From the NCBI GenBank assembly GCA_045591525.1, contig JAZNTA010000191.1, positions 31,461 through 95,460 of the forward strand: a DNA stretch of 64,000 nucleotides, written 5' to 3'. Below are positions 1 to 64,000 of this stretch, one piece after another. The stretch comes from Acutalibacteraceae bacterium (GTDB lineage: Bacteria; Bacillota; Clostridia; Oscillospirales; Acutalibacteraceae). Position numbers and translations under genes: made by a program. Below the pieces are notes generated by a model. That model saw only the letters and a list, made by a program, of their open reading frames with translations. It was not told the origin of the DNA and ran no database searches. Numbering within the stretch: position 1 is the stretch's first letter; each line of letters begins with the position of its first letter.

Positions 1-2
1 CA

Positions 3-1274
3 TTGGCAGAAATCATCCTTATAGATGCAGATACAAATGCAGTTCTCGACCCAAACAATCTCGAAGTATCACAGAAAGTTACAGTACAGTATGTGTACAA
101 AAACAACACAGATACCAAGATTTTTGTTGAAGGCTTTAAGGATGACAAATCACAAATACCCGGTGTATTCGCTATACCTGCAAAATCACAGGCAAGAGTA
201 AATGCATATACCTTCAAAGTTGCAAATACCCGTAGCTTTAATATCTGGGGTGGTGTATATCTCGAAGGTATGGGCAGAGGAAACACAAAATATGAATCCA
301 ACGGTAATAACAATGAACAGACTTTAGTATGTAAGGTTAATCATCCGTTATCATTAATTCCTATTGCTCCCAATGCACCATATAGAGAAGGTACAGATGT
401 AATCACAAGTTATTGGCTCAACAACAGATGTGATATCAACTACACACCAAATAACAATATCACTCTTGAATTTAATATATACAAAGGTCAGACTCTTGTT
501 GATTCCATAAGTATATATGAGGCAATAGTACCTGCCGAAAACAAAAACTTAATATACTTCAAGTGGACTGTTCCCGAAGGTCTTAACGGTGCGAATATCT
601 CAATTCATGCCGAAGTGGTTGAAGATGGTTTGTCATATAACAAGAAGATAACATCATATGAAACCACACCTTACAACATATCAGCCACACCCGATACTGA
701 CTTTGAAAAGAAAGCTCCTCGTGGCTTCTCTATCCCTTCAAAGTTAGAAACAAAAACAGGTGCGGCATCATGGTGGGAATGGAAATATGAGAACGGCACA
801 TATACGAAGGTTGACTATGCTATCGGTATTTCAAATAACAGAGCTAACTTGACTCCTACTGCTGATTCAACAGCAGAGAAAAATGGTAGTGTATGGACAA
901 TGAAATCAGGTTATGGTCTTACAATGGCTCTCAACAATAATATGAGTGCTGTTACAAGCTACACCAAACCCGATGATACTGCATATACAACTGCACAGTA
1001 TTGCAAGGCTCTCTTACCCGAATACAAGTATTCAACTAATGAGAATGAATATAGAACACTCGGTAAAGATGGCTTGAAATGGGTATTCAGAACCAATGGC
1101 TCATATGGTAATGTTCACTTTACACCATTGTGGTATCCCGATGGCAAATACACTATCGGTGTAGTTCAGAGCGATTGCTGGACACCTGCAGGTATGATTA
1201 CAAGAAATGCAAACACCAACTCAATTGAGATATCTGAATCTGCATATGATGATTGGTATGTAGGTCGCAGATAA
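3..1274 (+). CDS. hypothetical protein, C-terminal 423 aa (5' end outside window)
   Basis: Open frame from window edge to a stop at 1272-1274; no motif recognised; heads the conjugation gene block. Confidence 0.5.
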   Translation: MAEIILIDADTNAVLDPNNLEVSQKVTVQYVYKNNTDTKIFVEGFKDDKSQIPGVFAIPAKSQARVNAYTFKVANTRSFNIWGGVYLEGMGRGNTKYESNGNNNEQTLVCKVNHPLSLIPIAPNAPYREGTDVITSYWLNNRCDINYTPNNNITLEFNIYKGQTLVDSISIYEAIVPAENKNLIYFKWTVPEGLNGANISIHAEVVEDGLSYNKKITSYETTPYNISATPDTDFEKKAPRGFSIPSKLETKTGAASWWEWKYENGTYTKVDYAIGISNNRANLTPTADSTAEKNGSVWTMKSGYGLTMALNNNMSAVTSYTKPDDTAYTTAQYCKALLPEYKYSTNENEYRTLGKDGLKWVFRTNGSYGNVHFTPLWYPDGKYTIGVVQSDCWTPAGMITRNANTNSIEISESAYDDWYVGRR

Positions 1275-1285
1275 GAGGTGGAACA

Positions 1286-1633
1286 ATGCTTAAAAAGGTT
1301 TATATCTGTTCTCCTCTTGGTGGTAACATTGCTGTAAACCTTGAAAAAGCAAAACTGTACGCTAAATATGCACTTAAGTGTGGTACTGCTCCGGTAGTGC
1401 CACACTTTTATGCACTCTGCCTTAATGATAATGATCCAAGAGAAAGAGAACTTGGAGTCACGGCAGGGTTAAGCCTTTTATGGTTTTGCGATGAATTATG
1501 GGTTTTGGGTGATGAAATCACAAGAGGTATGCAATCAGAAATTCGCTTCTGCGAGAATCTGAAAATACCGATAAAGTATATCAAAGAAAACAAAATATTT
1601 AATATGTTAGGAGATGTTAATGATGAAAAATAA
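1286..1633 (+). CDS. DUF4406-like (nucleoside 2-deoxyribosyltransferase-like) protein
   Basis: AGGTGG RBS then ATG 1286; 'VYICSPLGG...LWVLGD' resembles DUF4406 proteins common in Firmicutes conjugative elements (from memory). Confidence 0.5.
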   Translation: MLKKVYICSPLGGNIAVNLEKAKLYAKYALKCGTAPVVPHFYALCLNDNDPRERELGVTAGLSLLWFCDELWVLGDEITRGMQSEIRFCENLKIPIKYIKENKIFNMLGDVNDEK

Positions 1634-1958
1634 CATTAAAAAAATTCTTCTTTGTGTTGCAATAGTAACTGTAATTCTCTCTGTATTTACAGTAACAGCC
1701 TTTGCGGCGGGTGATGTTGCAGGTGCAATCGAAGGTACATGGACTGCAGCTCAGGGTCAGATTAAGGATGTTGTAAACAATGTTGTATTTCCTGCTGTCG
1801 ATTTAATCCTTGCTGTCCTCTTCTTTGTTAAGCTCGGTACTGCCTATTTCGATTACAGAAAGCACGGTCAGTTTGAGTTTACTGCTCCTGCAATTCTTTT
1901 CGCATGTTTGCTCTTTACACTTACAGCGCCTCTTTACATCTGGACAATTCTTTCATAA
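1620..1958 (+). CDS. TrbC/VirB2-like small membrane protein (putative T4SS pilin-like subunit)
   Basis: Signal peptide ending AFAAG plus two hydrophobic helices, about 110 aa, at the head of the T4SS genes; start 1614/1620/1623 ambiguous. Confidence 0.5.
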   Translation: MMKNNIKKILLCVAIVTVILSVFTVTAFAAGDVAGAIEGTWTAAQGQIKDVVNNVVFPAVDLILAVLFFVKLGTAYFDYRKHGQFEFTAPAILFACLLFTLTAPLYIWTILS

Positions 1959-1968
1959 GGAGTAAACT

Positions 1969-2376
1969 ATGGATTTTTTTGAAAAAGAAATGCGAACCTT
2001 ATTGGGAGATAACACAGTTATGTCAGACCTCAAGTTTACAGGCAAAACTATGCTCGGAAGACTTGACGAAAACAAACTGTGTAAGCTCCAGTTTATATCA
2101 ACATCAACAGCCGGAAAGTATAATGCAATTCAGTCAACCATAATTAATTCTAATGATGGTGTAATTGATAAACAGCTTTTCAAATTTTCTGATATTATCG
2201 GTTATTTCTGTAATTCACTTTCAGATAAAATTGAACCCTATATGTGGGATTATAATGAACCGGAGTGGTACACAAAAGTATCACAGACACAGAAAGCGGC
2301 AATTTCTGATGCTGTGCTCGATTATGTCGAAATGTTTCAAGATCCCAAGCAGTCTTTAAGTATGCAATTTAAATAA
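1969..2376 (+). CDS. hypothetical protein
   Basis: 135-aa ORF co-directional with the operon; no motif recognised. Confidence 0.5.
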   Translation: MDFFEKEMRTLLGDNTVMSDLKFTGKTMLGRLDENKLCKLQFISTSTAGKYNAIQSTIINSNDGVIDKQLFKFSDIIGYFCNSLSDKIEPYMWDYNEPEWYTKVSQTQKAAISDAVLDYVEMFQDPKQSLSMQFK

Positions 2377-2483
2377 AATTTTTTAAAAATCCAACTATTA
2401 CAAGAATAGTTCTGTTTTAGTTTGTCGTATTTGTAAAAATAATGTCGTATTATTAAGTTATACACTTGTTTGAGGAGTTTAAT

Positions 2484-2987
2484 ATGGGAAATACATGTTG
2501 TTTTACAGGTCACAGACCACAGAACTTACCATTTGGTTTTAATGAGGAAGAAGATGCATGCAAAAAATTAAAAGCATTACTGCTTAATTCAATTGTTTTG
2601 CTTATCACTAAATACGATGTTGACAAATTCATCTCAGGAATGGCATTAGGTGTAGATATGTATGCTGCCGAAATTGTATTGGAATTGAAGAAAACATATC
2701 CACACATTAAATTAGAAGCTGCTATTCCTTTTGAGGAACAATCTGTAAAGTGGTCAGAACCTTTTAGAGATAGATATTATGATATTTTAGCCAAATGTGA
2801 TAAAGAATCTATGTTACAGTACCACTACACTTCAGATTGTATGCAAAAAAGGAATAAATATATGGTTGACAATTCCGATTATATAATTGCAGTATGGGAT
2901 GGAAAACCAAGTGGAACAGGAAACACAGTAAAATACGCAAAACAGAAAAATAAAAAGATCTTAATAATAAATCCATCGGATTTATGA
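2484..2987 (+). CDS. SLOG-fold DUF1273-family protein
   Basis: GAGGAG RBS plus ATG 2484; N-terminal 'CCFTGHRP' and 'ISGMALGVD' motifs typical of DUF1273/YspA-like SLOG proteins. Confidence 0.6.
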   Translation: MGNTCCFTGHRPQNLPFGFNEEEDACKKLKALLLNSIVLLITKYDVDKFISGMALGVDMYAAEIVLELKKTYPHIKLEAAIPFEEQSVKWSEPFRDRYYDILAKCDKESMLQYHYTSDCMQKRNKYMVDNSDYIIAVWDGKPSGTGNTVKYAKQKNKKILIINPSDL

Positions 2988-3024
2988 GAGCAAGACGAGG
3001 TTTTCTCGTCTTGCTCTTTTTTTG
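2988..3024 (+). terminator. intrinsic terminator
   Basis: GAGCAAGACGAG-gtttt-CTCGTCTTGCTC followed by a T7 run. Confidence 0.75.
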
Positions 3025-3040
3025 ACAGGAGGTGCAGCCT

Positions 3041-3976
3041 TTGTTTGATTGGGTGACGGACATAGTTGAAGCTATAGGTGGTACTGTTTCCGAAACAGTT
3101 GCATCAATGGGTGAAGCTATTGCAGAATCAATATTCGAAGCATTTCTCCAATGGATATATGAAATAATATTCGGTGCAATAGCAGACTTTTTCACATACA
3201 TCACTTCAATGGGCGCTGAATTATTTGATTTGGATTGGGTGAAAGCCGTAATCCTTCTTTTTACAACCTTCGGATGGGCATTGTTTGTTGCCGGAGTTGT
3301 AGTAGCCGTATTCGATACGGCAATTGAATATCAAAATGGTAGGGCTAACATCAAAAGCACAGCAATAAACATTTTAAAGGGTTTCTTTGCTTGTTCTTTA
3401 ATTGGTGTTGTCCCAGTTGAGTTATATAAATTATGTATCACTTTACAAAACACTTTTGCACACGATTTAGCTTCGCTCGCAGGTGCAAATGCGGCTCGTG
3501 ATATTGGGCTGTTGTGTTCAGATGTAATGAAAATATACTTTGATATGAAGACAGGTTCATTACATGTAAGTTTGTTTAGCTTACTTGCTCTTATTGCCTT
3601 TGCATACTGCGTTGTTAAAGTGTTCTTCCAAAACATTAAACGAGGTGGAATATTGCTCATTCAGATGACTGTCGGTGCTTTATATATGTTCTCTGTACCA
3701 AGAGGATATACCGATGGTTTTAATCAATGGATGAAACAGATTGCTGCGTTATGTTTAACTGCATTTATGCAGACAACTTTGCTGTATCTTGGTTTAATGA
3801 CATTCAAAACAAGTATGTTATTAGGTCTCGGTATTATGTTAGCAGCTAATGAAGTTCCACGAATTGCACAACAGTTCGGTCTCGATAGTTCAGTAAGAGT
3901 TAATATGATGAGTGTATTCCATGCATCAACTACTGCTGTAAATTTGGGTCGAACAATTGTAAAAGCGTTTAAATAA
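3041..3976 (+). CDS. VirB6/TrbL-like polytopic T4SS membrane protein
   Basis: About 310 aa with at least 6 hydrophobic helices upstream of VirB3/VirB4 homologues; GGAGG then TTG 3041 (GTG 3032 alternative). Confidence 0.6.
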   Translation: MFDWVTDIVEAIGGTVSETVASMGEAIAESIFEAFLQWIYEIIFGAIADFFTYITSMGAELFDLDWVKAVILLFTTFGWALFVAGVVVAVFDTAIEYQNGRANIKSTAINILKGFFACSLIGVVPVELYKLCITLQNTFAHDLASLAGANAARDIGLLCSDVMKIYFDMKTGSLHVSLFSLLALIAFAYCVVKVFFQNIKRGGILLIQMTVGALYMFSVPRGYTDGFNQWMKQIAALCLTAFMQTTLLYLGLMTFKTSMLLGLGIMLAANEVPRIAQQFGLDSSVRVNMMSVFHASTTAVNLGRTIVKAFK

Positions 3977-3990
3977 TTTGGAGGTGTAAA

Positions 3991-4251
3991 ATGAAAACAT
4001 ATATTTATCCACAGAACTTAAAAGCTACGGCGAATATATGGCTTTGGGGATTGAAAGAATTCTGCATTTTAGGAATCGCAGGTCTCATATCTATAGTTTT
4101 CTTGGTGCGATTTACATTCGTAATTCCATTTGCCTTAACATTATGCTATGGCTTTCTTACAATAAGAATTGACGATATAACAATTCTTGATTTTATAAAA
4201 TACGCTGGTAGATACCTTATATCTACACAGCAAAACTTTGAATGGAGGTAA
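3991..4251 (+). CDS. PrgI/VirB3-like small membrane protein
   Basis: 86 aa, two TM helices, directly upstream of VirB4 as in Gram-positive T4SS loci. Confidence 0.6.
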   Translation: MKTYIYPQNLKATANIWLWGLKEFCILGIAGLISIVFLVRFTFVIPFALTLCYGFLTIRIDDITILDFIKYAGRYLISTQQNFEWR

Positions 4252-4257
4252 CAGCCG

Positions 4258-4875
4258 ATGAAATTAAAAAGAAAAGATGTATCGGTTCAGGAACTTTTGG
4301 GAATAAGGAGTTTTACAAAGTATGGGCTTTCCACTAAAAATGGAGAGCTTTTATTTTTTAACATTACTCCCACAAATATATCAGTTCTTTCAAAAGCAAG
4401 TATTGAAACAAAGATATATCACTTAATGATGGTTTTATCGTCAGTTCCCGATATTGAAATTGTGTGTGCCGATGCAAGTGAATGCTTTGATGAGAACAAA
4501 AGATATCTGCAAGAAAGAAAACTTGCAGAGGAATCAAATAAGGTCAGAAGAATTATTGAAAAGGACATTGTGTTCCTTGATAAAATCCAAACTGAAATGG
4601 CAACGGCTCGTCAGTTTATGTTAATCGGCAGATGTAAAAATGCAAAACCCGAACAGGTATTTACTGTGCTTAATAACATAGAAAAAGTAATTTCCGAACA
4701 GGGATTCGAGGTTCAGAGAATGGGCAAGGATGATATAAAAAGATTTATTGCCCTTTACTTTGATTCATCATTTAACGGTGAAAGACTTCCCGATGTTGAC
4801 GGTCAGCAACATTTTGATTTAAGTGACGTTTTTTCAGGTTTTGACAGAGAGGAGTTTTTTAATGAAAAGAAATAA
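4258..4875 (+). CDS. VirB4 N-terminal-domain-like protein (possibly the detached N-terminus of VirB4)
   Basis: 205 aa; overlaps the next ORF by 14 nt in another frame; combined length of about 816 aa matches single-chain Firmicutes VirB4 (from memory). Confidence 0.5.
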   Translation: MKLKRKDVSVQELLGIRSFTKYGLSTKNGELLFFNITPTNISVLSKASIETKIYHLMMVLSSVPDIEIVCADASECFDENKRYLQERKLAEESNKVRRIIEKDIVFLDKIQTEMATARQFMLIGRCKNAKPEQVFTVLNNIEKVISEQGFEVQRMGKDDIKRFIALYFDSSFNGERLPDVDGQQHFDLSDVFSGFDREEFFNEKK

Positions 4876-6697
4876 GAAAGAAGTAATATTAACAGAGGAA
4901 CAGAAAGAAGAAATTCGCACCAAAGATTTCTTCGACTGTGTCTGTCCAAGTACAATAAAGTTTCTTTCCGACCACTATATTGTTGGTGACAGTTTTCGTT
5001 GTGTATGGGCGATAAGAGAATACCCACCTACAACAGAGGAACAGGCTATTCTCGCTCAGCTTGCAGACAGAAATGGTGTAACCCTTCGCATATATCATCG
5101 CTTGGTTGACCATACGGAGCAGCGAAAAATCATTCAGAATGCAACAAGAAGAAACACTCTCAAAAGCACAGGTAATGATGTTAATGAAACTGTTGAAGCT
5201 GAAGGCAACTTACAGGATGTGGTTGACCTTCTCGCAAATATGAGAAAGAACAAGGAAGTCCTTCTCCATTGTGCCGTATACATTGAACTTAAAGCAAAAA
5301 GTATTGAAGCACTCAAAGAACTTCAGAGTGATATATCAATGGAGCTGACCCGTTCAAAAATTCTTGTTGAGCGTCTTACATTAAGGCAGAAGGAAGGTTT
5401 CTTGTCGGTAATGCCTATGGGCTCAAATATGTTCGGTACACAGTTTGAAAGAGTATTACCAGTCTCAAGTGTAGCCAATCTCTATCCCTTTAACTTCTCA
5501 GGTAAAACCGATCCTCACGGAATATATATCGGACGAGATAAATACGGCACAAATATCCTTGTTGACTTCGACCACAGAGCTGAAGACAAAACCAATGCCA
5601 ATGCCCTTATTCTCGGTAACTCAGGTCAGGGCAAAAGTTTCCTTATGAAACTTATGCTTACCAATATACGTGAGTCAGGAAAAAGAATTGTATGTCTTGA
5701 CCCCGAATCTGAATATGAGGAATTGACAGAAACTCTTGGTGGTTGCTATATTGACCTTATGTCCGGTGAATACATCATCAACATACTTGAACCGAAGGAA
5801 TGGTCTGATAATGAAAACGATTATAACAAGGAAGATCCCGAAGCGTTCAGACGAGTTACAAGACTCAGTCAGCACATTGCTTTCTTGAAAGACTTTTTCA
5901 GAAGCTATAAAGATTTCACGGATGCACAGATTGATACTCTTGAAATTCTCCTCGGAAAGCTTTACGGTAACTTTGGTATTACCGATACAACCGATTTTTC
6001 AAGACTCAAGGCAACCGACTATCCTATTATGACTGACTTGTACAATCTCTGCGATGCTGAATTCAAGGCATATAACAAAGAAGAAAAAAATCTTTATACA
6101 GAAGAAATACTTCAGGAAATCTGTCTTGGTATCAACTCAATGTGTGTAGGTGCTGAATCAAAATATTTTAATGGTTACACCAACATTACAGATGATGCCT
6201 TCTTGTGCTTCGGTGTTAAAGGTTTGCTTGATACCAACAAGCGATTAAAGGATGCTATGTTGTTTAACATCCTCTCATATATGAGCAATCAGCTTTTAGG
6301 TGTGGGTAATACAGTTGCATCAATTGATGAGCTTTACCTCTTCTTAACCAATATGACTGCTATTGAATATATCCGAAATGCAATGAAACGAGTTCGTAAA
6401 AAGGACTCTGCAATTATCATTGCGAGTCAGAATATTGAGGATTTCTTAATTCCTACAATCCGTGAATTTACAAAACCGATGTTCAGTATTCCTACACATC
6501 AGTTCTTATTTAACCCTGGTAGTATCAATCCCAAAGAATATATGGAAGTTCTCCAGATAGAGCCGAGCGAATTTGAATTGATTAAGTATCCTGAACGTGG
6601 TACTTGCTTATATAGATGTGGTAACGAAAGATACCTTCTCCAAGTTATTGCACCCGAATACAAGTCAAAACTCTTTGGAAAATCAGGTGGTAGATAA
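4862..6697 (+). CDS. virB4: VirB4-family T4SS ATPase
   Basis: Walker A 'GNSGQGKSF', Walker B-like 'SIDELYLF'; GAGAGGAG RBS plus ATG 4862. Confidence 0.85.
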   Translation: MKRNKKEVILTEEQKEEIRTKDFFDCVCPSTIKFLSDHYIVGDSFRCVWAIREYPPTTEEQAILAQLADRNGVTLRIYHRLVDHTEQRKIIQNATRRNTLKSTGNDVNETVEAEGNLQDVVDLLANMRKNKEVLLHCAVYIELKAKSIEALKELQSDISMELTRSKILVERLTLRQKEGFLSVMPMGSNMFGTQFERVLPVSSVANLYPFNFSGKTDPHGIYIGRDKYGTNILVDFDHRAEDKTNANALILGNSGQGKSFLMKLMLTNIRESGKRIVCLDPESEYEELTETLGGCYIDLMSGEYIINILEPKEWSDNENDYNKEDPEAFRRVTRLSQHIAFLKDFFRSYKDFTDAQIDTLEILLGKLYGNFGITDTTDFSRLKATDYPIMTDLYNLCDAEFKAYNKEEKNLYTEEILQEICLGINSMCVGAESKYFNGYTNITDDAFLCFGVKGLLDTNKRLKDAMLFNILSYMSNQLLGVGNTVASIDELYLFLTNMTAIEYIRNAMKRVRKKDSAIIIASQNIEDFLIPTIREFTKPMFSIPTHQFLFNPGSINPKEYMEVLQIEPSEFELIKYPERGTCLYRCGNERYLLQVIAPEYKSKLFGKSGGR

Positions 6698-6754
6698 CGC
6701 AAGTTGTTGAAAAAAATCAATCTCTGCGATATAATTGTCGTGAGGTGATTTTTT

Positions 6755-7840
6755 ATGAGTTTGATTGATAATTTTGACTGGAATACCATATTAACATCTG
6801 GTGTTATTGCTGCAGTGGTTGCTGCATTTATAGAAATATTTAAAACCAATAATAGCAATAAAGCTAGTTTTGTAATAAAGCAACGTGAAGATTGGCGTGA
6901 GAAAATAAGAGAAATTTCAGAAGAAATAAACACTTCTAACATGACCAATATTCATATACCTCTGACAAAACTACAAATGAGGATTAATCCTTATGGTAAA
7001 AAAATGATTGATACAAACGACACTGCTTCCAACAACCCAAAAGAGTTTTTTCTAAATGATGGGCATATTCATAGTGTGATGCAGAAAATAGAAAAAACTA
7101 AAGAAAAACAAAAATTCGAACAAGAAAAGCAAAAATTAATAGATTATCTTTCTTGTCTCGTAAAATTTGATTGGGAAAGAGCAAAAACTGAAAGTACCAT
7201 TAATGGTTTTTTTCTTTCTGCGCTAGTTATTGAAGCGATTTCAACGTTTTTATTATTTTTTTATGCTAATCAATACAATTTACGTATAGATGACGCTATT
7301 GTTTATTTGGTTTTATGCTTTGCGTCTCCAGTTCTAATACACTTAATGTTAAAGGATTGTAGAAGTACAGAGAAAATTATCCGAAATGCAAAAAACATCT
7401 TTATATTTATATTATGTGTTTTAATCATTGTAGCAATAAGTATGGTTATCAAATATAATGATTTAATGATACCTATGCTCTTAATGATTCTTGCCTATAT
7501 GGTATTAATAGTATCTATTTCCAATAGAGAGAGATACATAAAAGATTATCTTAATGCAATTGCTATATACAGTATTGTCGATTTTGATGAGCAAAGACCA
7601 AAAAATTCTGACAATGTTAATTCCAAAAAGTCGCAACAATATGCAGAGAATACTAATAATATTGTTGATGATACCTCAGAGGTATTATCGAAGAAAAGTA
7701 AAGTTTATAAAAAAATAAAACATCTACTTGCTCCAATAAGATTACTTTTTCATACTGTTACACTATTGCTTTCGGCTTTGTGGTCATTGTTTGATAAAAT
7801 AATCGATAAAGAAATCAAAATAAAAAAATTTTTAAAGTAA
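6755..7840 (+). CDS. hypothetical polytopic membrane protein (cargo inside the T4SS operon)
   Basis: 361 aa, N-terminal TM, charged coiled segment, 4-5 further TM helices; TATAAT at 6731-6736 upstream and its own terminator downstream. Confidence 0.6.
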   Translation: MSLIDNFDWNTILTSGVIAAVVAAFIEIFKTNNSNKASFVIKQREDWREKIREISEEINTSNMTNIHIPLTKLQMRINPYGKKMIDTNDTASNNPKEFFLNDGHIHSVMQKIEKTKEKQKFEQEKQKLIDYLSCLVKFDWERAKTESTINGFFLSALVIEAISTFLLFFYANQYNLRIDDAIVYLVLCFASPVLIHLMLKDCRSTEKIIRNAKNIFIFILCVLIIVAISMVIKYNDLMIPMLLMILAYMVLIVSISNRERYIKDYLNAIAIYSIVDFDEQRPKNSDNVNSKKSQQYAENTNNIVDDTSEVLSKKSKVYKKIKHLLAPIRLLFHTVTLLLSALWSLFDKIIDKEIKIKKFLK

Positions 7841-7850
7841 AATTTTAGAA

Positions 7851-7884
7851 AAAAGGTGTTCAATTAGTGAACACCTTTTTTATT
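7851..7884 (+). terminator. intrinsic terminator
   Basis: AAAAGGTGTTC-aattag-TGAACACCTTTT followed by a T run. Confidence 0.7.
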
Positions 7885-8954
7885 TGGAGGTGGAATTTAT
7901 AAGTGCAACTGTTGCCGCCGCTTTGAAAAAAATAGCGGTCTCTATACTTACGAATCCGAAAATTCTAAAAAAAGTATTGTGCATTGTTCTCGTCCTTGTC
8001 GTAGCACTTGCCACTCCCCTACTTGCTGTTTATGCTGCTCTTACTGGCAAAGTAGAAGTTAATATTGATGGAATTGCAGAGAACTATGTAGAGAACTTAA
8101 ATGATGCACAGGTCCGAGAATTACAAAAAATGAATGATACAATGTTAGCTGTTGAATCTGCATTGAACGATGCAGAACTCGGTGGACATTATCGAGAAAC
8201 TCAGGTGCTGTATGCACTTGGGCTTTTTGATTTTTCCGACAACGAAAACTTTGCAAGTGACTTGGCAAGTTGTTTTAAAGATGACTTGTCTGATGCAGAA
8301 CTGGTTGAGCTTGTGAATACAAAATTCAGTAGTGAAATTGATGCCGAAGAATACTCCACCGTAGTAAAAGATATTCGCAGTACCTATATTGACTCATCAG
8401 GATTTACCAATAACGGATACAAAAATAACATTGACCTTTGCGTATGGGCTGAAGAAGCAGTTGCAAATGGTTGGGGTTATGTATACGGAACATACGGAAC
8501 TGTTCTTACACAAAAAATTCTCGACATAAAGGCCAAACAATATCCCGATGAGGTTGGTGGTAAATACGACTTCATCAAAAGTAATTGGCTCGGTGGCAGA
8601 ACAGCTGACTGTATAGGTCTCATAAAGGGATACAGTTGGCTTGATGAAGCAACAGGTCAAATCAATTACGGAACGAATGGTATGCCTGATATTGGTGCTG
8701 ACGGAATGTACTCTGCAGCTACAGAGAAAGGCACAATAGGTACCATTCCCGAAATACCCGGAGTAGCAGTTTGGCATAACGGTCATATCGGAATATATAT
8801 CGGTGATGGTTATGTAATCCAAGCAGCCAATACAAAAAAAGGTGTTATAAAAACACCTTTGTCATACAACAGTTGGACTCACTGGTTGAAGATTCCATAT
8901 ATCACATATATCGAAGAAGAACAAACCAGTGAGCCGACAGCAGAAATTTTATAG
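7884..8954 (+). CDS. NlpC/P60-type cell-wall hydrolase (VirB1 functional analogue)
   Basis: N-terminal TM; C-terminal 'GRTADCIGLIKGY...VWHNGHIGIYIGDGYVIQA' Cys/His NlpC-P60 pattern; start codon uncertain. Confidence 0.75.
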   Translation: MEVEFISATVAAALKKIAVSILTNPKILKKVLCIVLVLVVALATPLLAVYAALTGKVEVNIDGIAENYVENLNDAQVRELQKMNDTMLAVESALNDAELGGHYRETQVLYALGLFDFSDNENFASDLASCFKDDLSDAELVELVNTKFSSEIDAEEYSTVVKDIRSTYIDSSGFTNNGYKNNIDLCVWAEEAVANGWGYVYGTYGTVLTQKILDIKAKQYPDEVGGKYDFIKSNWLGGRTADCIGLIKGYSWLDEATGQINYGTNGMPDIGADGMYSAATEKGTIGTIPEIPGVAVWHNGHIGIYIGDGYVIQAANTKKGVIKTPLSYNSWTHWLKIPYITYIEEEQTSEPTAEIL

Positions 8955-8969
8955 AAAGCGGTTGATAAT

Positions 8970-9527
8970 ATGAGTACACGAAGTTTAATTGCAATGCAAA
9001 TCGGTGCTGATAAATACAGAACGATTTATTGCCATAGTGATGGCTATCTCTCACATAACGGTGCCTTGCTTATAGACCACTACGATACACCCGAAAAAGT
9101 AAAAGAACTTATTGATATAGGTGGTATTTCATGCCTTGCTCCGAATCTTAATCCCGCTCCTTCGAAACCTCATGGCTTTGAGTATACAACAAGGCAAGAC
9201 GGTGTGGTTGTTGCATACGGCAGAGATCGTGGCGAAAAAGGTATGGAAGCTAAAGAGTATACGTTCAATGAGCTTGACGATCCCAACTCATGGGCAGATT
9301 ACATCTATGTTTATACCGAAGAAAATCGTTGGAAATTCTTCAGGCACGGTTATTCACAGGAAGGTTTAAAAGAAATTGAACCTGTTCTTAAATTCCAGTA
9401 TGAGCAGTTTGGTGTTGAAAGACCCGAAGGTTATTATGGCTTCATTACCCAAGAAATAATAGATGAGCTTGATAAGGACGGGCGAATTACTTATCTTGAC
9501 TCGTCACCTAACATGGAGGTGAAATAA
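8970..9527 (+). CDS. hypothetical protein
   Basis: 185-aa ORF, tight spacing in the operon. Confidence 0.55.
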   Translation: MSTRSLIAMQIGADKYRTIYCHSDGYLSHNGALLIDHYDTPEKVKELIDIGGISCLAPNLNPAPSKPHGFEYTTRQDGVVVAYGRDRGEKGMEAKEYTFNELDDPNSWADYIYVYTEENRWKFFRHGYSQEGLKEIEPVLKFQYEQFGVERPEGYYGFITQEIIDELDKDGRITYLDSSPNMEVK

Positions 9528-9528
9528 T

Positions 9529-10596
9529 ATGTTTTTTCAAACTTCATTTGATAGAAATGAGCAACAGGCCACAACTCAGTATTGTTCTATCGTGAAAGTT
9601 GTTGAGTTATCTGAAAATGCTTTTAATCTTTTGAAAAACAATACCATGAAAAATTTTGACTTCATTGCTGAACACGCAAATCTGATGCATAAGGACGAAA
9701 CAGGAACTAACAGATGTGTCCTCTATCTTCGTGAGAATTATGATGAAGGTATTATTGTAAATTCAGAAGGAACTGAGTTTGCTAAAAACTTTGCGTATCT
9801 TCCGAAAGCAAGAACTTTATACCTTACTGACGAGTCTTTTACTCTGCAACAGTTTATGAAGTCGATGTTACATATCAGAAATGATATCGTTGATAAAGCG
9901 GTAAAAGATCAGGATGATGGTGTATTTAAAATTGATTTGGATGAGATACATAAGTTCTATAAACCCGAAATCTTTTCTTCTACACTTCTTTATGAAATGC
10001 TTCGTGACAGAATTGAATTTGATACAGTAGAATTTGATGACGAAGAATTCGGTATGCGACTTTCTTCTGAATATGCTATGTTTGAAGATGAATCTGTATA
10101 CAGGGAATTGGAAAAAGAGGAAATCGACATAATGGTTGCAAAGCATGTGCTATGGCTTTATGACGAACCCGGTGGATTACAGGCAAACTTTTCAGGTTGT
10201 CTTGTTTCTAACTACGACTTTTCTGATAGGCCGTTAAACAGTTCTATTTTGAACAACGCAAAGTTCGTCAATTGCAATTTCACTAATGCTGAGTTGTGCT
10301 TCTCAATTGCTGACCACACTAAATTCGTCGATTGCAGTATGATTCGAATTACCGGTGAGGAAATGTCTTGCAGAAGTACAAAGTTTAAAGGTTGCAATCT
10401 CTTTATGGCAATGCTTACACATTCGAATTTTGCTGATGCGTTATTTTCACGAACTTCAGTTAGCAATGCTAATTTTACTAATTGTTGCATTGATAATACC
10501 GAGTGGATACATACCGATGAAAATGAGGCTAACCTGCGTAACATTAGTATGGATGAACAGGCTTGGTCAGATGAAGATATGAATATGACAATGTGA
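9529..10596 (+). CDS. pentapeptide-repeat protein
   Basis: C-terminal approx 150 aa of A(D/N)LxX-type repeats ('NAKFVNCNFTNAELCFSIADHTKFVDCSM...'). Confidence 0.7.
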   Translation: MFFQTSFDRNEQQATTQYCSIVKVVELSENAFNLLKNNTMKNFDFIAEHANLMHKDETGTNRCVLYLRENYDEGIIVNSEGTEFAKNFAYLPKARTLYLTDESFTLQQFMKSMLHIRNDIVDKAVKDQDDGVFKIDLDEIHKFYKPEIFSSTLLYEMLRDRIEFDTVEFDDEEFGMRLSSEYAMFEDESVYRELEKEEIDIMVAKHVLWLYDEPGGLQANFSGCLVSNYDFSDRPLNSSILNNAKFVNCNFTNAELCFSIADHTKFVDCSMIRITGEEMSCRSTKFKGCNLFMAMLTHSNFADALFSRTSVSNANFTNCCIDNTEWIHTDENEANLRNISMDEQAWSDEDMNMTM

Positions 10597-10606
10597 GGTG
10601 TTGCAT

Positions 10607-10813
10607 ATGAAAAAGGTTTCAATAAGCATTGAATATGATGAAACTAAAATGAAGGCTTTAAAATACTTCCTCGAACAAAAAAGTAATAAAAGTGTTTCAG
10701 AAAAATTGGTTGAAACATTAGATTCATTATATAAAAAGAATGTACCGTTAAATGTCAGAGATTACATTGAATCAAGTTCAGATAATTCTAATTCAAACAC
10801 GGGTAATAAATGA
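10607..10813 (+). CDS. small hypothetical protein
   Basis: GTGAGGTG RBS plus ATG 10607; 68 aa. Confidence 0.5.
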   Translation: MKKVSISIEYDETKMKALKYFLEQKSNKSVSEKLVETLDSLYKKNVPLNVRDYIESSSDNSNSNTGNK

Positions 10814-10972
10814 CACTTAAATGCTGTTTGTTGACGTTTGTTTGCCCTAAATTGACGAGTTGTACGAAAAATGGTTAAAGTACCCGAACACACAATAAAA
10901 AGCCGATAAAAACGGACGTTCAGGCTCTTGTGTATAACGAATTATTTCGTCCGATTTTTATTGCAGGAATAA

Positions 10973-11001
10973 GCACAGGGGTTGCAAAAGCATCCCTGTG
11001 C
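10973..11001 (+). promoter_or_regulatory. candidate oriT hairpin
   Basis: GC-rich inverted repeat GCACAGGGgttgc-aaaa-gcatCCCTGTGC in the 346-bp gap just upstream of the RHH and relaxase genes. Confidence 0.35.
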
Positions 11002-11162
11002 GATTACAGCAGACGGCGATGCCGACTGCATAAAGGGTTTCAAGGCTTTCAAAAAGTGGACTCCTATATTTTGCGATTTTCCTCCAATTATGAGAATTAG
11101 CCGATAAATCCCATTGTTTCAAGGATTTCATAAAGACTCCTATAAATTCTAAGAAGGAAGTG

Positions 11163-11579
11163 ATGCTTGTGGCAGTTGATCCAAACAAAAAGAAATTTCA
11201 TTTGTGGGCATATCCCGATGTGTTAAACAAGGTAAAAGAAATGTATCAAGATGATGGTTGCAAAAGCCAATCAGAGTTTATTGAGAAAGCAATAAGATTT
11301 TATTGCGGATATCTTTCGACACAAAATACTGATGAATATCTACCTGAATTAATTGATAATTCACTCAAAAGCAGAGTGCAAAATTTGGAAGATAAAATGT
11401 GTAATCAAATCTTTAAAAATACTGTAGAGTTATCAATGCTACTCCATGTCTTTTCTGCTTTGAACAACATATCAGAAGCTCAATTAGATGACCTTCGTGC
11501 TACTTGTGTCAAAGAGGTTCGCTCTCTAAATGGTTCAATTTCTTTTAAAAATGCATTAAGATATCAAAGACATAGGTAA
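11163..11579 (+). CDS. ribbon-helix-helix relaxosome accessory protein (MobC-like)
   Basis: Small protein immediately upstream of the relaxase; 'KKKFHLWAYPDVLNKVKE...SQSEFIEKAIRFY' RHH-like N-terminus. Confidence 0.55.
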   Translation: MLVAVDPNKKKFHLWAYPDVLNKVKEMYQDDGCKSQSEFIEKAIRFYCGYLSTQNTDEYLPELIDNSLKSRVQNLEDKMCNQIFKNTVELSMLLHVFSALNNISEAQLDDLRATCVKEVRSLNGSISFKNALRYQRHR

Positions 11580-11584
11580 ATTAT

Positions 11585-12961
11585 ATGGCAAGATTTGTCT
11601 TGAAATGGAGATATTTTAAATCATCTCCTAAAAGAAATTCTCAATATCTAAAGTACATTGCAACTCGAGATGGAGTAGAAAAGTGTGATGAAAGTTGGAG
11701 ATATCAGCCTGCAACAATTGAACAGAAAAGAATCATTGATAGTTTAATAAAGGACTTTCCAGATTCAATACACACACCAATGTATGAGGATTATTTATCA
11801 AACAAAACGAAAGAATTAGCTAGTGGATTCATTGATGATACGCTGGAAGAATACTTTGATTTAATAGATAAAAAAGAAAACTATATTGGGTATATTGCAA
11901 AGCGACCACGAGTTGAAAAGCAAGGAACACATGGTTTATTTTCACTTCATGATGAAGAAATAAACCTTGAAAGTGTTGCAAAAAATATTGCTAATCACGA
12001 TGGTTTAGTCTTTACTACAATAATGTCTTTGAAACGAAATGATGCTGAAGCCTTAGACTACGCTCGTTCAATAAGATGGAAAGAATTATTAAAAAGAAAC
12101 ACAATTGCTATAGCAAAATCTATGAACATTCCTCCCTCAGATTTAAGATGGTATGCAGCATTTCATAATGAAACATATCATCCACACATACATTTGGTTG
12201 CTTATTCTGTAGGTAGAGAACCATACATAACTGAGAAACGTTTAGATGATCTTAAAAGAACTTTTGCAAAAGATATTTTTTCTTCTGAGATGCACAATAT
12301 ATATGTTGAACAAACAGATAGACGAAATGAATTGCGAAAAGAAGCTAAAAACAAGATTGAAGAAGTGGTTTCTTTAATAAATGAAGGTCACTATTCTAAT
12401 CCCATTGTCGCAGACTTATTAAAACAATTAGCAAGCGAATTAGATAATTATTCAGGAAGAATGATGTATGGTTATCTTCCTAAAAAAGCGAAAAATCTAA
12501 TTGATGGCATAGTTGATGAGATGGCATCAGATGAGAAAATAAAAGAACTATATGAGCTTTGGTATGAAAAAAGGGAAATAATAGTTAAAATCTATCGTGA
12601 AGAAATGCCACCTCGTGTACCATTATCTTCGAACAAAGAATTTAAAAGTATTCGAAATGCAGTTCTGCAAGAAGCACTTAGACTCAAAGACATATCTGAA
12701 TATCCTTTTACAGATGAAAATGTAGAGAAGATATATTTACCCGAAAAAGCTAAAGTCCCAGCTATTCCTGCTTCATTTCAACCATCTAAAAAGTATCATT
12801 GGAAAACTGATATAGCACTTTCTTCTGCAAGATTATTTGCAAGGTTAACTCAAGCAATACAAGATAATTTCGAAGAAGATAATCAGACTGATCAGCAAGT
12901 TGACAAAAAGGTGCTTAAAAGGATTCAAGAAAAGAAACATGCACAGGGATTAAAAATGTAA
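11585..12961 (+). CDS. conjugative relaxase (MobL-like)
   Basis: N-terminal 'YLKYIATRDGVEK' and His-cluster 'HNETYHPHIHLV' typical of Firmicutes Mob relaxases. Confidence 0.75.
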   Translation: MARFVLKWRYFKSSPKRNSQYLKYIATRDGVEKCDESWRYQPATIEQKRIIDSLIKDFPDSIHTPMYEDYLSNKTKELASGFIDDTLEEYFDLIDKKENYIGYIAKRPRVEKQGTHGLFSLHDEEINLESVAKNIANHDGLVFTTIMSLKRNDAEALDYARSIRWKELLKRNTIAIAKSMNIPPSDLRWYAAFHNETYHPHIHLVAYSVGREPYITEKRLDDLKRTFAKDIFSSEMHNIYVEQTDRRNELRKEAKNKIEEVVSLINEGHYSNPIVADLLKQLASELDNYSGRMMYGYLPKKAKNLIDGIVDEMASDEKIKELYELWYEKREIIVKIYREEMPPRVPLSSNKEFKSIRNAVLQEALRLKDISEYPFTDENVEKIYLPEKAKVPAIPASFQPSKKYHWKTDIALSSARLFARLTQAIQDNFEEDNQTDQQVDKKVLKRIQEKKHAQGLKM

Positions 12962-13053
12962 GTTTTATTTTAGTTTGTATATTTGAAATTAGTGTGTGCA
13001 TAGTATATAATAGTGATAACTAAAAAACATTAAGGTTTATCACTCATACATTA

Positions 13054-13082
13054 TTGACACTATACTACTTTTGTGGTACAAT
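13054..13082 (+). promoter_or_regulatory. near-consensus sigma-A promoter
   Basis: TTGACA (13054-13059), 17-nt spacer, TGg-TACAAT extended -10 (13074-13082). Confidence 0.7.
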
Positions 13083-13088
13083 AATGAT

Positions 13089-13191
13089 GCAAAAGGGATA
13101 CGCAGTATCCGAAATGCATTGGCTTGGGTGTAAACTCTGGGGCCATCGCAGGCGGGGAGTATATTCCTCGCCATTTTTTATTTATAAAAGG
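13089..13191 (+). ncRNA. structured 5' leader of the DUF3800 gene (possible cis-regulatory RNA)
   Basis: GGATACgcaGTATCC hairpin, then GGCGGGGAGtatattCCTCGCC plus a T run immediately before the RBS. Confidence 0.4.
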
Positions 13192-13884
13192 ATGTTTATC
13201 TTGAAGGAACTAAGTATATTTATTGATGAGTCAGGCGATTTTGGAGATGCGGTAAATCAATCTCCTTTTTATATTGTGACACTTGTCTTTCACAATCAAG
13301 CTGACGACATCACTAACAATATAACGCGACTAAAGTCTTGGCTTGCTGAATGTGACATATAGGATGAATACGTACATACGCATCCTATTATCCGGAAAGA
13401 ATCCCCGTATAACAATTTGAATATTGATGAACGCAGAAGAATTTTAAATAAAATGTTGCGTTTTACTATCAGTTGTCCGATAAGATACTTCAATATCATT
13501 GTTAATAAACGAGAATGCAAAGATCGACATGCTTTATCGGCAAGTATATCTAAGCAACTATCGAGATTCATAGAAGATAACCAAGAATACTTCTTTTCGT
13601 TTGATAGGATCGTTGTATATTATGACAATGGTCAAAACGAATTGAGTTATATTCTTAATGTGATTATGCACGCTAAATTAACAGCTATTGAGTTTAAAAA
13701 TGCCTCTCCGAAGCAATATCAGTTGTTGCAATCTGCTGATTTTATTTGTTCAATAGAATTGCTCAAACAAAAAAGAGAAAGCAATTTACTCACAAAATCT
13801 GAAACTAACTTTTTCTACAAACCGCAAGAATTATATAAAAATTATATTAAGTCTGTAGAAAAAAAGAAATTCATAAAAAAATAA
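13192..13884 (+). pseudogene. DUF3800-family gene interrupted by one in-frame TAG (13360-13362)
   Basis: 'IFIDESGDFG' DUF3800 N-terminus; ORFs 13054-13362 and 13417-13884 are in the same frame, separated only by a TAG. Confidence 0.65.
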
Positions 13885-13897
13885 GTAGTTTTTATTA

Positions 13898-13937
13898 AAC
13901 AGGTTGATTGAATCTACAATCAACCTGTTATTTTTTT
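13898..13937 (+). terminator. intrinsic terminator
   Basis: 13-bp stem AACAGGTTGATTG/CAATCAACCTGTT plus a T7 run. Confidence 0.8.
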
Positions 13938-13953
13938 GAAAGAAGGTTCTACA

Positions 13954-14868
13954 ATGTCAAATTATATACACTTTTCTCCAGAACAAAAAGACAAAGCATA
14001 TCATATGGATATTGCAGAACTCTTACGTAAACAAGGTGAGAAGTTAAATCGGTGTGGGAATGAATATATATGGGAAAGTCCTACTGGAAAGGTATCTATT
14101 AGAAACAATGTTTGGTATCACCATTACGAGCAAGAAGGCGGTAATGTGGTTAGTTTTCTTCAAAAGTTTTTTAATAAAACATACAGTGAAGCAATGAAGT
14201 ATTTACTTAATGAAAATGGTACTGTTATATCATATTCCTCCCCTACTCAAAACCGAACGCAAGAATTAATAATGCCCCAAACAAACTCCAACATGAGAAG
14301 ACTATATGAATATCTTATGAAAGACAGAGGAATTAGTCGAGAAATAATTACTGCATTTGTTCATGCTAAAATGCTTCGAGAATCAGCAGATTATCATAAT
14401 GTATTGTTCATCGGATATGATTCCGATGGTGTTCCAAGACATATTCACAAACGAGGAACAGCTAAAGAAAGTGCCTATAAAAGAAATGTTACAGGTAGTG
14501 ATAACAAATTTAGTTTTCATTGGCATGGAACAGGAAAAGAAATTTATTTATTTGAAGCACCAATAGATATGCTTTCATTTATATCAATGCATCCCATTGA
14601 ATGGAGAAATAACAGCTATGCAGCGGCATGTTCTGTTGCAGATAATGTTTTGTTTCAATGTCTTGAAGATAATAAACATATTGAACATGTTTATATTTGT
14701 TTTGATAATGATAATGCAGGTCAAACAGCCGCACAAAGACTTTCGGATAAACTATTTATAAAAGGCATAAAATCAGAAATCCTCATTCCAACACTAAAAG
14801 ATTGGAATGAGGATTTATTATTTTCTAAACAGGAGGTTGATAAAAAGTGGATGGTCCAATTATCTTAA
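13954..14868 (+). CDS. DUF3991/Toprim-domain protein (TraC-like primase)
   Basis: Toprim-like 'ICFDNDNAGQTAA' and 'LFEAPIDMLS'; typical neighbour of VirD4 in Firmicutes ICEs. Confidence 0.65.
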   Translation: MSNYIHFSPEQKDKAYHMDIAELLRKQGEKLNRCGNEYIWESPTGKVSIRNNVWYHHYEQEGGNVVSFLQKFFNKTYSEAMKYLLNENGTVISYSSPTQNRTQELIMPQTNSNMRRLYEYLMKDRGISREIITAFVHAKMLRESADYHNVLFIGYDSDGVPRHIHKRGTAKESAYKRNVTGSDNKFSFHWHGTGKEIYLFEAPIDMLSFISMHPIEWRNNSYAAACSVADNVLFQCLEDNKHIEHVYICFDNDNAGQTAAQRLSDKLFIKGIKSEILIPTLKDWNEDLLFSKQEVDKKWMVQLS

Positions 14869-16724
14869 TTGTTGTGAGTGTAATAATGTTTGCTCTGATA
14901 GGTGGAATTACAATTGTTTCTCATATATACAATCTTAACAGCATCAAAAGTAAAACTGTTGGAGATGGTCAGCATGGTACGGCAAGATTTTTATCTAAAC
15001 TTGAGCAAAAGAAAGTGTATAAGCATGTTCCGTTTACTCCGGATTTATGGAGAAAAAACAAAAATAAAAATGAATTACCACAAGGGGTTATTGTTGGATG
15101 CAGGACAATAGGTGGTCATGATTATGCAATGGTTGATACTTCAGATGTACATACTATGATGATAGGCGCAGCCGGATGTGGTAAAACAGCATATTGGTTA
15201 TATCCAAACCTTGAGTATGCTTGTGCATCAGGAATGTCATTTTTAACTACAGATACAAAGGGTGATTTGTATAGAAATTACGGTAACATTTCAAAAGAAT
15301 ATTATGGTTACGATGTTGCCATAATAGACCTTCGAAATCCAACAAAATCGGATGGTAACAATTTGCTTCATCTTGTTAACAAATATATGGATTTATACAA
15401 GAATGAACCAAGCAATTTAACATATAAAGCTAAAGCCGAAAAATATGCAAAAATCATTGGTAAGACAATTATATTTAGCGAAGGAGATGCGGCTTCATTT
15501 GGTCAAAATGCGTTTTTCTATGATGCAGCAGAAGGCTTGCTTACCTCGTCAATCCTATTAGTTTCTGAATTTGCTCCACCCGAACAACGTCATATAGTTT
15601 CTGTATATAAACTTATTCAAGAGCTACTTGCTCCTGCACCTAATATGGGTAAAGGTAAAACTCAATTTCATAAAATCATGGAGAAGCTTCCACCCGAACA
15701 TAAAACCAAATGGTTTGCAGGTGCCGCACTTAACACAAGTGACCAGGCCATGCAGTCGGTTATGTCAACAGCTATGTCTCGTCTTAATGCGTTTCTGGAT
15801 TCAGAACTTGAACAAATACTCTGCTTCGATACTGCAATTGATGCTGAAAAGTTTTGTTCTAAAAAGAGTGCCATCTTTATTGTATTACCCGAAGAAAATC
15901 CAACAACATATTTTATGGTATCCCTTCTTTTGCAACAGTTATATCGTGAAATACTTATGGTTGCATATGAACAAGGTGGTGCATTAAAAGACAGAGTTAT
16001 GTTTTATATGGATGAGTTCGGTACTCTTCCTGCAATTAATTCTGCAGAAATGATGTACTCTGCTTCTCGTTCAAGACGTCTGTCATTAGTAAGTATTATT
16101 CAGTCATTTCAACAGCTTGAAAAGAACTATGGCAGAGAAGGTGCTGCTATTATTCAGGACAACTGTCAGATAACTATTGCTGGTGGTTTTGCTCCTACTT
16201 CTGAAACGGCAGATATAATATCCAAATCGCTTGGTTCAAGAACTGTAATGTCCGGTTCAGTGTCAAGAAGTAAAAACGATCCGTCTCAAAGTCTTCAGAT
16301 GATAGAAAGACCATTGATGACTGCTGATGAGCTTAAATCGATGGATAAGGGTAATTTTATCGTTATGAAAACAGGTACTCATCCCTTTATATCTAAACTG
16401 AAACTGTTCTTTAAATGGGGAATAAAGTTTGATACAGAACCATATGTACCTAAAGATAAAGGTTCAAGAACTGTTAAATATACAAGTCGAAAGATTATTG
16501 AAGATGCGATAAACGAGCTGTATCCATCCGAAGGAAAGATAAATGACAGGGAAGAAAAATTCCCTACAAATAAACCTTTTGGCACATCAGGTCAAGTATT
16601 AACTGAATATGAAGTTGAAGCAATACCTGAAGATGTTATGCAAGAACAGTCCGAATATATGGCTGAGCAAAAAGCACCACACACAGTCTTAAGAACTGAA
16701 AAAGGAGATATCAACAATGGATAA
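14847..16724 (+). CDS. virD4: VirD4/TraG-type IV coupling protein
   Basis: N-terminal TM, Walker A 'GAAGCGKTA', Walker B 'VMFYMDEFGTL'. Confidence 0.85.
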   Translation: MDGPIILIVVSVIMFALIGGITIVSHIYNLNSIKSKTVGDGQHGTARFLSKLEQKKVYKHVPFTPDLWRKNKNKNELPQGVIVGCRTIGGHDYAMVDTSDVHTMMIGAAGCGKTAYWLYPNLEYACASGMSFLTTDTKGDLYRNYGNISKEYYGYDVAIIDLRNPTKSDGNNLLHLVNKYMDLYKNEPSNLTYKAKAEKYAKIIGKTIIFSEGDAASFGQNAFFYDAAEGLLTSSILLVSEFAPPEQRHIVSVYKLIQELLAPAPNMGKGKTQFHKIMEKLPPEHKTKWFAGAALNTSDQAMQSVMSTAMSRLNAFLDSELEQILCFDTAIDAEKFCSKKSAIFIVLPEENPTTYFMVSLLLQQLYREILMVAYEQGGALKDRVMFYMDEFGTLPAINSAEMMYSASRSRRLSLVSIIQSFQQLEKNYGREGAAIIQDNCQITIAGGFAPTSETADIISKSLGSRTVMSGSVSRSKNDPSQSLQMIERPLMTADELKSMDKGNFIVMKTGTHPFISKLKLFFKWGIKFDTEPYVPKDKGSRTVKYTSRKIIEDAINELYPSEGKINDREEKFPTNKPFGTSGQVLTEYEVEAIPEDVMQEQSEYMAEQKAPHTVLRTEKGDINNG

Positions 16725-16974
16725 CTATAGAAGAAAAGTTTATGAGGTTGAGTTATCTTCACGTGCTAAGCTAGTATATTTATATCTTGTAGACAGAGCC
16801 GACCAGGAAAACAAGTGTTTTCCTGGTATTAGAACTATAGCAAGACATCTATCTCTTTCAGAAAGCACCGTCCGTAGAGCATTATCTGACTTAGAAAAAG
16901 AAAAGTTAATTCGTAAAGAAATACGAAAACGAGGCAACGGCTCTTTTTCAAGCAACACATATTATTTGTTGTAA
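16717..16974 (+). CDS. winged-helix DNA-binding protein
   Basis: 85 aa, 'IRTIARHLSLSESTVRRALSDLEKEKLI' wHTH. Confidence 0.6.
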   Translation: MDNYRRKVYEVELSSRAKLVYLYLVDRADQENKCFPGIRTIARHLSLSESTVRRALSDLEKEKLIRKEIRKRGNGSFSSNTYYLL

Positions 16975-16994
16975 AAAAGCCTCTAACAACTAAC

Positions 16995-17080
16995 AAGGGA
17001 CTACTGCGCCTATATGGTGACAGTAGTCCCTTTCAGTGTGGATGGGCTAATTAAGTATACAGTGAAGAAGATAATAACAG
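16995..17080 (+). repeat. 85-bp imperfect direct repeat, copy A (includes a bidirectional terminator hairpin at 17004-17031)
   Basis: Aligns with 27734-27818; perfect blocks CCTATATGGTGACAGTAGTCC and TAATTAAGTATACA. Confidence 0.8.
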
Positions 17081-17110
17081 AAGATGAATAACTAAAGATT
17101 TCAACAATAT

Positions 17111-18127
17111 TTATCTACTATTAGAATTTAGATACTCAAAAAGTTTGGTATCAATTTTATTATTGATCTTACAATTTGGATTGGCCAATGAATATGAGCG
17201 CAAAGAATTAATTAACTTAATTGAATCAAGAGAAGATATTCTAAAGTCTTTACTTAAAGTATTACAAATATATCCCTCTTCAAATGTATAATACTCTTCT
17301 TTCGAAAAAGCCGCTGTTAAACGTTGAAAGATTTTTTGCTTTAATTCTTTATCAAAAGGTAAATTATCTATAACACGTTTAAAGTCTTCCTCTTCAATTT
17401 CAATATACTTACTATTCATTTTTAAATTAGCAATCAAGATATCCTGCAATTCATCAGGAATTTTTTTTCTTGAAAGCACGAATTTTGACATAACAGGCAT
17501 TCTAATTAAATCTCCGCTAGAAACAGAAAGCATGGCCCCATGTAAGATTTCAGTTTTTACATTATTCCCGTTTATTACTGGATCATGAAATGAAAGATAT
17601 ACCATCTCCCCAAAATCAATATTCTTTAAAGTTATATATCCTATATCATAAGTTTTTGATAGAATCAGTTTTCCTATGTATTCTTTTCTTTCTTCTTCAC
17701 TAGTTATAATTGTTAACTTCACTTTAAAAAAAGAGTCGAACTCTATCGATAATTTTGCACTATGAATTTTGGAAGGTGAGCTTGATACCGTGGGATAAAA
17801 GTAGAAATTATAATCGTTATAAATGTATTTTTCGTATCGTTTATCAGAATAGTTATAATCAAATCCTTTGTTATATAATTCACTATCATTTAAACCTAAT
17901 AAACAATCTGATGAAACCCCCAGTGCTTTACATAAAGCGATCATAAAATTAATGTTTGGTAATCTTTGAATATAGATAGATAGATTATTACGTGTTATTT
18001 GATATCCAATATCTTCATTTAAAGTATTATGTAGTTTTTCAAGTGTTATGTTTTTCTGTTCCATAACACACAAAACTCTTTCGTAGAAATCATTGGGATC
18101 GATAAATTTTTTATTGTCCTCTATCAT
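17111..18127 (-). CDS. XRE-type HTH regulator with a large C-terminal domain
   Basis: N-terminal HTH 'ITRNNLSIYIQRLPNINFMIALCKALGVSSDCLLG'; start taken at MIEDNKK. Confidence 0.6.
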   Translation of the reverse strand: MIEDNKKFIDPNDFYERVLCVMEQKNITLEKLHNTLNEDIGYQITRNNLSIYIQRLPNINFMIALCKALGVSSDCLLGLNDSELYNKGFDYNYSDKRYEKYIYNDYNFYFYPTVSSSPSKIHSAKLSIEFDSFFKVKLTIITSEEERKEYIGKLILSKTYDIGYITLKNIDFGEMVYLSFHDPVINGNNVKTEILHGAMLSVSSGDLIRMPVMSKFVLSRKKIPDELQDILIANLKMNSKYIEIEEEDFKRVIDNLPFDKELKQKIFQRLTAAFSKEEYYTFEEGYICNTLSKDFRISSLDSIKLINSLRSYSLANPNCKINNKIDTKLFEYLNSNSR

Positions 18128-18269
18128 ATTGCACACACATCCTTCATATTTGATTATTTTAAATCTAATTAAATTGAATGTCAATTGTGAACATTTTACA
18201 GTATTATTTGGCGATATTTGTAAGTAACGCTGAAACGTGTGAAAATTGAAAAATTATGGTAAAAAAATG

Positions 18270-18297
18270 TTGACTTTTCCTTCGAAAAAGATATAAT
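18270..18297 (+). promoter_or_regulatory. sigma-A promoter
   Basis: TTGACT, 16 nt, TATAAT upstream of the 18345 gene. Confidence 0.6.
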
Positions 18298-18344
18298 CAA
18301 ATCGTATTCGATACAAAAAAATCTTTTTTGAAGGAGCGAGTAAA

Positions 18345-18929
18345 ATGACCCCTTGTTTTATTAGGATCTATCTCTACATGTCAAAAGAATTTTTTAAAAA
18401 TATAGAAGATGTAGATTTAGAGAGCATAATCAAACAAATTAGTTTTATTTGTGACAACGATTCAGGAGAATATGTGATAAACGGAAATCCTGCATTAAGA
18501 AAAACAAAAAAAATGATACAGGAAAAAGCTTTAGCGTTTTGTGACCGATTAGACGAAGAATTATCAGACGAGACTTTAGGCTCTTTCATCTCAATTCGTC
18601 AAATTAATAGTTTGATACGAGCGCTCAATGAAAGAAAAGGAAAAATTTCGGGATACGCATTTATAATTCTTCATACAATGTATTGTTGTATTGCTTCCCA
18701 AGAAGCAAACTGCGAGCACTTGTATTTTGAACTTTTAAAATGTGTTAATTCAATAAACATGGCTGTTGAAGCATATTATGCAGAATATTTCGATGATACT
18801 GTGGCACATTTCTTAATAGAATCATACGATGTTGTGAAAAGAGAAATTGAAAGCCAAGGAGCATACATTGCACATATTTCTGATTTCCCTCCGATTCCCA
18901 AGAGAAATATCGATGACGTTGAGGAATAA
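18345..18929 (+). CDS. hypothetical protein
   Basis: GAAGGAG RBS plus ATG; 194 aa. Confidence 0.55.
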   Translation: MTPCFIRIYLYMSKEFFKNIEDVDLESIIKQISFICDNDSGEYVINGNPALRKTKKMIQEKALAFCDRLDEELSDETLGSFISIRQINSLIRALNERKGKISGYAFIILHTMYCCIASQEANCEHLYFELLKCVNSINMAVEAYYAEYFDDTVAHFLIESYDVVKREIESQGAYIAHISDFPPIPKRNIDDVEE

Positions 18930-18983
18930 AGGTTGTTATTTATCGGTATGATATAAGTGAATGAATATAGAGAGGGAGAATAT

Positions 18984-19625
18984 ATGGAAAAAACTCGTGT
19001 GGAAAAAAATTTATATAATGCATTGGCACCCGTCGTTTCAAGTATTCTAACCAATATATTATATGATATTATTTCAACTTCACATTTTGAAAAAAAGATA
19101 GTAAACGAAAAAGAGTTATTTCTTGAAATTGAAAAATATACTACACAAACTCAATTGGCAATAGTTATAATAAGCTATTTTCTAATTTGGTTTTTAATTG
19201 CAATCCTTTTACCAAGAGGAGTATATTTAATTAATTCAGTTAGATACAAACATAAACATGTATATCGTACTAAAGAAATAATAAAACGTTACAATAGGAT
19301 TAAAGAGACCATAAAAAGCATTTTACCAATAATACAAACATATAATCAAGATGCAGATTATATTATGATTTATTCCGATGATTTGGCTAAATGTATTAAT
19401 GAAATGCATTTGTTATTTTGCGAAAGAAACAATTCAAAAAATGTTTTCAGAAAATCCTCTGTTGTTTCAAAAGGCCACTACATTTCTTCGTATGAATATA
19501 CTGCATTAATTAAGAGTATGCAAAAACTACTTTTAATTACAATGTCAGATACACAAAATGAGGCTTGCCAGCACGATTATAAAGAATTAAATAAAAAGAT
19601 TGATGCATTATTATCAATACAATAA
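18984..19625 (+). CDS. hypothetical membrane protein
   Basis: GAGGGAG RBS plus ATG 18984; TM helices around 'LAIVIISYFLIWFLIAILL'. Confidence 0.55.
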   Translation: MEKTRVEKNLYNALAPVVSSILTNILYDIISTSHFEKKIVNEKELFLEIEKYTTQTQLAIVIISYFLIWFLIAILLPRGVYLINSVRYKHKHVYRTKEIIKRYNRIKETIKSILPIIQTYNQDADYIMIYSDDLAKCINEMHLLFCERNNSKNVFRKSSVVSKGHYISSYEYTALIKSMQKLLLITMSDTQNEACQHDYKELNKKIDALLSIQ

Positions 19626-19650
19626 AACTATATAAAAAACTATCTTCAAC

Positions 19651-19688
19651 AAACTAGCACAACTTCGGTTATGCTAGTTTATATTTAT
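19651..19688 (+). terminator. intrinsic terminator
   Basis: AAACTAGCA...TGCTAGTTT stem followed by a T-rich tail. Confidence 0.55.
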
Positions 19689-19744
19689 CATCGACAAAAC
19701 AAAACTTATCCGTCATAATTACATAAAAAACGGAGGTTTTGTCA

Positions 19745-20647
19745 GTGAGTTTACAATCTGAAATAAACAACTATATTGCAGTTTGCGAAAATCTTAAGGG
19801 TTTAAGCAAACTGACAATAAAGGCATATAAAATTGATTTGAAACAATATCAAGAATATGCCAATGATTTGGACTGGCTTTCTAAAGAATGTATGACAACA
19901 TATATCGACCATTTATATAAAGCTTACAGTCCTAAAAGCGCTAAAAGAAAAATAGCGTGTCTAAAAGCATTCTATAGATATATGGAAATGGAAGATATCA
20001 TAGAATATAATCCATTTCATAAAATTAAAATTAAATACAAAGAACCAATTGTATTACCCAAGACCATTTCATTAAACGATATAAAGAATATATTGATTTT
20101 TTCGTATAATCAAAAAGAAAACAGTAAAACAAGTATTCAGAAAGAAACAAGATTACGAGATGTACTAATTTTAGAAATGCTATTTTCAACGGGAATGCGT
20201 GTATCTGAGATTTCACACTTGTCTGTTAACGATATCAATTTAATAGATGGGACAATTCGTATATTGGGTAAAGGTTCAAAGGAAAGGATAATGTGTCTAA
20301 CAAATGAATCTGTTCTGAAACTCTTAACTGAATATATAAACACTCAAAATAACACATCAAGCTATATGTTTACCAACCGTTTAGGAAACAGGTTGTCCGA
20401 ACAGTCAATAAGAAATATGGTAAACACCCATGCCTGCGCAGCCGGTGTAACGCAACATATAACGCCTCATATGTTCCGTCACACCTTTGCTACGGCTCTG
20501 CATGATGAAGATGTAGATATTAGGTATATTCAACAACTGCTTGGCCACAGTTCAATTTCAACAACCCAAATCTATACTCACATCAGTACAAACAAGATAC
20601 ATAAGCTTCTTGAAGAAAAACATCCAAGAAACAAGATAATACTCTGA
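19745..20647 (+). CDS. tyrosine site-specific recombinase (XerC/D-like integrase)
   Basis: 'GMRVSEI', 'GKGSKER', 'HMFRHTFAT', 'LLGHSSISTTQIYTH' (R-K-H-R-H-Y catalytic pattern); start GTG 19745 or TTG 19739. Confidence 0.85.
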   Translation: MSLQSEINNYIAVCENLKGLSKLTIKAYKIDLKQYQEYANDLDWLSKECMTTYIDHLYKAYSPKSAKRKIACLKAFYRYMEMEDIIEYNPFHKIKIKYKEPIVLPKTISLNDIKNILIFSYNQKENSKTSIQKETRLRDVLILEMLFSTGMRVSEISHLSVNDINLIDGTIRILGKGSKERIMCLTNESVLKLLTEYINTQNNTSSYMFTNRLGNRLSEQSIRNMVNTHACAAGVTQHITPHMFRHTFATALHDEDVDIRYIQQLLGHSSISTTQIYTHISTNKIHKLLEEKHPRNKIIL

Positions 20648-20656
20648 TTACAAATA

Positions 20657-20689
20657 CCTTCTGCACAATTGTTGTGTGGAAGGTTTTTT
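20657..20689 (+). terminator. intrinsic terminator
   Basis: CCTTCtgCACAAttgTTGTGtgGAAGG plus a T6 run. Confidence 0.75.
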
Positions 20690-20694
20690 CTTTT

Positions 20695-20718
20695 AAAGGA
20701 TAATTCTCAATTATCTGA
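20695..20718 (+). promoter_or_regulatory. palindromic operator candidate, copy 1
   Basis: AAAGGATAATTCTCAATTATCTGA; the same 21 nt occur upstream of the convergent gene at 23421-23445. Confidence 0.5.
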
Positions 20719-20782
20719 TATTAAATGATTTGTGACTGTATTTATAAAAAACATTCTAGTGTTTTTACAAAGGATGGCTGTA

Positions 20783-21967
20783 ATGAGAAGATATGAGACA
20801 AGCATAAAGGAATTAATGATTGCGCGTAATAATTACGAAAAAACCTCAAAGGAAGCACCTGTCTTTTTATCCGATTGGGATTCTGATTTTGAAAGTATTA
20901 AAATGCCCAATTTAGCTTTTAATGATCTAACAAGCCGTGCAATTCAAAAATATTATTTTTGGACTGATGAAGAAAACTATAAAACAAATATAATCGAATA
21001 TTTCAAAAGGACATTTTCGGATGATATTTTGCCAGAAACTTTTACGATAGCATCTAATGGAACATCCAGCCTTATGGTAACGATGTCTGCATTAAAAGAA
21101 AAAGGGATTCAAAAAGTTCTTATATTTACACCAATGTACTTTTCTACACTTAATCTTCTTGATGAAATGGACTTTGATGTTATAGAATACAATCTCTCAT
21201 ATGAAAATTCATTTGAAATTGATTTTGAAAATTTGGAAAAAGTTATACAAACAAACAATATCGAAGCCATTATAATTAACAATCCAATATTTGGTACGGG
21301 GATAGAACTTAAGATTGATGAAATAAAAAATATATCTTCAATTAGTAATAAATATAACATATGGTTTCTTATGGATTATATTTATGGTGGGCTTATATGG
21401 AATATTGATAATAAACACAACTACATTTTTAATTATCCTGTATATGAAGCGGTTCGGTTAGCCAATAAACATATATTTATTGAATCAATTTCTAAAAGGA
21501 TTTTTTTCAACGGAATAAAAATTGCACTTATTTTTTCTCAGCCAGATTTTATGAGGCGTATATTAAGATTATCTATTTTTATGGTAGGCTCAATGGCACT
21601 ACAACAAGTTGAGATTACAAAAAAAATATATTCTGTAGATAATCAAGATCAGATAATACAAAAAATATACGAAACTGCTGAGGAGTCAAAACGAAATTTC
21701 GAATTAATTAAAAGTATTTTAAAGGATTCACCATGTATTTTATCTGAGTCGATGAGTGGTTATTTTTCACTCGTAACTATTCCAAAGGCAGAAAAAGAAG
21801 ACGATTTAATTTTTGCCCAGAATATTTTAAAAAGAGAAGGCGTTTTAACTATACCACATTCACGATATTTATTAAGAACTTCAGCATCGTATTCGTTCAG
21901 AATTAATTTACTCATTAACAAGAACGAACTATTAACTGGTATAACTAAAATAAAAAATTTAGAATAA
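20783..21967 (+). CDS. PLP-dependent aminotransferase-fold enzyme (class I/II-like)
   Basis: Approx 395 aa; 'IASNGTSSLMVTM', 'FLMDYIYGG', putative PLP-lysine in 'ESISKRIFFNGIK'. Confidence 0.55.
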   Translation: MRRYETSIKELMIARNNYEKTSKEAPVFLSDWDSDFESIKMPNLAFNDLTSRAIQKYYFWTDEENYKTNIIEYFKRTFSDDILPETFTIASNGTSSLMVTMSALKEKGIQKVLIFTPMYFSTLNLLDEMDFDVIEYNLSYENSFEIDFENLEKVIQTNNIEAIIINNPIFGTGIELKIDEIKNISSISNKYNIWFLMDYIYGGLIWNIDNKHNYIFNYPVYEAVRLANKHIFIESISKRIFFNGIKIALIFSQPDFMRRILRLSIFMVGSMALQQVEITKKIYSVDNQDQIIQKIYETAEESKRNFELIKSILKDSPCILSESMSGYFSLVTIPKAEKEDDLIFAQNILKREGVLTIPHSRYLLRTSASYSFRINLLINKNELLTGITKIKNLE

Positions 21968-23405
21968 TATCAATTATTTCACCTTTAGCAAAATCATCTG
22001 CCAAATCTTTTATTGCTTTAGAATCGTCTGGAGCATTAAGCCAATTGTTTTTTTCAGCTAGTTTACATATCTTTTTTATTTCTGTTAAATCGCCTCCTGA
22101 TTCAGCAATTTTTTTAATTATCTCTTTTTTTACACTTTGTTCAATTTGAATACTAAATACATTATGCATTGTTTTTTTGGCTATGTGAGATACAAGCAAT
22201 ACTAATAGCGAAGCAGAAACAATCGTAAATATTATTGAACCTTTTTCTTCTGACAAAACTTTAAAATACGGTTTTTTATAGTAACTATTACAGTATTGTT
22301 CATTAACTGTATCAAATATAGTTTCTAGATAATCAATCGCTTCTTCGCTTTTACTAAAATTCAAATGGATTTTTGAACAACAAACAGAATGTGGTGAAAC
22401 CGAATACAACATCTTTATATTTAAATCAAAATTTTCAAGGAGTTTGTTTATTTCGAATATTTTTGATCGATATATTATTTCTTCATCAAACGGAAATGAA
22501 TTCCATTCATAATTTGACAAAAAATCATAAACTTTTAAATAGTCTTCTAAAGGCATTTTTTCATAATTGTAATAGAATTTTATCATATCAAACACTTTTA
22601 ATAATGTTCTTTTTCTAATCAAAGGTCTTTGACGAATAATTAAAGAAAAAATCCTACTAAATTCCCCCCAAAACATGTTTATATGCAAATCACCACTAAT
22701 TATGAGTGTATTCAAATATTCAAAATATTGTTTTTTGTTAATTAATGATGATAAAAATAACTGTAAATCCCCATCCCAAATTTCAACAACTTCTCCCCGA
22801 CACTTAAATCCAAAATTGTATATGTCGGTATTTTTATATAAATACGAAGTCCAAAGATCGCTACATAAGTAAACATCTCTTAATGAACAAGAATCAAATT
22901 TAAGATTTTCAGCAACACATTCAGACATGTCTACTTTTATAAATTCACAGTTCGTGAAGGTGTTACAGTCAAGAGAAGATTTTTTAAAGGTACAGTTAAT
23001 AAATGTACATTCCACAAATTCGCATTGATACATATTTATAATGACATCTTCATCTCTAAAAATACATTTTTTAAAATTAGAGTATTGTATTGCTACTCCT
23101 CTATAATTATTTTTATAAAAATGTGTTTTTTCAAAGAATGAATTTTTTATAAGGCAAGAACCAAAATTCACATTATTAAATTCGGTATTTAAAAAATATG
23201 TATCGATAAAATCTGCTCTGCCAAACTCATTCCTATTAAAAGTACAACTTTGAAAAGTACTGCGATTAAATTCACTTCTAAAAAAAGAAATTGAATTATC
23301 AATTATCGTGTAATCGATATCTTTAAAAATATAGTCAGATAAATCACATTTTTCGTGATTCTCACCATTTTCAACATAATAACGAATGTTTTGTAAGTCT
23401 TTCAT
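21945..23405 (-). CDS. pentapeptide-repeat protein with C-terminal TM-containing domain
   Basis: N-terminal approx 200 aa of pentapeptide repeats; TM 'IIFTIVSASLLVLLVSHI'; GAGAGAGGA RBS plus ATG 23405. Confidence 0.65.
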   Translation of the reverse strand: MKDLQNIRYYVENGENHEKCDLSDYIFKDIDYTIIDNSISFFRSEFNRSTFQSCTFNRNEFGRADFIDTYFLNTEFNNVNFGSCLIKNSFFEKTHFYKNNYRGVAIQYSNFKKCIFRDEDVIINMYQCEFVECTFINCTFKKSSLDCNTFTNCEFIKVDMSECVAENLKFDSCSLRDVYLCSDLWTSYLYKNTDIYNFGFKCRGEVVEIWDGDLQLFLSSLINKKQYFEYLNTLIISGDLHINMFWGEFSRIFSLIIRQRPLIRKRTLLKVFDMIKFYYNYEKMPLEDYLKVYDFLSNYEWNSFPFDEEIIYRSKIFEINKLLENFDLNIKMLYSVSPHSVCCSKIHLNFSKSEEAIDYLETIFDTVNEQYCNSYYKKPYFKVLSEEKGSIIFTIVSASLLVLLVSHIAKKTMHNVFSIQIEQSVKKEIIKKIAESGGDLTEIKKICKLAEKNNWLNAPDDSKAIKDLADDFAKGEIIDIILNFLF

Positions 23406-23420
23406 ATTATCCTCTCTCTT

Positions 23421-23445
23421 AAAGGATAATTGAGAATTATCCTTT
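23421..23445 (-). promoter_or_regulatory. palindromic operator or 5'-UTR hairpin, copy 2
   Basis: Perfect 11-bp arms AAAGGATAATT-gag-AATTATCCTTT, 16 nt upstream of the start codon. Confidence 0.5.
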
Positions 23446-23540
23446 ATTTGTAAACAATTTCTATTTATATATGACAAATTTCGCGGAACACTTCAAAAAA
23501 ATTTTTTATTTTTTATCCTTTCTGCTTTTTGCACAACGTG

Positions 23541-23570
23541 ATGTTGTGATATTTGTCGAAATTTGCCATA
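23541..23570 (-). promoter_or_regulatory. degenerate copy of the 31-bp double-repeat box
   Basis: 'TGTTGTGATatttgtcgaaatTTGCCATA' about 136 nt upstream of the 23405 start, the same distance as the good copies. Confidence 0.3.
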
Positions 23571-23576
23571 CAAAAG

Positions 23577-24923
23577 TTAAACTAAAGCTGGTTCGGTGTC
23601 TTTTGGTGTAAAATCTACGATTCTTTTTGTTGACTGTGGTTGTGTTACATTATTCAAATAACTAACAGCATTGAACATGTTAACGATACCGTGTTTGACC
23701 GGAATATCTGCCTTTTCACAAGAGTTATACAAAACCTGCTTTATTTGTTCATTGTTTAAGTTGGGGTGTTGAGTTTTTATCATTGCACAAACCGAAGTTA
23801 CAAACGGTGCAGCACAAGAGGTTCCTGTAAACTCAACATAATCTCCATCTGCATAAGTAGATGGTAATTTTAAAATCTCTCCTGGTGCTGCTACTTTTAC
23901 CCAATCACCAAATGCTGCCTTTTTGTATAATTCATCTGATTGATTAATTGCAGTAACAGATACAACGCCATCACAAGCAGCAGGATACTGTGGTTGTTCA
24001 CTTCTGACATTGCCGACAGATGCAATGTGTAAGGGCTTTGATATCCCACTATTGAATTTAGCAAACATACCATAACTACTGTTAATAAAATCCACACCAT
24101 CAAGTTCCGCTTGCATTTCAGCTAAATGCAAAATGGATAATGTTGTTTCATTAGCACTGAAAATTTTATATGATACAAACTTTACATTTGGGAGTGTGTT
24201 TTCCATCAGAACGCTACAAACCCTTGCTCCGTGTCCTGTAGTGGAAGCAAACGGGTTTTCTGGTTCTTCTGTGAAACAATGTGCAGCCACAAGTCGATAT
24301 GCAAAGTCATCATTTCCCATTTCAACACCATCGTCGATTATACCTACTATAACATCAGGTAAATTATTGAGGTGTTTATTTTTCAATATGTATTCAAATG
24401 CTTCTTTACTTTTGATGCGTTCATATCCCCAAGAGTGCTGAATTTCAGCTCTGTGAAGCGAAAGTTTAGATGTGTCAGATGAGTGTGTCTTTTCCAGTTC
24501 AATTACGATATCAGGAACAACAAGTTTTATATTTGGGTTTTTGTTGTATTTTGTGAAAGCTGAGAAGGCATCAAGAGGAGTAGCATATTGTAATATATGC
24601 ATATCACCATAGCCTGAAATATGATCTATTGCTCCGTATTTATCAAAAGCTACATCAGCGTAAACAATTAGTCGTTTTGATGTAAAATGCTTTTTTGTGT
24701 AATCTTTCCCTACATCATTGTTATTTAAATTATAGTGGTTTACAAATCGCAAAACCTCTTTTGAAAAATCTTTCAATTTAACAGATTGTATTCTTTGTAT
24801 GGAATTATTCTTTGCGTTCAAATTGTTAGTGGAGTTATCATTCATTGTTATATTTACCGTCTTTATAAATATATTTTTAATGTTATTTAAGAATACACAT
24901 ATAATCATACTCTTAAATAACAC
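23577..24923 (-). CDS. subtilisin-like S8 serine peptidase without signal peptide
   Basis: Catalytic 'GIIDDGV' (D), 'TTGHGARV' (H), 'GTSCAAPFV' (S); start uncertain (24923, 24908 or 24845). Confidence 0.75.
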   Translation of the reverse strand: MLFKSMIICVFLNNIKNIFIKTVNITMNDNSTNNLNAKNNSIQRIQSVKLKDFSKEVLRFVNHYNLNNNDVGKDYTKKHFTSKRLIVYADVAFDKYGAIDHISGYGDMHILQYATPLDAFSAFTKYNKNPNIKLVVPDIVIELEKTHSSDTSKLSLHRAEIQHSWGYERIKSKEAFEYILKNKHLNNLPDVIVGIIDDGVEMGNDDFAYRLVAAHCFTEEPENPFASTTGHGARVCSVLMENTLPNVKFVSYKIFSANETTLSILHLAEMQAELDGVDFINSSYGMFAKFNSGISKPLHIASVGNVRSEQPQYPAACDGVVSVTAINQSDELYKKAAFGDWVKVAAPGEILKLPSTYADGDYVEFTGTSCAAPFVTSVCAMIKTQHPNLNNEQIKQVLYNSCEKADIPVKHGIVNMFNAVSYLNNVTQPQSTKRIVDFTPKDTEPALV

Positions 24924-25162
24924 CCCATTTATATATGCTGTTTCTCATATAAACATTTCAGCATTTTTGTGGAGTTTTTGTTTTATACATTTCCAATGTA
25001 ATTTTAGTTATAAATTTGTATTATTTGACTTAAATCATCACTTTTATGGAAATCATTTGCGCACAATGAAACTGATATTATGATATCAGTTTTTATTAGA
25101 TATGGGGATTATATGTAAAATATAACATTAATATTATCCGTATATTAGAGTTTTTGACAAAA

Positions 25163-25192
25163 TGCAAGAAATAAATGTAGAAACGCAAGAAA
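25163..25192 (-). promoter_or_regulatory. double-repeat box a (candidate LytTR site)
   Basis: + strand TGCAAGAAAtaaatgtagaaaCGCAAGAAA, 21-bp period; upstream of the S8 peptidase gene. Confidence 0.55.
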
Positions 25193-25218
25193 ATATGTTG
25201 AACAAACCAAAACAATAA

Positions 25219-25251
25219 AAGACGATACACCAAACCCAAGTGTATCGTCTT
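25219..25251 (-). terminator. intrinsic terminator of the 27531-25275 operon
   Basis: AAGACGATACAC...GTGTATCGTCTT 12-bp stem. Confidence 0.65.
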
Positions 25252-25274
25252 ATTTAAATGGTTAGATATAAGCG

Positions 25275-25463
25275 TTAATCTAAATCTCTTAACTTATCTT
25301 TAATTAATGCAACGTAATTACGTCTTTGAGTATCATTTTTGATACATTCTGCACTTGATAAAGCCTGATTCAACAATTCTCTTTTTCTGTTTTTATTTGA
25401 AACAGAATCAGCAGCCTCTATCAATGTTTCAACATTTGAAACCCAACCATCTTCCCATGCCAT
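25275..25463 (-). CDS. small hydrophilic hypothetical protein
   Basis: 62 aa, last gene of a four-gene minus-strand operon. Confidence 0.45.
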   Translation of the reverse strand: MAWEDGWVSNVETLIEAADSVSNKNRKRELLNQALSSAECIKNDTQRRNYVALIKDKLRDLD

Positions 25464-25498
25464 AACGCCACCCCCTATATATATTTAAATAGTAAATG

Positions 25499-26029
25499 TT
25501 ATTTATCGATTGAATCATCTAAAGAAGTTTTTTCTTTTTGAGGGAGTGAAGAAACATCACTCCATTCTCCATTTGTTAACTGGTCTAGCCGTTCTTCAAG
25601 TAATTCAATTTCATATGGTAAAATAAAAATTGTATATATATTTCTATAATGTTTTAAAAACTTTTTGTTATAAAACCAGAGAACGCCCATAATCAAAACA
25701 AAAGCTATAAAACAAAGAAACAGTATATAAATTATTGTGTTACATAAATTGAAACATTTTAAATTCTTTATAGATTCAAAGACAATATTATCTAAAATGC
25801 AACCAATTAAATAACCAACAAGTCCTACTGCAATGCTTAACGATACTTCGTTTTTAGCAAAGCTCCGTTGTTTTGCTTCCACCAAAAGGTTTGTTACAAG
25901 GTTTTTATCGTTTATTTGAAAATATGTATTTTTAAATTCCTGTCTGATTTCATTAACAGTCGAGAAATCAACTTTATTTTTCTTTTTTATTTGTTTGTAC
26001 AAATCATAGCCATATAAATTTTTGTCCAT
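25499..26029 (-). CDS. two-TM membrane protein, 'LPYE' family (paralogue of 35110-35637)
   Basis: Same size and topology as 35110-35637, shared 'F(I/V)LPYE..L..E(R/K)L' motif after TM2. Confidence 0.6.
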   Translation of the reverse strand: MDKNLYGYDLYKQIKKKNKVDFSTVNEIRQEFKNTYFQINDKNLVTNLLVEAKQRSFAKNEVSLSIAVGLVGYLIGCILDNIVFESIKNLKCFNLCNTIIYILFLCFIAFVLIMGVLWFYNKKFLKHYRNIYTIFILPYEIELLEERLDQLTNGEWSDVSSLPQKEKTSLDDSIDK

Positions 26030-26167
26030 ATGTTATTTCTCCTCCGAACCATTTTAAACCACAAGTTAAACAAAACCACTGGTGTGCGGTATAGTATTTT
26101 ATTTTCAAACAAAATTATTGCAAAGTATGTTTATAAATTACTTGAAAGAATTATTTAGAAGTTTTTA

Positions 26168-26962
26168 TCATTCTGATTTGTTCAAATCCGCTAATGCCTT
26201 TTGGCAACGTGTTTCTATTTCTATCAAATTCTTATCAAGATCCATTAACTGTTTTGCCAAACATTCTTCAAGTTCTTCAGTATATGTGTTTATAATATAA
26301 TTTGATTCATTTAAAGAAAATTCACTCGAAAGTGTGGTGTATAATTGTTTCATAATATGATACGCATTATATAATCTAAACACATCAACTCCGGTTGTAT
26401 TCGTTTTAATATTTAGTGTTCTTTCTCGTACATAATTATCAGTAATTTGAATTGTTTTCGTCATAGCGATTCGCAAATAATATAAAGCTTCATGAAAATA
26501 ATATGTTCTTAAATTTATATCACTATTTGACTTCATACCTTTAATAAAATTTTCAGATATAATTAAATTATCAAAGGCAATATTATCAAAATCTGCAATT
26601 ATTTCATCTATTTTTTTCTGAGAAACATCAACTGAATGGCTTCTTTTGTTGAAAATAAGATTATTCACTTTTCTTGTAATAAACGAATATATAGTTTTTG
26701 TTACTATAAAAAGGATACAATACAAAACCACTGCAACAATAAAAAATATAACAATCGATTTAATCGTTGATGGCGTCATATCTTTGATTATATATTTTTC
26801 TGTAAGAAAAGCGATAAATAGCGATAACGCAGAGGAGAAAACAACTTCAATAAGATTTACGACATTATCATTCTTTTTTTCAGACGTTTCTTCCATAAGT
26901 GAGGCTGTTTTTTTTATCATTTGATGATTGGTTAATTCTAAACATTTTATTTTCTCATACAT
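26168..26962 (-). CDS. hypothetical two-TM membrane protein
   Basis: 264 aa, two N-proximal TM helices, helical C-terminal domain. Confidence 0.55.
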   Translation of the reverse strand: MYEKIKCLELTNHQMIKKTASLMEETSEKKNDNVVNLIEVVFSSALSLFIAFLTEKYIIKDMTPSTIKSIVIFFIVAVVLYCILFIVTKTIYSFITRKVNNLIFNKRSHSVDVSQKKIDEIIADFDNIAFDNLIISENFIKGMKSNSDINLRTYYFHEALYYLRIAMTKTIQITDNYVRERTLNIKTNTTGVDVFRLYNAYHIMKQLYTTLSSEFSLNESNYIINTYTEELEECLAKQLMDLDKNLIEIETRCQKALADLNKSE

Positions 26963-26976
26963 AGCCTAAACTCCTT

Positions 26977-27531
26977 TCACTTAAAAATTTTATTTAATGG
27001 ACTTGTATGATTCTCTAAATCATCTTTTATATGATTAGCAGCGTGTTGTTCACCATTTATACCATTATTCCTACGAAAAATATTATATGCATTTGCTTGC
27101 ATTTCATAAAAGGCTTCTTTATAAGTTTTCCCAACTAGTTTTTTTAATTCTTCAGGTATATCGTTTCCTTCTTTTTCTATATCTTCTACCAGTTCACATA
27201 CTGCTTGAAAAATATACCAAAGTTTATAAGGGATTTTTATACAATTATGTGTATTACCGTCTATACTTATGTATATCTTTCTTAACGACGCAACTTCTCG
27301 CTTTGATGTTTTTAAATAATAATACCTTTTACCTAATCCCAGAATTTCATCAGTGCGTTTTCTTATAGCGAAATAACCATTACCCTTGTCCGTTTGACGA
27401 CCATAATTTCTGTTTCTACCTATAAACTCTAAAAGTTTATCAAAATCATCTCCGCTAAAACTTTCTTTGTCTACAACATCAACATTGAAATATTTGTAAT
27501 ACCCCTGATTAATAATGTGTTTCTTGTTCAT
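26977..27531 (-). CDS. hypothetical protein
   Basis: 184 aa, first gene of the operon. Confidence 0.55.
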   Translation of the reverse strand: MNKKHIINQGYYKYFNVDVVDKESFSGDDFDKLLEFIGRNRNYGRQTDKGNGYFAIRKRTDEILGLGKRYYYLKTSKREVASLRKIYISIDGNTHNCIKIPYKLWYIFQAVCELVEDIEKEGNDIPEELKKLVGKTYKEAFYEMQANAYNIFRRNNGINGEQHAANHIKDDLENHTSPLNKIFK

Positions 27532-27661
27532 ATATATGTTCCTTTCTCATTTCAAAGAATTCTAATCACACTGCTCTATATTTTCTGAAATCAGAGCGTA
27601 TTATAGAATGTTATTTAAATTGTAATATAAAATCCATATAAACACCTACATTTTTACAAAA

Positions 27662-27691
27662 CGCAAGAAATAATTGTCGAATTGCAAGGAT
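27662..27691 (-). promoter_or_regulatory. double-repeat box b
   Basis: CGCAAGAAAtaattgtcgaatTGCAAGGA, 131 nt upstream of the start at 27531. Confidence 0.6.
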
Positions 27692-27733
27692 TTTGGGAGA
27701 AATTTGTCGAAACAAGATATTGTTTGAACATAA

Positions 27734-27818
27734 AAAGGACTACTGTACCTATATGGTGACAGTAGTCCTTTGCTTTGTGAATAGGTTAATTAAGTATACA
27801 ATAAATAATTAATAACAG
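27734..27818 (+). repeat. 85-bp imperfect direct repeat, copy B
   Basis: Aligns with 16995-17080 including the hairpin GGACTACTG...CAGTAGTCC. Confidence 0.8.
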
Positions 27819-28058
27819 TTATTTAACACTAAATATTCACACCTTATTATATTTCATATTTAAAGTATAATACAAAAACAGTTGAAATATATTAGCATAA
27901 CGATACGAATAATTTAAAGCGCCTAAATGAAGTTGTTCTAACAACTTTTGGCCTTTAAATAAACAAAAAATGTTTGTAAATACTTGATTATGATATTACA
28001 TATTGTTCCTTTAGTTTTCATTTGAAATTTGATAATCTCTGCTTAATGAATACATATA

Positions 28059-28691
28059 TTAACTGTTAATATATAATTTGATAATATCTTTTACATTTTC
28101 AGGCAAATCTCCGGAAATAATATGGCTAAAACCTATGTCGTTATTATCTTTTTTATATATACTTCCACTTTCATTTAACTGAAAAACTCCTCCTATCTCA
28201 CTAGACACTGCAAAAAACACTATTGAGTCCTTGTTTATCTTATCCACAGAAACCTCAAAAGATGACAAAGCATTTAAAATATCATTAATGTGATCGTTAT
28301 TTGTAATTGTTATATGTTTATCTCCCCCACCTAAACTCATAATCAGTTTATCAGTCATATCTGATGTAGGAAACTCTGGTAGTTTATAGTCATTTTTTAT
28401 ATAAACTTCATTCCCTAAAATTTCCTCTCGATAAATAATATTTCTATCTTTATCAGTTTTTAAAACAGACATTCCGAATAAATTATAATAACCAATATCA
28501 GTCCGATACCAACTGTTATCCGAACCAAAAGGTATAAAATTACCATTAAGATAATCGAATACTGTATATTTTTCATTTAGGAATTTGATTTCGTTTTTCC
28601 CTCTTGTGTAACTTCTAAATGCAACTGAAACAGAAAAATATAAAATAATTATAGACAAAACAACTAGAATTGTTTTTTTTATTATTTTCAT
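28059..28691 (-). CDS. putative immunity protein for RHS toxin 1 (membrane-anchored, extracytoplasmic)
   Basis: Begins 19 nt after the RHS stop; N-terminal anchor 'ILVVLSIIILYFSVSVAF'. Confidence 0.5.
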   Translation of the reverse strand: MKIIKKTILVVLSIIILYFSVSVAFRSYTRGKNEIKFLNEKYTVFDYLNGNFIPFGSDNSWYRTDIGYYNLFGMSVLKTDKDRNIIYREEILGNEVYIKNDYKLPEFPTSDMTDKLIMSLGGGDKHITITNNDHINDILNALSSFEVSVDKINKDSIVFFAVSSEIGGVFQLNESGSIYKKDNNDIGFSHIISGDLPENVKDIIKLYINS

Positions 28692-28710
28692 CTAAAAACA
28701 CCTTTTTTAA

Positions 28711-31700
28711 TTATGAAGTAATTTTTTGCCATCCTAATTTTGCCAAAGTTGGAATTAATTTTTTCAAAGCAGAATTCAATTTACCTTTTTTTACTAGTTT
28801 TTCTACATCACTAAATTTAGACCTATCCTCCTCAAATATGTATGCATTATAATCAAAACCCAGTTCCCCCGACCTTGCGCCACAATCAGTAACCTCAGAT
28901 TTGGATGTGTATATACCTTTTTTATACCAGACATAATGAGCAATCAATTCATAAGCAATACCGTTAATCGTTCTCTTTTTTAATGCATTTTCGTTTATTT
29001 TTCTCGCTAATTTTCTCAGTACGTATGCGAATGTTTTAGTTTTTCCTGTTCCAAATATTTCATCAATATTATCCTGCTCATTCCACACCTGTATTACACC
29101 ATTTTTATAATCTGCGAAAACACTTACCTTACCTATAGAACAAAATAATCTATATGAGTAATATAAAGCTCTGTAGTATCCTGAATAACTATTTTTATAT
29201 TTTTTTCCTGAAATAGAATTCTTAGCATACCCACTCTCATCAACATAATTCACCGGATCATTTTCACAATAAGCAAATGGATTATAACTTATTTCAAATT
29301 GAGTAATACCTATGTAATTTACATCATCACAATTTATAAATCTGCAAATTTCAGGGTCATAATAACGGCTTTGAAGATAATACATACCTATTTCAGAATC
29401 GTAATAATATGAACGGTATCTGAACGGATTAAGGTTACCAATTTCGGTATTTGAACCTGTAACAGAAATAACTGAACCCCAAGGGTCGTAAGCGTATTCA
29501 GAAACAATATCCCCCGAACTGTCAGCAATAGCTATGATATCATCTTGTACATTTTTAATGTAGAAATACTGATTATCATTATATGTAAAACCGATTATTT
29601 CACCTGTATTATCATAATAGAAATGCAAAGTATTTGTTCCGTCTGTTTGCTCAATTATGTCTGTTCCATTAAGATAATATTTTGTTGTTACGCCGTTAAC
29701 GGTTTTACTTGTTCTTATGCCATCTTCATTATATTTATATGTATTTGAACCGTAAGAAGCAAGCTGCCTGCCCATTGTCCATGTAAGTGTGTTTCCTTTA
29801 TATGATATGGGATTACCAATGGCATCATAAGATATATTTTGTCCGCTAAACTTTGCAAGTTTATCTTTCCAAACATCGTCCCTAGTCCAACTATCATAAT
29901 CCTTATAACTATATACTTTTTCTCCGTTGTTGTCTACTGAAACAACATATTCTCTCCGAGTAAGAATGTTGCCTCTTTCATCATAAGTATATTCCCATTT
30001 TGTTGTACCGTTTTCGGCAGAAACAAGCTGATGCTTATTATCATAAGTATACACCGTTGTTTCAGAATTTGTAATAGTTTCCCCTTGATTACCCTCGCTT
30101 TCTCTTGTTAAAGTTTCTGCTACAATATTACCGTTAGAATCATAAGAATAATTATAAGAAAAGGTCAGGTCGTCTACCGTATTTTTTAACACGGTAACCC
30201 TTGAGTTTGCACCGTAACCATATTCGGTTGAAATATTACTGTTAACAGTTTCTTTTGTTAAATTTCCTGATAAATCCTCTGCAGATGTCTTTGAGAATAG
30301 CAACGTATCATTTTTACTGAAAGTATCTTCATTATTATTTGATACTAACTTATATTCATTTGTACCTATATTAACTATTTCTCCGTCAAAACTATTTTCG
30401 TCAGTTTCATCCTTTTCACATTTTCTTACAGAATATAATGTCATATTTTCTGAATCCGAAACAACAACCCTATTTCCTTCAGTTATTTTATTAAGATTGT
30501 TAACTAAATCTTTGGTTGTGGTTGTTATGCTTCCGTCTTCATTATGAACATTACAACTTTCGTACAAAACATAATCATTCAAACAGATAATTTCCCAATC
30601 ATCATCTGTATATAAATATGTTACCAGCTGTTCGTTTGCATAATCAGCAGAAGTAACATCTTGTTTTGTATCTTCAGTATATTCATATTCAACGATTTGT
30701 TGAGTGCCTACATTAGCAGTTGAAATGTTTCCGAAAGTGTTATATGTAAAATTATATTCCTTGTATGAATGACTCTCAAGGTTACCGAAATCATCATACC
30801 CGTATGTTCCAACAAAACCGTAAGTATCAACCCGTTCTGTTAACAAGTTATTAATATATGTATAGTCCGTATCCCCTTCAGGTGCATCGACTTTAATTAT
30901 ATTACCCTCGTTATCGTATGTATATGTTGTAGTTTGGTCGTCATAAGTTTCTTCTATTACTCTACCCAATAAGTCGTATGTTGTTGAAACAGAAAACTCA
31001 GTTTCTTCACCTTCGTCATATACAGTTTCAATAAGCTGATTCCATTCATTAAACACATAACTTGTAGTGTTCACCGTAGTTATTGTTTGAATTTCAGTGT
31101 CATCTTCGTTTTGCGTTTGTTCATTTTCAGTAATAATTTCTTTGGTGACATTACCAAAATTATCGTACTCATATTCTTCAATATACGTTTCAATCCAACC
31201 AACACCAAAACTGCTACTGTCTGAATATCTTGTAACACTACCTCTTGAATTATATGAATATAATGTTCTTTCAGAGTTAACAAGTGTTCCGTCGGTATTT
31301 CTTACTAAAATAGTCTCTTCAATAACATTGTCACTTATTTCATCAGCATAAATTGTAACCGTTTTAGTTTTTGCTACTGCCTCTGCGTCAGCAAATGTTG
31401 TTGTGTTTGTTACAGTAAAAGTACCTGCTGCAACTTCAAGTGTAGTAATAACTCTGCCATTTTCATCATATTTATAAAAAATATAACTTCCGTCATCATA
31501 TTTATCATAGAGATCAGAAAGTTCTTCCTCTTCCATGTACTCGTTATCTGTATATTCATCTAGTGCAGTATCATTATCCGTATCAGTATTATCGTCATCA
31601 GCTCTTTCAATTACATAAGCAACATTAGAAAATATATCAGCTGTCAACGAATTATTGATATATGAGGGATAATAGCCAGCTTTATCTGTATAATTAAATC

Positions 31701-34700
31701 CACTTTCGCTGGTAATAATATTATCCGAATAGTAAAAAGTGTCTGCAACACCTTTACTATCTTCAATAGCGACACAACCTATATTATCGGGGAGTGTACT
31801 ATCTTGGCTGGCTTTAGTATCATTATATGTATATTTTACAAACGCTCCGCTTTTTTGTGTTATACGTTTTATTCTACCGTTTAAATAATCAACTATTACT
31901 CCATCATCATTTGTAAGTACGCCGTCTGTATAAACATAGTTATGAGCAATGCCTAATGCATCTACAAATTGTGTTAAGTTATTATCGTCCCAATAATAGC
32001 AAACTGTTTTGGTTTCCGTTGATGAGGCTATAGTTATTGTTATATCATCCGGCTTATTATCTGTTAAATTAATTGTTGCTGTAGCAGTATCTGTATAAAT
32101 GTTTGAATCTTCGGTTTTCACCTTATTTGTAATAGTGAGAATTGTATCTGTCCATGCATATACTGCTATATTATATTCATCTTCTATGGCAGCAAGTTTT
32201 TTGGATGAATCAAAATATAAAGTTAATGAATCGTATTCAAGACAATAAGCATAACTATTTCCCGCTATTGTTCCGCTTTCAACTTTTAATTCATCACCAT
32301 CAACCGAAAAATATTGACCGTTTTCATCCGAAATAAAATGATGTTTTTCCCCATAAAAGTCCGTAAAAACATAGCCATTTCTATAGTCAGCAAGATTTGA
32401 ATTAAAAGTGAAGAACCAACCATCATTACTTGAATATACTCTTTCGAAATCTACCGGAAACACGCCATCTCCGAACACTATATCATTATAGGAATTACGA
32501 TATTCACCAAGTTTGCTATCAACATCGATAGATACTCGTTCTCCTATATTACCTGCGACATCATGTGCCCATGCTTCTATAGTTGTGTCATATGTGTTAA
32601 CAAGGTCGAACGATATGCTAGAACTATTATATCCACCATAGGTACGACCACCTACAGAATATGATATAAACTCGTTCGTATCCACATCTTCCGAAAAGTC
32701 AAATGAACGTGAATTTATATACACTTTACCATTTTCTTCAAAAATATCGGGTGCTTCCGGTTCGCTTGTATCATCAGGGTAAGGGTAAGCCACACCATAG
32801 TTTTTAGACAATTTATTTCCTGCTGTATCTGTAACAGTAAGACTATATGTAACACCCGGTTCACAAGTCTTTGCGATAACCTTTTTTGTGCCGCTAATTG
32901 AAACGGCACTACCACCATTTAAGGAATAGTTTTTCAAACTACAATTATCTGTTAATGTGATCGTAACATCTACCGGTGTGTAATTGTCCGTAGCCTCACC
33001 ATATGTGAATGCAGCAGACGGTTTTGTTTTGTCTATTTTGGAAATAGAAACAGATTTTACAGCAGAAATATTTCCTGCGTAGTCTTTAACTTTGATTTTT
33101 ACAGTTTGATTGGAAGAAAATGTTTTTGAGTTACTTGATTGCCAAGTTGACCCATTATCAAAACTATATCTATAAATACCATAAGTTTCATCTGTTGCAG
33201 TAACTTTTAAGGTAACATCGCCATTAGTATACGATGTGGGATTACCGGAAACAGAACTGATTACAGGAGCAGTTGTGTCATTAGTGTAACTAATAACTGC
33301 ATATGGTCTGTAAGATGAGGTTGTATGTTCTTTGGTTGCAAATGCTCTCCAAAGATAATCGTCACTGTTAGAATCACATTCTGCAATAAACACAAGACCA
33401 CGATTGGATGTTCCGCTTTTCCAAGCTCTTACTGCATAAGTTATGTTAAAAGCATACCAATAATTACTATCGCTTACATCTGTTGATGTACTATTGATAT
33501 TTCTTCTTGGTAATGCAAGATCTTCTTTTCCGGGATAAGATATTTTGGTTGTATATGATGGTCTGGTACTCCAAGTAACAGAATTATCCCAAGTATCTTT
33601 TATTAAATATGGTCTTACATACATTGTATCTGTGCGACCGGTTGTCTCTCTTAAATATAACTTGGCAGAAGATATCTTAGCATATTTTTCTATAGCTGAG
33701 GGTATTTTGAAATAGAACATTGCTCTGCCTCTGCCATACTCGCTAGATGTAGTTCTACCGAAACAAGCAGTAATATTAGAACTGTGTGAATCCGTACTAA
33801 GGGCGGAATACACAGAAGTATCATATGTCATAGATATATTTGATGTGGTGGGGTCTATGATAATAGGATACTGTGTGGTTTCAGCAGAAAGGTACTCTGC
33901 AGGAATATTAACGGTTAATCTATATTGAACTTCAGAAATTTTTTCAAGACCATATTCACAATCAGCATAATGTTCAGATGTTTGGTCAAAACCTTCAGAC
34001 GAATCATAAACAAAAGGCGCTTTAAATGTATCAACTATTTCTCGGTTGCCCTTATCTATGATTTCAATATCACCATAAGAGTTGATAGCAGCTACTGCAT
34101 TTTCTGTATAAAGAGTAAATTCATATGTTGTTTTTCCGGTATAAGAATCAACTATAATTTCCTCTTTTATTCCGTTAAGCTGCGGTGCATAACGAAGTGA
34201 TGTATTAGAATCGTAAACTCCGTTATATAAAAATGCATCAAATTCCTTTCCATCATCTTCAAGAGTTACAATTTGACCTGCCGCTATTATAGAACTATTA
34301 GGAACAATTCTTACTCTGTTTCCGTTGGGATTAACCAACATAATACCGTTGTCAGAATTCGCTCCAAAATATGTTTTATAATCGTTTGCTCCATTTTCAT
34401 AACTATAACCGAGAGAATTTAACTCCGCATTGGACAAAGGTTGAATATTAATATCTTTATATACTAATTCACCATTATCATCAATAAAGCTAACCGGTTC
34501 AGAAAACATATACGCTGTCTCACTGCCATCATCAAGTTCAAGAGTAAGTTTTGTGTGGTCAATATCTGTTTCGCTTTCTGTAGTGTTATTTGTTGCATCA
34601 GAAGAATATGTTTGAACAGTACTGGTTCTTGCATTTGCATTCGCTGTCACAATGCCAGCTTCTTCTGTTGGTTCAGCTTTCTGTGTTTCTTCAACTTCTG

Positions 34701-34887
34701 TAATTTTCACCGCATTATCAGCATTGATTATATTTTTTAAATAACCCGATAAATTCTCGTTAAAATATGCTTTTCTTGCTTGTGCTTCTGAGAAATCTGC
34801 TGCAATTACTGTTGTAGCAGAAGAAAACACTCCCATCATTGTTAATACTGTTAATATAATCGCTATGATTTTCTTGATTTTATTCAT
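28711..34887 (-). CDS. RHS/YD-repeat polymorphic toxin 1 (Sec signal, DNRLRE-like and Ig-like domains, RHS shell, unknown C-terminal toxin)
   Basis: Signal peptide ...VIAADF; many YD repeats (YTYDNEGN, YGYDDFGN, YTYDERGN); core end 'NDPVNYVDESGY' followed by about 190 aa. Confidence 0.9.
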   Translation of the reverse strand: MNKIKKIIAIILTVLTMMGVFSSATTVIAADFSEAQARKAYFNENLSGYLKNIINADNAVKITEVEETQKAEPTEEAGIVTANANARTSTVQTYSSDATNNTTESETDIDHTKLTLELDDGSETAYMFSEPVSFIDDNGELVYKDINIQPLSNAELNSLGYSYENGANDYKTYFGANSDNGIMLVNPNGNRVRIVPNSSIIAAGQIVTLEDDGKEFDAFLYNGVYDSNTSLRYAPQLNGIKEEIIVDSYTGKTTYEFTLYTENAVAAINSYGDIEIIDKGNREIVDTFKAPFVYDSSEGFDQTSEHYADCEYGLEKISEVQYRLTVNIPAEYLSAETTQYPIIIDPTTSNISMTYDTSVYSALSTDSHSSNITACFGRTTSSEYGRGRAMFYFKIPSAIEKYAKISSAKLYLRETTGRTDTMYVRPYLIKDTWDNSVTWSTRPSYTTKISYPGKEDLALPRRNINSTSTDVSDSNYWYAFNITYAVRAWKSGTSNRGLVFIAECDSNSDDYLWRAFATKEHTTSSYRPYAVISYTNDTTAPVISSVSGNPTSYTNGDVTLKVTATDETYGIYRYSFDNGSTWQSSNSKTFSSNQTVKIKVKDYAGNISAVKSVSISKIDKTKPSAAFTYGEATDNYTPVDVTITLTDNCSLKNYSLNGGSAVSISGTKKVIAKTCEPGVTYSLTVTDTAGNKLSKNYGVAYPYPDDTSEPEAPDIFEENGKVYINSRSFDFSEDVDTNEFISYSVGGRTYGGYNSSSISFDLVNTYDTTIEAWAHDVAGNIGERVSIDVDSKLGEYRNSYNDIVFGDGVFPVDFERVYSSNDGWFFTFNSNLADYRNGYVFTDFYGEKHHFISDENGQYFSVDGDELKVESGTIAGNSYAYCLEYDSLTLYFDSSKKLAAIEDEYNIAVYAWTDTILTITNKVKTEDSNIYTDTATATINLTDNKPDDITITIASSTETKTVCYYWDDNNLTQFVDALGIAHNYVYTDGVLTNDDGVIVDYLNGRIKRITQKSGAFVKYTYNDTKASQDSTLPDNIGCVAIEDSKGVADTFYYSDNIITSESGFNYTDKAGYYPSYINNSLTADIFSNVAYVIERADDDNTDTDNDTALDEYTDNEYMEEEELSDLYDKYDDGSYIFYKYDENGRVITTLEVAAGTFTVTNTTTFADAEAVAKTKTVTIYADEISDNVIEETILVRNTDGTLVNSERTLYSYNSRGSVTRYSDSSSFGVGWIETYIEEYEYDNFGNVTKEIITENEQTQNEDDTEIQTITTVNTTSYVFNEWNQLIETVYDEGEETEFSVSTTYDLLGRVIEETYDDQTTTYTYDNEGNIIKVDAPEGDTDYTYINNLLTERVDTYGFVGTYGYDDFGNLESHSYKEYNFTYNTFGNISTANVGTQQIVEYEYTEDTKQDVTSADYANEQLVTYLYTDDDWEIICLNDYVLYESCNVHNEDGSITTTTKDLVNNLNKITEGNRVVVSDSENMTLYSVRKCEKDETDENSFDGEIVNIGTNEYKLVSNNNEDTFSKNDTLLFSKTSAEDLSGNLTKETVNSNISTEYGYGANSRVTVLKNTVDDLTFSYNYSYDSNGNIVAETLTRESEGNQGETITNSETTVYTYDNKHQLVSAENGTTKWEYTYDERGNILTRREYVVSVDNNGEKVYSYKDYDSWTRDDVWKDKLAKFSGQNISYDAIGNPISYKGNTLTWTMGRQLASYGSNTYKYNEDGIRTSKTVNGVTTKYYLNGTDIIEQTDGTNTLHFYYDNTGEIIGFTYNDNQYFYIKNVQDDIIAIADSSGDIVSEYAYDPWGSVISVTGSNTEIGNLNPFRYRSYYYDSEIGMYYLQSRYYDPEICRFINCDDVNYIGITQFEISYNPFAYCENDPVNYVDESGYAKNSISGKKYKNSYSGYYRALYYSYRLFCSIGKVSVFADYKNGVIQVWNEQDNIDEIFGTGKTKTFAYVLRKLARKINENALKKRTINGIAYELIAHYVWYKKGIYTSKSEVTDCGARSGELGFDYNAYIFEEDRSKFSDVEKLVKKGKLNSALKKLIPTLAKLGWQKITS

Positions 34888-35015
34888 ATTTTACCTCCTA
34901 CGTTTTATTTATTAGCATTCAAAAAAAACCAAATTCCACCCCCACGCATTTAAATACTATATTTCATTTCAATATTAGCATTAACACCATTAACTTGTCC
35001 GTTCTCATTACAAAC

Positions 35016-35046
35016 TGCAAGAAAATATTGTCAAATTGCAAGAAAA
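35016..35046 (-). promoter_or_regulatory. double-repeat box c
   Basis: TGCAAGAAAAtattgtcaaatTGCAAGAAAA, 129 nt upstream of the RHS1 ATG. Confidence 0.65.
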
Positions 35047-35054
35047 CATAAAAA

Positions 35055-35086
35055 GCAACAGACACAAAAAATTCGTGTACTGTTGC
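35055..35086 (-). terminator. intrinsic terminator
   Basis: GCAACAGACAC...GTGTACTGTTGC then a T run on the minus strand. Confidence 0.65.
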
Positions 35087-35109
35087 TAATTATTATATAA
35101 ATATTTGAC

Positions 35110-35637
35110 TCAAGTGTCTTTTTCACTTTGCTCTAACATGCGCCTAAACGTATCATCACTTTCTTTTAGCTTTTCTACTACCAAATGTTTCTCATATGGT
35201 AAAACAAATGCTATGTAATCATTATTTAATAAATGCAAAACATCCGTTGTTAACCATTTAAAAAAGAAAAAGAAAATACCAAAAAGAATAGAAAACAACA
35301 TAACAAGAACCAAGACTGCTATAAAAAAATTAAATTCTTTTATACTTAAGAAAATTTCTTCAATTTTATCAATATTGGTAATTATATGCTCTACATAAAA
35401 TGTTACAGCGAAAGAGAGATATGCCAATGCAATTGAAGACACAACTTGATTATTAAAGAATTCATACATTTTCATATATTTTAAACTATTAATCAATTTA
35501 TCTGGTTTGCAATTTTCTGACGTATAGTAATTATCAATTTGTTCTATTGTCTCTTTCAGAATAATATCTAGTGATTTTTTCTTCGCTCCTTTTGTCTTTT
35601 TGAATAAGCTCAACCCTTGTATCTTTGATTTTTTCAT
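35110..35637 (-). CDS. two-TM membrane protein, 'LPYE' family
   Basis: Paralogue of 25499-26029. Confidence 0.6.
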   Translation of the reverse strand: MKKSKIQGLSLFKKTKGAKKKSLDIILKETIEQIDNYYTSENCKPDKLINSLKYMKMYEFFNNQVVSSIALAYLSFAVTFYVEHIITNIDKIEEIFLSIKEFNFFIAVLVLVMLFSILFGIFFFFFKWLTTDVLHLLNNDYIAFVLPYEKHLVVEKLKESDDTFRRMLEQSEKDT

Positions 35638-35692
35638 TATTAATATCTCCCCATAAACGAATCTAAAATTTTAACATTACCTACAACATGAC

Positions 35693-36337
35693 TCATTTTT
35701 TCTTTTTATGAGATGAGTTACGATAAGGACAATAAATGCATCTTCTTTGCTCTTCAATTAAACTTTTTTCTGTTTCGTGCCATTTTTTACTTTTGGTCTT
35801 TATCAGTCTTTCATAATCGTAACAATATAAAGTGAGAATAATTTCTGTTAATAAAACAATAACTTGTATTGCTAATGTAAACCAAAACATTGGAGGTTCT
35901 ATGTTTTTTTCATTCCAATAAACCAGCAACCAAAACAAAACACTTGAAGATACTGCAATTAATATAAAATCACACTTAGAAGCAAAATAAATAAAATTCT
36001 CTCTAAAATATTTATGTTCTCTATATTTATGCAATCGACTTTCCCATTTGTAGTCTATATTCGGTTCAATGAAAACCTGTATATATGAAGAAATTCTTGC
36101 TATAGACTGCCTGCTGTCGAATACCCTCAACGATGTTACAAACATTATAACTAAGGGGATAATTGTAATCCACGGGCTTTTCGTATCTATTGCAACGCCC
36201 CATAGTGTAACAGCTGTTGTATACGAAAAAACTGTGAATGTGTTTTGCCTTTTTTTATGATGCATTATTTCATCTCTTAACATCTTGTACTCTTCTTTAA
36301 TTGTTGGCAAATCAACATGCAAATCCTTTTTAGACAT
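35693..36337 (-). CDS. hypothetical four-TM membrane protein with C-terminal CxxC
   Basis: Start taken at MSKKDL; four hydrophobic helices; 'RRCIYCPYR' tail. Confidence 0.55.
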   Translation of the reverse strand: MSKKDLHVDLPTIKEEYKMLRDEIMHHKKRQNTFTVFSYTTAVTLWGVAIDTKSPWITIIPLVIMFVTSLRVFDSRQSIARISSYIQVFIEPNIDYKWESRLHKYREHKYFRENFIYFASKCDFILIAVSSSVLFWLLVYWNEKNIEPPMFWFTLAIQVIVLLTEIILTLYCYDYERLIKTKSKKWHETEKSLIEEQRRCIYCPYRNSSHKKKK

Positions 36338-36444
36338 TAATAAATCACCCACTTCAATCAACAAAAACATTAAGTTACATAGACAAAAAACTACGTCATT
36401 ATGTTATAAAAATATAAAATCTAAAACAACCCTCCAAAACGAAC

Positions 36445-36475
36445 TGCAAGAAAATTTTGTCAAAATGCAAGTTTT
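36445..36475 (-). promoter_or_regulatory. double-repeat box d
   Basis: TGCAAGAAAAttttgtcaaaaTGCAAGTTTT, 108 nt upstream of the start. Confidence 0.6.
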
Positions 36476-36516
36476 TTGGTCGAGATTTGTCGAATTATGA
36501 AATTGATTTAAAAAGA

Positions 36517-36550
36517 ACACCGACATTGACACAAAAGCCAATATCGGTGT
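36517..36550 (-). terminator. intrinsic (bidirectional) terminator
   Basis: ACACCGA...TCGGTGT with T runs on both sides. Confidence 0.6.
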
Positions 36551-36636
36551 TTTTTGTATAAGAATAATTTAAAGAGTTTATAAAAAAGGTTCTTTAAAAG
36601 CCCCAAAAATTATCGAGGGTTGTATTGCTTAAACTC

Positions 36637-37773
36637 TCATATTTTCAGTGGTCTCGAACCCTTCCTGGATTGAACTTTTTCTGATTGAGCTTCTAAAATT
36701 TCCATTAAAGCATCCATTTCCAAAGCAAATTCGCTCTTACCATTTCCGAAAACAATAAACTTGTCATTTGCTACATACATACTATTAATAGGTTGGCTTT
36801 TATTTGTGAAACTAAAATCTTTTTTATTCGCCAAATTTATTGTGATTGGTTCAGTATTTGGAAAATACTTTCTTATATCAATATCGAAACCATTAAAAGC
36901 AATTCCAGCTATTACACTTTTACTTTCAATATCACCAACATAATAATTGTCTATATCTTTTAATTTGAACAAGAACAAATTATTTTTGGGCAACCAATTA
37001 ATAAATTCAAAAGTTTTACCTTTCCAAACTGCCCCCTCATTTGAAATCACTCTTTTATTTTTATAGTCAAAAAAGCAACAATTTTTATAATGAATCCCGA
37101 AAACACCTGGCATTTTTATCCCATAAAAATATCTATCAGAGAAATCAAATATAGAAGGAGATAGATTTTTTAAATACCACCTGTCTACACCATATTGCTT
37201 TGCCGATTCAAAATTCAGAACAGTAATCTTTGCAGGAATCTCAAACTTAATGAATCCGTATTGTTGCTTTGGCTTTCGCATAATTAAAAATAATGTGAAT
37301 TTATTACTCTTTTTCTCAACAGATAAAAAACAACTATTTTCAATTTTTAACGCGATTTCACTTTTCTTGTTTTGTAAATCTGTAACAACTACACATTGAA
37401 ATTCTTCCCTGGGCTTGTATTGTTCAAAATAAATAAAAGTTACAATTTTATTTAAATCATCCAGAAAAAACATTGCTCTGGGCATAGCCTCTTCGGCAAG
37501 ACTAAACTCAGAAAAAATGTTTGTGATTTTTTCTGTTTTCAAACTTTTGGTATCTGTCAAATAAATATTTCCTCTATCATCAATATTCGCGATTTCATCT
37601 CCATTTTTGGAAATTGCACAAGCAGCTATTGCTTTCGGCAAATGAATTTTATTTTCTTCATTGTTTTTCATATTAATCAAGGTTGCTAACCCTGAACTAT
37701 ACAAATTGTATCTTAAGCAATAACCACCATCATCACTAAAGACAGTCGGTTTTATTGAACCTAACTTTATCAT
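36637..37773 (-). CDS. putative immunity protein for RHS toxin 2 (cytoplasmic, repeat-rich)
   Basis: Starts 14 nt after the RHS2 stop, its RBS lies inside the RHS2 3' end; no signal peptide. Confidence 0.5.
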   Translation of the reverse strand: MIKLGSIKPTVFSDDGGYCLRYNLYSSGLATLINMKNNEENKIHLPKAIAACAISKNGDEIANIDDRGNIYLTDTKSLKTEKITNIFSEFSLAEEAMPRAMFFLDDLNKIVTFIYFEQYKPREEFQCVVVTDLQNKKSEIALKIENSCFLSVEKKSNKFTLFLIMRKPKQQYGFIKFEIPAKITVLNFESAKQYGVDRWYLKNLSPSIFDFSDRYFYGIKMPGVFGIHYKNCCFFDYKNKRVISNEGAVWKGKTFEFINWLPKNNLFLFKLKDIDNYYVGDIESKSVIAGIAFNGFDIDIRKYFPNTEPITINLANKKDFSFTNKSQPINSMYVANDKFIVFGNGKSEFALEMDALMEILEAQSEKVQSRKGSRPLKI

Positions 37774-37786
37774 AACGCCTCCATTA

Positions 37787-40700
37787 TTAATATAACGTGT
37801 TCAATCCGGAAAGTAAAATTTTGTAAAAGAGTAGTATACTGTACACACCATAATATCCACCTTTTTCATAAGCAGATTCAGTTGATTTATGAATGAGTGA
37901 ATAGTAAATATTAGTATTTAAGGCTCTATGAAAAGCAGCATCCAACATAACTAAATTTACTGGATCATTTATTGAAATGTAGCTCTTATCCAAATATTCA
38001 CTGCAATAAACCAATTCACCCTTTATACTAAAATAGACATTTCTTGGTGCAATATGATGTTTTTGTTGGCTGGAATCCGGCTTATTATTTCTAGCTCTAG
38101 TCAATATATCATCAATCACATCAGAAAGTTCTGCTTCTACTTCAGTATATGTACGCCGTATTAACTCAACAAAACCATCAACACCGGTTAACACACTATT
38201 ACCGAAATTATAAACAGCGCCACTTATTGCATCTAAAACATACGGATTACATAGCATGATTATTACTACGCATAAAATTAACATAACAAATGCATATTGT
38301 AAAAATGTGGTTATAGCTATCGTCATTCCACCTAAAACTATAAAACCTGCTAAATCCCCCCCGTAATCCACCATATTCACCGGATTATTATTACAATAAG
38401 CGAACAGGTTAGCTCCAAGAGGTGTGCCTTGGGTTGCTTCCAAGATTTCGATTGTATCCGCATTCAAGAACCTACCATAAGTCGGGTTATAATATCTTGA
38501 CTGCAGGTAATAAAGCCCTGTATGCGGGTCATACATGTATCCCCTGTAAGTTATCGGTGTGAAAATCACCGCAAGAACGGATTGAGCTAAAATATCGCTA
38601 TTTTCTTTATTATAAGTAGGCGAAACATTACCCCAGGAATCATACCAATAGGTAAGAACCTTTTCACCTTCTTCGTTATACACCCCGATTATATCTCCCT
38701 GTAAATTCTTTTCAAAGAAAAATCTTATATATTCATTATCTTCAACAAGGTGAATTTCATACCCTATTTGCTCACCTGAATTATCAAAGAAATTCTTTAA
38801 TACTGCAGCTACGTTTCCATCTGCATCAGTTGTGCAATATCCTGTCATTTTGCCATTTTCCCAGAAATAATTGAATACTGAATTTATTTCATTAGTTTCT
38901 GAATCTCGAAAAACGGCTTTTGTTCTCAAACCATCTGAATTATATGAATATTCATATCGTTCTCCTCCGACTGTTACTGCGGAAAGCTGTCTTCCATTCC
39001 ATTCAAGGATTCCTGAAATCTCATTGCTTATACCAATTGTAAAATAATTCAGCGGATTGCCCATCGCATCAGTATCAATCTGGAAATCTTCAAAGGCAGT
39101 CAATTTATCTTTCCATGTGCTATCATAAGTGTAGTCCCAAGTATCGTCGGGTTCTTCAGGAAGATCGCCTGTTGAATACTCATAAAATTTCCTTTGAACA
39201 AGGTTACCACCTTTATCATATACATAAACAGAAGTTACACCAGCAATTGCATCATTTTCTCTAACAAGCTGACCAACCTCATCATAAACATAACTGCAAA
39301 TTTCGGTTGCAATGGGCAAAACACCTGATGCATAATCATCACAACTTATTCTTGTAATGTTACCATTGCCGTCATACTCATAATAATACTGTTTACCATT
39401 TAAAACAGTTTCGGTAATAGTTGAATCATCACCTGAACCAACTATTTCAGAAAACGAAGTCTTATATGATGTTACCTGAGATGTGGTAAAGATTTTCCCC
39501 GGTTCTTCTTCGTTCTCATAATCTCTGTAGGTATATTCAACATTGTTTTTTATTGAATGGTTAACTCCGCTTTCCTGAGATAAAATATAGGAAAAGCTTT
39601 TATTGTCTGTTCGACCAAAATAATCTGTAACAGAAGAAAGGTTGTATTTCCTATCAGACGGAGTTCCGAATGAACTTATAGTTGTGGTAGTTCCCTCTAC
39701 ACTATCAGAATCAACTGTACCTTTATTTTCAGTGTATCTCAATCCACCTAAAATTTCAACAGGAATTTCATCTCCGTTTTCATCAGTTTCAAAACCTTTG
39801 AAATATATCGGTGTTCCCGTAGCATTCTGAGAATTATAATATTCCCATCCGTTATCAGTATATTTCACGGTACAATTATCTGTAACGCTTGTAATTGTCT
39901 GAACCTGACCATCAACATAACCATATACATAATCAGCAACCAGTGTTCCATCTGCAGAATAAGACTCTATAGATGTGATATTACCATCAGCATCATCATA
40001 GGTATAGACTGTATAATCTCCGTTACCGTAGGTTATTCGGTTCAATCGGTCGCGGGTTTTATCTGCTGAATCATAGGTATAGGAAACCAATTCCTGTTCC
40101 CCTACTTTAACCGCAGTCGGATTGCCCCAAGCATTATACTCATAATTATATGAAAAACCGTTATGGGTGATGCTCTTTATTCTGTCATTCTCATAGCTGT
40201 ATGAGGTTTCCATTTTGTTTCCACTTATAAGTCCGTTAACATCATTAGAAACTTTTTTAAGACGGCTCATAGCATCATAAGAAAAAGTTGTTACCTCATC
40301 TTTTCCGTCAGACATTGATAATAACTGACCATTCATCGGGTCATAGTTATATCCGTTATAAATTCCGTTTAAATCTGTTTGACTGCCGTAATAGTTACCG
40401 CTGACATTCTGCTCCATAGCCATTGTTTTTTCGCCATCGGTCATAGAGAAAGATTTTTTCTGAGAAGTATTTTCAAAGCTATAACCTCTGTTGCAATAAG
40501 GCAAAATACAGTTGTCAGAATGTTCGGTACAAGGGCAATTCGGTGTAGTGCAACCATTACATTCACATCCTGATGTTGCTTCTGATGTTCCTGAACTTGT
40601 ATTATTATTTCCAGCATTTTGTGATGCAGTTGCCTTATAGGTATTAACAAGGCTAACATCATCAAAACGCACTGTACCATATTGGAAATAATATGCAAGA

Positions 40701-43700
40701 GTTATTTGTATTTCATTATATTCAAAATCAATATCAAAGGCATAACTATATTTCTGCCAACTTGTATTATACGGATTAGCATCAACATAGGCAACTGTTT
40801 CCCATGTTTCATCACCATTGACATTATTTCGTGCTTCAATAATAACCGTATTCCAATATAATAATTCAAGTACCATATGGGAGTGAGTTGTATTTTTGGT
40901 AAAATAATCGAGACGATATTCATCACCTGATATGCCATTCTCTACATCTATTATTTGGCTTGCATAGCGAATACCGCTTTGAGTGCCACTCATCTGTAAT
41001 GAACCAGGAGTTGCGTTATCTGTTACGCAATCATAATTGACATTTCTCTTAACTTTTGACGTATTTGAAATTGTCCAACCGCTAACATCTGTTGAAAAGC
41101 TACCATTTGTAACAAGATTGGTTTCTTCAGATGTTGAATTCTGTTCAACTGTGTTATACATACTGTATGATACGTAACCTTGTGACTTGTAATTGTCGCT
41201 GTATATACGTGCAATTATACTGCCATCCGGATTTGTTGTGTTTATAACACGACCATACATATCAAACTGCTTGATTATTTCAACGTTACTTTTATCTGAA
41301 AATGTTTTTTCATATGCATTGACATCTGTAACTGTTAAAACTCCGCCTTCGGTTAGGCTTGTTCCACTTTGGTTATAGACTTTCTCAGAAATAACAGTAC
41401 TAGTATCAAGATAATTAAATTCAATAGAATAACCGTCAATATTTTTCAAAGATATGAGATTATCGTTTGCAGTATAATATACTGTTTCTCCATCCGGATA
41501 AGTTGCGGATGCTAATATTGGGAGCCCGTTTGTACCGCAATAATTTGAGAATTCATAAGTATATGTCATTTTATACGGCACATTGGTACCACTATCATTA
41601 GTTACTGTAATTGCTGAACCGCTTGGCGAAAATGCCTGAATAGAAGTAAGTAATGGTAATAACCAATCTTCGTATTCTGTGTATGTAAAACGATATTCTC
41701 TACCTACACCATCTGTTATTTTATCTATTCTGAGATTATCTGATGCATAAGAAATATTTATACAATTTTCAGAGTTTTCTTCTGAAGTGATTATTTTTGT
41801 AAGCAAACCATACGAATTGAATTCATATACCTGTCCACTTGAATCTTTAATCGTAGCATACTGCAACTTATTGGCAACATTACCATCATGTGTTGATGGT
41901 AAATATAAGGTATAACCATCAGTATTTGAAAATGTATCAGCTACTTCTTTCCAGGTTCTTATGCCTTCTGATACTGTATCTGTTTTTTCAAAATATGTCG
42001 TTTGTCCATCACCATTACAGTAAAGTATATATTCTTTACCATCAATTTCATCATGATACTCAATCATTTGATTATAGTTGGTTCGCCAACCGAAACCATA
42101 CGGAGAAGCAAATCCGGATAAAGCATAATAATTTATTGAATTTGTACCGCCAAAACCACTATTAAAATAGCGCTTTATCTGAACGGGCATATTTATTCCA
42201 GATAAACCTAGTTCATCGCGTTCAATATAAATTTGCTCTGTAAAATCGTTAAAATATGCTGTACCCGCTCTGCCTACATCAAAAGCGTGATAATCGAACT
42301 GTTCTTCAACACCTTGGGACTCATAATATTCGATCGTAAAATACGGCTGTTGAGAAGCTGTTGGATGTTCTGATGAAGCAAACATTGTCAACACTTCACT
42401 CTCCACGGCATCTCGTTGTCTGATACATACTCCATAGGTGTCTTCATTTATTGTGTATGCTTTCGTTACATCAAAAGTTATGTATCTTGCAGCATCGCCT
42501 TCACTTACAGGTCTTCTATCTATAAGACTGTTTATTGTTGTTGGTTTTGTATTATATGTTACTGTTGATTCGCTCCAATCACTTGTTACTGTATATGCAG
42601 CAATAGTTGTATCATTATCAACAAATAGTCCGCCTGCATAATAAAGACTTAAAAGTACAGATTTTATTTTTGCACCATTTTTCAAAATATAATAACTTGA
42701 TAAATCAATATAAGAAAGATAATCCCCAGAATCAGATTTACAAGTATATAGGAACTCGATGTCTCCATAGTTTGTAGTAGGTTCTCCTTCACATACTACT
42801 GCATCCTTTATACCCAAATCTTCGTTAGCTGAGTTTATGACAGGGTCTATTACTACAGGATATTCAACATCACCTGACAACCATTCGTACGATGGTTTAT
42901 ATATTAATGTGTATTTACCATTCTTGCCAGTTAAATTCACATCAATATCGTCTGATATTATGTTATTTGCATCATACATAATAGGAGCTGGAATTTCGAA
43001 AATGATTTGTCCGTCAGGATTTTTAAATACTATCGACTTATCCTTATTAAGCGTTGCATTCAATTTTTTTGCATTAATTATATACTTATAAGTTACTTCA
43101 GATGCCGGCTTTTTATTAAGAATAATATTTTCTTTTAGGCCTGTTGAAGTTACTGCGTATTCTACTGAAGTGTTTTCACCTACATTTTCAAAAGAAATAG
43201 CGGAAGTTTTATCTAAAAAATCAGTTTCTACACCATTTTCAAGAACCTGATGTTTTTTGTTTTTAGATTTTTTATTTCCCTTGATTTTTTTATTCTTTGA
43301 AAAAACATCTGTACCGACAAGTTCAAACGAAAGTGAATAACCCTCTTTTTCTATTTGAACTTTTTTATTAGATGATAATTCCTTAGGAATAGTTGTGGTG
43401 AAGTCATTATTTTTATTTTTATAAACTTTACCTGTAATTTCATTGAATTCTATTAATGTATTATCAATATTTTCCCATCCGTTTTCTGTTTCATAATGAA
43501 TTGGTGTTGCTGATACTACAGCAGTTTTTGTGCCTGAAACATTTTGAAACACCTTTGTATATTTATCTCGTTCGCTTATGATTTCAACTGCAAAATCGTT
43601 TGCATCTGTTCGATTTGCAAATTGTTCTATTGTTTGAGTCAAATGTTCATTATTTTGAATTTCAGCTGCAAAAACCGGGTTTGATACAGAAAAAATGCCC

Positions 43701-43753
43701 ATAATCATCAAAAAACTCAAAACAACTGATAAAAACTTACTGATCTTTTTCAT
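37787..43753 (-). CDS. RHS/YD-repeat polymorphic toxin 2 (Sec signal, DNRLRE-like and CBM-like domains, RHS shell, TM segment plus AHH/HNH-like C-terminal nuclease)
   Basis: Signal peptide ...PVFAAE; YD repeats; core end 'NNPVNMVDYGGD'; C-terminal 'QQKHHIAPRN...NLVMLDAAFHRALN'. Confidence 0.9.
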   Translation of the reverse strand: MKKISKFLSVVLSFLMIMGIFSVSNPVFAAEIQNNEHLTQTIEQFANRTDANDFAVEIISERDKYTKVFQNVSGTKTAVVSATPIHYETENGWENIDNTLIEFNEITGKVYKNKNNDFTTTIPKELSSNKKVQIEKEGYSLSFELVGTDVFSKNKKIKGNKKSKNKKHQVLENGVETDFLDKTSAISFENVGENTSVEYAVTSTGLKENIILNKKPASEVTYKYIINAKKLNATLNKDKSIVFKNPDGQIIFEIPAPIMYDANNIISDDIDVNLTGKNGKYTLIYKPSYEWLSGDVEYPVVIDPVINSANEDLGIKDAVVCEGEPTTNYGDIEFLYTCKSDSGDYLSYIDLSSYYILKNGAKIKSVLLSLYYAGGLFVDNDTTIAAYTVTSDWSESTVTYNTKPTTINSLIDRRPVSEGDAARYITFDVTKAYTINEDTYGVCIRQRDAVESEVLTMFASSEHPTASQQPYFTIEYYESQGVEEQFDYHAFDVGRAGTAYFNDFTEQIYIERDELGLSGINMPVQIKRYFNSGFGGTNSINYYALSGFASPYGFGWRTNYNQMIEYHDEIDGKEYILYCNGDGQTTYFEKTDTVSEGIRTWKEVADTFSNTDGYTLYLPSTHDGNVANKLQYATIKDSSGQVYEFNSYGLLTKIITSEENSENCINISYASDNLRIDKITDGVGREYRFTYTEYEDWLLPLLTSIQAFSPSGSAITVTNDSGTNVPYKMTYTYEFSNYCGTNGLPILASATYPDGETVYYTANDNLISLKNIDGYSIEFNYLDTSTVISEKVYNQSGTSLTEGGVLTVTDVNAYEKTFSDKSNVEIIKQFDMYGRVINTTNPDGSIIARIYSDNYKSQGYVSYSMYNTVEQNSTSEETNLVTNGSFSTDVSGWTISNTSKVKRNVNYDCVTDNATPGSLQMSGTQSGIRYASQIIDVENGISGDEYRLDYFTKNTTHSHMVLELLYWNTVIIEARNNVNGDETWETVAYVDANPYNTSWQKYSYAFDIDFEYNEIQITLAYYFQYGTVRFDDVSLVNTYKATASQNAGNNNTSSGTSEATSGCECNGCTTPNCPCTEHSDNCILPYCNRGYSFENTSQKKSFSMTDGEKTMAMEQNVSGNYYGSQTDLNGIYNGYNYDPMNGQLLSMSDGKDEVTTFSYDAMSRLKKVSNDVNGLISGNKMETSYSYENDRIKSITHNGFSYNYEYNAWGNPTAVKVGEQELVSYTYDSADKTRDRLNRITYGNGDYTVYTYDDADGNITSIESYSADGTLVADYVYGYVDGQVQTITSVTDNCTVKYTDNGWEYYNSQNATGTPIYFKGFETDENGDEIPVEILGGLRYTENKGTVDSDSVEGTTTTISSFGTPSDRKYNLSSVTDYFGRTDNKSFSYILSQESGVNHSIKNNVEYTYRDYENEEEPGKIFTTSQVTSYKTSFSEIVGSGDDSTITETVLNGKQYYYEYDGNGNITRISCDDYASGVLPIATEICSYVYDEVGQLVRENDAIAGVTSVYVYDKGGNLVQRKFYEYSTGDLPEEPDDTWDYTYDSTWKDKLTAFEDFQIDTDAMGNPLNYFTIGISNEISGILEWNGRQLSAVTVGGERYEYSYNSDGLRTKAVFRDSETNEINSVFNYFWENGKMTGYCTTDADGNVAAVLKNFFDNSGEQIGYEIHLVEDNEYIRFFFEKNLQGDIIGVYNEEGEKVLTYWYDSWGNVSPTYNKENSDILAQSVLAVIFTPITYRGYMYDPHTGLYYLQSRYYNPTYGRFLNADTIEILEATQGTPLGANLFAYCNNNPVNMVDYGGDLAGFIVLGGMTIAITTFLQYAFVMLILCVVIIMLCNPYVLDAISGAVYNFGNSVLTGVDGFVELIRRTYTEVEAELSDVIDDILTRARNNKPDSSQQKHHIAPRNVYFSIKGELVYCSEYLDKSYISINDPVNLVMLDAAFHRALNTNIYYSLIHKSTESAYEKGGYYGVYSILLFYKILLSGLNTLY

Positions 43754-43881
43754 AATATACCTCCTATTTTTGTTTTGTATTTATTGCTAACAAAAACAAC
43801 GTTCACCTCCATATATTTAAATACTATATCCCAATTCAATTTTAACACTTACACTATCACTTGTCAGTTAACCATTCAAAC

Positions 43882-43912
43882 TGCAAGAAAATATTGTCAA
43901 ATTGCAAGAAAA
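43882..43912 (-). promoter_or_regulatory. double-repeat box e
   Basis: Identical to box c; 129 nt upstream of the RHS2 ATG. Confidence 0.65.
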
Positions 43913-43932
43913 AGCAATTCATAAATAACAAA

Positions 43933-43963
43933 AACGACACACAAAACAAAGTTGTGTATCGTT
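43933..43963 (-). terminator. intrinsic terminator
   Basis: AACGACACAC...GTGTATCGTT then a T run on the minus strand. Confidence 0.6.
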
Positions 43964-43983
43964 TCTGCAGACAAGAGTTTATA

Positions 43984-46900
43984 CTATTGTAGATAAGCTA
44001 CAATTTGGCTATACTGAGGTTCTTTAAAAGACGGGTAGTTATATCGGTGCTTTATATTCTCACAAATACAAATACAGGAAAGTGCTATTATCATAGCAAG
44101 TCTAAGCACTATATTTTGTACAACAAAAGTATATGTTGTAAACAAAACTAAACTAGCACATAATGACAAAGCAATGGTAAAATAACTGTAATCAATAACT
44201 TTCATTAATTTGTAAACAATAAAACATATAAAAAATATACTGGCTAAAAACAACAAGTACATAGAGTTAAATGGCAGTATTGAAACTTCACTTATAGCAC
44301 TGTTTTTAACTTCCCATCCCTTGTATACTAAATTATAAATTTGAATCCTATAAAAAAGATATATTACTGTTTGTGATATAAATAGGAGAAAAACTATTGC
44401 AATAATAACTTTATTTAATATTGGAGCATTTATTGCTCCGTTATATACGAATAGATCATTAAATTTGTTTTGTTTACACCTGTTCCAATGATAGGAAAAC
44501 TCAACTGAAGAAATCATCTTAAAATCAGGTATATTAATTAAATCACTATGAATCTCACCCGACTCATCACTTAAAATATAACTAATTAAAAATTTCACAC
44601 GATTATCAATCAGTGATATATTTGGATTAAAGCCATCTTTAATTAATTCTTTAACAAGATATATTAGTGTATATAAAACTTCAATTTCAGAATAATCTAA
44701 TTTTTCTATCCAACCATACTTTCCTTGCAGAACATTAACACTCTTTTTTACTTTATAATCTAATGTATTTACAAACCTTTTTAATTTTAAAAAACTAAGC
44801 AATTCGTTATCTTCAGCCATAAACAACAATCCCATTATTGCTAAATCTTTATTATATTTAGAAGCGTTATAAAGATATATATTATATATTGCATCAAAAC
44901 GATACTCTTTTGCAAGGCATTCAATAAAATCTCTTTTCTCATCAAGTCTATTGATTATGTCTATTATTAAATTCGAATAGTCTTTTATCTCTTCTCCTGA
45001 AAATCTTACCAAATCATCTATTTTTATACGATTTATGTTAGAATTTAGAGCACTCTTTATTTGTTCATCTGGACCTAAAGACATTAACCCAACAATAATA
45101 TTTACACTTGTTTGTTTACTTTTGCAATAATCCAATTTTGCTATTAATTCTTGTAGAACTAAGCTTCTAACGGCTCTGTATTGCTGCGCTATATAACCAA
45201 TTGCTTGTAAATTTATTATTTCATCGTAATCTATTGATGGTAAAATATTTTTTAATATATTAACAACATTCTTTTCATCGGATAGCGTTCTTTCAACAAG
45301 AACATCCAACACTGTTTTTGTATCATACAAATATTTAGATAAAAAATCCAATACTATTTCATCATTTTCTACTAAGGATAAATAGAAAAATATTATATTT
45401 TCTTTACCTTTAGTATATTGAAAAGAGCTAGGTGGTGTGCAAGTGTTTTTAACAAAATATAAAGCAACAAAATACTCATAAAAAGAACGATGTCTAAACC
45501 GTAATAAATTAGTGTCTGTTTTCTCTAAAAGGCCGCTTTGGTTTATTATGTTGTCTAAAACCTCTTGCGTTCTACCGTGATAGTATATTTTTTCCGTTTC
45601 GTGAGAACTCCACAATTTAAGAGCTGTTGATTCGGATATATTATTTCCATTACCTGAATATATTTCGTACGCTAATTGTGACAACAACTCAACTTTTATT
45701 TGAACATTTGGTAGTAATGTAAATCTTTTAAAACGTTTTAATCTTGATTTTTGCTCCTCCCAGTTTTCTAATAAACATTTACAGCATTGTTCGTATAAAT
45801 GTGTTTTACTTTGGGAAAACACAAAATCTGATTTACAATATGTGTGAGTTACCATTGTAAGCAGCAATGGGTTTGAAACTACATTTTCTAATTGAACAGT
45901 ATTAATTAGTCTGTGAAAAAATTGTGTATCGGATTTATCTTTTGGGAAAGACCATTTAGACAAGAACTCGCGTATTTGTTCCTTTGAAAGAGGAGAAAGA
46001 TACACTGTATTTTCAATTCTAATATTTTCGAAGCGTTCCGATTCATAAACTTGTGTTCTAGATGTTATAATATAGTTACATTCACTATAAGTGTTTATGA
46101 ACTCTAATAAAAGTTTCGAAAATTCAAGTCTATCATCTATGTTAACAATCTCGTCGTAACCATCGAACATTAACACAAATTTTCCTGTACTTAAAAAACG
46201 TTTTAAAACTTTTGCAGTTTTTTCTTTTTTTTCACTAAACAACCACCCCCGCTTTACACCCGAAATTTCAGAAATTTTTTTATAAATAAACTCAATAATA
46301 TCTTCTTCACTACTACACTTATAAACATCAGAAAAATTAATGATAATTGGAATAAGTCTATTATTAGACGCCTTTCTCTGTGACGAATTTAACGTTCTTT
46401 TTAAAAATTTTTTATTATTAGGGCGTGCTGTATCATATACACCATCCAATATGTCCAAAGCTAATTTATATAAAGAAAAAGTTTTGCCTTCGCCTGCATT
46501 ACCAAGTATTGCATAAACAGAAGGGCTACCACTAAGTTTTTTAGTAAAATAATTTTGCAACTTATATTCTTTAACTCCGTCTTTTTGGTGTACTTTTATT
46601 GAAACGTAAATATCGTTAGGTAAATTATTTGAAAACCATGAATGTTCTTGGCTTGGAAATAAGGTATATCTTAGATTTCTTGTGTATTTGTATTTTATTA
46701 AACGAGAGGTTTTATTAAATATTATCAAAAAAGAAAAAAATGCAAGTAATCCACTCGATACTATACTTATTATCTCTGGCGTAATATATTCCTTGATAAA
46801 GGAATCATTCCCAGTATTCAAAACACCAGTATCGCTTTCGCTATATATAACAGTATTTTGATTTCTATCACTATCAGATGATTCCACACTTTGAACTAAT

Positions 46901-47436
46901 TCCTCTAATTTGTTTTGAGAGTAGTCAGCGTTATTATGCGTGTGTAAAAATTCACACTTAAAAGAGGCTATTCTAAATGTTTCATCAATAAATTTGATAG
47001 TTCTATCGTTATATATAACATCATATGTTTTAATTTTATTTTCCAGTGGAAAACATATAACGCATGAATTATCACTTGTGAATATTATAATAACATCTGT
47101 TTTACTACCAGGCGTTTGTTCACTTTGAGTCCTATTCCACATAAAATCAGGGTTACTTTTAACTACATGTGAAACAAGTTCTAGAGCTTGATCTGTTATC
47201 GGTTGGCGCTGATATTCCCCTTCTATATCCATTTTTAAACTTGCATATTTATTTTTTATTGTTAAAAGCATTTTTTCGCTTATATTTTCGGGGATTTTAT
47301 CAATGCTACCTTCATATTCATTCTGTGTTCTTAATTGTTCATAATCAATTGATAAGTCTGTGCCATTTTCAAACAACATAGAAAAACTAATAAAACAATA
47401 GGCAATGATAATTATAATCAGTACAATTCTCTTCAA
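43984..47436 (-). CDS. membrane-embedded NACHT/STAND P-loop NTPase
   Basis: Walker A 'GNAGEGKTF', Walker B 'FVLMFDGYDEI', 'IITSRT'; TM helices at the N-terminus, near residue 250 and about four at the C-terminus; start TTG 47436 after GAGGGA (ATG 47508 alternative). Confidence 0.8.
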   Translation of the reverse strand: MKRIVLIIIIIAYCFISFSMLFENGTDLSIDYEQLRTQNEYEGSIDKIPENISEKMLLTIKNKYASLKMDIEGEYQRQPITDQALELVSHVVKSNPDFMWNRTQSEQTPGSKTDVIIIFTSDNSCVICFPLENKIKTYDVIYNDRTIKFIDETFRIASFKCEFLHTHNNADYSQNKLEELVQSVESSDSDRNQNTVIYSESDTGVLNTGNDSFIKEYITPEIISIVSSGLLAFFSFLIIFNKTSRLIKYKYTRNLRYTLFPSQEHSWFSNNLPNDIYVSIKVHQKDGVKEYKLQNYFTKKLSGSPSVYAILGNAGEGKTFSLYKLALDILDGVYDTARPNNKKFLKRTLNSSQRKASNNRLIPIIINFSDVYKCSSEEDIIEFIYKKISEISGVKRGWLFSEKKEKTAKVLKRFLSTGKFVLMFDGYDEIVNIDDRLEFSKLLLEFINTYSECNYIITSRTQVYESERFENIRIENTVYLSPLSKEQIREFLSKWSFPKDKSDTQFFHRLINTVQLENVVSNPLLLTMVTHTYCKSDFVFSQSKTHLYEQCCKCLLENWEEQKSRLKRFKRFTLLPNVQIKVELLSQLAYEIYSGNGNNISESTALKLWSSHETEKIYYHGRTQEVLDNIINQSGLLEKTDTNLLRFRHRSFYEYFVALYFVKNTCTPPSSFQYTKGKENIIFFYLSLVENDEIVLDFLSKYLYDTKTVLDVLVERTLSDEKNVVNILKNILPSIDYDEIINLQAIGYIAQQYRAVRSLVLQELIAKLDYCKSKQTSVNIIVGLMSLGPDEQIKSALNSNINRIKIDDLVRFSGEEIKDYSNLIIDIINRLDEKRDFIECLAKEYRFDAIYNIYLYNASKYNKDLAIMGLLFMAEDNELLSFLKLKRFVNTLDYKVKKSVNVLQGKYGWIEKLDYSEIEVLYTLIYLVKELIKDGFNPNISLIDNRVKFLISYILSDESGEIHSDLINIPDFKMISSVEFSYHWNRCKQNKFNDLFVYNGAINAPILNKVIIAIVFLLFISQTVIYLFYRIQIYNLVYKGWEVKNSAISEVSILPFNSMYLLFLASIFFICFIVYKLMKVIDYSYFTIALSLCASLVLFTTYTFVVQNIVLRLAMIIALSCICICENIKHRYNYPSFKEPQYSQIVAYLQ

Positions 47437-47575
47437 TACTATTCCCTCATTAAATATTAATTTTATACTAAACTCACTGTTTACTGAAAAAACTAATAAG
47501 CAAAACATATATAAAAATTAGTTTAATAAATATTTATATCATAATTGATGATATAAAAAAGTGTTTTTTACAAAC

Positions 47576-47606
47576 TGCAAGAAAATATTGTCGAAATGCA
47601 AGATTT
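47576..47606 (-). promoter_or_regulatory. double-repeat box f
   Basis: TGCAAGAAAAtattgtcgaaaTGCAAGATTT upstream of the NACHT gene. Confidence 0.6.
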
Positions 47607-47644
47607 TGAAGCGAAATCTAACGAAATATTTTTATATAGATATA

Positions 47645-47688
47645 AAAGAGTTACTGACACTAGCCAAAACTAATGCCAGTAACTCTTT
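47645..47688 (-). terminator. intrinsic terminator
   Basis: AAAGAGTTACTG...CAGTAACTCTTT 12-bp stem. Confidence 0.65.
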
Positions 47689-47731
47689 CAAAATTCATAT
47701 TAATGTTATTCTTCTTATTTGAACATTTGTT

Positions 47732-48292
47732 TTAAATTTTACAACTAATTTTAAGAACATCTACAGCATCTTGTATTGTAATTATTCCATCTTGATTTGC
47801 ATCTGCGAGATATTTCTCCGTTTCCGTACTTATTTGTGTCTGACCTGCTGCATCCCTTAATATTGTACGTGCATCATCAGTCGTGATTTTACCATCTTGA
47901 TCTATATCACCTAAATAAGAGTTATTGGGCGTCATATAATAATCTTTGAAAGCTTTTTCCACATAATTATCTTTAGAAAGGGCTTCGAAAATACTATTAA
48001 ATTTATCTTCATCCAATTCCTGTAAGTTTAAAACTAAAATCAAATAGTTTTCACTAGAAACATTTCCATCTTCAGAAGTGATTTCTACTTTTTCAATTGG
48101 ATAAGTGCTTTGCAAGTGATTAATAATAATTTCGGCTTCTTGACTATATTCGTCTTTTATAATTACAATAATCTTGCGAAAAGAATATTTTCCATTCTCA
48201 TCAACACCCCAACAATTAGTTGCATAAGCATTACTTATAAACAAACCAATTAATAACACTATTAGCACTACAATACTTATGAATTTATTCAT
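47732..48292 (-). CDS. secreted dockerin-containing protein
   Basis: Signal peptide ...SNAYA; C-terminal type-I dockerin repeats 'GDIDQDGKITTDDAR' and 'ADANQDGIITIQDAV'. Confidence 0.75.
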   Translation of the reverse strand: MNKFISIVVLIVLLIGLFISNAYATNCWGVDENGKYSFRKIIVIIKDEYSQEAEIIINHLQSTYPIEKVEITSEDGNVSSENYLILVLNLQELDEDKFNSIFEALSKDNYVEKAFKDYYMTPNNSYLGDIDQDGKITTDDARTILRDAAGQTQISTETEKYLADANQDGIITIQDAVDVLKISCKI

Positions 48293-48305
48293 CGCTATTA
48301 CCTTT

Positions 48306-49095
48306 TTACTGATAAAGCGAGAATTCTAGCTGTTGGCCACTCGCTACACGTAAAATTTCTCTCGCATCATCTTGTGAAATATTTGCATCTCCGTTAACAT
48401 CCGCTAATACAAATTGTACAACTGTAACACTGCTTGCATTATTGGAAGCTGTAAGTGCTAAGGATGCATCAGCTGTAGTTATTGTACCATCACTGTTTAC
48501 ATCACCCATAATATAACTATCAGTTGAACTTGTTTCTATATAATATCCTATAGCGGAATTAAAAAATGTTGAGGCATCCTTCACGGTATCATATGAAATC
48601 CAGCCATAACCTCCAAGTCCCCAATCTGTGCCCCAAGAATTTATAAATTTGAATGCACCACTATCCCCCATATTGTCATCATAACCAATTAAGCATATGG
48701 TATGGTTAGCCTGTTTAGAGCCTGAAACAGTATCATATATACTATTGTTTGAGTTTAAATTAGTGAAGTCTGGGTATATTTCAATACCTATTACAACACC
48801 GTAATTCTGATAAATTTTTTCTTTTATATTCTTAATACCCGCTATTGTATGGGTAGTGCATTTATATAAGTTGGCATTTGCTATTTGTCTTGCTTTGGAA
48901 AGTTTGAGGTTTTATCGACAGACGCTGGTAATGTTAATCTTGTTTCTGCTGTTGGTTCCATACGTTCTAATATTTCTGCGTATGAATCTGGTATCAACCC
49001 CGTTTTATAGGTGAAATTTTCACTAGCCGAGCCTGGTACCTGTAAATATATCAGTATTAGAGATAAAGATATTATTACTGAAAAAACTTTTTCAT
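48306..49095 (-). pseudogene. degraded papain-like (C1) peptidase-dockerin gene
   Basis: Intact C-terminal half ('ANHTICLIGYDD', 'NSWGTDWGLGGYGWISY', dockerin). The signal peptide and 'LPASVD' lie in another frame, after a frameshift in the A6 run at 49081-49086. The catalytic-Cys region is absent. Confidence 0.65.
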
Positions 49096-49233
49096 ACTAT
49101 TTCTTCCTTTCATTTTTTGTATTAAGTTTATCATTGTGTACACATCGTCTAAAGTAGTATCCTCCTTTTCAAATGGTCTTCTTTATTTTAAATTTATCAG
49201 TATTCTCTATATCTGTCACTATAAATAACAAAC

Positions 49234-49264
49234 TGCAAGAAAATCTTGTCAAATTGCAAGAAAT
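49234..49264 (-). promoter_or_regulatory. double-repeat box g
   Basis: TGCAAGAAAAtcttgtcaaatTGCAAGAAAT, 139 nt upstream of the pseudogene ATG. Confidence 0.6.
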
Positions 49265-49271
49265 ATAAAAT

Positions 49272-49298
49272 AACGGTACGACAATTTGCCGTACCGTT
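49272..49298 (-). terminator. intrinsic terminator
   Basis: AACGGTACG...CGTACCGTT then a T-rich tail on the minus strand. Confidence 0.65.
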
Positions 49299-49303
49299 AA
49301 ACT

Positions 49304-50590
49304 CTATCTGTTTTTCAATATCATTATAGTTGTGATGAATTCTCTATTGTGTTCATCATATTCCCAAGTATAATCGCCATTATATTTTTTCAATGTGTTT
49401 TTTAGACTTTTCAATCCAAAGCCATGAAATCTTTTATTGTTTTTAGTTGTTTTTAAAATTAAATTATCAGAAATCGGTTTTTCATCACAACTATTTCTTA
49501 CAACAACTATATCATATGTGTTCCTATGATCTGTAAAGAAATCAACATATTTATCTTTTGATTTTTCTGCCGCTTCGACTGCATTATCTAATACATTACC
49601 CAAAATTGCAACTAAATCATACATCTCTACACCCAGAAGATTTGAGAGCCTAACATCATAAGTAAAATTTATTCCTTTCAATTCACACTCTGTAATGTAT
49701 TTATTTATGATAACATCAAGATAATGATTGCCACTATGAGCTGTTTGGCTATATTTTCTCAACTCTACTTGCATTTTGGTAAGATATTTATCAATTTCTT
49801 CATTAGAACTTAACTCTTTAATTGCAGCAAGATGTTTTTGTGTATCGTGAGCATATATAGCTAAATTCTCATTCTGTTGTTCAAGTATCTGATAATATGT
49901 TTTATCATTTTCCAATTTAGTTAGTTCACTTTCCAACCGCAATAATTTTGTTTCTTTGTCAACACTGCGTCTATAAGAAACAAAAATCAAAATAGTTGAC
50001 AACAAAAGCGAAAAACTTATTATTGAAATTATATACTTATAAGTTTGCGACAAATGAAAATCACTATTTATACTCCACAAAAACAACAATACAACAATTA
50101 CAACAATAGGATAAAAATAATATGTTTTTGGTATCGGAGTTGAGGTATCTTTTGTTTTAATAAATTTAATTAACAAAAGGCAACAAAAGAAATAAATAGT
50201 CTTACTTATAACAACATTTAACAAATATTGCGACACATCATGTGAGTTTGCAATTACATCTCTGTTTAACACTATGGATATAATAAAAATTGTTATGTAT
50301 TCAGTACAAGTTGACATGATATCAAGAATAATTGATAAAAAAATGGATTGCTTTAAATTAATATTAAAACAACAAAAAGCAAAAACCATGTTTATTATAA
50401 GGAAACAAACAAGATTCAACCATATGGTTGAAAAGAAAAGATATACTGTTGCACCTAATCCAAATGTTATTAACCCTATAGCACAGCAAAAAAGATGGCT
50501 CTTTTTTCTATTGCTAACTTGGCTGAAAAAATAATATGAAATAAACAGTTCAAGTAAATATACTGCTGATACAGACAAAATTTCTGACAT
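49304..50590 (-). CDS. AgrC-like (HPK10-type) sensor histidine kinase
   Basis: 6-7 N-terminal TM helices, H-box 'YAHDTQKHL', GHKL ATPase 'LGNVLDNAVEA...HGFGLKS'. Confidence 0.8.
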   Translation of the reverse strand: MSEILSVSAVYLLELFISYYFFSQVSNRKKSHLFCCAIGLITFGLGATVYLFFSTIWLNLVCFLIINMVFAFCCFNINLKQSIFLSIILDIMSTCTEYITIFIISIVLNRDVIANSHDVSQYLLNVVISKTIYFFCCLLLIKFIKTKDTSTPIPKTYYFYPIVVIVVLLFLWSINSDFHLSQTYKYIISIISFSLLLSTILIFVSYRRSVDKETKLLRLESELTKLENDKTYYQILEQQNENLAIYAHDTQKHLAAIKELSSNEEIDKYLTKMQVELRKYSQTAHSGNHYLDVIINKYITECELKGINFTYDVRLSNLLGVEMYDLVAILGNVLDNAVEAAEKSKDKYVDFFTDHRNTYDIVVVRNSCDEKPISDNLILKTTKNNKRFHGFGLKSLKNTLKKYNGDYTWEYDEHNREFITTIMILKNR

Positions 50591-50591
50591 G

Positions 50592-51290
50592 TCATTTACC
50601 TCTTAAATACATAAACCAATATTTATGGAAATCTGCTTGTTTTCTCGTTGCAACGGATATTCTGATATCTTCGTTAATAAAAACTTCTGTATAAGAGTAC
50701 TTTGTAACATAATGCAGATTAATTAGAAAACTTTTATGAACTTGATAAAAAAATGTATTAGGTAATTTTTCTTTCCAATATTCCAAAGTCTGAGTTATTT
50801 TATATTCACCGTTTTTTGTGACAACAATAATCTCTCTGTTTTCTCGCTTAATATAATAGATATCGTCTACCAATACCTTTAAATGTGTTCCTCCTTGAGC
50901 AAGATAAACATCAACATATGTTTCGTCTAAATACTCTAATGCTTTATCTAATCCAGAATATAATCTATTAACATCAAAAGGTTTCTCAAAGAACCTAAAA
51001 ACTCGCAAATCCATAGCGTCATCCTGAAATTCGGGATAATTGGTTACGAAAAAAACCACTACTTTACTGTTTCTTCGTTTTAATTCTTTTGCAACAGTTA
51101 AACCATCAATATTACCCAATTGGATATCTAAGAAAGCCAAGTCAAAAACATCTTTACCTGTGATAATCTCTTGGGCAGATGTTGAAACGACATATTCTGG
51201 TTTAATAAAGTGATTTTTCATATATTCTTCAACATGCAATCTCAATTCATCCAAGTAATTGGATTGATCATCACATAAAAGTATTTTCAC
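50592..51290 (-). CDS. LytTR-family response regulator (AgrA-like)
   Basis: Receiver 'ILLCDDQ...FLDIQL'; C-terminal LytTR 'FYQVHKSFLINLHYV'; AGAGGAGG RBS plus GTG 51290. Confidence 0.85.
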   Translation of the reverse strand: MKILLCDDQSNYLDELRLHVEEYMKNHFIKPEYVVSTSAQEIITGKDVFDLAFLDIQLGNIDGLTVAKELKRRNSKVVVFFVTNYPEFQDDAMDLRVFRFFEKPFDVNRLYSGLDKALEYLDETYVDVYLAQGGTHLKVLVDDIYYIKRENREIIVVTKNGEYKITQTLEYWKEKLPNTFFYQVHKSFLINLHYVTKYSYTEVFINEDIRISVATRKQADFHKYWFMYLRGK

Positions 51291-51310
51291 ACAAAGACCT
51301 CCTCTTATAA

Positions 51311-51335
51311 ACAAAAACTACCACGATTGTGGTAG
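51311..51335 (-). terminator. hairpin between the XRE gene and the response regulator (terminator or attenuator)
   Basis: CTACCACaatcGTGGTAG followed by TTTTTGTT on the minus strand. Confidence 0.5.
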
Positions 51336-51362
51336 CAAGTTTAGCACAAATATTATTTTTAG

Positions 51363-51680
51363 TCAAATACTGCCAATATACAGTTCAATAAAAGATTTAA
51401 GAAATTTTTGATTGTCTGGTGGACACTTTGACAACAAACAAATTATATCATTTTCTGTTTTCGTATCAATTCTACCAATAAGATAGTAATCAGGTGTACC
51501 GCCTAAAACTTCACACAAATCTAATATAGTAGATGTTGTAGGTAGACATTTCCCTCTTTCCATGCTTGATATATGGTTTTTGGAAAGAGAAAGTTTTTCA
51601 GCCAATTCTTCTTGTGTTATTGATTTTTCCTTGCGTTTTTGCATTATCCGTATACCAATAAGTCTATTATCAAATTGCAT
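51363..51680 (-). CDS. XRE-family HTH regulator
   Basis: 'ITQEELAEKLSLSKNHISSMERGK' HTH_3 pattern. Confidence 0.8.
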   Translation of the reverse strand: MQFDNRLIGIRIMQKRKEKSITQEELAEKLSLSKNHISSMERGKCLPTTSTILDLCEVLGGTPDYYLIGRIDTKTENDIICLLSKCPPDNQKFLKSFIELYIGSI

Positions 51681-51782
51681 AAAATCACCATTTTTTATTT
51701 ATGGTATCATTTAAAACTAAATGCATAAACAAATTTTGATAGAACTATTCTGTAATATAATTATTTTTACGCATAAAATTTG

Positions 51783-51812
51783 TTTTTTTGTGTAATATTG
51801 TGATTTCTTGCA
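51783..51812 (+). promoter_or_regulatory. partial double-repeat box in + orientation upstream of the agrD-like/agrB genes
   Basis: ATTTCTTGCA (51803-51812) matches the box repeat; the partner about 20 nt upstream (TTTTTTGTG) is degenerate. Confidence 0.35.
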
Positions 51813-51896
51813 AAAAAACACAAATTTATAGCAATTTAAAAAATTCATTGAAGGAGCTTTATTTTTTATGATATCATTCTTTCGGAGGTGTTATAA

Positions 51897-52049
51897 ATGA
51901 AAAATTATAAAATCAAATTTAACCAAATTATGAAAAACAGTATTGAAACTGCATTAAAACTTAATGCAAACAACACATCATCAACTGTTCTTCATCAACC
52001 CAAGGCCCCAGCAAAATTGAAAAAATTCAGTAAAATCAGTTCTAAATGA
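51897..52049 (+). CDS. agrD: AgrD-like autoinducing-peptide precursor (50 aa)
   Basis: GGAGGTG RBS; amphipathic N-terminus; 'SSTVL-HQPKAPAKL' resembles the clostridial AgrD ring plus QPxxPxxL tail; stop overlaps the agrB ATG (ATGA). Confidence 0.6.
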   Translation: MKNYKIKFNQIMKNSIETALKLNANNTSSTVLHQPKAPAKLKKFSKISSK

Positions 52050-52642
52050 TTGGTCGATTATCTGAAAAGATAGTTTCGTACCTAATCGCTTTTGAAACTA
52101 TACCCGAAGCAGAGCGTGAATTATATCAATACGGAGTATTTTTATTAATTTCTCAAATACTATATTTCACCGTAACACTGATATTTGGATTTGCATTGGG
52201 TATAGTCTTTGAAAGCATTGTTTTTTTTATTGCATTTCAAAGTATTCGTCAGATCGCAGGTGGTTATCATGCCACTACTGAAACAAGGTGTGAAATTCTA
52301 TCTGCTGGAGCTATTTTATTAAGTCTTATTTTTATCAAACTAGTTAACGAAAATGCGCTGTTCACATATACATTAGCTATAGCTTTAGTATGTGCTAGTG
52401 TAATTTTTTTATTGGCACCATTAGATACTGTTCAAAGACTGTTGTCAGATGATGAGTATATTGCATTTCGTAAAAAAACACGCGTTATTCTCATAGTTAT
52501 CATAACAGTAATAGCAGTTTCTTATATTATGAAAATAAATATTGTTTTTACTTCCTGTTGCACAAGTCTAATCCTAGAGGGATTTTTACTTTTGGTAGGG
52601 AAAATAAATAGAGAAAGTATAAATTCAAACACCTGTGAATAA
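52046..52642 (+). CDS. agrB: AgrB-family peptide-processing membrane protease
   Basis: 'RQIAGGYHATTETRCEILS' (conserved R..GG.H......C), multiple TM helices, 198 aa. Confidence 0.85.
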   Translation: MIGRLSEKIVSYLIAFETIPEAERELYQYGVFLLISQILYFTVTLIFGFALGIVFESIVFFIAFQSIRQIAGGYHATTETRCEILSAGAILLSLIFIKLVNENALFTYTLAIALVCASVIFLLAPLDTVQRLLSDDEYIAFRKKTRVILIVIITVIAVSYIMKINIVFTSCCTSLILEGFLLLVGKINRESINSNTCE

Positions 52643-52799
52643 ATTTGGGGTGCTTTATACTCTTGATATTTCATATTTCAAAATTTAAATTTGATATTTT
52701 GAAATAAAGATATAATTTTTTTACCTACAATAGATAACAGATTTTATTTCACTTATTAGTCAGCAAAACAATATTTGAACCATATATAGTATGTATAAA

Positions 52800-52835
52800 A
52801 AGAAGCTAGATGAATTTATTCATCTAGCTTCTTTT
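52800..52835 (+). terminator. intrinsic terminator
   Basis: AAGAAGCTAGATGA-atttat-TCATCTAGCTTCTT then a T-rich tail. Confidence 0.7.
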
Positions 52836-52955
52836 CCTTTGTCATTAAATGATTTAAAGAAATTTTTGATTAACATATGGGAAGAATACATAGCTAAATA
52901 CCCATAATCTCCGGTTTTTGAGACTGAAATTCAAAAATAAAGGAGATTATATAAA

Positions 52956-53411
52956 ATGTATAAAAATAAAAGTTTTGATTACGATTTATGGACAACCAAT
53001 GATAATGGCGTTAAGCGTTACTGGGCAAGAATCCGTGCAACACAGGAAGTTGTTGAGGTTGACTTGAAAACATTGCGTTTTTTAAGAGCTGAAGAAAAAA
53101 AGATATACAGGGCTATAGAAGATGCCCGTAACAACGCAGGTACAGTTTTGTCATATGAAATTTTTGAAGATGAAGAAGCTTCAGGTGAATGGTTGATTGA
53201 TGAAAAAGACTTAGAAACTCAAGTACTTACGCAATCAGAAATTGATGCTGTTGTAAAAACACTCACACCGAAACAGTTTTTGATTTATAAAAACTGCATC
53301 TTAGAAGGAATGGAGTTGCGAGAATTTGCAAGAAAAAACAACTTGTCTTACTCAACAGTTAAAGACATAAGAGATGCTATCAGAAAAAAATTTCATAAAA
53401 ATTTTAATTGA
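52956..53411 (+). CDS. sigma-70 region-4-like DNA-binding protein
   Basis: C-terminal 'LTPKQFLIYKNCILEGMELREFARKNNLSYSTVKDIRD' HTH; usual partner of serine recombinases in clostridial elements (from memory). Confidence 0.55.
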   Translation: MYKNKSFDYDLWTTNDNGVKRYWARIRATQEVVEVDLKTLRFLRAEEKKIYRAIEDARNNAGTVLSYEIFEDEEASGEWLIDEKDLETQVLTQSEIDAVVKTLTPKQFLIYKNCILEGMELREFARKNNLSYSTVKDIRDAIRKKFHKNFN

Positions 53412-53435
53412 TACCCGCTCAAAGGCTAAAAAAAT

Positions 53436-53800
53436 GTCCGTTGTCAAGTAGAGGGGGTTAAAACCTCGATTGCACTTTGACAACAGAATAGATATTTTAT
53501 CAAGTACGTTGCTATTATTCTTGCAGAGGCAAGAGCCACAATAGCGCTGCGCCAGGATCCGACAGAACAGATGTTGTTTTTTATTAACAACATCTTGTTC
53601 TGTTGTGGGAGCGATAAACAGTTGCTATAGATATCAAATAGCTTTTGATATGGCGATAACCGGTAATAGTGATAATGATACTCCTGTTTAGTCACAGGTC
53701 GAGCGTGATAAAACCGTCGCAACCAATGAGGGCAGTTGGCAGAGAACCTGCTGAGGGTGAGATTCCCGTGGAGCTGAGTAGCTATCAGCCGCTTGATAAG
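53436..53800. ncRNA. GC-rich, hairpin-dense non-coding segment (candidate structured RNA or recombination-control region)
   Basis: Visibly GC-richer than the flanks. Nested stems: TTGTCAA/TTGACAA, a 17-bp hairpin at 53561-53605 extended by CCACAA/TTGTGG, ATATCAAA/TTTGATAT, CCTGT/ACAGG, GCTGA/TCAGC. Confidence 0.4.
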
Positions 53801-53836
53801 ATTCACAAGTATTTCTTCAAAACATGGAGGTTAGCT

Positions 53837-53986
53837 ATGGATTTACATAAGGTACAAGAAAACACTTATACAACCATGATTGATGGTTCTATTATTACAT
53901 TGAAATTCTCAAAGGAACCGAATGAAGTTTTAGTAAAAAATATCAAAGAATGTTTGTTGAATTCTATTGTAAAATTATCAAAATAA
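53837..53986 (+). CDS. small protein upstream of the recombinase
   Basis: GGAGG RBS plus ATG 53837; 49 aa. Confidence 0.5.
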   Translation: MDLHKVQENTYTTMIDGSIITLKFSKEPNEVLVKNIKECLLNSIVKLSK

Positions 53987-54049
53987 TGCTGGATATATAA
54001 ATGTTGTTGTGATAGTGTTGTGTCGAAATCAAGTAAAGGTGGTGCAATA

Positions 54050-55642
54050 ATGGCCGGCGAAAGAGTATATTGTTTATATCGTGTATCAACTTCAAAGCAA
54101 GTTGATATGGATGAACATAATTTAGCGGATATACCTATGCAACGAAAAGCTTGCAGAGAGTTCGCTAAAAAAATGGATTGGGACATTATTCGTGAGGAAC
54201 AAGAAAACGGAGTATCCGGATTCAAGAAAAGTGCTGCTGAAAGAGATAAGATACAACTTATTAAAGAGCATGCTGCAAAAGGTTTGTTTGACATATTACT
54301 CGTTTTTATGTTTGACAGATTGGGAAGAAAATCAGATGAGACACCATTTATTGTAGAATGGCTTTGCTCACAAGGAATTAAGGTTTGGAGTGTCAATGAA
54401 GGTGAACAACGCTTTGACTCTCATACAGATAGACTTACCAACTACATAAGATATTGGCAAGCTGATGGTGAAAGCCAAAAAACTGCAATTAGAACAAGAA
54501 CTGCCATGGAGCAAATGGTTATGGATGGCAGATGGCGTGGTGGTATACCACCATTTGGATATAGAGCAGTAAAAAGCGGTATAGTTAACAAAAGAAAACA
54601 TGAAGTATATAAATTAGAGATAAACGAAGAAGAAGCTGTTATAGTAAGACTTATATTCGACCTATCTGCAAACAGCGGATACGGAAGATGGAAGATTGCT
54701 ACCACATTAAATGAACGTGGTTATAAAACTCGTAGTGGTGGTACATGGGTAGATTCAAGTGTAGGACATATACTTCATAACAATATATACATAGGTATGT
54801 TAAAGAATGGTTCAGCAATATCTGGACCGTATGAAGAATTAAGAATTATTGATGATGCTACTTTCTATAAAGTACAAAAACAAACAAATTTACGAACTAA
54901 TGAAAAAAACAATGAAAGGACAATCCCTTTAAATATATCAGGTCAATCACTGTTATCCGGTAATGTGTTCTGTGGACATTGTAAAGGCAGACTCACATTA
55001 ACAACCAACGGTGAAACCCGAAAACATGCAGACGGTACATCTGTACACAGAAGAAAAGTCAGATACGTTTGCTATAATAAGACAAGAAAAAAATTAAACT
55101 GCGATGGCCAAACAGGATACACTATGCGTATCTTGGATGAAAAGGTCATCGCAGTTTTACATATGATTTTTGATAAAATGAAAGATATGACACCACAGGA
55201 AATGGCAAGTCATATTCATGACAAACAGATGTCAAATCTAAAAATTGAGTTATCAGCAGCAAAATCAAAATTGAATAAGGCAGAGAAAGAATACAATGCC
55301 TTGAAAAGTGAAGTTGTAAAATCAATACAAGGTGAAAGTAAGTACAATGCAGATATACTATCAGAACTTTTGATATCAGCTCAAGAAACGTTAGAAATTG
55401 CAAAGAAAAGTTATTTAGAAACTCAAAACAACTATACTCAAGGTGAATTACAAATACAGGAATTAACGAACAACTATACTCGAATACTCAGATGGTCAGA
55501 GATTTTTGATGAGAGTCCTATTGAAACTAAAAAGCAAATAGCCAGTATGATAATAAACAGAGTGTATGTTTATGAAGGTTATCGGTTGGAGTTTGAGTTT
55601 AATATTAATTTTGAGAACATTTACAAAAACAAAATGCAATGA
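54050..55642 (+). CDS. large serine recombinase
   Basis: N-terminal resolvase domain 'VYCLYRVSTSKQ', recombinase and zinc-ribbon (CGHCKG...CYNK) domains, coiled coil; 530 aa. Confidence 0.85.
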   Translation: MAGERVYCLYRVSTSKQVDMDEHNLADIPMQRKACREFAKKMDWDIIREEQENGVSGFKKSAAERDKIQLIKEHAAKGLFDILLVFMFDRLGRKSDETPFIVEWLCSQGIKVWSVNEGEQRFDSHTDRLTNYIRYWQADGESQKTAIRTRTAMEQMVMDGRWRGGIPPFGYRAVKSGIVNKRKHEVYKLEINEEEAVIVRLIFDLSANSGYGRWKIATTLNERGYKTRSGGTWVDSSVGHILHNNIYIGMLKNGSAISGPYEELRIIDDATFYKVQKQTNLRTNEKNNERTIPLNISGQSLLSGNVFCGHCKGRLTLTTNGETRKHADGTSVHRRKVRYVCYNKTRKKLNCDGQTGYTMRILDEKVIAVLHMIFDKMKDMTPQEMASHIHDKQMSNLKIELSAAKSKLNKAEKEYNALKSEVVKSIQGESKYNADILSELLISAQETLEIAKKSYLETQNNYTQGELQIQELTNNYTRILRWSEIFDESPIETKKQIASMIINRVYVYEGYRLEFEFNINFENIYKNKMQ

Positions 55643-55815
55643 ATATTTATATTTCTTGAATTGATCTTTTGCCCAAAAACAAGACCTGCTTTTTGTGGAA
55701 AAAGTCGAATTTTGTAAAAACCGAAAATTTTTTTGAAGTATTTGCAAAATTTTGTCATATATATTTAGATGCATTTTACATATGAATATTAATACTTTGT
55801 GTGAGGTATACTATC

Positions 55816-56595
55816 ATGAGTACAGAAAAAGAACAAGCTCCTCCCAAAAGAAGCAAACTTACACCTGATAACAAGTTAGATATAATGTCTATTCTAATAT
55901 CAATAGTATCAATTGTAATTTCTGTAACATTGTTGCTACATCAGATAACCCTAGAGAGATTACCAAATGTTGTATGTTTAAATTCCGATGTAGCAATACA
56001 TATTTTTAAAGATGAATCTGAATATGAATTATTTACTTATTCAGAACAAATTATAAGTATACCAATACATAACATCGGAGTAGGAACAGCCCAAAATTGC
56101 GAAATAACCTGGGTTTATGAAAGTGTGGAAAAGGCTTACTATTCCTTGATGGACATGTTAAAACCATATGTTAGTTTTCATGAATTTAACGGTAATACCC
56201 TTTTACATGGAAAACCTTACTTGTATAATTATAGTTTTCAATATAGAAATAGCAAACTAGATAGCATATGGGTATTAAATACATATCCTGAAAAAACTAC
56301 GGACTATTCCGTTGATTTGGACTCCATGTATTGTCCATATATATTACCTGTAACCGAAAACAATACAAAAATTTTTTTCTATCTTCCAAACCCCATTGCA
56401 CCAATGTTAGTTGATTTGGCTAAATATGAAATAAACGAACCCTTATCTTTAGACTTGGAAATTTCTTTTCAAGATATTGCTGGAAAAGCATATAGTGAAA
56501 TATTTCGTTTAACGTTTACTTTTGATGAATTTACGGAAGATATTGAAAACAATAAGAACTACTGTATATACAAAATAGTTTCTCAAAAATTATAA
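55816..56595 (+). CDS. hypothetical single-TM protein
   Basis: GAGG RBS plus ATG 55816; TM 'IMSILISIVSIVISVTLLL'. Confidence 0.55.
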   Translation: MSTEKEQAPPKRSKLTPDNKLDIMSILISIVSIVISVTLLLHQITLERLPNVVCLNSDVAIHIFKDESEYELFTYSEQIISIPIHNIGVGTAQNCEITWVYESVEKAYYSLMDMLKPYVSFHEFNGNTLLHGKPYLYNYSFQYRNSKLDSIWVLNTYPEKTTDYSVDLDSMYCPYILPVTENNTKIFFYLPNPIAPMLVDLAKYEINEPLSLDLEISFQDIAGKAYSEIFRLTFTFDEFTEDIENNKNYCIYKIVSQKL

Positions 56596-56639
56596 TAATC
56601 GTACACACGCTGCTAAATAAATGTCTAATAGGTTATTGC

Positions 56640-56668
56640 TTGACAACTAATATTATTGAGTACATAAT
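56640..56668 (+). promoter_or_regulatory. sigma-A promoter of the CBASS operon
   Basis: TTGACA, 17 nt, CATAAT. Confidence 0.6.
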
Positions 56669-56731
56669 TATATATGGATATTATTTAGCAAGATCACAAA
56701 AATAAAAACTTTAATAAGTGGGTGTTTTATA

Positions 56732-57790
56732 ATGAGTTTACAAAAATATTTTATTGAGTTTAATGACACAATAAAAATGGATTTTGACGTTAAAAGTGAA
56801 TTAAAAGAGAAAAGAGATATATTATTAGGCATATTAAGAAACTCTGATGATTTGCCTTCATTTTCAGAATACAATCAAGGTAGTTATAAAATGAATTTGG
56901 GTGTAGAACCTTTAGATAAAGAATATGATATTGATGTTGGTCTTAGATTCAATGCTAATAGTAAAGATTACACCCCCATGGAGTTAAAAAATATTATTTA
57001 CGAATTATTGAAAAACCATACTGATTATGGAGCGACAATAAAAAAGCCATGTGTAACCGTTACATATAAGAAAGATGGTGAAGCGGCGTACCATGTTGAT
57101 TTAGTAGTATACACATATGAAGACAAGGACGATACTAGTAGTCAACTTTTTCTTGCTCGGGGTAAAAGTAGTGAATCAGACGAAACTTGTTGGGAAAAGT
57201 CTGATCCTGTTGGATTGGTTGATTATGTAAGTGAAAAGTATTATGGTGATGACCATAAAGATGATAGAGAACAATTTAGACGTATTATAAGATACTTAAA
57301 AAGGTGGAAAAACAAGAGATTTAGTAATACAGGAAATGCTGAACCACCTAGTATTGGTATTACATTAATAGCTGTTGAGATGTTTGAGGTTTCTAAAACA
57401 TATGATGTTTTAACAAAAAAAGATTCATACAATGATTTTGATGCATTACTAAAGTTTTTGAAGGAATTAAAAACTTTGTTTGTCTATGTTGGTACATCTG
57501 ATACTGGTAGAAAACTTTACAAAATAGAATATAATTTACCAAGCACACTGAAGTTTGAAAATAATGTTAATATTTTTAGGAAGATGACTAATAATTATAT
57601 GACAGATTTCAAGGAAAAAGTAGATTCATTAATAGCGGATTTAGAAAGTGTTGAAGCCGAAGTTGATGAAGTAGAGCAGTGTGTTCAGTTGCGTAAAATT
57701 TTCGGTGACTCTTTCCCGGTACCTGAAAAAGAAACTGCATCAAAAAAACAAGTTGAATATATTTCTAGAACCAGTGCATCGGGAGTCTAA
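56732..57790 (+). CDS. CD-NTase (cGAS/DncV-like nucleotidyltransferase, SMODS)
   Basis: 'QGSYKMNLGVEPLDKEYDIDVGL' (GS...DxD) plus downstream 'HVDLV'; followed by Cap2 and Cap3. Confidence 0.8.
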   Translation: MSLQKYFIEFNDTIKMDFDVKSELKEKRDILLGILRNSDDLPSFSEYNQGSYKMNLGVEPLDKEYDIDVGLRFNANSKDYTPMELKNIIYELLKNHTDYGATIKKPCVTVTYKKDGEAAYHVDLVVYTYEDKDDTSSQLFLARGKSSESDETCWEKSDPVGLVDYVSEKYYGDDHKDDREQFRRIIRYLKRWKNKRFSNTGNAEPPSIGITLIAVEMFEVSKTYDVLTKKDSYNDFDALLKFLKELKTLFVYVGTSDTGRKLYKIEYNLPSTLKFENNVNIFRKMTNNYMTDFKEKVDSLIADLESVEAEVDEVEQCVQLRKIFGDSFPVPEKETASKKQVEYISRTSASGV

Positions 57791-57796
57791 ACGATT

Positions 57797-59515
57797 ATGC
57801 CTTTAAAAGATGTAGAATTAATGTTATCAACTCTTGCAGAAATACAAAATTTACACATTAATACATGTAAACAGTTTAATAATCATGATTATTGGGGTAT
57901 TTTTGAGTGTGATTTAATCATAAAAGAAGTTTGCAGCACTCCAATATTGATATGTATACCAAATAATTGGACAACCGAATTAATTGATATATATATCAAG
58001 AATTATAATAATTTTAATTTCATCCCCCATGTGGATGTTTTTGGCAAAATTTGTTTGTTTAAAACAGAAGGTTTGTTGATTGAACACAACTTAGTAGGTT
58101 TAGTAGAACAATCTATAGAGAGAGCTAAGAAGATTTTACTTGATGGATTAACAGATTCAAACAAAAAAGATTTTATTGACGAATTTGAATCATACTGGAT
58201 TCAACTACCACAAGAAAAATCATGTTATTTTGTTTTACCCAAAGACGAAAAAAACGCTGTTATTAAATTTACTTTTGGAAAAAATAAAACGAAAAACAGC
58301 TCCATATTATTTGTTTGTGAAACTCAAGAAAGATTAAACCAATGGAATATTGATTCAGGAACTTTTTTTAACGCTGCATATTTTGTTTTAGATGCAAAAG
58401 ATTATATTTATCCACCTGATATACGCAATAAAGTTTCTGTAGATTTTTTAAATAAATTATTGAAGTTAGTACCATACAATGTAGCTGCATCAATTTTAAG
58501 AAAACTTAGCAGAGAAAAACTTATTGTTTTTTTATTAAAACAACCTGATGGAACCAAGAATTATGTGGGTTTTTATTTAACTGGTAATATAATAGATAAT
58601 AAAATTTCTTTCTCATTTGAAAAAACGAATGAAGTTCAACCGGTTTATATAAACATACTAAACAAAACTTTTCTTATGACTAGAACTAATTTCAGTAAAT
58701 TTAATTTGCATGAAAAGAGAATATTAGTTATAGGCTGTGGTTCTGTTGGTGGATATCTTGTTAACGAATTGGCAAAATCTGGATATGAAAAAATAACTAT
58801 TGTTGATAATGATAAACTTCGCCAAGAAAATATATTCAGGCACATTCTTGGCCTAAAATATTTAACACAATACAAGAGTGTTGCTTTAAAAGATTTAATA
58901 GAGAAAAATATTCCCGAAACTTCCTTAATAACCTCAGTAGAAAAAATAGAAAATGCGATATCTAATAACGAAATAAATCTACTAGACTATGATTTAATAA
59001 TTTCTGCAACAGGTAATCATAATGTTAATAGATGGTTGAATTCATATATTTATAAACATCAAATTTCCGTGCCTATTATATATGCATGGAATGAAGTTTT
59101 AGGTATAGGTAATCATGTTGCACATTTTAAATATGGTAATGCTGGATGTTATAATTGTCTTTTTAAAAAAGACGATAATCTAAAACCACTGTATGACAGA
59201 ACCGCCTATTGTGAACCTAACCAAGATATTACCCAAAGTATTGGTGGTTGTGCAGATACGTATATTCCATATGGTAACTCAGTGTCATTACGTACGGTAT
59301 GTATGTGTTTAGATTTAATACAAGATATATTTTCTGGAAAAACATCCGAAAATCTTATAATATCATCAAAAGGTAATCCTCAATATTTTATTGAACAAGG
59401 GTATAAAGTTTCTAATAGATATTTAAAGCAAACAGAAACTGTCGAGATTATTAATGGTAGTGATTTTATAAACAACGAATGTGGTGTGTGTTGCAGTGAT
59501 CTTAGAAACCAATAA
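57797..59515 (+). CDS. cap2: Cap2 (E2-like N-terminus fused to a ThiF/E1-like adenylyltransferase)
   Basis: Rossmann 'ILVIGCGSVGGYLVNELAKSG...IVDNDKL' and paired Cys 'CYNC'; 572 aa. Confidence 0.8.
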   Translation: MPLKDVELMLSTLAEIQNLHINTCKQFNNHDYWGIFECDLIIKEVCSTPILICIPNNWTTELIDIYIKNYNNFNFIPHVDVFGKICLFKTEGLLIEHNLVGLVEQSIERAKKILLDGLTDSNKKDFIDEFESYWIQLPQEKSCYFVLPKDEKNAVIKFTFGKNKTKNSSILFVCETQERLNQWNIDSGTFFNAAYFVLDAKDYIYPPDIRNKVSVDFLNKLLKLVPYNVAASILRKLSREKLIVFLLKQPDGTKNYVGFYLTGNIIDNKISFSFEKTNEVQPVYINILNKTFLMTRTNFSKFNLHEKRILVIGCGSVGGYLVNELAKSGYEKITIVDNDKLRQENIFRHILGLKYLTQYKSVALKDLIEKNIPETSLITSVEKIENAISNNEINLLDYDLIISATGNHNVNRWLNSYIYKHQISVPIIYAWNEVLGIGNHVAHFKYGNAGCYNCLFKKDDNLKPLYDRTAYCEPNQDITQSIGGCADTYIPYGNSVSLRTVCMCLDLIQDIFSGKTSENLIISSKGNPQYFIEQGYKVSNRYLKQTETVEIINGSDFINNECGVCCSDLRNQ

Positions 59516-59999
59516 ACGAAAAATAAAAGTAAATAATACACTTTTACAAATAATGCGACAATATATACAATTCACCCATAGTGACACCGAAGCTGGTGGA
59601 ATATTAGTAGGTCGGGAAAATATTAGTGATTCAAATTTAATTATAGAACACATTAGCACACCTTTGCCAAATGATATTAGAACCCGATGCAGATATATTA
59701 GGAAAGATGAAGGTCATATAGATTTTTATAATCAATTATATAGAGATACTAATGGTATATATGCATACGTAGGTGAATGGCATACTCATCCGGAAGATGT
59801 TCCACGGTATTCGATTATTGATTTGAAAAACTGGAAAAGAATTGCTAAAGAGCATCCAATGGATAAACAATATCATTTTATTATTGGCAGACAACAGATT
59901 GCGATTTGGGAAATGAATAAAAAGCAAATTAAACCTATATTGATTGGAATGGTTGATTGGAATGAAAAATTTTTGCAAGAAAATAGTAGTGAATGCTAG
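59496..59999 (+). CDS. cap3: Cap3 (JAB/JAMM isopeptidase)
   Basis: 'EAGGILVG' and 'GEWHTHPEDVPRYSIID' JAMM motif; start uncertain (GTG 59481, 59484 or 59496). Confidence 0.8.
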   Translation: MILETNKRKIKVNNTLLQIMRQYIQFTHSDTEAGGILVGRENISDSNLIIEHISTPLPNDIRTRCRYIRKDEGHIDFYNQLYRDTNGIYAYVGEWHTHPEDVPRYSIIDLKNWKRIAKEHPMDKQYHFIIGRQQIAIWEMNKKQIKPILIGMVDWNEKFLQENSSEC

Positions 60000-60786
60000 A
60001 CCAATATCACAGATTATAATCATAGTAATAGCTTTTCTACTACCAATAATATTGGACTTTACCGGACTATTTACACCACCTGATGATACTGTAAGTGTAG
60101 ATATAAAGCATAATCTACTTGTGATATTATGGTCTTATGGTAATATTGCGATCGGTTTTGCTTTTTCTATCACAGTATTGTTTTTAATGAGGAAATTTAA
60201 TAAGGATGTTTCTTTTAATCATGGAAATACTTATAAGGATTATCCTTTCTTTTGGTATTGGTTTTGTTCTAAAGTTTTAGGATATGAAAAATGCAATTTG
60301 GTATTAGTCCCTATACACCTTCAGTTTAAACTTGTCTTAAATGATACATTTAAAGAATATTTTTGGGAAAACATTGAAACTCATGAAGATATAAAATTCA
60401 CCAAGGATAAGCGAAATATGACGGTAGTATCAAATGAAATTAATATAGTCATTGCAGACACGTATCCTATTGAAAAAAAGCAATTACCACAAAATAAAAA
60501 AGGTAATCCAACAATATGGATTTCAAGAGATAAAGAATTAGTTAACTGTAGATATTATAGTAATAAATTCGTTGATGCTGTTATTAATGCAGTCAAAGAA
60601 AATGAAAATACATACAAAACTATAAATATTTTTGCAACAACAAATCCCGAAAGTACTTTTAATGTTTGTCGAAAAGCAATAAAATCTGGAGATAGAAGTA
60701 GTTTTGACAAAGTTATAGTTTTTCAACAAGATAGCGATGGCATAAGGAAATTTAAACCCAAGGGAAAAACTGTTTACAAACGCTAA
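59962..60786 (+). CDS. putative CBASS effector: two N-terminal TM helices plus an unassigned C-terminal domain
   Basis: Overlaps the cap3 3' end; TM 'IIIIVIAFLLPIILDF' and 'ILWSYGNIAIGFAFSITVLFL'. Confidence 0.6.
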   Translation: MKNFCKKIVVNARPISQIIIIVIAFLLPIILDFTGLFTPPDDTVSVDIKHNLLVILWSYGNIAIGFAFSITVLFLMRKFNKDVSFNHGNTYKDYPFFWYWFCSKVLGYEKCNLVLVPIHLQFKLVLNDTFKEYFWENIETHEDIKFTKDKRNMTVVSNEINIVIADTYPIEKKQLPQNKKGNPTIWISRDKELVNCRYYSNKFVDAVINAVKENENTYKTINIFATTNPESTFNVCRKAIKSGDRSSFDKVIVFQQDSDGIRKFKPKGKTVYKR

Positions 60787-60795
60787 AGCTCTTTT

Positions 60796-60876
60796 GGGGG
60801 TGTTTACCTGTTAATTCGGGAGAGCGTTTGACTGGCAGTCAAGAGGTCATGGGTTCGATCCCCACCGTCTCCACCA
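60796..60876 (+). tRNA. tRNA-Ala(GGC)-like element, probable pseudogene or att remnant
   Basis: Canonical from the D-arm to CCA: D-loop A..GG.A, anticodon loop CU-GGC-AG, AGGTC variable loop, GGGTTCGATCCC T-arm. Acceptor GGGGGTG/CGTCTCC keeps G3:U70, but 5 extra nt lie between the acceptor and the D-stem. Confidence 0.5.
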
Positions 60877-60917
60877 AAGAAAAAGAGTAGCTTTTGAGTC
60901 GTACTCTAAAGGACAAA

Positions 60918-60959
60918 AAGAGTTAATGTAGCAAAAACTGCATTAACTCTTACTTTTTT
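60918..60959 (+). terminator. intrinsic terminator
   Basis: AGAGTTAATG...CATTAACTCT plus a T6 run. Confidence 0.7.
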
Positions 60960-61001
60960 GCACTGTCACTAAAAGTGGTGAGTAAGTGCGCTTTTAACTT
61001 T

Positions 61002-61170
61002 AAGTGATATTCTTTCCTTCGGAAAGAGTGATATTATGCACTTTTCGGCATAGTGATATTGAAATCTTCGATTTCAGTGTTATTTTATTCGCATAAAACT
61101 GTCCGAAGGACAATATCACAATGCGTAGCATTATATAACTGCGAAGCAATATCACTCGCCGCAAGGCGAA
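61002..61170 (+). repeat. array of GTGATATT words alternating with tetraloop mini-hairpins
   Basis: GTGATATT at 61003, 61028 and 61053 and GTGTTATT at 61077 (25-nt period). Inverted AATATCAC at 61112 and 61148. Spacers are small TTCG/GAAG/GCAA-loop hairpins. Confidence 0.7.
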
Positions 61171-61177
61171 TAAAACT

Positions 61178-61220
61178 GCGTGAGTGTCCTCAGGACACCC
61201 ACGCTTTTGCTACTCTTTTT
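61178..61220 (+). terminator. intrinsic terminator
   Basis: GCGTGaGTGTCCtcaGGACACcCACGC followed by a T-rich tract. Confidence 0.65.
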
Positions 61221-61339
61221 CTTTTGATTAAATAAAACGGGGAGCGAACCCATCGTCCATCTCGTGCGGTTCGCCTTGGCGGAGCACGAGGGACATATAA
61301 TCGGGGTAATTTGCGTAGCAAATGCGAGGGGCTTGCCCC

Positions 61340-61361
61340 TCGATCCCCACCGTCTACACCA
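61340..61361 (+). repeat. 22-bp direct repeat of the tRNA-like 3' end (att-like)
   Basis: TCGATCCCCACCGTCTACACCA versus 60855-60876 TCGATCCCCACCGTCTCCACCA (21/22). Confidence 0.75.
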
Positions 61362-61388
61362 TAGTACATCGAACAATTATTTTTTTCC

Positions 61389-61420
61389 ACTTTCAGAGTG
61401 GGTGTTTTTGTTTTTATGCG
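61389..61420 (+). terminator. intrinsic terminator
   Basis: CCACTttcagAGTGG followed by GTGTTTTTGTTTTT. Confidence 0.6.
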
Positions 61421-61434
61421 TTATTTTCAATTTA

Positions 61435-61463
61435 TTGAAACATTGATTAATTTGTGATATAAT
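61435..61463 (+). promoter_or_regulatory. sigma-A promoter
   Basis: TTGAAA, 17 nt, TATAAT. Confidence 0.65.
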
Positions 61464-61498
61464 TAATCAGATTCAAAAATTATCAAGGTGGAGTGCAT

Positions 61499-62650
61499 AT
61501 GAAAAAACAAATCTTTAAAACTGTTCTTAAAGTGTTTATTACTGCTTTCCTTAGTCTTGCAATGTTACTCCTTGTGCTTTTTGTGTCTTCTGTTATAGCA
61601 GGCTTCGTGCAGATTGACAAAAATACCGAATACCAAGACGAGCACCTTGAATACCTGAAAAATGAATATTATACCGAATCTTATGTTCCTTGTGACGAAC
61701 AAAAGCTTGCGAATTTTGACATTGAAAAAGCTTTTTCTGAAGGCGTGAAGCTTAACGAAATTGCAGTTATGGGAACTCACAACAGCTATCAGTTGCTCGG
61801 AACACTCCCGAAGCGAGGGCTGATGAAGACTCTTGAGATTTTTTCTTTCGGTGTGGTGGAAAATAAGGCTGTTTTTGAAATGGATACATTTACCGAGCAG
61901 TTGGAATATGGAATAAGAAACCTTGAAATTGATATTGAAACCGTAGATAATGAGGGTGACACCAGTTTTATTGTTACCCACAGTGCTATAATTGACAATG
62001 TATCAAGTGCTTATAACTTTGCCAAGGGACTTGAAGAAATTGCAATGTGGTCAGATAACAATCCGGGTCATTTACCGATATACTTGCTTATTGAGCCTAA
62101 AGATGGTGTTCCTTCAATAAATAACATGAAGAACTTCTCTCTTGAATATGCACTGGAGTTTGACAAGGTACTAAGGCAGGTGCTTGGCGATAGGTTGCTC
62201 ACGCCGGCGCAAGCAATGGGAGAATATGAAAGCTTTGAAGAAATGCGAAAATCTGACGATTGGCCTGCTCTAACACAGGTTGCAGGCAAGATTATTGTAT
62301 TGATGCACCCCTGCAGTGTTACACAGGAATATATCGACACTGACACATCAATCAAAACTCAGGCGATGTTCCCAATGCTCAGATTCGGGGATATTGACAA
62401 AACCTATGCATCATTTATTCTTGATAACGATCCTGTAAGTGCAGCTGAAAACAACAAAAAGACAGTTGATGAAAATAATCTTATGGTAAGAACCAGGGCA
62501 GATGATTACCCTGATTTTAGTGATGAAAGGTATAACTTTGCAGATAACTGCGGTTCACACATTATCACAACGGATTATCCTCCCCGTTCTGTAAGAAAAG
62601 ACGATCACACCTACACATTTGGTGGCTATACGATAAAACTGCTTAAGTGA
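61499..62650 (+). CDS. PI-PLC-like phosphodiesterase (membrane-anchored or secreted)
   Basis: AAGGTGGAG RBS plus ATG 61499; N-terminal TM; 'VMGTHNSYQ' motif of the Ca-dependent PI-PLC-like family. Confidence 0.6.
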   Translation: MKKQIFKTVLKVFITAFLSLAMLLLVLFVSSVIAGFVQIDKNTEYQDEHLEYLKNEYYTESYVPCDEQKLANFDIEKAFSEGVKLNEIAVMGTHNSYQLLGTLPKRGLMKTLEIFSFGVVENKAVFEMDTFTEQLEYGIRNLEIDIETVDNEGDTSFIVTHSAIIDNVSSAYNFAKGLEEIAMWSDNNPGHLPIYLLIEPKDGVPSINNMKNFSLEYALEFDKVLRQVLGDRLLTPAQAMGEYESFEEMRKSDDWPALTQVAGKIIVLMHPCSVTQEYIDTDTSIKTQAMFPMLRFGDIDKTYASFILDNDPVSAAENNKKTVDENNLMVRTRADDYPDFSDERYNFADNCGSHIITTDYPPRSVRKDDHTYTFGGYTIKLLK

Positions 62651-62673
62651 AAAATTAGAATATACAACTTACA

Positions 62674-62710
62674 AAAAACGAGTAGAGCTTTAAAACTCTA
62701 TTCGTTTTTT
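62674..62710. terminator. bidirectional terminator between convergent genes
   Basis: AACGAGTAGAG...CTCTATTCGTT flanked by A and T runs. Confidence 0.65.
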
Positions 62711-62711
62711 C

Positions 62712-63503
62712 TTATTCATCATAAATAACACTTGCATTAGTAAACGAGTCATTAATATCTATCAATACATCAAGAACAAATTCATCTTCTATTTGTTTCG
62801 TGCATTTAACACCACGGTAATAATATCTATATTCTGTGTCTGTCATACCGTAGCCAAAGAAAACATTAATTGTAACACCGTCCATGCCGCAACAATATTG
62901 GGCGATTTCATTGGGTTCAGAACACTCTATGCCACCCCAAAGCTTAATTCTGTTATCAAAAAGCTCATCTTTTTCAAACATTCTTAATGACACTTTATTT
63001 TCATCGCTCAAGAGATAGAAGAAATAGTCTCCTTTTTTTACGGTTTTAATAATTTTCATATTTTCGGACTCGCCCAAACTTTCTTTTTTACTTATTTGGT
63101 TTAAAATTGCGATTTCATTATCCGTTGGCACGCTGTTGAAAAAATGATATACAGGATAAGACAAGGCAGAAGCTGAAATCAGCAAAACTATTATAATTAC
63201 AGCAAATAAAACCGCTCGTTTAAGCCTTTTATTATCGTTTTTCATTGTTCTTACAACCACTTCATCACTAACCGCAGGGAGTTTTTCCGTTTCAATTTTT
63301 TCTCCTTGTAATATTTCTATAACTGTAACTCCGAGAATTTCTGACAAAGCAGTCAGAAGAGCTATATCAGGAGCACTTCTGCCCGTTTCCCACTTTGAAA
63401 CCGCTTTATCTGTTACATTTAATTTTTCGGCTAACTCTTTTTGAGTTAGTCCTTTTTCTTTTCTCAGTTCAGAAATAAATTTACCAATTTGAAAAGCGTT
63501 CAT
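62712..63503 (-). CDS. XRE-HTH regulator with TM helix and extracytoplasmic domain
   Basis: 'LTQKELAEKLNVTDKAVSKWETGRSAPD' HTH, TM 'VLFAVIIIVLLISASAL'. Confidence 0.75.
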   Translation of the reverse strand: MNAFQIGKFISELRKEKGLTQKELAEKLNVTDKAVSKWETGRSAPDIALLTALSEILGVTVIEILQGEKIETEKLPAVSDEVVVRTMKNDNKRLKRAVLFAVIIIVLLISASALSYPVYHFFNSVPTDNEIAILNQISKKESLGESENMKIIKTVKKGDYFFYLLSDENKVSLRMFEKDELFDNRIKLWGGIECSEPNEIAQYCCGMDGVTINVFFGYGMTDTEYRYYYRGVKCTKQIEDEFVLDVLIDINDSFTNASVIYDE

Positions 63504-63695
63504 AACTGTGCGCCTCCTTATGTTTCTGATAAAATTATATATTAATCCGCAGAAATAGTCACTCTACCGATGGTAGAATAATACTAAACTCACAAAAAAC
63601 AAATCAATTTATCTATTTTGATGTTAATTGAAATGTTTAAACACTTATGCTACAATTAATTTAATTAATACCAAACCACTCTGCGAGGGATTATT

Positions 63696-64000
63696 ATGAA
63701 AAATTATGATATTGCTGCATTTATTTGGCCGTCTTATACAGGTGATGAACCAAGAACGCGTATTTTCTGGCCTGATGGCATTGGTGAATGGCAGACTGTT
63801 AAAGCTATGACCGATAAAGGCTACAAGGGTTGCCGTTGGCCTCGCATACCCACCTGGGGTTATATAAACGAGGCTGACAGCTCTGTTATGGAAATGCAGA
63901 TAGATTGTGCCGTTTCTCATGGAGTGAATGTTTTTATTTACGACTGGTATTGGTATGACAACAGACCATTTCTTGAAAACTGCCTCAATGATGGTTTCCT
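63696..64000 (+). CDS. glycoside-hydrolase-99-like/WbsX-like protein, N-terminal part (3' end outside window)
   Basis: GAGGGA RBS plus ATG 63696; my translation is open to the window end; 'VFIYDWYWYDNRPFLE' resembles the WbsX/GH99-like family (from memory); not in the supplied ORF track. Confidence 0.5.
   Translation, partial: MKNYDIAAFIWPSYTGDEPRTRIFWPDGIGEWQTVKAMTDKGYKGCRWPRIPTWGYINEADSSVMEMQIDCAVSHGVNVFIYDWYWYDNRPFLENCLNDGF

Follow-up and report, generated by a model that had tools for sequence, protein, structure and literature searches.

A 21-bp-phased direct-repeat box heads seven insulated units beside agr-like signalling genes and is probably an activator site of their LytTR regulator

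The window (the whole stretch of 64,000 nucleotides analysed here) encodes an agr-like signalling set and, on one side of it, a row of cargo units on the minus strand (Table 1). A LytTR regulator, an AgrC-like kinase and AgrB had been read from the sequence alone and are confirmed by Pfam, and the AgrD-like peptide fits the alignment of its family (ANxT[ST][CS]xxx[FYH]QPK[AV]P) but carries a Ser where its relatives have the ring Cys. The response regulator is identical to database protein P0001, and its sequence match to solved structures runs through the receiver domain only. Pfam likewise agrees with the gene calls for the S8 peptidase, both RHS proteins, the NACHT NTPase, the dockerin proteins and the XRE-family protein. 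A proposed dockerin/C1-peptidase unit stands as to the dockerin and falls as to an intact peptidase, the papain-like peptidase-dockerin gene having a frame break and a stop. The NACHT NTPase, which gave no PADLOC match, likely starts at TTG 47436, after a GAGGG ribosome-binding site. The large serine recombinase on the agrB-side flank probably moves the island; conserved linkage to recombinases is the one line of evidence for the mobile element suggested earlier, and in some relatives a tyrosine integrase takes the place of the serine recombinase beside the same module.

Table 1. Signalling genes, box promoters, cargo units and recombinase in the window.
Feature	Coordinates (strand)	Description	Basis
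Response regulator	50592..51290 (-)	receiver and LytTR DNA-binding domains; 232 aa, GTG start	Pfam LytTR 4e-19, Response_reg 6e-13
AgrC-like histidine kinase (HK)	49304..50590 (-)	about 7 N-terminal transmembrane segments; HATPase_c_5	hydropathy; Pfam 6e-22
XRE-family HTH protein	51363..51680 (-)	upstream of the regulator (RR) and HK genes	Pfam HTH_3 2.5e-13
AgrD-like pro-peptide	51897..52049 (+)	50 aa, contains NANNTSSTVLHQPKAPAKL	family alignment, tblastn
AgrB	52046..52642 (+)	peptide-processing membrane protease	Pfam AgrB 1.5e-34
Small sigma-r4-like protein	52956-53411	151 aa, beside agrB	sub-threshold Sigma70_r4_2 match, E 0.02
Promoter unit 1	49191..49264 (-)	box ATTTCTTGCAATTTGACAAGATTTTCTTGCAGTTTGT 49228-49264; extended -10 TGaTAAATT, hexamer 49191-49196; directly 3' of HK terminator 49271-49299	PWM 57.4 bits
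Promoter unit 2	47533..47606 (-)	box 47570-47606; TGaTATAAA, hexamer 47533-47538; upstream hairpin	PWM 57.2 bits
Promoter unit 3	43839..43912 (-)	box 43876-43912; TGtTAAAAT, hexamer 43839-43844; terminator 43928-43968 upstream	PWM 55.8 bits
Promoter unit 4	36403..36475 (-)	box 36439-36475; TATAAC at offset 36, without TG; terminator 36516-36551 upstream	PWM 50.9 bits
Promoter unit 5	34972..35046 (-)	box 35010-35046; TGcTAATAT, hexamer 34972-34977; upstream hairpin	PWM 58.2 bits
Promoter unit 6	27619..27692 (-)	box 27656-27692; TACAAT at offset 37; upstream hairpin	PWM 51.4 bits
Promoter unit 7	25119..25193 (-)	box 25157-25193; TGtTATATT, hexamer 25119-25124; terminator 25219-25251 upstream	PWM 46.4 bits
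Weak box before agrD-agrB	51804..51877 (+)	upstream repeat R1 TTTCTTGCA 51804-51812; downstream repeat R2 TTTATAGCA 51825-51833; TGaTATCAT, hexamer 51872-51877, 38 nt downstream	
Cargo unit 1	47732..49095 (-)	decayed papain-like peptidase-dockerin gene; 186-aa dockerin protein	three-frame translation; Pfam Dockerin_1
Cargo unit 2	43984..47436 (-)	NACHT/STAND NTPase with transmembrane segments	Pfam NACHT 1.3e-7
Cargo unit 3	36637..43753 (-)	RHS toxin 2: signal peptide, CBM96, DUF6531, RHS repeats, AHH nuclease; 378-aa putative immunity gene	Pfam
Cargo unit 4	35110..36337 (-)	two unknown proteins, 3 predicted transmembrane segments each	
Cargo unit 5	28059..34887 (-)	RHS toxin 1: signal peptide, RHS repeats, unknown C-terminus; 210-aa putative immunity gene	Pfam
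Cargo unit 6	25499..27531 (-)	three unknown proteins of 184, 264 and 176 aa; transmembrane segments in 2 of 3	
Cargo unit 7	23577..24923 (-)	S8 (subtilase) peptidase without signal peptide; leader of at least 240 nt	Pfam Peptidase_S8 2.6e-28
Large serine recombinase	54020..55642 (+)	agrB-side flank; same position filled in L027 and L029-L031	Pfam; synteny

The window has seven strong 37-bp boxes, all on the minus strand, each co-oriented with its downstream gene and each made of two units with the consensus TTTCTTGCRnTTyGwmA. Within every box the TTTCTTGCR repeats are phased at exactly 21 bp, as the sequence-only reading had it, which is the phase given by the two 9-bp direct repeats and 12-nt linker of ComE-type LytTR sites (PMC4005675). 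With a position weight matrix (PWM) trained on these seven boxes, they scored 46-58 bits (34-56 bits when left out one at a time), against a top match of 6.8 bits in 50 shuffled windows scanned with the same matrix, and the rest of the 64 kb stayed at or below 8 bits. A strict 32-nt pattern allowing up to three mismatches was matched five times against 0.01 expected, and the repeated element first described from the sequence is real. Information content is 1.4-1.5 bits per column inside the box and 0.2-0.5 in its flanks, and the 'spacer' between the repeats is as conserved as the repeats themselves. The degenerate copy suggested at 23541 was rejected: it scores at most 8 bits, and only an upstream TTCGACAAAT stretch is in common with three of the boxes.

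A hairpin lies no more than 75 nt upstream of all seven (-16.6 to -23.3 kcal/mol), bearing out the placement of the box after a terminator, and the start codon follows at +107 to +139 nt in six units and farther away, at least +240 nt, for the S8 gene, as first described. In the seven window boxes a -10 hexamer, usually within an extended TGnTAnnnT, was found 36-38 nt downstream, at a fixed distance and without a -35 element. When relatives were included, 14 of 18 boxes had TGnTAnnnT 36-39 nt past the second CTTGCR, against a background of 0.9% (binomial P about 1e-25), and in the remaining four the equivalent position is taken by TACAAT, TGaTATAAA or TATAAC.

The RR-HK operon of the window has no box. 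A degenerate copy noted on the plus strand before agrD-agrB was upheld as a weak eighth box: R1 matches at 9/9 positions and R2 at 7/9, and the alignment of relatives displays the same layout, with the 37-38-nt geometry present here and in L011. A Markov model expects 0.26 sites of this architecture per window in a relaxed scan, and the -10 leaves only about 6 nt ahead of the ribosome-binding site. This weak box is a candidate auto-induction promoter.

What we regard as decisive support for a regulon comes from box-first searches, that is, unbiased pattern scans of a genome and a metagenome collection, in which boxes turned up almost only beside RR/HK orthologs. Both collections together yielded 12 further intergenic boxes, 11 of them adjoining an ortholog of this RR/HK pair: three in genomes, each beside an ortholog of 58-63% identity (one additional match was due to chance), and nine in metagenomes, eight beside an ortholog and one at a contig end. 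The arrangements include an autoregulatory one, with the box ahead of RR-HK (L001, L021, and L020 with three tandem units), as well as the order HK, terminator, box, RHS and S8 (L019, L022) and the order HK, box and S8/LRR (L002, L004). Protein-first sampling recovered HK, box and RHS in four of eight RR lineages (91, 69, 64 and 59% identity), and no box within 10 kb in the other four (65, 61, 60 and 56%).

All sequence-level predictions of the LytTR/agr regulon first proposed for this locus agree with these observations, namely the 21-bp phase, the extended -10 at a fixed distance, the orientation, the adjacent agr-like set and the co-occurrence of box and RR/HK. We consider it highly likely that the box serves the LytTR regulator as an activator site and unites the insulated cargo units in an agr-like regulon. 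It would act upstream of a family of promoters whose -10 is extended and which lack a usable -35. On its two tandem 21-bp units, centred about -71 and -50, the phosphorylated regulator would place two LytTR domains on one helix face and recruit RNA polymerase from there. AgrB would convert the AgrD-like peptide to a cyclic signal, its ring probably a Ser lactone (S-T-V-L-H), which the AgrC-like kinase would detect before phosphorylating the regulator; the weak box upstream of agrD-agrB would add positive feedback, and transcription of RR-HK would be box-independent in this genome. Seven terminator-insulated units would be turned on jointly, comprising two RHS toxin/immunity pairs, the NACHT NTPase, the S8 peptidase, dockerin proteins and small membrane proteins, and, since each has its own box, units could be gained or lost by box-box recombination with their regulation kept. 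If so, the island of this uncultured, Clostridia-like and probably gut bacterium couples RHS toxins, a NACHT NTPase and proteases to cell density. Contact-dependent delivery of the toxins, as first suggested, is an assumption. The best-conserved part of the box (TTTCTTGC) is unlike the published AgrA/ComE-type core. The equal conservation of repeats and 'spacer' also leaves room for a longer footprint or for a second protein.

A genuine promoter operator might also be read by another protein, the LytTR regulator acting elsewhere or indirectly, and conservation across the whole 21-bp unit, beyond 9 bp, would suit such a reader. The XRE-family protein is one possibility, its gene being syntenic with RR-HK in most relatives (tblastn and gene maps), and the sigma-r4-like protein is another, given its sub-threshold match and a syntenic 161-aa counterpart in L041 that passes Pfam. 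We nevertheless find this improbable, as L001, L002, L004, L020 and L021 have box and RR-HK with no XRE match by tblastn and no sigma-like gene in their examined flanks, some of which are short. Moreover, XRE proteins usually target inverted repeats, bound as dimers, and the XRE promoter region has an inverted repeat of its own, separate from the box (AnAGAA-N3-TTCTnT, read from the alignment). The box repeats, in contrast, are direct and 21 bp apart, a hallmark of LytTR sites (PMC4005675).

The box was also suggested to be a cassette-junction recombination site. In the full form of this reading it would be mainly a joint of an integron-like array, at which the neighbouring serine recombinase inserts or excises units, and any promoter role would be secondary. 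The recombinase is indeed syntenic beside agrB, and the close relative L027, with 95.7% nucleotide identity to the window over 6.4 kb, is collinear with it up to box 49228-49264 and then resumes at box 43876-43912, so that the window has 5.3 kb more, which amounts to two units with their boxes, and each breakpoint falls within a box. As in integron arrays, the units are bounded by a repeated element, and close relatives differ in their units with breakpoints in that element. However, one indel between 30-37-bp repeats is expected from ordinary homologous recombination, the recombinase occupies the edge of the island, a position typical of whole-element integrases, and the module of some relatives is accompanied by the tyrosine integrase instead. 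The repeats are direct, unlike the foldable imperfect palindromes of attC-type sites, the units have their own promoter and terminator (superfluous for a joint) where integron cassettes are promoterless, no IntI-type integrase is present here, and a solitary box precedes RR-HK in three lineages. The suggestion survives in the weaker sense that units are gained and lost with breakpoints in the box, with no sign of a dedicated recombination site, and as a main function we judge it very improbable. There is, finally, only a slight chance that the boxes are copies by descent, promoter fragments duplicated with their cassettes and sharing no regulator today. Two of the seven boxes, those of the RHS units, are indeed paralogous duplicates, and the units are paralogous beyond the box: over 180 nt, the sequence leading into the RHS2-type gene of L027 shares 77% identity with the RHS1 leader of the window. 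A 30-nt upstream extension is also common to three boxes. Otherwise, the seven intergenic regions are unalignable outside the box, which preserves its spacing to the -10 and holds 40-50 bits in lineages with RR only 54-69% identical and unrelated flanks.

The putative LytTR regulon resembles the VirR-box, pln and blp types. VirR of Clostridium perfringens is a LytTR-family regulator, and some of its targets lie on mobile DNA. VirR boxes are two imperfect direct repeats, bound by VirR, upstream of several toxin promoters (PMC2688746; PMC7492741), and such pairs likewise precede several target promoters here, binding being known for VirR and predicted in our case. In both systems the agrBD genes stand apart from the two-component system. 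The regulator of the window has FYQVHKS at the position of the VirR FxRxHrS DNA-binding motif (PMC2688746). Its identity stays below 30% even to the best of the LytTR regulators found on plasmids of cultured Clostridia and their relatives. The C. perfringens boxes are unrelated in sequence and 12 bp long, against a 21-bp unit here. Instead of pore-forming toxins and a regulatory RNA, the regulator here would control RHS polymorphic toxins, an S8 peptidase and a NACHT NTPase, and its target units all cluster beside the signalling genes, a terminator insulating each of them.

In Bacillus subtilis, expression of wapAI and of LXG/T7SS toxins such as YwqJ shifts with the state of a quorum-sensing pathway (PMC12935306). 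That network is ComQXPA/Rap-Phr acting on chromosomal loci, and its description includes no LytTR box, agr-type peptide or cis-element common to the toxin units (PMC12935306). Both cases link Gram-positive polymorphic toxins to quorum sensing, a link proposed from sequence for the present locus.

Like Staphylococcus aureus agr, the locus encodes AgrB, AgrD, an AgrC-like kinase and a LytTR regulator. A further shared trait is that direct-repeat sites, those of AgrA at P2/P3 and the psm promoters in S. aureus, lie ahead of promoters whose -35 is poor. Here, however, agrD-agrB is divergent from XRE-RR-HK instead of forming a single agrBDCA operon, and the regulator is proposed to head many structural-gene units directly, without an RNAIII-like effector.

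Antagonism and immunity genes make up the pln and blp cargo, as they do here. In Lactiplantibacillus plantarum pln and Streptococcus pneumoniae blp/com, adjacent operons are each headed by a direct-repeat pair with a 21-bp phase (PMC4005675), and the locus encodes a peptide pheromone, a kinase, a LytTR regulator and an auto-induction loop, the last being predicted in our case. The signal differs, a predicted AgrB/AgrD-type cyclic peptide standing in for a peptide that has a double-glycine leader and leaves through an ABC transporter, as does the cargo of 2000-aa RHS proteins instead of small bacteriocins; the conserved spacer and the XRE gene ahead of the regulator further set this locus apart.

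The sequence-only reading had placed a double direct-repeat element upstream of seven minus-strand units, and this 37-bp box is real. A strict 32-nt pattern with up to three mismatches matched five times in the window against 0.01 expected, and a position weight matrix (PWM) made from the seven claimed copies scored them at 46-58 bits, or 34-56 bits with each site left out in turn. The top score across 50 shuffled windows was 6.8 bits and no further position on either strand of the 64 kb exceeded 8 bits. The repeated unit, TTTCTTGCRnTTyGwmA, occurs twice per box; the two direct repeats at 21 bp had been recognized correctly, but the unit is longer than was claimed. The 21-bp phase of the TTTCTTGCR repeats is exact in all seven window boxes and in 11 external ones. 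Information content is 1.4-1.5 bits per column inside the box and 0.2-0.5 in the flanks, and the intergenic regions are unalignable outside it, except for the two RHS toxin units, which are paralogous beyond the box. Variants occur (GCAATTTGACA versus GCGTTTCGACAC).

Two further, degenerate copies had been proposed. The one at 23541 is not a box. The one at 51803(+), upstream of agrD, is supported as a box, albeit a weak one: its upstream repeat (R1, TTTCTTGCA) matches at 9/9 positions but its downstream repeat (R2, TTTATAGCA) at only 7/9, with TGaTATCAT 38 nt downstream. It emerged when the architecture was scanned for under relaxed criteria, with 0.26 sites per window expected from a Markov model, and relatives align upstream of agrD with the same layout. 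Separately, a ~30-nt extension, TTCGACAAAT(y)TC....CAAAA, lies upstream of three strong boxes and also in the 23541 stretch, and AAAA or AAAT replaces TTTT ahead of the first CTTGCA in the copies that have it; it could be a third site or merely reflect common descent.

The surroundings of the box are as regular as had been described: a hairpin (-16.6 to -23.3 kcal/mol) lies at most 75 nt upstream of all seven copies, and start codons with ribosome-binding sites follow at +107 to +139 nt in six units, the S8 peptidase gene being farther away (at least +240). An extended -10 element, TGnTAnnnT, starts 36-39 nt past the second CTTGCR in 14 of 18 boxes (seven from the window, 11 from relatives), for a background of 0.9% over these four offsets (binomial P ~1e-25), and the remaining four have TACAAT, TGaTATAAA or TATAAC at the equivalent position. 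No consistent -35 was found at these promoters. An extended -10 at fixed offset without a -35 puts the centres of the two repeat units near -71 and -50, upstream of promoters that would need an activator, with transcription starts predicted from the -10 positions. Three other promoter assignments were discarded: a sigma-54 promoter, as TTGCA is present but no GG element lies at the required 5-nt spacing; a sigma-70 promoter within the box (TTGACA in R1, -10 in the tail of R2), because the would-be -10 varies between boxes; and TATAGT of the RHS leaders as the true -10, because it is confined to RHS-type leaders and would set the box ~20 nt further off. These leaders carry a second conserved element ~18 nt 3' of the extended -10, a near-palindrome AAATATAGTATTT(R)AA close to the predicted transcript start, which also occurs in loci L029-L032 of other genomes or metagenome contigs, with variants in L011, L015 and L023, and may act either as a 5'-UTR element or as the operator of another regulator.

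Features of the window and of one related locus
Feature	Coordinates	Strand	Basis or content
Strong box	25157-25193	-	PWM
Strong box	27656-27692	-	PWM
Strong box	35010-35046	-	PWM
Strong box	36439-36475	-	PWM
Strong box	43876-43912	-	PWM
Strong box	47570-47606	-	PWM
Strong box	49228-49264	-	PWM
Upstream extension	27693-27725	-	~30 nt
Upstream extension	36476-36510	-	~30 nt
Upstream extension	47607-47640	-	~30 nt
Upstream extension	23541-23590	-	~30 nt
RHS-leader near-palindrome	34949-34964	-
RHS-leader near-palindrome	43816-43831	-
RHS-leader near-palindrome	L029:12121-12136
Histidine kinase (HK)	49304-50590		HATPase_c_5 (6e-22), ~7 transmembrane segments; Pfam
Response regulator (RR)	50592-51290		Receiver and LytTR domain; Pfam LytTR 4e-19
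XRE-family HTH protein	51363-51680		Pfam
AgrD-like pro-peptide	51897-52049	+	50 aa, ORF overlaps agrB start; family alignment
AgrB	52046-52642		Full length, 1.5e-34; Pfam
Cargo unit			S8 peptidase; Pfam
Cargo unit			Three small unknown proteins
Cargo unit			RHS1 and 210-aa gene; Pfam
Cargo unit			RHS2 (CBM96, DUF6531, AHH nuclease) and 378-aa gene; Pfam
Cargo unit			Two proteins, 3 transmembrane segments each
Cargo unit			NACHT NTPase with transmembrane segments; Pfam
Cargo unit			Dockerin protein and decayed papain-like peptidase-dockerin gene
Decayed gene	48306-49095	-	First gene past box 49228-49264
Pentapeptide-repeat protein	21945-23477	-
Pentapeptide-repeat protein	9529-10596	+
Conjugative module	1-20647		TrbL, VirB4/TraG-like ATPase, NlpC/P60, MobL relaxase, Toprim primase, type IV coupling protein
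Tyrosine integrase	19739-20647		End of conjugative module
151-aa protein	52956-53411	+	Adjoins agrB
pemK RNA motif	53672-53771	+	Rfam above gathering score; just upstream of serine recombinase
Large serine recombinase	54020-55642		Conserved synteny with agrB
DncV-like CD-NTase	56732-57790	+
E1/E2 protein	57797-59515	+	ThiF and Prok-E2_B
Gut-1 RNA	61108-61178	-	Rfam above gathering score
DUF3800-XI RNA	13120-13166	+	Rfam above gathering score

The signalling genes claimed alongside the box are present, Pfam confirming RR, HK and AgrB and alignment the AgrD-like peptide, which is grouped by the family pattern ANxT[ST][CS]xxx[FYH]QPK[AV]P aligned across nine loci. In the window this peptide has Ser in place of the ring Cys (SSTVLHQPK versus TCTVIYQPK in most relatives), as also in L027, a close relative, and in L033, so that the predicted signal is a lactone (ring S-T-V-L-H, with 0-4 N-terminal tail residues) and not a thiolactone. 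In the classical agr layout, agrBDCA forms one operon and the RNAIII effector is divergent from it. The window has the AgrB protease, an AgrD-like peptide encoded just upstream of agrB, with a Cys/Ser ring of five residues and a conserved recognition tail at its C-terminus, a polytopic HPK10-type kinase and a LytTR regulator, but agrD-agrB is divergent from XRE-RR-HK instead of forming one operon, and no Rfam RNA was found within the island; by its gene content, the system appears to work like agr with a different layout. The weak box precedes agrDB, and none was found ahead of XRE-RR-HK in the window, where RR-HK may have its own box-independent promoter. A sigma-70-like TTGACT-17-TAAACT (with TG) lies between XRE and RR at 51317-51366(-), with a GC-rich hairpin at 51317-51336. 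The regulator has 1035 homologs at E <1e-20, the top 120 being at least 56% identical. A search of solved structures returned receiver-domain matches only, the plasmid collection yielded, from cultured organisms, no homolog above ~30% identity, and named cultured organisms in the collections searched gave no closer match than this plasmid homolog.

In other genomes, the box lies almost always beside the regulator. An exact degenerate pattern had four matches in 596 Gb of species-representative genomes. Three score 42-43 bits and each adjoin an RR-HK ortholog (58-63% identity); the fourth is a chance match (8.9 bits, within an ORF of a high-GC genome). The box lies immediately upstream of the RR gene in locus L001, and in L002 and L004 RR-HK is followed by a terminator, the box and the gene of a large S8/LRR peptidase. 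With a somewhat looser pattern, the metagenome collection gave 20 loci, nine with real boxes, of which eight have an RR and/or HK ortholog and the ninth lies at a contig end. Three tandem 21-bp units stand ahead of the RR gene in L020 and a box in L021, while five loci (L011, L016, L019, L022, L023) show the divergent agrB-agrD and XRE-RR-HK layout of the window and then a box, followed by RHS and S8 as far as the contig allows in L019 and L022 and by visible RHS-like N-termini only in L016 and L023. Seven loci were rejected as chance matches, at no more than 21 bits or inside ORFs on the other strand (L003, L005, L006, L008, L010, L014, L018), and five were set aside with no PWM match above 12 bits (L007, L012, L013, L017, L024). 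Viral contigs, when scanned, contained no box.

Starting from the protein, we sampled eight lineages among the 1035 RR homologs. Four of them (RR identity 91, 69, 64 and 59%) have HK, terminator, box and RHS in this order, and two of these go on with S8/LRR/dockerin. In the other four (65, 61, 60 and 56%) no box was found within 10 kb, nor RHS or S8 cargo past HK, and the 65% lineage has a box-less RHS gene downstream of agrB. In that lineage RHS lies on the agrBD strand without a recognizable box (L033:2461-8400 and L034), and an eroded box follows HK, with an ECF sigma factor gene further downstream; a generic search of the box-less RR loci for other 21-bp direct repeats gave nothing convincing except the eroded box of L033. 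A box thus nearly always means an adjacent regulator, and the converse holds where cargo is attached: the motif search in relatives that the sequence-only reading had called for put 11 of the 12 boxes found by sequence alone beside an RR/HK ortholog, and the fixed -10 distance holds in 14 of 18.

In ComE sites a 12-nt linker separates two direct repeats of 9 bp, on which two LytTR domains pack in tandem (PMC4005675), and VirR boxes are two imperfect direct repeats of critical spacing upstream of toxin promoters (PMC2688746). Our box matches this LytTR pattern in phase, orientation and place upstream of a -35-less promoter, has a regulator and a kinase in the same locus, and, as in an auto-regulatory circuit, strong copies precede RR-HK in L001, L020 and L021. 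To the LytTR core consensus, [TA][AC][CA]GTTN[AG][TG], R2 (GCAGTTTGT) conforms at 8/9 positions and R1 (GCAATTTGA) at about 6/9. But the best-conserved bases of the box, TTTCTTGC, fall outside this core and the 'spacer' is conserved too, which suggests either an extended footprint or the involvement of another factor. Given the 21-bp phase, the -10 geometry and the co-occurrence with RR/HK, the box is very probably an activator site of the adjacent LytTR regulator, in line with the LytTR/agr regulon proposed initially; comparative sequence evidence supports such a regulon with RHS cargo well. Toxin or bacteriocin regulons in which a LytTR regulator controls several operons are classical (VirR boxes, pln, blp/com, agr). 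Quorum sensing affects polymorphic toxins in B. subtilis (PMC12935306), and our literature search found no paper tying a LytTR/agr system to RHS toxins.

The same boxes had alternatively been read as cassette junctions, that is, as recombination sites in the first place. The close relative L027 (RR 91% identical, 95.7% nucleotide identity over 6.4 kb) is collinear with the window from 55603 to 49228 and then resumes at window position 43912, so that the window has 5.3 kb extra, which corresponds exactly to two units, dockerin/peptidase and NACHT. The two breakpoints are within boxes, and in L027 the box is chimeric between the two flanks. Units really are gained and lost as modules, but recombination between 30-37-bp repeats gives such an indel, and a dedicated site is unnecessary. 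Integron attC sites are foldable imperfect inverted repeats with an adjacent IntI integrase and promoterless cassettes. The box, in contrast, is made of direct repeats, every unit comes with a promoter and a terminator of its own, the box is also found by itself upstream of RR genes, and the recombinases nearby lie at the island edge, a large serine recombinase in the window and tyrosine integrases beside the same module in relatives. A primary role in recombination is therefore highly improbable.

A dual role deserves tentative mention: the binding site of the regulator might possibly double as the joint of a plug-and-play cassette array, in which a unit would comprise terminator, box and cargo, and recombination between boxes would add, remove and reshuffle cargo on an integrative element. 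If so, every new cargo (RHS toxins, proteases, the membrane NACHT/STAND NTPase) would automatically come under peptide quorum sensing, a mobile, self-contained regulon would let uncultured Clostridia of gut and rumen time interbacterial killing by cell density, and the STAND-type, possibly defensive, NTPase would be density-timed through it as well.

Read as an activator site, the box gives a large family of agr-like systems a concrete, testable cis-element together with a regulator and a predicted peptide, and in Gram-positive anaerobes it would tie RHS polymorphic toxins directly to peptide quorum sensing. The succession of an RHS toxin and a large S8/LRR/dockerin protease, conserved in several lineages, suggests a density-timed antagonism programme borne on integrative elements. 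With the box as a marker, the regulon can be read out in any relative that has been assembled, and the insulated arrangement of box and cargo offers a natural model for synthetic expression switched by cell density in Clostridia.

As for the cargo, both RHS proteins contain RHS_repeat, and the RHS C-terminus and downstream genes diverge from the 96% relative; by composition, the RHS genes qualify as polymorphic toxin genes with a downstream putative immunity gene. PADLOC returned nothing for the NACHT protein and the unknown proteins. In the decayed gene, translation from the ATG ends after 6 codons, that in the signal-peptide frame after FPKQDK, and the His/Asn half of the papain-like peptidase and the dockerin lie in another frame; it is either a pseudogene or an assembly error. 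Of two pentapeptide-repeat proteins, one is encoded immediately past the S8 unit and has no box.

The conjugative element spanning 1-20.6 kb and the serine recombinase syntenic with agrB indicate that the island is probably mobile; GC content is 32%. The 151-aa protein matches Sigma70_r4_2 below threshold (E 0.02) and is conserved in synteny in L027, L029-L031 and L041; it is likely to be a regulator that belongs to the mobile element. Past the serine recombinase lies a CBASS-like defence operon (56732-59515), and the Gut-1 RNA match hints at a gut source.

Follow-up and report, generated by a model that had tools for sequence, protein, structure and literature searches.

The locus described here raises the question of whether signals outside the cell, or inside the membrane, can gate an NLR-type switch. 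To our knowledge, all mechanistically understood STAND/NLR receptors, whether of animals, plants, fungi or bacteria, are soluble proteins that sense their ligands in the cytoplasm. The gene under study lies in a 64,000-nt stretch of DNA from an Acutalibacteraceae bacterium, referred to as the window, and is predicted to encode a NACHT protein with TM segments on both sides of its NTPase. It offers a compact, single-gene test case for this question, and its family poses a second one, namely whether TM helices alone can serve as the effector of an NLR switch.

Gene, NACHT module and predicted topology

The gene is intact, with a TTG start and a good ribosome-binding site (Table 1). The longest open reading frame (43984..47508, minus strand) begins at an in-frame ATG at 47508, which adds 24 aa and gives the 1174-aa form of the protein-collection record. 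The homologues begin with MK[RK] and align with the methionine of the TTG start.

Motifs, Pfam profile and predicted fold place the protein in the NACHT clade of STAND P-loop NTPases. The Pfam NACHT profile (PF05729) matched above its gathering cut-off (32.0 bits versus 26.7, E = 1.3e-7, profile positions 2–163 of 167), and the NACHT motifs named in the original prediction (GNAGEGKTF, FVLMFDGYDEI and IITSRT) were confirmed. The Walker A pattern GxxGxGK[ST] is present as GNAGEGKT (residues 312–319), with G312, A314, G315, G317 and K318 invariant across 14 sequences. The signature D[GAS]hDE, defined as the NACHT Walker B signature by Kibby et al. (bioRxiv 10.1101/2022.07.19.500537), is present as DGYDE, with D425, G426, Y427, D428 and E429 invariant; the sensor-1 and winged-helix motifs are invariant in the same sequences.

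Animal NLR NACHT modules are the best PDB matches of the predicted fold. A Foldseek search with the AlphaFold2 model (mean pLDDT 72) gave NLRC4, NOD2 and NLRP3 as top matches (E = 8e-10 to 1e-7), with a TM-score of 0.55 against the isolated NLRP3 NACHT. The model shows an NLR-like fold, in which the AAA+ core carries a C-terminal helical and winged-helix extension; the predicted nucleotide-binding, helical and winged-helix domains match those of the animal proteins, and the winged-helix motif FxHxSFxEYF(V/I)A is held in common. Identity to the animal NLRs is only 12–14%, and the sequence-level PDB search gave no match. Those NLRs are soluble and have LRR sensors and CARD/PYD adaptors, whereas the present protein is predicted to be integral to the membrane and has no adaptor domain.

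The predicted order of parts is TM1, an extracytoplasmic loop of ∼197 aa, TM2, the NACHT module, ∼285 aa of helical repeats, four TM helices and a cytoplasmic tail. Kyte-Doolittle 19-residue peaks of 2.1–2.9 were observed at residues 4–22, 220–242, ∼1006–1030, ∼1057–1078, ∼1085–1105 and ∼1108–1128; AlphaFold2 helices coincide with all of these positions, and the TM segments are retained in the homologues. The three lines of evidence agree on a TM helix at either side of an extracytoplasmic N-terminal segment and bear out the roughly four helices foreseen after the long helical C-terminal region. With TM helices predicted by both hydropathy and AlphaFold2, a helix-free topology is not supported. 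MKR precedes TM1, the 20 residues after TM2 contain five K/R and no D/E, and the TM1–TM2 loop is acidic (19 K/R, 34 D/E); by the positive-inside rule, this charge pattern would place the N-terminus inside, the loop outside and the NACHT module inside.

The presence of the outside segment agrees with the earlier reading, but its size was revised from ∼220 to ∼197 aa, of which only residues ∼45–165 are folded and residues 166–215 are a variable, low-confidence linker. Modelled alone, the ecto-domain reached a pLDDT of 80–91, and nearly all of its best Foldseek matches were of the lipocalin type, although weak (best E = 7e-3, TM-score ∼0.37); they included hydroxynitrile lyase, tick lipocalins, odorant-binding proteins, fatty-acid-binding proteins and LolA. 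No other folded part evolves as fast (28% mean pairwise identity). The ecto-domain and linker (28% and 14%) evolve faster than the cytoplasmic modules (44–56%) and the tail (69%), a pattern that would be expected of an exposed sensing surface. Not all members have it: P0013 and relatives of ∼960 aa lack the ecto-domain, and in P0012 it is missing or replaced. It would therefore be an accessory input, and external sensing cannot be the core mechanism.

Matches to Pfam HEAT_2 were detected in the repeat region of distant relatives. Within the C-terminal membrane domain a conserved VQNxxFR turn joins TM5 and TM6, and TM3–TM6 as a whole are poorly conserved (29% identity). A tail related to that of the present protein, NPF[KQ]/...[YF]L, is carried by the wider superfamily.

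Table 1. Features of the NACHT gene, its predicted product and its surroundings, in window coordinates.
Feature	Position	Strand	Remarks
Membrane-embedded NACHT protein CDS (predicted)	43984..47436	-	intact, 1150 aa, TTG start; stop codon 43984..43986
Shared promoter box	47570..47606	-	direct repeats TCTTGCAtTTcGAC and TCTTGCAGTTTGTA, 21 nt start to start; putative LytTR response-regulator site
Shine-Dalgarno GAGGGA	47443..47448	-	6-nt spacer to TTG start; read directly from sequence
TM1, residues 4–22	47371..47427	-	predicted signal-anchor helix, possibly a cleavable signal peptide; hydropathy and AlphaFold2
Beta-rich extracytoplasmic domain, residues ∼45–165 (∼120 aa)	46942..47304	-	predicted; 8 strands and 1 helix
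Linker, residues 166–215	46792..46941	-	acidic, polar, variable; pLDDT <50; 14% mean pairwise identity
TM2, residues 220–242	46711..46779	-	predicted by hydropathy and AlphaFold2; followed by K/R-rich stretch SRLIKYKYTRNLRY
Juxtamembrane cytoplasmic motif LFPxEHSWFGNNSPxDIYVS, residues 259–279	46600..46662	-	conserved; region 56% mean pairwise identity
NACHT module, residues ∼301–680	45397..46536	-	nucleotide-binding domain, helical domain and winged helix
Walker A GNAGEGKTF, residues 312–320	46477..46503	-	
Walker B FVLMFDGYDEI, residues 420–430	46147..46179	-	
Sensor-1 IITSRT, residues 456–461	46054..46071	-	
NPLLLTM	45853..45873	-	
Winged-helix motif FRHRSFYEYFVA (FRHRSFYEYF)	45463..45498	-	conserved in homologue alignment
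All-helical cytoplasmic repeat region, residues ∼681–965 (∼285 aa)	44542..45396	-	predicted HEAT/ARM-like; pLDDT 80–93
C-terminal membrane domain, four TM helices, residues ∼1006–1128	44053..44421	-	predicted by hydropathy, AlphaFold2 and alignment
C-terminal cytoplasmic tail E-x-IKHRxNYPSFKEPQYSxIxxYL	43987..44061	-	most conserved segment, 69% mean pairwise identity
Terminator-like hairpin	43928..43968	-	17-bp stem, T-rich tail, 16 nt past stop codon
RHS-AHH toxin cassette	37787..43753		downstream flank of NACHT gene
CBASS 2TM effector	59944..60786		12 kb from NACHT gene

Promoter box and genomic neighbourhoods

One copy of the box core, CTTGCA-N15-CTTGC, precedes the NACHT start by 141 nt (47577..47602). 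Seven copies were found in the window between 25.1 and 49.3 kb, all intergenic, on the minus strand and upstream of minus-strand genes. Shuffling gave an expectation of 0.70 ± 0.86 copies and none of 100 shuffles reached 8, which shows that the shared promoter box seen earlier is real. Its invariant columns are CTTGC..TT..ACA....TTTCTTGC..TT.G, and the regulon that it defines adjoins a LytTR response regulator (4e-19), an AgrC-type GHKL kinase (6e-22), AgrB (1.5e-34) and an AgrD-like ORF. The direct repeats lie ∼21 bp apart, upstream of their targets and with the LytTR regulator nearby, a repeat geometry also known from AgrA, ComE and VirR sites; from this geometry and the adjacency alone, we infer a LytTR/AgrA-type binding site. 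Given the box and the neighbouring agrD/agrB/histidine kinase/LytTR locus, the NACHT gene is most likely a monocistronic quorum-sensing target, beside two RHS toxins. The terminator-like hairpin divides it from the next box and RHS unit, and box, terminator and ribosome-binding site mark it as an independent unit within the box regulon. The apparent quorum-sensing control in common with RHS toxins would tie density sensing to an NLR-like conflict device in gut/rumen-type Clostridia.

The gene had been described as lying between toxin cassettes, which is correct for the downstream flank (Table 1); on the upstream side there is no cassette, but genes for dockerin proteins and a degraded peptidase, followed by the agr-type locus. 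A complete type II CBASS is located in the window, 9.3 kb from the NACHT gene.

Among the homologue loci, a defence gene is directly adjacent in three of ∼9 independent contexts, a sample too small for statistics. The immediate neighbours are a type II restriction enzyme (1e-58) and methyltransferase (4e-122) in L007, PifA (2e-83) in L008 and a HerA-like ATPase (3e-26) in L009; the remaining contexts are a RiPP-like operon, the quorum-sensing/RHS island or uninformative. L001 carries integrases and L007 a type IV secretion coupling protein, both signs of integrative/conjugative elements. In four loci (L005, L006, L014 and L015) the NACHT gene closes a conserved RiPP-like biosynthesis/export operon, with a gap of 24–131 nt ahead of it. 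The operon encodes an HprK-related kinase, an S24/S26 peptidase-PqqD fusion, radical SAM/SPASM, ACP-FkbH and NTP_transf_5 proteins, with two ABC exporters in L014 and L015 only, and its proteins share 60–95% amino-acid identity; it is absent from the window. Upstream of the gene in L002 are large secreted-type proteins, including a beta-helix protein of 1065 aa.

Effector searches and extent of the family

Pfam, NCBIfam and PADLOC detected no effector or other domain besides the NACHT/STAND models, and the reading that no nuclease, protease or TIR effector is visible holds for enzymatic effector domains in these three collections. The parts outside the NACHT module and repeats are TM segments and the ecto-domain, with no DNA-binding, kinase or cyclase output domain by the same searches. 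The same collections place the protein in no characterised bNACHT, Avs or other defence family: PADLOC-DB v2 returned no family at E ≤ 1, and NCBIfam returned only the NACHT antiphage protein EruA (NF058535) below its cut-off (32.8 bits versus 1000, over only residues 443–691 of the 1174-aa form), which was rejected. A KAP-family NTPase was likewise rejected, as the TM segments (4–22, 220–242 and 1006–1128) flank the NTPase and none lies within residues 301–680.

The close family is very rare, with 13 full-length homologues among 5.8 billion protein clusters. An exhaustive profile search revealed a wider superfamily, to which it belongs, with TM segments on either side of the NACHT module. TM-bearing bacterial NACHTs have already been noted computationally: 'TM regions' are a recognised class of the bacterial NACHT C-terminal region (Kibby et al., bioRxiv 10.1101/2022.07.19.500537) and form a bNACHT architectural class (Kibby et al.; Kaur et al., 2020, PMC7159879). 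The present protein resembles this class in its single-gene unit, its NACHT with D[GAS]hDE and winged-helix extension, the HEAT-like helical repeats after the NACHT, the TM segments in place of a soluble sensor or effector, and its sporadic occurrence in mobile or defence-type neighbourhoods. It differs in having TM segments on both NACHT sides and a folded ecto-domain of ∼120 aa between the N-terminal TM helices, in the KHRxNYPSFKEPQY tail specific to its family, the Clostridia origin, the probable Agr-type quorum-sensing control and the lack of any PADLOC/NCBIfam defence-model match. The literature searched held no described mechanism for any TM-type bacterial NACHT. The rare, patchy distribution and varied contexts of the gene are typical of conflict genes.

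Proposed mechanism and alternatives

Architecture, NACHT membership, the absence of an effector domain, the box and the genomic contexts are read from the sequence itself; the protein's role is most likely that of a membrane-based conflict or defence switch. Our best explanation, held tentatively and with somewhat less than even confidence, is an NLR-like switch for defence or conflict that uses its own TM helices as effector. The predicted product is an integral-membrane NLR-like STAND switch tethered at both ends of the cytoplasmic NACHT module and helical repeats, with TM1, ecto-domain and TM2 as the N-terminal tether and the four-helix TM bundle with the conserved tail as the C-terminal one.

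At high cell density, we infer, Agr-type quorum sensing would license transcription through the LytTR-type box. The resting protein would be an ADP-locked monomer, and a hypothesised trigger, read at the envelope (ecto-domain/TM bundle), by the helical repeats or by both, would lift autoinhibition; phage entry or assembly and envelope damage from a competitor toxin or peptide are candidates. Nucleotide exchange in the NACHT module and then oligomerisation, also hypothesised, could cluster the TM helices, six per protomer, which may perturb or perforate the membrane, and the infected or attacked cell would arrest or die (abortive infection or altruistic death).

Known defence systems usually employ TM proteins as suicide effectors (PMC9122126), and STAND effectors are normally N-terminal (Kibby et al., bioRxiv 10.1101/2022.07.19.500537); the TM segments occupy this usual position and also the extreme C-terminus. 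The defence switch is further supported by the defence neighbours in three independent homologue loci, the mobile elements and the CBASS of the window. Against it, the RiPP-operon position and co-regulation with RHS genes are accounted for no less well by antagonism between bacteria or by peptide signalling than by phage defence, and the true sensor could lie in the helical repeats, as it does in soluble NLRs. The TM-effector step is weakened by TM3–TM6 being only 29% identical, and pore formation is hypothetical. The PADLOC blank, the absence of close relatives from viral contigs and a distant architectural relative (P0014) with no defence context also count against the defence switch.

A non-lethal transmembrane receptor is unlikely, yet carries real weight. 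Its lipocalin-like ecto-domain would bind an external ligand, small hydrophobic or peptide (an autoinducing peptide, a RiPP/bacteriocin or a lipid-linked envelope intermediate), and the NACHT switch would relay this to a membrane or protein-protein output such as scaffolding, export/immunity regulation or cross-talk with the quorum-sensing kinase. This agrees with the prediction of Kibby et al. for TM-type bacterial NACHTs, which would 'recognise intra-membrane or periplasmic signals', and the well-modelled ecto-domain returns almost only lipocalin/calycin-type folds. The window gene's place within the Agr/LytTR box regulon and the position at the end of the RiPP-like operon in four loci point the same way. 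However, the fold matches are weak, the RiPP-like linkage occurs in one subclade only (maybe a single ancestral event) and the window is without the operon, output domains are absent as given above, the ecto-domain is dispensable in some members, and R-M, PifA and HerA-like genes adjoin others.

We regard as rather doubtful a transmembrane NLR in which the ecto-domain/TM bundle would read a signal outside or in the membrane, the six TM helices would, on NACHT oligomerisation, be a pore executioner and quorum sensing would license the whole. The signal could come from a phage, as a component met during adsorption or injection, or from a competitor, as a peptide or toxin. If true, no STAND/NLR before it would have been shown to sense across a membrane, and sensor, switch and pore would be in one polypeptide.

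Still less probable is a conventional cytoplasm-sensing NLR-like defence protein whose repeats bind a phage protein and whose TM segments only localise it, a separate, unlinked host factor recruited by the tail being the effector. The repeats are well modelled and in the canonical sensor position, the tail (69% identity) and juxtamembrane motif resemble surfaces for protein interaction, and adaptor-type bacterial NACHT effectors are known; yet no conserved partner gene was found across the loci examined, and six TM helices with an ecto-domain are a large investment for mere anchoring. Even so, such a protein would add a rare family, with the motifs LFPxEHSWFGNNSP and KHRNNYPSFKEPQY, to the catalogue of bacterial NLRs. 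Most improbable is self-protection or an accessory role for secreted weapons, by which the protein would shield the producer membrane (for example, by detecting toxin that arrives from siblings or competitors and mounting immunity) or help deploy the RHS toxins or RiPP product: the box common to two RHS toxin cassettes, the RiPP-like export operon ahead of the gene in four loci and the secreted-type proteins of L002 would fit, but no RHS genes were found at the homologue loci examined, small ORFs downstream of the RHS cassettes already fill the usual immunity position, a 1150-aa STAND ATPase resembles no known immunity protein or export accessory, and the gene is transcribed as a separate unit, a terminator standing ahead of the RHS promoter.

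The preferred reading, a switch with its own TM helices as effector, has analogues in known systems. In the plant ZAR1-type CC-NLR resistosome and the HeLo-domain partners of fungal NLRs, STAND oligomerisation gathers helices into a membrane channel or pore. The likeness is one of function only, an enzyme-free membrane effector as proposed here, and homology is limited to the NTPase module; their helices insert only once the soluble protein is activated, whereas the six TM helices here are predicted to be constitutively embedded. PifA, a homologue of which immediately adjoins the family member P0012, is also a large single-protein membrane-associated P-loop NTPase and acts in abortive infection against T7, but NTPases of this PifA/KAP type are a different family, lacking the NACHT signature and carrying TM helices inside the P-loop domain rather than flanking it. 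The TM effectors of CBASS, Pycsar and type III CRISPR systems (2TM-SAVED, Cam1) are small TM modules that oligomerise when activated and depolarise the membrane; they are triggered by a diffusible nucleotide from a separate sensor enzyme, whereas here the putative sensor/switch and the TM helices form one polypeptide.

Protein architecture, gene boundaries and conservation

The NACHT domain of the protein was recognised by Pfam with a score of 32 bits, above the gathering threshold of 26.7, and the key residues of its motifs (Table) were invariant in all 14 aligned sequences. The Walker B motif follows the D[GAS]hDE signature defined by Kibby et al. (bioRxiv 10.1101/2022.07.19.500537). The full-length AlphaFold2 model had a mean pLDDT of 72, with most of the cytoplasmic part at 80-93, and its best structural matches in the PDB were NLRC4, NOD2 and NLRP3 (E = 8e-10 to 1e-7). 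Neither the family profile nor the NACHT region by itself found a sequence match in the PDB.

Six segments of strong hydropathy fell on AlphaFold2 helices and were retained in the homologues. The charge distribution predicts that the 197-aa loop joining TM1 to TM2 lies outside the cell, and that the N-terminus, the tail at the other end and the NACHT and helical module are cytoplasmic. Overall, these results bear out the original prediction of a membrane-embedded NACHT protein. The loop holds a beta-rich ecto-domain of ~120 aa (eight strands, one helix; pLDDT 80-91 when modelled alone), which is followed by a poorly conserved, disordered acidic linker. All fold matches of the ecto-domain were weak and nearly all were of the lipocalin/calycin type (best E = 7e-3, TM-score ~0.37), and this likeness of the modelled domain is a lead rather than an assignment. 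An N-terminal lipoprotein signal was ruled out, as the conserved Cys in TM1 has no lipobox before it. Searches with Pfam, NCBIfam and PADLOC detected in the protein no nuclease, protease, TIR, SIR2, kinase, cyclase or DNA-binding domain.

The gene lies in the single long ORF at the locus, 43984..47508 (-). The TTG start originally proposed at 47436 was upheld: a 6-nt spacer separates it from GAGGGA (47448..47443) upstream, the homologues align from this position, and every full-length homologue opens with MK[RK] and a hydrophobic run in register with it. No ribosome-binding site was found before the in-frame ATG at 47508, which begins the 1174-aa form recorded in the protein collection. The gene was therefore taken as 43984..47436, encoding 1150 aa. 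A copy of the shared box, a direct-repeat promoter motif, lies 141 nt upstream of the start, and a terminator-like hairpin with a 17-bp stem follows the stop codon; the gene is thus an independent transcription unit. Co-transcription with the downstream RHS gene was ruled out by this terminator and by a separate box, both of which stand between the two genes.

Mean pairwise identity was highest in the C-terminal tail (69%), followed by the juxtamembrane segment (56%), the helical and winged-helix part of NACHT (54%), the nucleotide-binding domain (48%) and the helical repeats (44%); it fell to 29% in TM3-TM6, 28% in the ecto-domain and 14% in the linker. The two most conserved short elements were LFPxEHSWFGNNSPxDIYVS, directly past TM2, and E-x-IKHRNNYPSFKEPQYSxIxxYL at the C-terminus. 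Both are placed by the predicted topology on the cytoplasmic side next to the membrane, and they may touch each other or a partner.

A rare family within a broader architectural class

Only 13 full-length homologues, at 35-44% identity, were found among 5.8 billion protein clusters, and a repeat profile search of this collection added only a fragment (P0032). Four homologues occurred in a one-genome-per-species set of 185,579 species, in Clostridia, Acutalibacteraceae and one MAG labelled Opitutales, while a JGI metagenome scan returned two loci, both of the type of homologue P0001. Viral contigs yielded no close relative, just generic NACHT relatives at 22-28% identity, so prophage carriage of the family is unsupported. 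A search of the 5.8 billion clusters with the C-terminal TM-plus-tail module (17-sequence alignment), for copies standing alone or joined to other sensors, gave nothing at E <= 1e-3, and missed family members too. The 90% cluster that contains the window protein has as its representative a 136-aa fragment (P0161, from a 16.9-kb contig), which probably explains why the homology searches lacked a self-match; the fragment may point to a truncated copy carried by a related strain.

When 1.84 billion representatives were searched exhaustively by profile, 116 clusters reached E <= 1e-30. In a second tier of relatives (~1020-1080 aa), the TM helices of the C-terminus recur together with an HKNN[MY]PSF..PQ[FY] tail; the N-terminus diverges, having two to three TM helices joined by short loops. 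In a third tier (~960 aa), a single N-terminal TM helix precedes NACHT and helical repeats, and three to five TM helices lie at the C-terminus. Five distant members (P0014, P0077, P0089, P0095 and P0102) carry two N-terminal TM helices with ~90-100 aa between them, and some of these have Pfam HEAT_2 repeats. A modest superfamily can therefore be defined by the overall layout 'TM - NACHT - helical repeats - multi-TM - tail'. Within it the ecto-domain is an accessory module, as homologue P0013 has lost it and P0012 has low-complexity sequence in its place.

The original prediction also described bacterial NACHT proteins as generally soluble. [quoted passage not shown] TM annotations are absent from the text of Table S1 of that study, and no member of the present family was identified there. 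The sole source name of the family is 'hypothetical protein', and PADLOC and NCBIfam hold no entry for it. The TM-bearing class is thus already known computationally, while this family, and any mechanism, is not. The family is very rare, and is set apart by its ecto-domain, by TM segments on either side of NACHT, by the conserved tail and by a putative quorum-sensing box.

The shared box and the Agr-type locus

The box consensus, TTTCTTGCAATTTGACAATATTTTCTTGCAGTTTGTAA, pairs two direct repeats whose period is 21 nt. The original prediction that the box is shared was confirmed: seven copies are present where 0.7 would be expected by chance. All of them precede minus-strand genes between 25 and 49.3 kb of the window, and the genes concerned are the subtilase, two sets of small unknown ORFs, both RHS toxins, the NACHT gene and the dockerin-protein unit. 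The GC skew reverses at ~22 kb and ~52 kb, bracketing this minus-strand island, whose left edge is formed by the pentapeptide-repeat protein and subtilase pair. The box was not found in any of the 19 loci examined, which included the main homologue loci.

An Agr-type quorum-sensing locus (49304-52642) lies directly upstream of the genes that carry the box. The binding sites of LytTR-family regulators (AgrA, ComE, VirR) have the same direct-repeat geometry, and the box is probably a binding site of the adjacent LytTR regulator. From this geometry and the adjacent locus, we infer that the NACHT gene is a putative quorum-sensing target. The degenerate box before the AgrD-like ORF may provide autoinduction.

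Features of the NACHT protein, the window and the homologous loci (aa, residues of the 1150-aa protein; all other positions are nucleotides)
Feature	Position	Strand	Remarks
Walker A, GNAGEGKT	aa 312-319
Walker B, DGYDE	aa 425-429
IITSR	aa 456-460
NPLLLTM	aa 522-528
FRHRSFYEYFVA	aa 647-658		NACHT motif
TM1-TM6	aa 4-22, 220-242, ~1006-1030, ~1057-1078, ~1085-1105, ~1108-1128
Terminator-like hairpin	43968..43928	-	after NACHT stop codon
Pentapeptide-repeat protein	21945-23477	-	510 aa
Subtilase (Peptidase_S8)	23577-24923	-
RHS/YD-repeat protein 1	28711-34887	-	~2000 aa, Sec signal, own box; C-terminal tip unassigned
RHS/YD-repeat protein 2	37787-43753	-	~2000 aa, Sec signal, own box; CBM96, DUF6531, C-terminal AHH nuclease tip
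ORFs in immunity position, downstream of RHS genes	36637..37773 and 28059..28691		no family matches
Dockerin protein	47732..48292		next gene after degraded peptidase
Box 1	25164-25189	-	before subtilase
Box 2	27663-27688	-
Box 3	35017-35042	-
Box 4	36446-36471	-
Box 5	43883-43908	-
Box 6	47577-47602	-	before NACHT gene
Box 7	49235-49260	-
AgrC-type GHKL kinase	49304..50590	-	6e-22
LytTR response regulator	50592..51314	-	4e-19
XRE-type HTH gene	51363..51680	-	Agr-type locus
Degenerate box, CTTGCA-N15-ATAGCA	51807..51833	+	precedes AgrD-like ORF
AgrD-like ORF, MKNYKIKFNQIMKNSIETALKLNANNTSSTVLHQPKAPAKLKKFSKISSK	51898..52050	+	50 aa; just upstream of AgrB, overlapping its start
AgrB	52046..52642	+	1.5e-34; divergent
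Large serine recombinase	54020..55642		precedes CBASS
CD-NTase	56732..57790	+	1e-109
Cap2 E1-E2	57797..59515	+	8e-187
Cap3 JAB	59481..59999	+	3e-47
2TM/SAVED-TM effector	59944..60786	+	5e-86
RiPP-like operon, L005	4838-9607
RiPP-like operon, L006	881-5674
RiPP-like operon, L014	1524-9908
RiPP-like operon, L015	1484-9870

Genomic neighbourhoods and candidate function

The homologues lie in neighbourhoods of conflict, with defence genes, mobile elements or secreted weapons. At locus L007, the genes directly upstream encode a type II restriction enzyme and its methyltransferase neighbour, and a type IV secretion coupling protein is encoded downstream; PifA (2e-83) is directly upstream at L008, and a HerA-like ATPase is upstream at L009-L011. 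Two tyrosine integrases lie downstream at L001, with excisionase-like HTH genes upstream, and large beta-helix and unknown proteins are encoded upstream at L002-L004. Defence genes were not found around the distant relative P0014. In the window, a complete type II CBASS (56732-60786, +) lies 9.3 kb upstream of the NACHT gene, past a large serine recombinase; since the recombinase precedes it, the region is probably a mobile defence island.

Given these contexts and a NACHT switch with no effector except its TM helices, a membrane-acting, NLR-like device is the most economical mechanism. Suicide effectors in known defence systems are usually TM proteins (PMC9122126). Oligomerisation of the device would act on the membrane, sensing would take place at the envelope and/or via the cytoplasmic helical repeats, and expression would be licensed by cell density. 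As a whole, this reading of a density-licensed conflict device is held tentatively, as possible rather than probable. A bolder reading, in which the protein is a true transmembrane NLR sensing signals from outside and making its own pore, is unlikely.

The main rival, in which a non-lethal transmembrane receptor binds a peptide or hydrophobic ligand and is linked to quorum sensing, RiPP or bacteriocin biology, is somewhat unlikely. Besides the lipocalin-type lead and the Agr-type locus, it draws on four loci (L005, L006, L014, L015) where the NACHT homologue ends a conserved same-strand operon after a gap of 24-131 nt. The genes of the operon code for an HprK-related kinase A-like protein, an S24/S26 (signal) peptidase-PqqD fusion, a radical SAM/SPASM maturase, an ACP-FkbH protein and an NTP_transf_5 enzyme, together with an XRE HTH (L006, L014, L015) and two ABC exporters (L014, L015); it is a RiPP-like biosynthesis and export cluster. 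The four homologues form one subclade with a C-terminal ...FNDIHIG extension and the operon proteins are 60-95% identical between loci, so the linkage may be a single ancestral event. The operon was absent from the window (tblastn), and the linkage is therefore clade-specific.

A membrane-anchored cytoplasmic sensor working with an unlinked effector appears quite improbable. A toxin-immunity or export accessory, suggested by the neighbouring RHS toxins and the exporters of the operon, is more doubtful again for an independently transcribed gene with an intact NACHT switch.

Beyond the NACHT gene, the dockerin protein hints at a cellulosome-bearing (Ruminococcus-like) host. The gene before it, at 48306-49100 (-), appears degraded: a signal-peptide-like start near 49094 is broken by stops or frameshifts, and a 121-aa ORF (48306..48671) resembles the C-terminus of a papain-like peptidase (NSWGTDWG...) with a dockerin after it. 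This gene, under box 7, is probably a pseudogene.

Follow-up and report, generated by a model that had tools for sequence, protein, structure and literature searches.

An agr-type peptide signalling locus as a predicted, fast-diverging signalling module of a conjugative element from gut or rumen Clostridia

Sequence comparisons across a 64,000-nucleotide stretch of DNA from an Acutalibacteraceae bacterium (the window) confirmed an agr-type peptide signalling locus with all of its genes present, identifying it as the predicted signalling module of a conjugative element (ICE). In the reading that we consider likely, a peptide signal (AIP) would act through a kinase and a response regulator on boxed promoters of the element's cargo, the module diversifying in a pherotype-like manner. 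When cells are dense, the agr system would thereby probably induce toxin and accessory genes that the element itself carries.

The locus consists of five ORFs in two divergent units. On the minus strand, an XRE-family helix-turn-helix regulator (51363..51680, 105 aa), divergent from agrD, is followed by an AgrA-like response regulator (RR; 50592..51290, 232 aa) and an AgrC-like sensor histidine kinase (HK; 49304..50590, 428 aa). On the plus strand, the AgrD precursor (51897..52049, 50 aa, no Cys) is followed by the AgrB peptidase/cyclase (52046..52642, 198 aa, polytopic by hydropathy), the two genes overlapping by 4 nt (ATGA). An HMM check supported each of the five (AgrB, AgrD, LytTR RR, HATPase_c_5 kinase and XRE) and, taken with the ORF coordinates, bore out the initial annotation's account of four agr functions in two divergent units, of an XRE gene heading RR and HK, and of agrD lying upstream of agrB. 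Its description of this organisation as atypical holds only relative to staphylococcal agrBDCA. The synteny comparison, named beforehand as the result that could refute the claim, found the same gene order (HK, RR and XRE facing AgrD and AgrB) to be the commonest in the genus (7 of 9 AgrB loci); it also recurs in all 6 sampled clusters of metagenomic homologues and in 8 of 8 examinable copies of the same ICE. XRE, RR and HK share orientation and tight spacing in all loci, and an XRE gene occupies the same position in most related ones. Judged by these comparisons, the organisation that first drew attention is ordinary for the clade.

Kinase and regulator both retain their domains and phosphorelay residues. 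The kinase matches HATPase_c_5 (77.9 bits), has ~7 hydrophobic segments within residues 1–205 by hydropathy, and carries an H-box (AHDTQKH, H248), an N-box (LDNAVEA) and a G-box (GFGL). Among solved structures it comes closest to S. aureus AgrC (4bxi, E 7e-4), and it matches the NCBIfam AgrC model weakly over its full length; HK and RR both score far under the NCBIfam AgrC and AgrA equivalog cut-offs. The regulator combines LytTR (69 bits) and Response_reg (49.3 bits) domains and retains the receiver residues (DD6-7, the D of FLDIQL, T and K). Its ORF listing reaches an upstream TTG at 51314; the true start is most likely the GTG at 51290 behind AGGAGG, giving 232 aa, as in relatives (232–233 aa). 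The XRE protein matches HTH_3 (50.3 bits); palindromes that might serve as its operator differ between lineages, and none could be assigned to it.

The peptide-processing genes were assessed in the same manner. AgrB, the only one in the genome, scores 119.4 bits against PF04647 (cut-off 23) and 38 bits against the NCBIfam equivalog, under the cut-off of 282. Its catalytic pair, His75 and Cys82, belongs to a set of columns (G72, G73, H75, C82 and P125) that are invariant among 18 diverse aligned homologues, the most distant at 19% identity. AgrD matches TIGR04223 (27.9 bits, cut-off 19), and its core reads ...NANNTSSTVLH, then QPKAPAKL, within the family motif ANSTx[C/S/T]xxxxQPK[AV]P. Among 13 close relatives (two distant outgroups misalign), position -5 relative to QP is C in six, S in five and T in two, and Ser at this ring position recurs in five lineages. 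Since AgrD lacks Cys, a serine lactone is favoured, likely S29-T-V-L-H; because Ser stands at both -5 and -6, the register is ambiguous, with S28-S-T-V-L as the less likely alternative. Staphylococcus intermedius provides a precedent for AIPs with a serine lactone (Ji et al. 2005, as cited in PMC12940132). Loci L032 and L036 have Thr at the usual ring position, which may represent a ring residue or register undescribed for AIPs.

To delimit transcription units, we considered predicted terminators and promoters together. A scan of 5.1 kb returned 5 terminator-like sites versus 1.5 ± 1.1 in shuffles, three of which close the three transcription units (49299..49271 and 51336..51317 on the minus strand, 52798..52835 on the plus strand). 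The first, ending the RR-HK unit, is a hairpin with a 13-bp stem followed by TTTTATATTT, and the third, after agrB, is a strong terminator-like hairpin of 17 pairs. The second separates the XRE stop codon from the RR ribosome-binding site (51307..51336 including the T-run, minus strand; GCTACCAC-AATC-GTGGTAGT), has an 8-bp stem followed by TTTTGTTTAT, and is present in the MFE fold; a terminator-like hairpin directly before that ribosome-binding site, as originally described, was thus recovered at 51317-51336. Hairpins of different sequence occupy the same position in 13 of 16 related loci and are absent from L023 and L037. Promoters were called by consensus matching in AT-rich DNA (38 versus 30 ± 5 in shuffles). 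The predicted RR-HK promoter (51338..51366, minus strand; TTGACT-17-TAAACT with TG) has a -35 that overlaps the XRE stop codon and a -10 whose end lies 2 nt short of the hairpin's 5' arm. Such nesting recurs in 13 of 16 loci, the -10 ending at -13 to +2 nt from the stem start. Transcripts starting there would lack the 5' arm and so would not be terminated. The most likely role of the hairpin is to terminate the XRE transcript. The originally suggested read-through attenuator fits less well. We consider it unlikely that XRE, RR and HK form one operon, with the hairpin as its regulated attenuator or a stabiliser of its 5' end and with RR-HK lacking a separate promoter: the hairpin and T-run do lie only ~20 nt from the RR ribosome-binding site, and the three genes are co-oriented and closely spaced throughout, but TTGACn-17-TAnnnT abuts or overlaps the 5' arm in those 13 loci despite unrelated hairpin sequences, the fold shows no sign of a competing anti-terminator pairing, and no Rfam family matches at the hairpin.

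On the opposite strand, the predicted agrDB promoter (51848..51877; TTGAAG-18-TATCAT, extended -10 TG) has counterparts in relatives, which carry TGATAnnAT-like elements at this position. A 10-codon ORF noted upstream of agrD (MISFFRRCYK, 51868..51900, plus strand) does exist, and its stop overlaps the agrD ATG, but it is probably a chance reading frame and not a gene. L023, L026 and L029 lack it. The TG of the predicted extended -10 comes from its own start codon, so that the frame is unlikely to be included in the agrD transcript.

By sequence comparison, the locus belongs to a ~73-kb ICE of gut or rumen Clostridia, extending from ~16.9 kb left of the window to ~55.7 kb within it and encoding TrbL_5, a VirB4-like ATPase, a MobL relaxase and a T4SS-DNA_transf coupling protein. 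No paper describing such an element was found in the literature. Its conserved recombination end (52956..55642, plus strand) comprises a sigma-like protein (52956-53411, 151 aa), a pemK RNA motif (53672-53771; Rfam RF02913, 59.4 bits) and a large serine recombinase (54020-55642; Resolvase, Recombinase and Zn_ribbon_recom domains). Proteins of this end are 90–97% identical across ICE copies, and the backbone is 93–97.5% identical to that in G025:C55. At the DNA level, the right end shows ~94–95% identity in six copies (92% in the shorter G025 match), beginning at the agrB terminator (52798..52835) and stopping at 55611-55764. The coupling protein and recombinase are 96–97% identical in other species of the genus; of 96 other genomes of the genus, 7 encode a recombinase with at least 92% identity. 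AgrB accompanies the ICE and has a patchy distribution, occurring in 8 of 36 genomes of the genus.

Against this near-identical background, the agr module differs sharply between copies. Nine ICE copies, with ends ~94–95% identical, contain five agr groups, between which HK sensor domains share 18–33% identity; the RR is 27–40% identical across module variants within this one mobile element family. Even within one group (L032 versus L036), RR is 90% and XRE 93% identical, compared with 56% for the HK sensor and 64% for both AgrB and AgrD. The sequences thus describe the agr module as a fixed but fast-diverging part of the ICE, whose divergence resembles pherotypes. If diversification is pherotype-like, each ICE variant would count only cells with the same variant. 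Location on a conjugative element, as first annotated, therefore stands, while the notion of incidental cargo gives way to a position-conserved, sequence-hypervariable part of that element.

The candidate regulon was defined by a 35-nt double-repeat box of period 21 (consensus TTTCTTGCAATTTGACAATATTTTCTTGCAGTTTG), present in seven copies on the minus strand between 25158 and 49263. These precede, by box 5' end, decayed C1 peptidase and dockerin genes (49263), a NACHT protein (47605), RHS2 (43911), a membrane-protein operon (36474), RHS1 (35045), a second membrane-protein operon (27691) and an S8 subtilase (25192). A PWM scan of the whole 2.84-Mb genome returned these 7 sites at 44–55 bits, all inside the element and all on the RR-HK strand; the next best site scored 16 bits. 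Each strong box, and likewise the agrD box, ends exactly 14 nt before the -35 position, which puts the G residues of the repeats near -52 and -73; the -35 elements behind the seven are weak. The LytTR regulators of C. difficile RgaS-RgaR and C. perfringens VirS/VirR act on two direct repeats ~21 bp apart, centred near -51 and -72, and activate AIP genes together with a small set of boxed promoters, RgaR requiring G-51 and G-72 (PMC10602386). Upstream of agrD, a degenerate LytTR-type double repeat (51804..51833, plus strand; TTTCTTGCA-N12-TTTATAGCA) has the right position, strand and register. Because it scores only 10 bits, equalled by 13 other genome sites, autoinduction of agrD in the present copy is weakly supported. 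Strong double repeats precede agrD in L033, L034 and L037, and a double repeat follows the HK terminator in L023, L026, L029, L032, L036 and L043-L047. The G025 element, with a different RR (38% identity), has its own box variant (period 22) at two accessory-region sites. Parts of the predicted regulon are eroding, since the first boxed cargo gene, the C1 peptidase, is decayed here and intact (350 aa) in L023.

Briefly, with binding, activation, transcription starts and ring chemistry all inferred, we propose that basal agrD-agrB expression would arise from a promoter whose -35 is fair and whose -10 is extended, together with a weak RR box. AgrB would cut AgrD before QPKAP and cyclise the core, most likely to the serine lactone S-T-V-L-H, and the exported peptide would be sensed by the polytopic AgrC-like kinase, which would phosphorylate the LytTR regulator. 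Bound to the 21-bp-period double repeat ending 14 nt upstream of the -35 position, the regulator would activate seven otherwise weak cargo promoters inside the element, serving two RHS toxins with their downstream genes, the membrane NACHT protein, dockerin proteins, small membrane-protein operons and the S8 protease. Weaker activation of agrDB itself would provide positive feedback, and RR-HK would be transcribed from its own constitutive-looking promoter. The XRE protein probably represses the divergent promoter region or sets its threshold, the weakest step of the scheme.

We give only a small chance to the module governing excision or conjugative transfer by donor density, with cargo control not its main role. 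Parallels exist in TraR/TraI on Ti plasmids and, in reverse, in Rap-Phr on ICEBs1. The module directly adjoins the sigma-like/recombinase end in every ICE copy, lies beside Ser or Tyr integrases in distant relatives, and is kept in all eight examinable copies. Nevertheless, the 17-pair terminator separates agrB from the sigma-like gene, and no box lies near that gene, the recombinase or the T4SS genes, whereas all seven strong copies precede accessory units. Less probable still is an ordinary host quorum-sensing system riding on a mobile element, its main regulon being chromosomal like those of S. aureus agr and C. difficile agr2. In its favour, the genome has no second AgrB, and LytTR regulons are often indirect or RNA-mediated and invisible to a box scan; yet the box is confined to the element, with nothing above 16 bits elsewhere in 2.84 Mb, and AgrB is patchy in the genus and moves with the ICE. 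That the module is decaying or non-functional in the present copy is very improbable: the Cys-free AgrD, the 10-bit agrD box and the shortened C1 peptidase point that way, but none of the five ORFs is disrupted, their catalytic and phosphorelay residues are retained, the ring-position Ser recurs across lineages and has the S. intermedius precedent cited above, and the seven cargo boxes are near-perfect.

Control of ICE cargo by a resident peptide system, the reading we prefer, can be set beside described systems, agr systems being well known. S. aureus agrBDCA (P2/P3, AgrA boxes) shares with the present locus the AgrB His/Cys pair, AgrD, a polytopic HPK10-type kinase, a LytTR regulator acting on 9-bp direct repeats with a 12-bp spacer, and a hypervariable AgrB-AgrD-AgrC sensor region that sets specificity groups. 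Here, by contrast, D precedes B in two divergent units with an extra XRE gene, no RNAIII-like effector is evident, the likely ring residue is Ser and not Cys, the predicted direct regulon consists of ICE cargo promoters, and the whole module, RR included, diverges inside one element family. C. difficile RgaS-RgaR/agrB1D1 and C. perfringens VirS/VirR/agrBD (VirR boxes) are likewise clostridial, but their kinase/regulator and agrBD genes lie at separate chromosomal sites, whereas here they sit together on an ICE with XRE; the boxed genes here encode RHS toxins, a NACHT protein and similar products, and the box sequence is of the TTCTTGCA type. The order agrD before agrB was already published for C. 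difficile agr2 (agrACDB; PMC3754575), which is colinear and has no XRE gene, and agr genes on a mobile element are known from phage phiCDHM1 agr3 (PMC3901668), which lacks agrA; for neither has a private, element-borne regulon been described. S. pneumoniae blp and L. plantarum pln share a LytTR regulator, a pherotype-diverse peptide pheromone and the use of identical double-repeat boxes in front of each of several toxin/immunity cassettes of a single array. Their pheromones are linear, double-glycine and ABC-exported, in place of the AgrB-made cyclic peptide predicted here, and their small bacteriocin cassettes are chromosomal, compared with RHS proteins on an ICE.

Cyclic-lactone autoinducer clusters have been counted in gut-microbiome surveys and remain uncharacterised (PMC11953309, PMC12940132). 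The present locus gives such clusters a concrete, testable role as the signalling module of a conjugative element: the predicted operator marks only the element's accessory genes, interbacterial RHS toxins included, and the module diverges in a pherotype-like way within an element that is otherwise almost unchanged between copies. More tentatively, and as a possibility we rate below even chances, a widespread superfamily of integrative elements in gut and rumen Clostridia might hold private, non-cross-talking pherotype channels that fire their own arsenal at quorum. If so, XRE, regulator and operator variant would diversify along with the signal inside an otherwise 94–97% identical ICE, and each variant would count its own kind before firing RHS toxins, NACHT protein and surface proteins, a green-beard-like behaviour encoded by the mobile element and not by the host. 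If confirmed, mobile elements of gut anaerobes would run their own density-dependent weapon control and would offer a supply of orthogonal peptide, kinase, regulator and operator parts.

Pfam and NCBIfam profile searches supported every gene assignment in the agr-like locus (window 49304–52642), and ORFs for all four agr functions and an XRE regulator were found where the initial annotation had placed them: AgrB (PF04647, 119.4 bits), the AgrA-like LytTR regulator (RR; Response_reg 49 bits, LytTR 69 bits), the AgrC-like kinase (HK; HATPase_c_5, 77.9 bits), XRE (HTH_3, 50 bits) and, as a 50-aa ORF joined to agrB by an ATGA overlap, AgrD (TIGR04223, 27.9 bits, cut-off 19). The catalytic pair of AgrB consists of a His and a Cys spaced seven residues apart, H77 and C84 in S. 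aureus; across an alignment of 18 homologues with identity down to 19%, only Y29, G72, G73, H75, C82 and P125 were invariant. A search of solved structures gave no match for AgrB and returned S. aureus AgrC as the closest structure to the kinase, which contains about seven hydrophobic segments within residues 1–205 together with an H-box (AHDTQKH), an N-box and a G-box. RR retains an acidic pocket in its receiver domain, a phospho-acceptor Asp and conserved Thr and Lys residues; its start is most likely the GTG at 51290, which is preceded by AGGAGG and gives the 232 aa of its relatives, and the TTG at 51314 from a mechanical ORF call is unlikely. At the sequence level, the module belongs with the agr family and would be expected to work like agr.

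The divergent layout, in which AgrD-AgrB faces away from XRE-RR-HK, had been described as atypical, a term that holds only against the staphylococcal agrBDCA order; comparison of synteny found the same order to be common in the clade, for which the layout is ordinary, an outcome that the initial annotation had named as refuting the claim. Among relatives of the same genus, AgrB was present in 8 of 36, with AgrD-AgrB divergent from RR-HK in seven of nine AgrB loci (XRE mostly at the head) and the other two colinear (RR-HK-AgrB-AgrD), while two loci of another family were ordered RR-HK-AgrD-AgrB. An AgrB search of genome contigs for related loci gave three distant loci, and a large protein database yielded 244 homologues at E 0.001, most of the best 120 of these 244 sharing ~46–55% identity. 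Furthermore, all six clusters of metagenomic homologues read by contig (P0003, P0092, P0041, P0085, P0076 and P0045) carried an identical map, with XRE, RR, HK and cargo (often RHS) leading away on one side and AgrD, AgrB, (a second XRE,) a sigma-like gene, PemK and a serine/tyrosine integrase on the other; one of the six appears in 341 blocks of the collection, and the three of its contigs shown derive from human gut metagenomes. The C. difficile agrACDB locus likewise places agrD ahead of agrB (PMC3754575). In many relatives (L026, L043–L046, L054 and L055) a second XRE-family gene of 125–138 aa overlaps the agrB 3′ end; the window has no such gene after agrB.

The claim that the locus resides on a conjugative element was borne out by T4SS genes, a MobL relaxase, a coupling protein and a serine recombinase in the window. 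Along the window, this integrative conjugative element (ICE) carries TrbL, a VirB4-like ATPase, an NlpC/P60 protein, the MobL relaxase and the coupling protein (1–17 kb), an accessory region (17–53 kb), and a sigma-like gene and large serine recombinase (53–55.6 kb). Against the ICE copy in genome G025 (contig C55), DNA identity was 93–97.5% between C191:14582 and window 17103, 17.1–52.87 kb was unalignable except for an Xer-like recombinase gene, and identity came back at 52872. Six other ICE copies showed ~94–95% identity from 52800/52875 through 55611–55764, a shared right-end stretch that starts exactly at the agrB terminator. Because identity among copies stops at 55611–55764, we place the ICE right end just past the recombinase; a type II CBASS operon (55801–60786, plus strand; CD-NTase, E1/E2 Cap2 and SUa-2TM effector) starts just beyond this point and is therefore probably outside the ICE. 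Several further genomes of the genus, distinct at species level, encode a coupling protein and a recombinase with 96–97% identity, which indicates recent horizontal spread. The Xer-like tyrosine recombinase gene (19682–20715) is the sole alignable stretch between the 36-kb accessory region and the G025 element (92% identity) and may point to a nested cassette or to recombination as a conserved function. A pemK RNA motif (Rfam RF02913; 59.4 bits, gathering score 34.8) was found at 53672–53771 (plus strand), in a GC-rich non-coding block from the sigma-like gene to the serine recombinase; a PemK toxin gene occupies this site in distant relatives and is absent from the window.

XRE-RR-HK and the divergent AgrD-AgrB occupied the identical position in all eight ICE copies with a readable recombinase-proximal region. 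The sigma-like proteins are 90–97% identical across copies whose agr parts form five groups: the window’s own locus with L023; L032, L036 and L047; L043; L044; and L045 with L046. Between groups, identity fell to 18–33% in the kinase sensor domain, 32–43% in the kinase catalytic part, 27–40% in RR, 29–44% in XRE and 27–44% in AgrB. Within one group, L032 and L036 were 90% identical in RR, 93% in XRE and 83% in the kinase catalytic part, against 56% in the sensor and 64% in AgrB and AgrD, a contrast that matches the hypervariable region of classical agr. Judged by these comparisons, the agr module is fixed in place and hypervariable in sequence within the ICE.

The predicted signal varies likewise, with ring sequences across ICE copies of STVLH, SSVIY, TIAAY, TIVVF, CLSIY, SGTIF and SLFCY. 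The window’s AgrD contains no Cys, and in the family alignment six sequences have Cys, five Ser (window included) and two Thr at the position five residues ahead of the invariant QP; for these reasons the likeliest product is a serine lactone, S-T-V-L-H, with S-S-T-V-L, starting from a second Ser one residue earlier, as a register that may be used instead. In L032 (5891–6031) and L036 (5929–6066), from genomes G007 and G025, and also in L047, AgrD has Thr in place of the Cys/Ser of relatives (…NSTS-T-IAAY/IVVF-QPK), with a Ser one residue before it, which would imply that the ring register is shifted or that the ring is linked through Thr, a linkage not known from described AIPs. For serine-lactone AIPs there is precedent in S. 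intermedius, according to work cited in PMC12940132.

Upstream of agrD, the 10-codon ORF of the initial annotation exists (51868–51900) but is missing from L023, L026 and L029, and we treat it as chance. The extended −10 of the predicted agrD promoter (51848–51877, TTGAAG-18-TATCAT) takes its TG from the ATG of this ORF, which would thus precede the transcription start; being unconserved and having its ATG in the predicted −10, it was rejected as a coupled leader peptide. The hairpin reported before the RR ribosome-binding site did score as terminator-like (51336..51317), as did the hairpins that close RR-HK (49299..49271) and agrDB (52798..52835), and the agr region holds five terminator-like sites against 1.5 expected from shuffles. 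The hairpin in front of RR is conserved in position and not in sequence: of 16 related loci, 13 have a 7–14-bp stem with a T-run just ahead of the ribosome-binding site of RR. All 13 carry a TTGACn-17-TAnnnT promoter at the hairpin (9–11 of 12 consensus positions matched), with the −10 ending from 13 nt inside the hairpin 5′ arm to 2 nt before it. An RR-HK transcript starting ~7 nt past this −10 would lack the 5′ arm, and the hairpin would terminate the XRE transcript; an XRE terminator with a nested RR-HK promoter is the simplest reading of these consensus matches. An Rfam scan of the agr intergenic regions found no known RNA. A search for an XRE operator gave a palindrome, ATAGAA-N3-TTCTGT (51738–51752), and a 20-nt inverted repeat (51776–51795/51808–51827) overlapping the agrD box; neither was assigned as the operator, because both are AT-rich and vary from one lineage to another.

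A 35-nt LytTR-type double repeat, or box (TTTCTTGCAATTTGACAATATTTTCTTGCAGTTTG; two 9-bp repeats, period 21), occurs in seven minus-strand copies between 25.2 and 49.3 kb, ahead of decayed C1 peptidase and dockerin genes, a NACHT protein, RHS2, a membrane-protein operon, RHS1, another membrane-protein operon and an S8 subtilase. A weight matrix derived from the seven boxes scored them at 44–55 bits, with the next site at 16 bits in the whole host genome (2.84 Mb, 37% GC, Clostridia, dockerin-encoding). Each box stops exactly 14 nt ahead of the −35 position of a predicted promoter with a usually poor −35 (nGACA or worse) and a good −10 after 16–18 nt. Assuming a start ~7 nt past the −10, the repeat G residues fall at about −52 and −73, compared with the G-51 and G-72 that RgaR of C. 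difficile requires (PMC10602386). At the agrD promoter, TTTCTTGCA-N12-TTTATAGCA takes up the corresponding register, 14 nt ahead of the −35; this site is weak genome-wide (10 bits, equalled by 13 other sites) and lies within a target region of 216 nt, with strand and register both as expected. Support for autoinduction of agrDB in the window’s copy is weak. In related loci, a double repeat follows right after the HK terminator (L023, L026, L029, L032, L036 and L043–L047) or lies ahead of agrD (L033, L034 and L037), and the G025 element, whose RR is just 38% identical, has its own box variant (GTGCAGTTTGG..., period 22) at two accessory-region sites. The T4SS genes, the sigma-like gene and the recombinase have no box nearby, which argues for control of cargo and against control of transfer. 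An intact 350-aa C1 peptidase with dockerin is the first boxed gene past the kinase in L023 (1167–2219) and L024; the window’s C1 peptidase (48306–49250, minus strand) is decayed, with only a 121-aa C-terminal ORF left. Half-box or near-box sequences, TTTCTTGCAGTTTG and TTTCTTGCAATTTGA, near the ends of two other contigs (G000:C68:~667 and C19:~449) may be pieces of additional boxed cassettes that were left unassembled.

The predicted wiring of the module is closest to the clostridial VirR/RgaR boxed regulon among characterised systems, and its logic to the arrays of bacteriocin cassettes that pheromones control in streptococci and lactobacilli; phage phiCDHM1 already provides an example of mobile agr genes (PMC3901668). 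Our literature search found no description of an agr module residing on an ICE together with an XRE gene of its own, of one diversified into groups inside one ICE family, or of one with a private boxed regulon including RHS toxins, and no paper on LytTR control of RHS toxins. The interest of the locus lies in the proposed quorum sensing at the level of the element, rather than in gene order.
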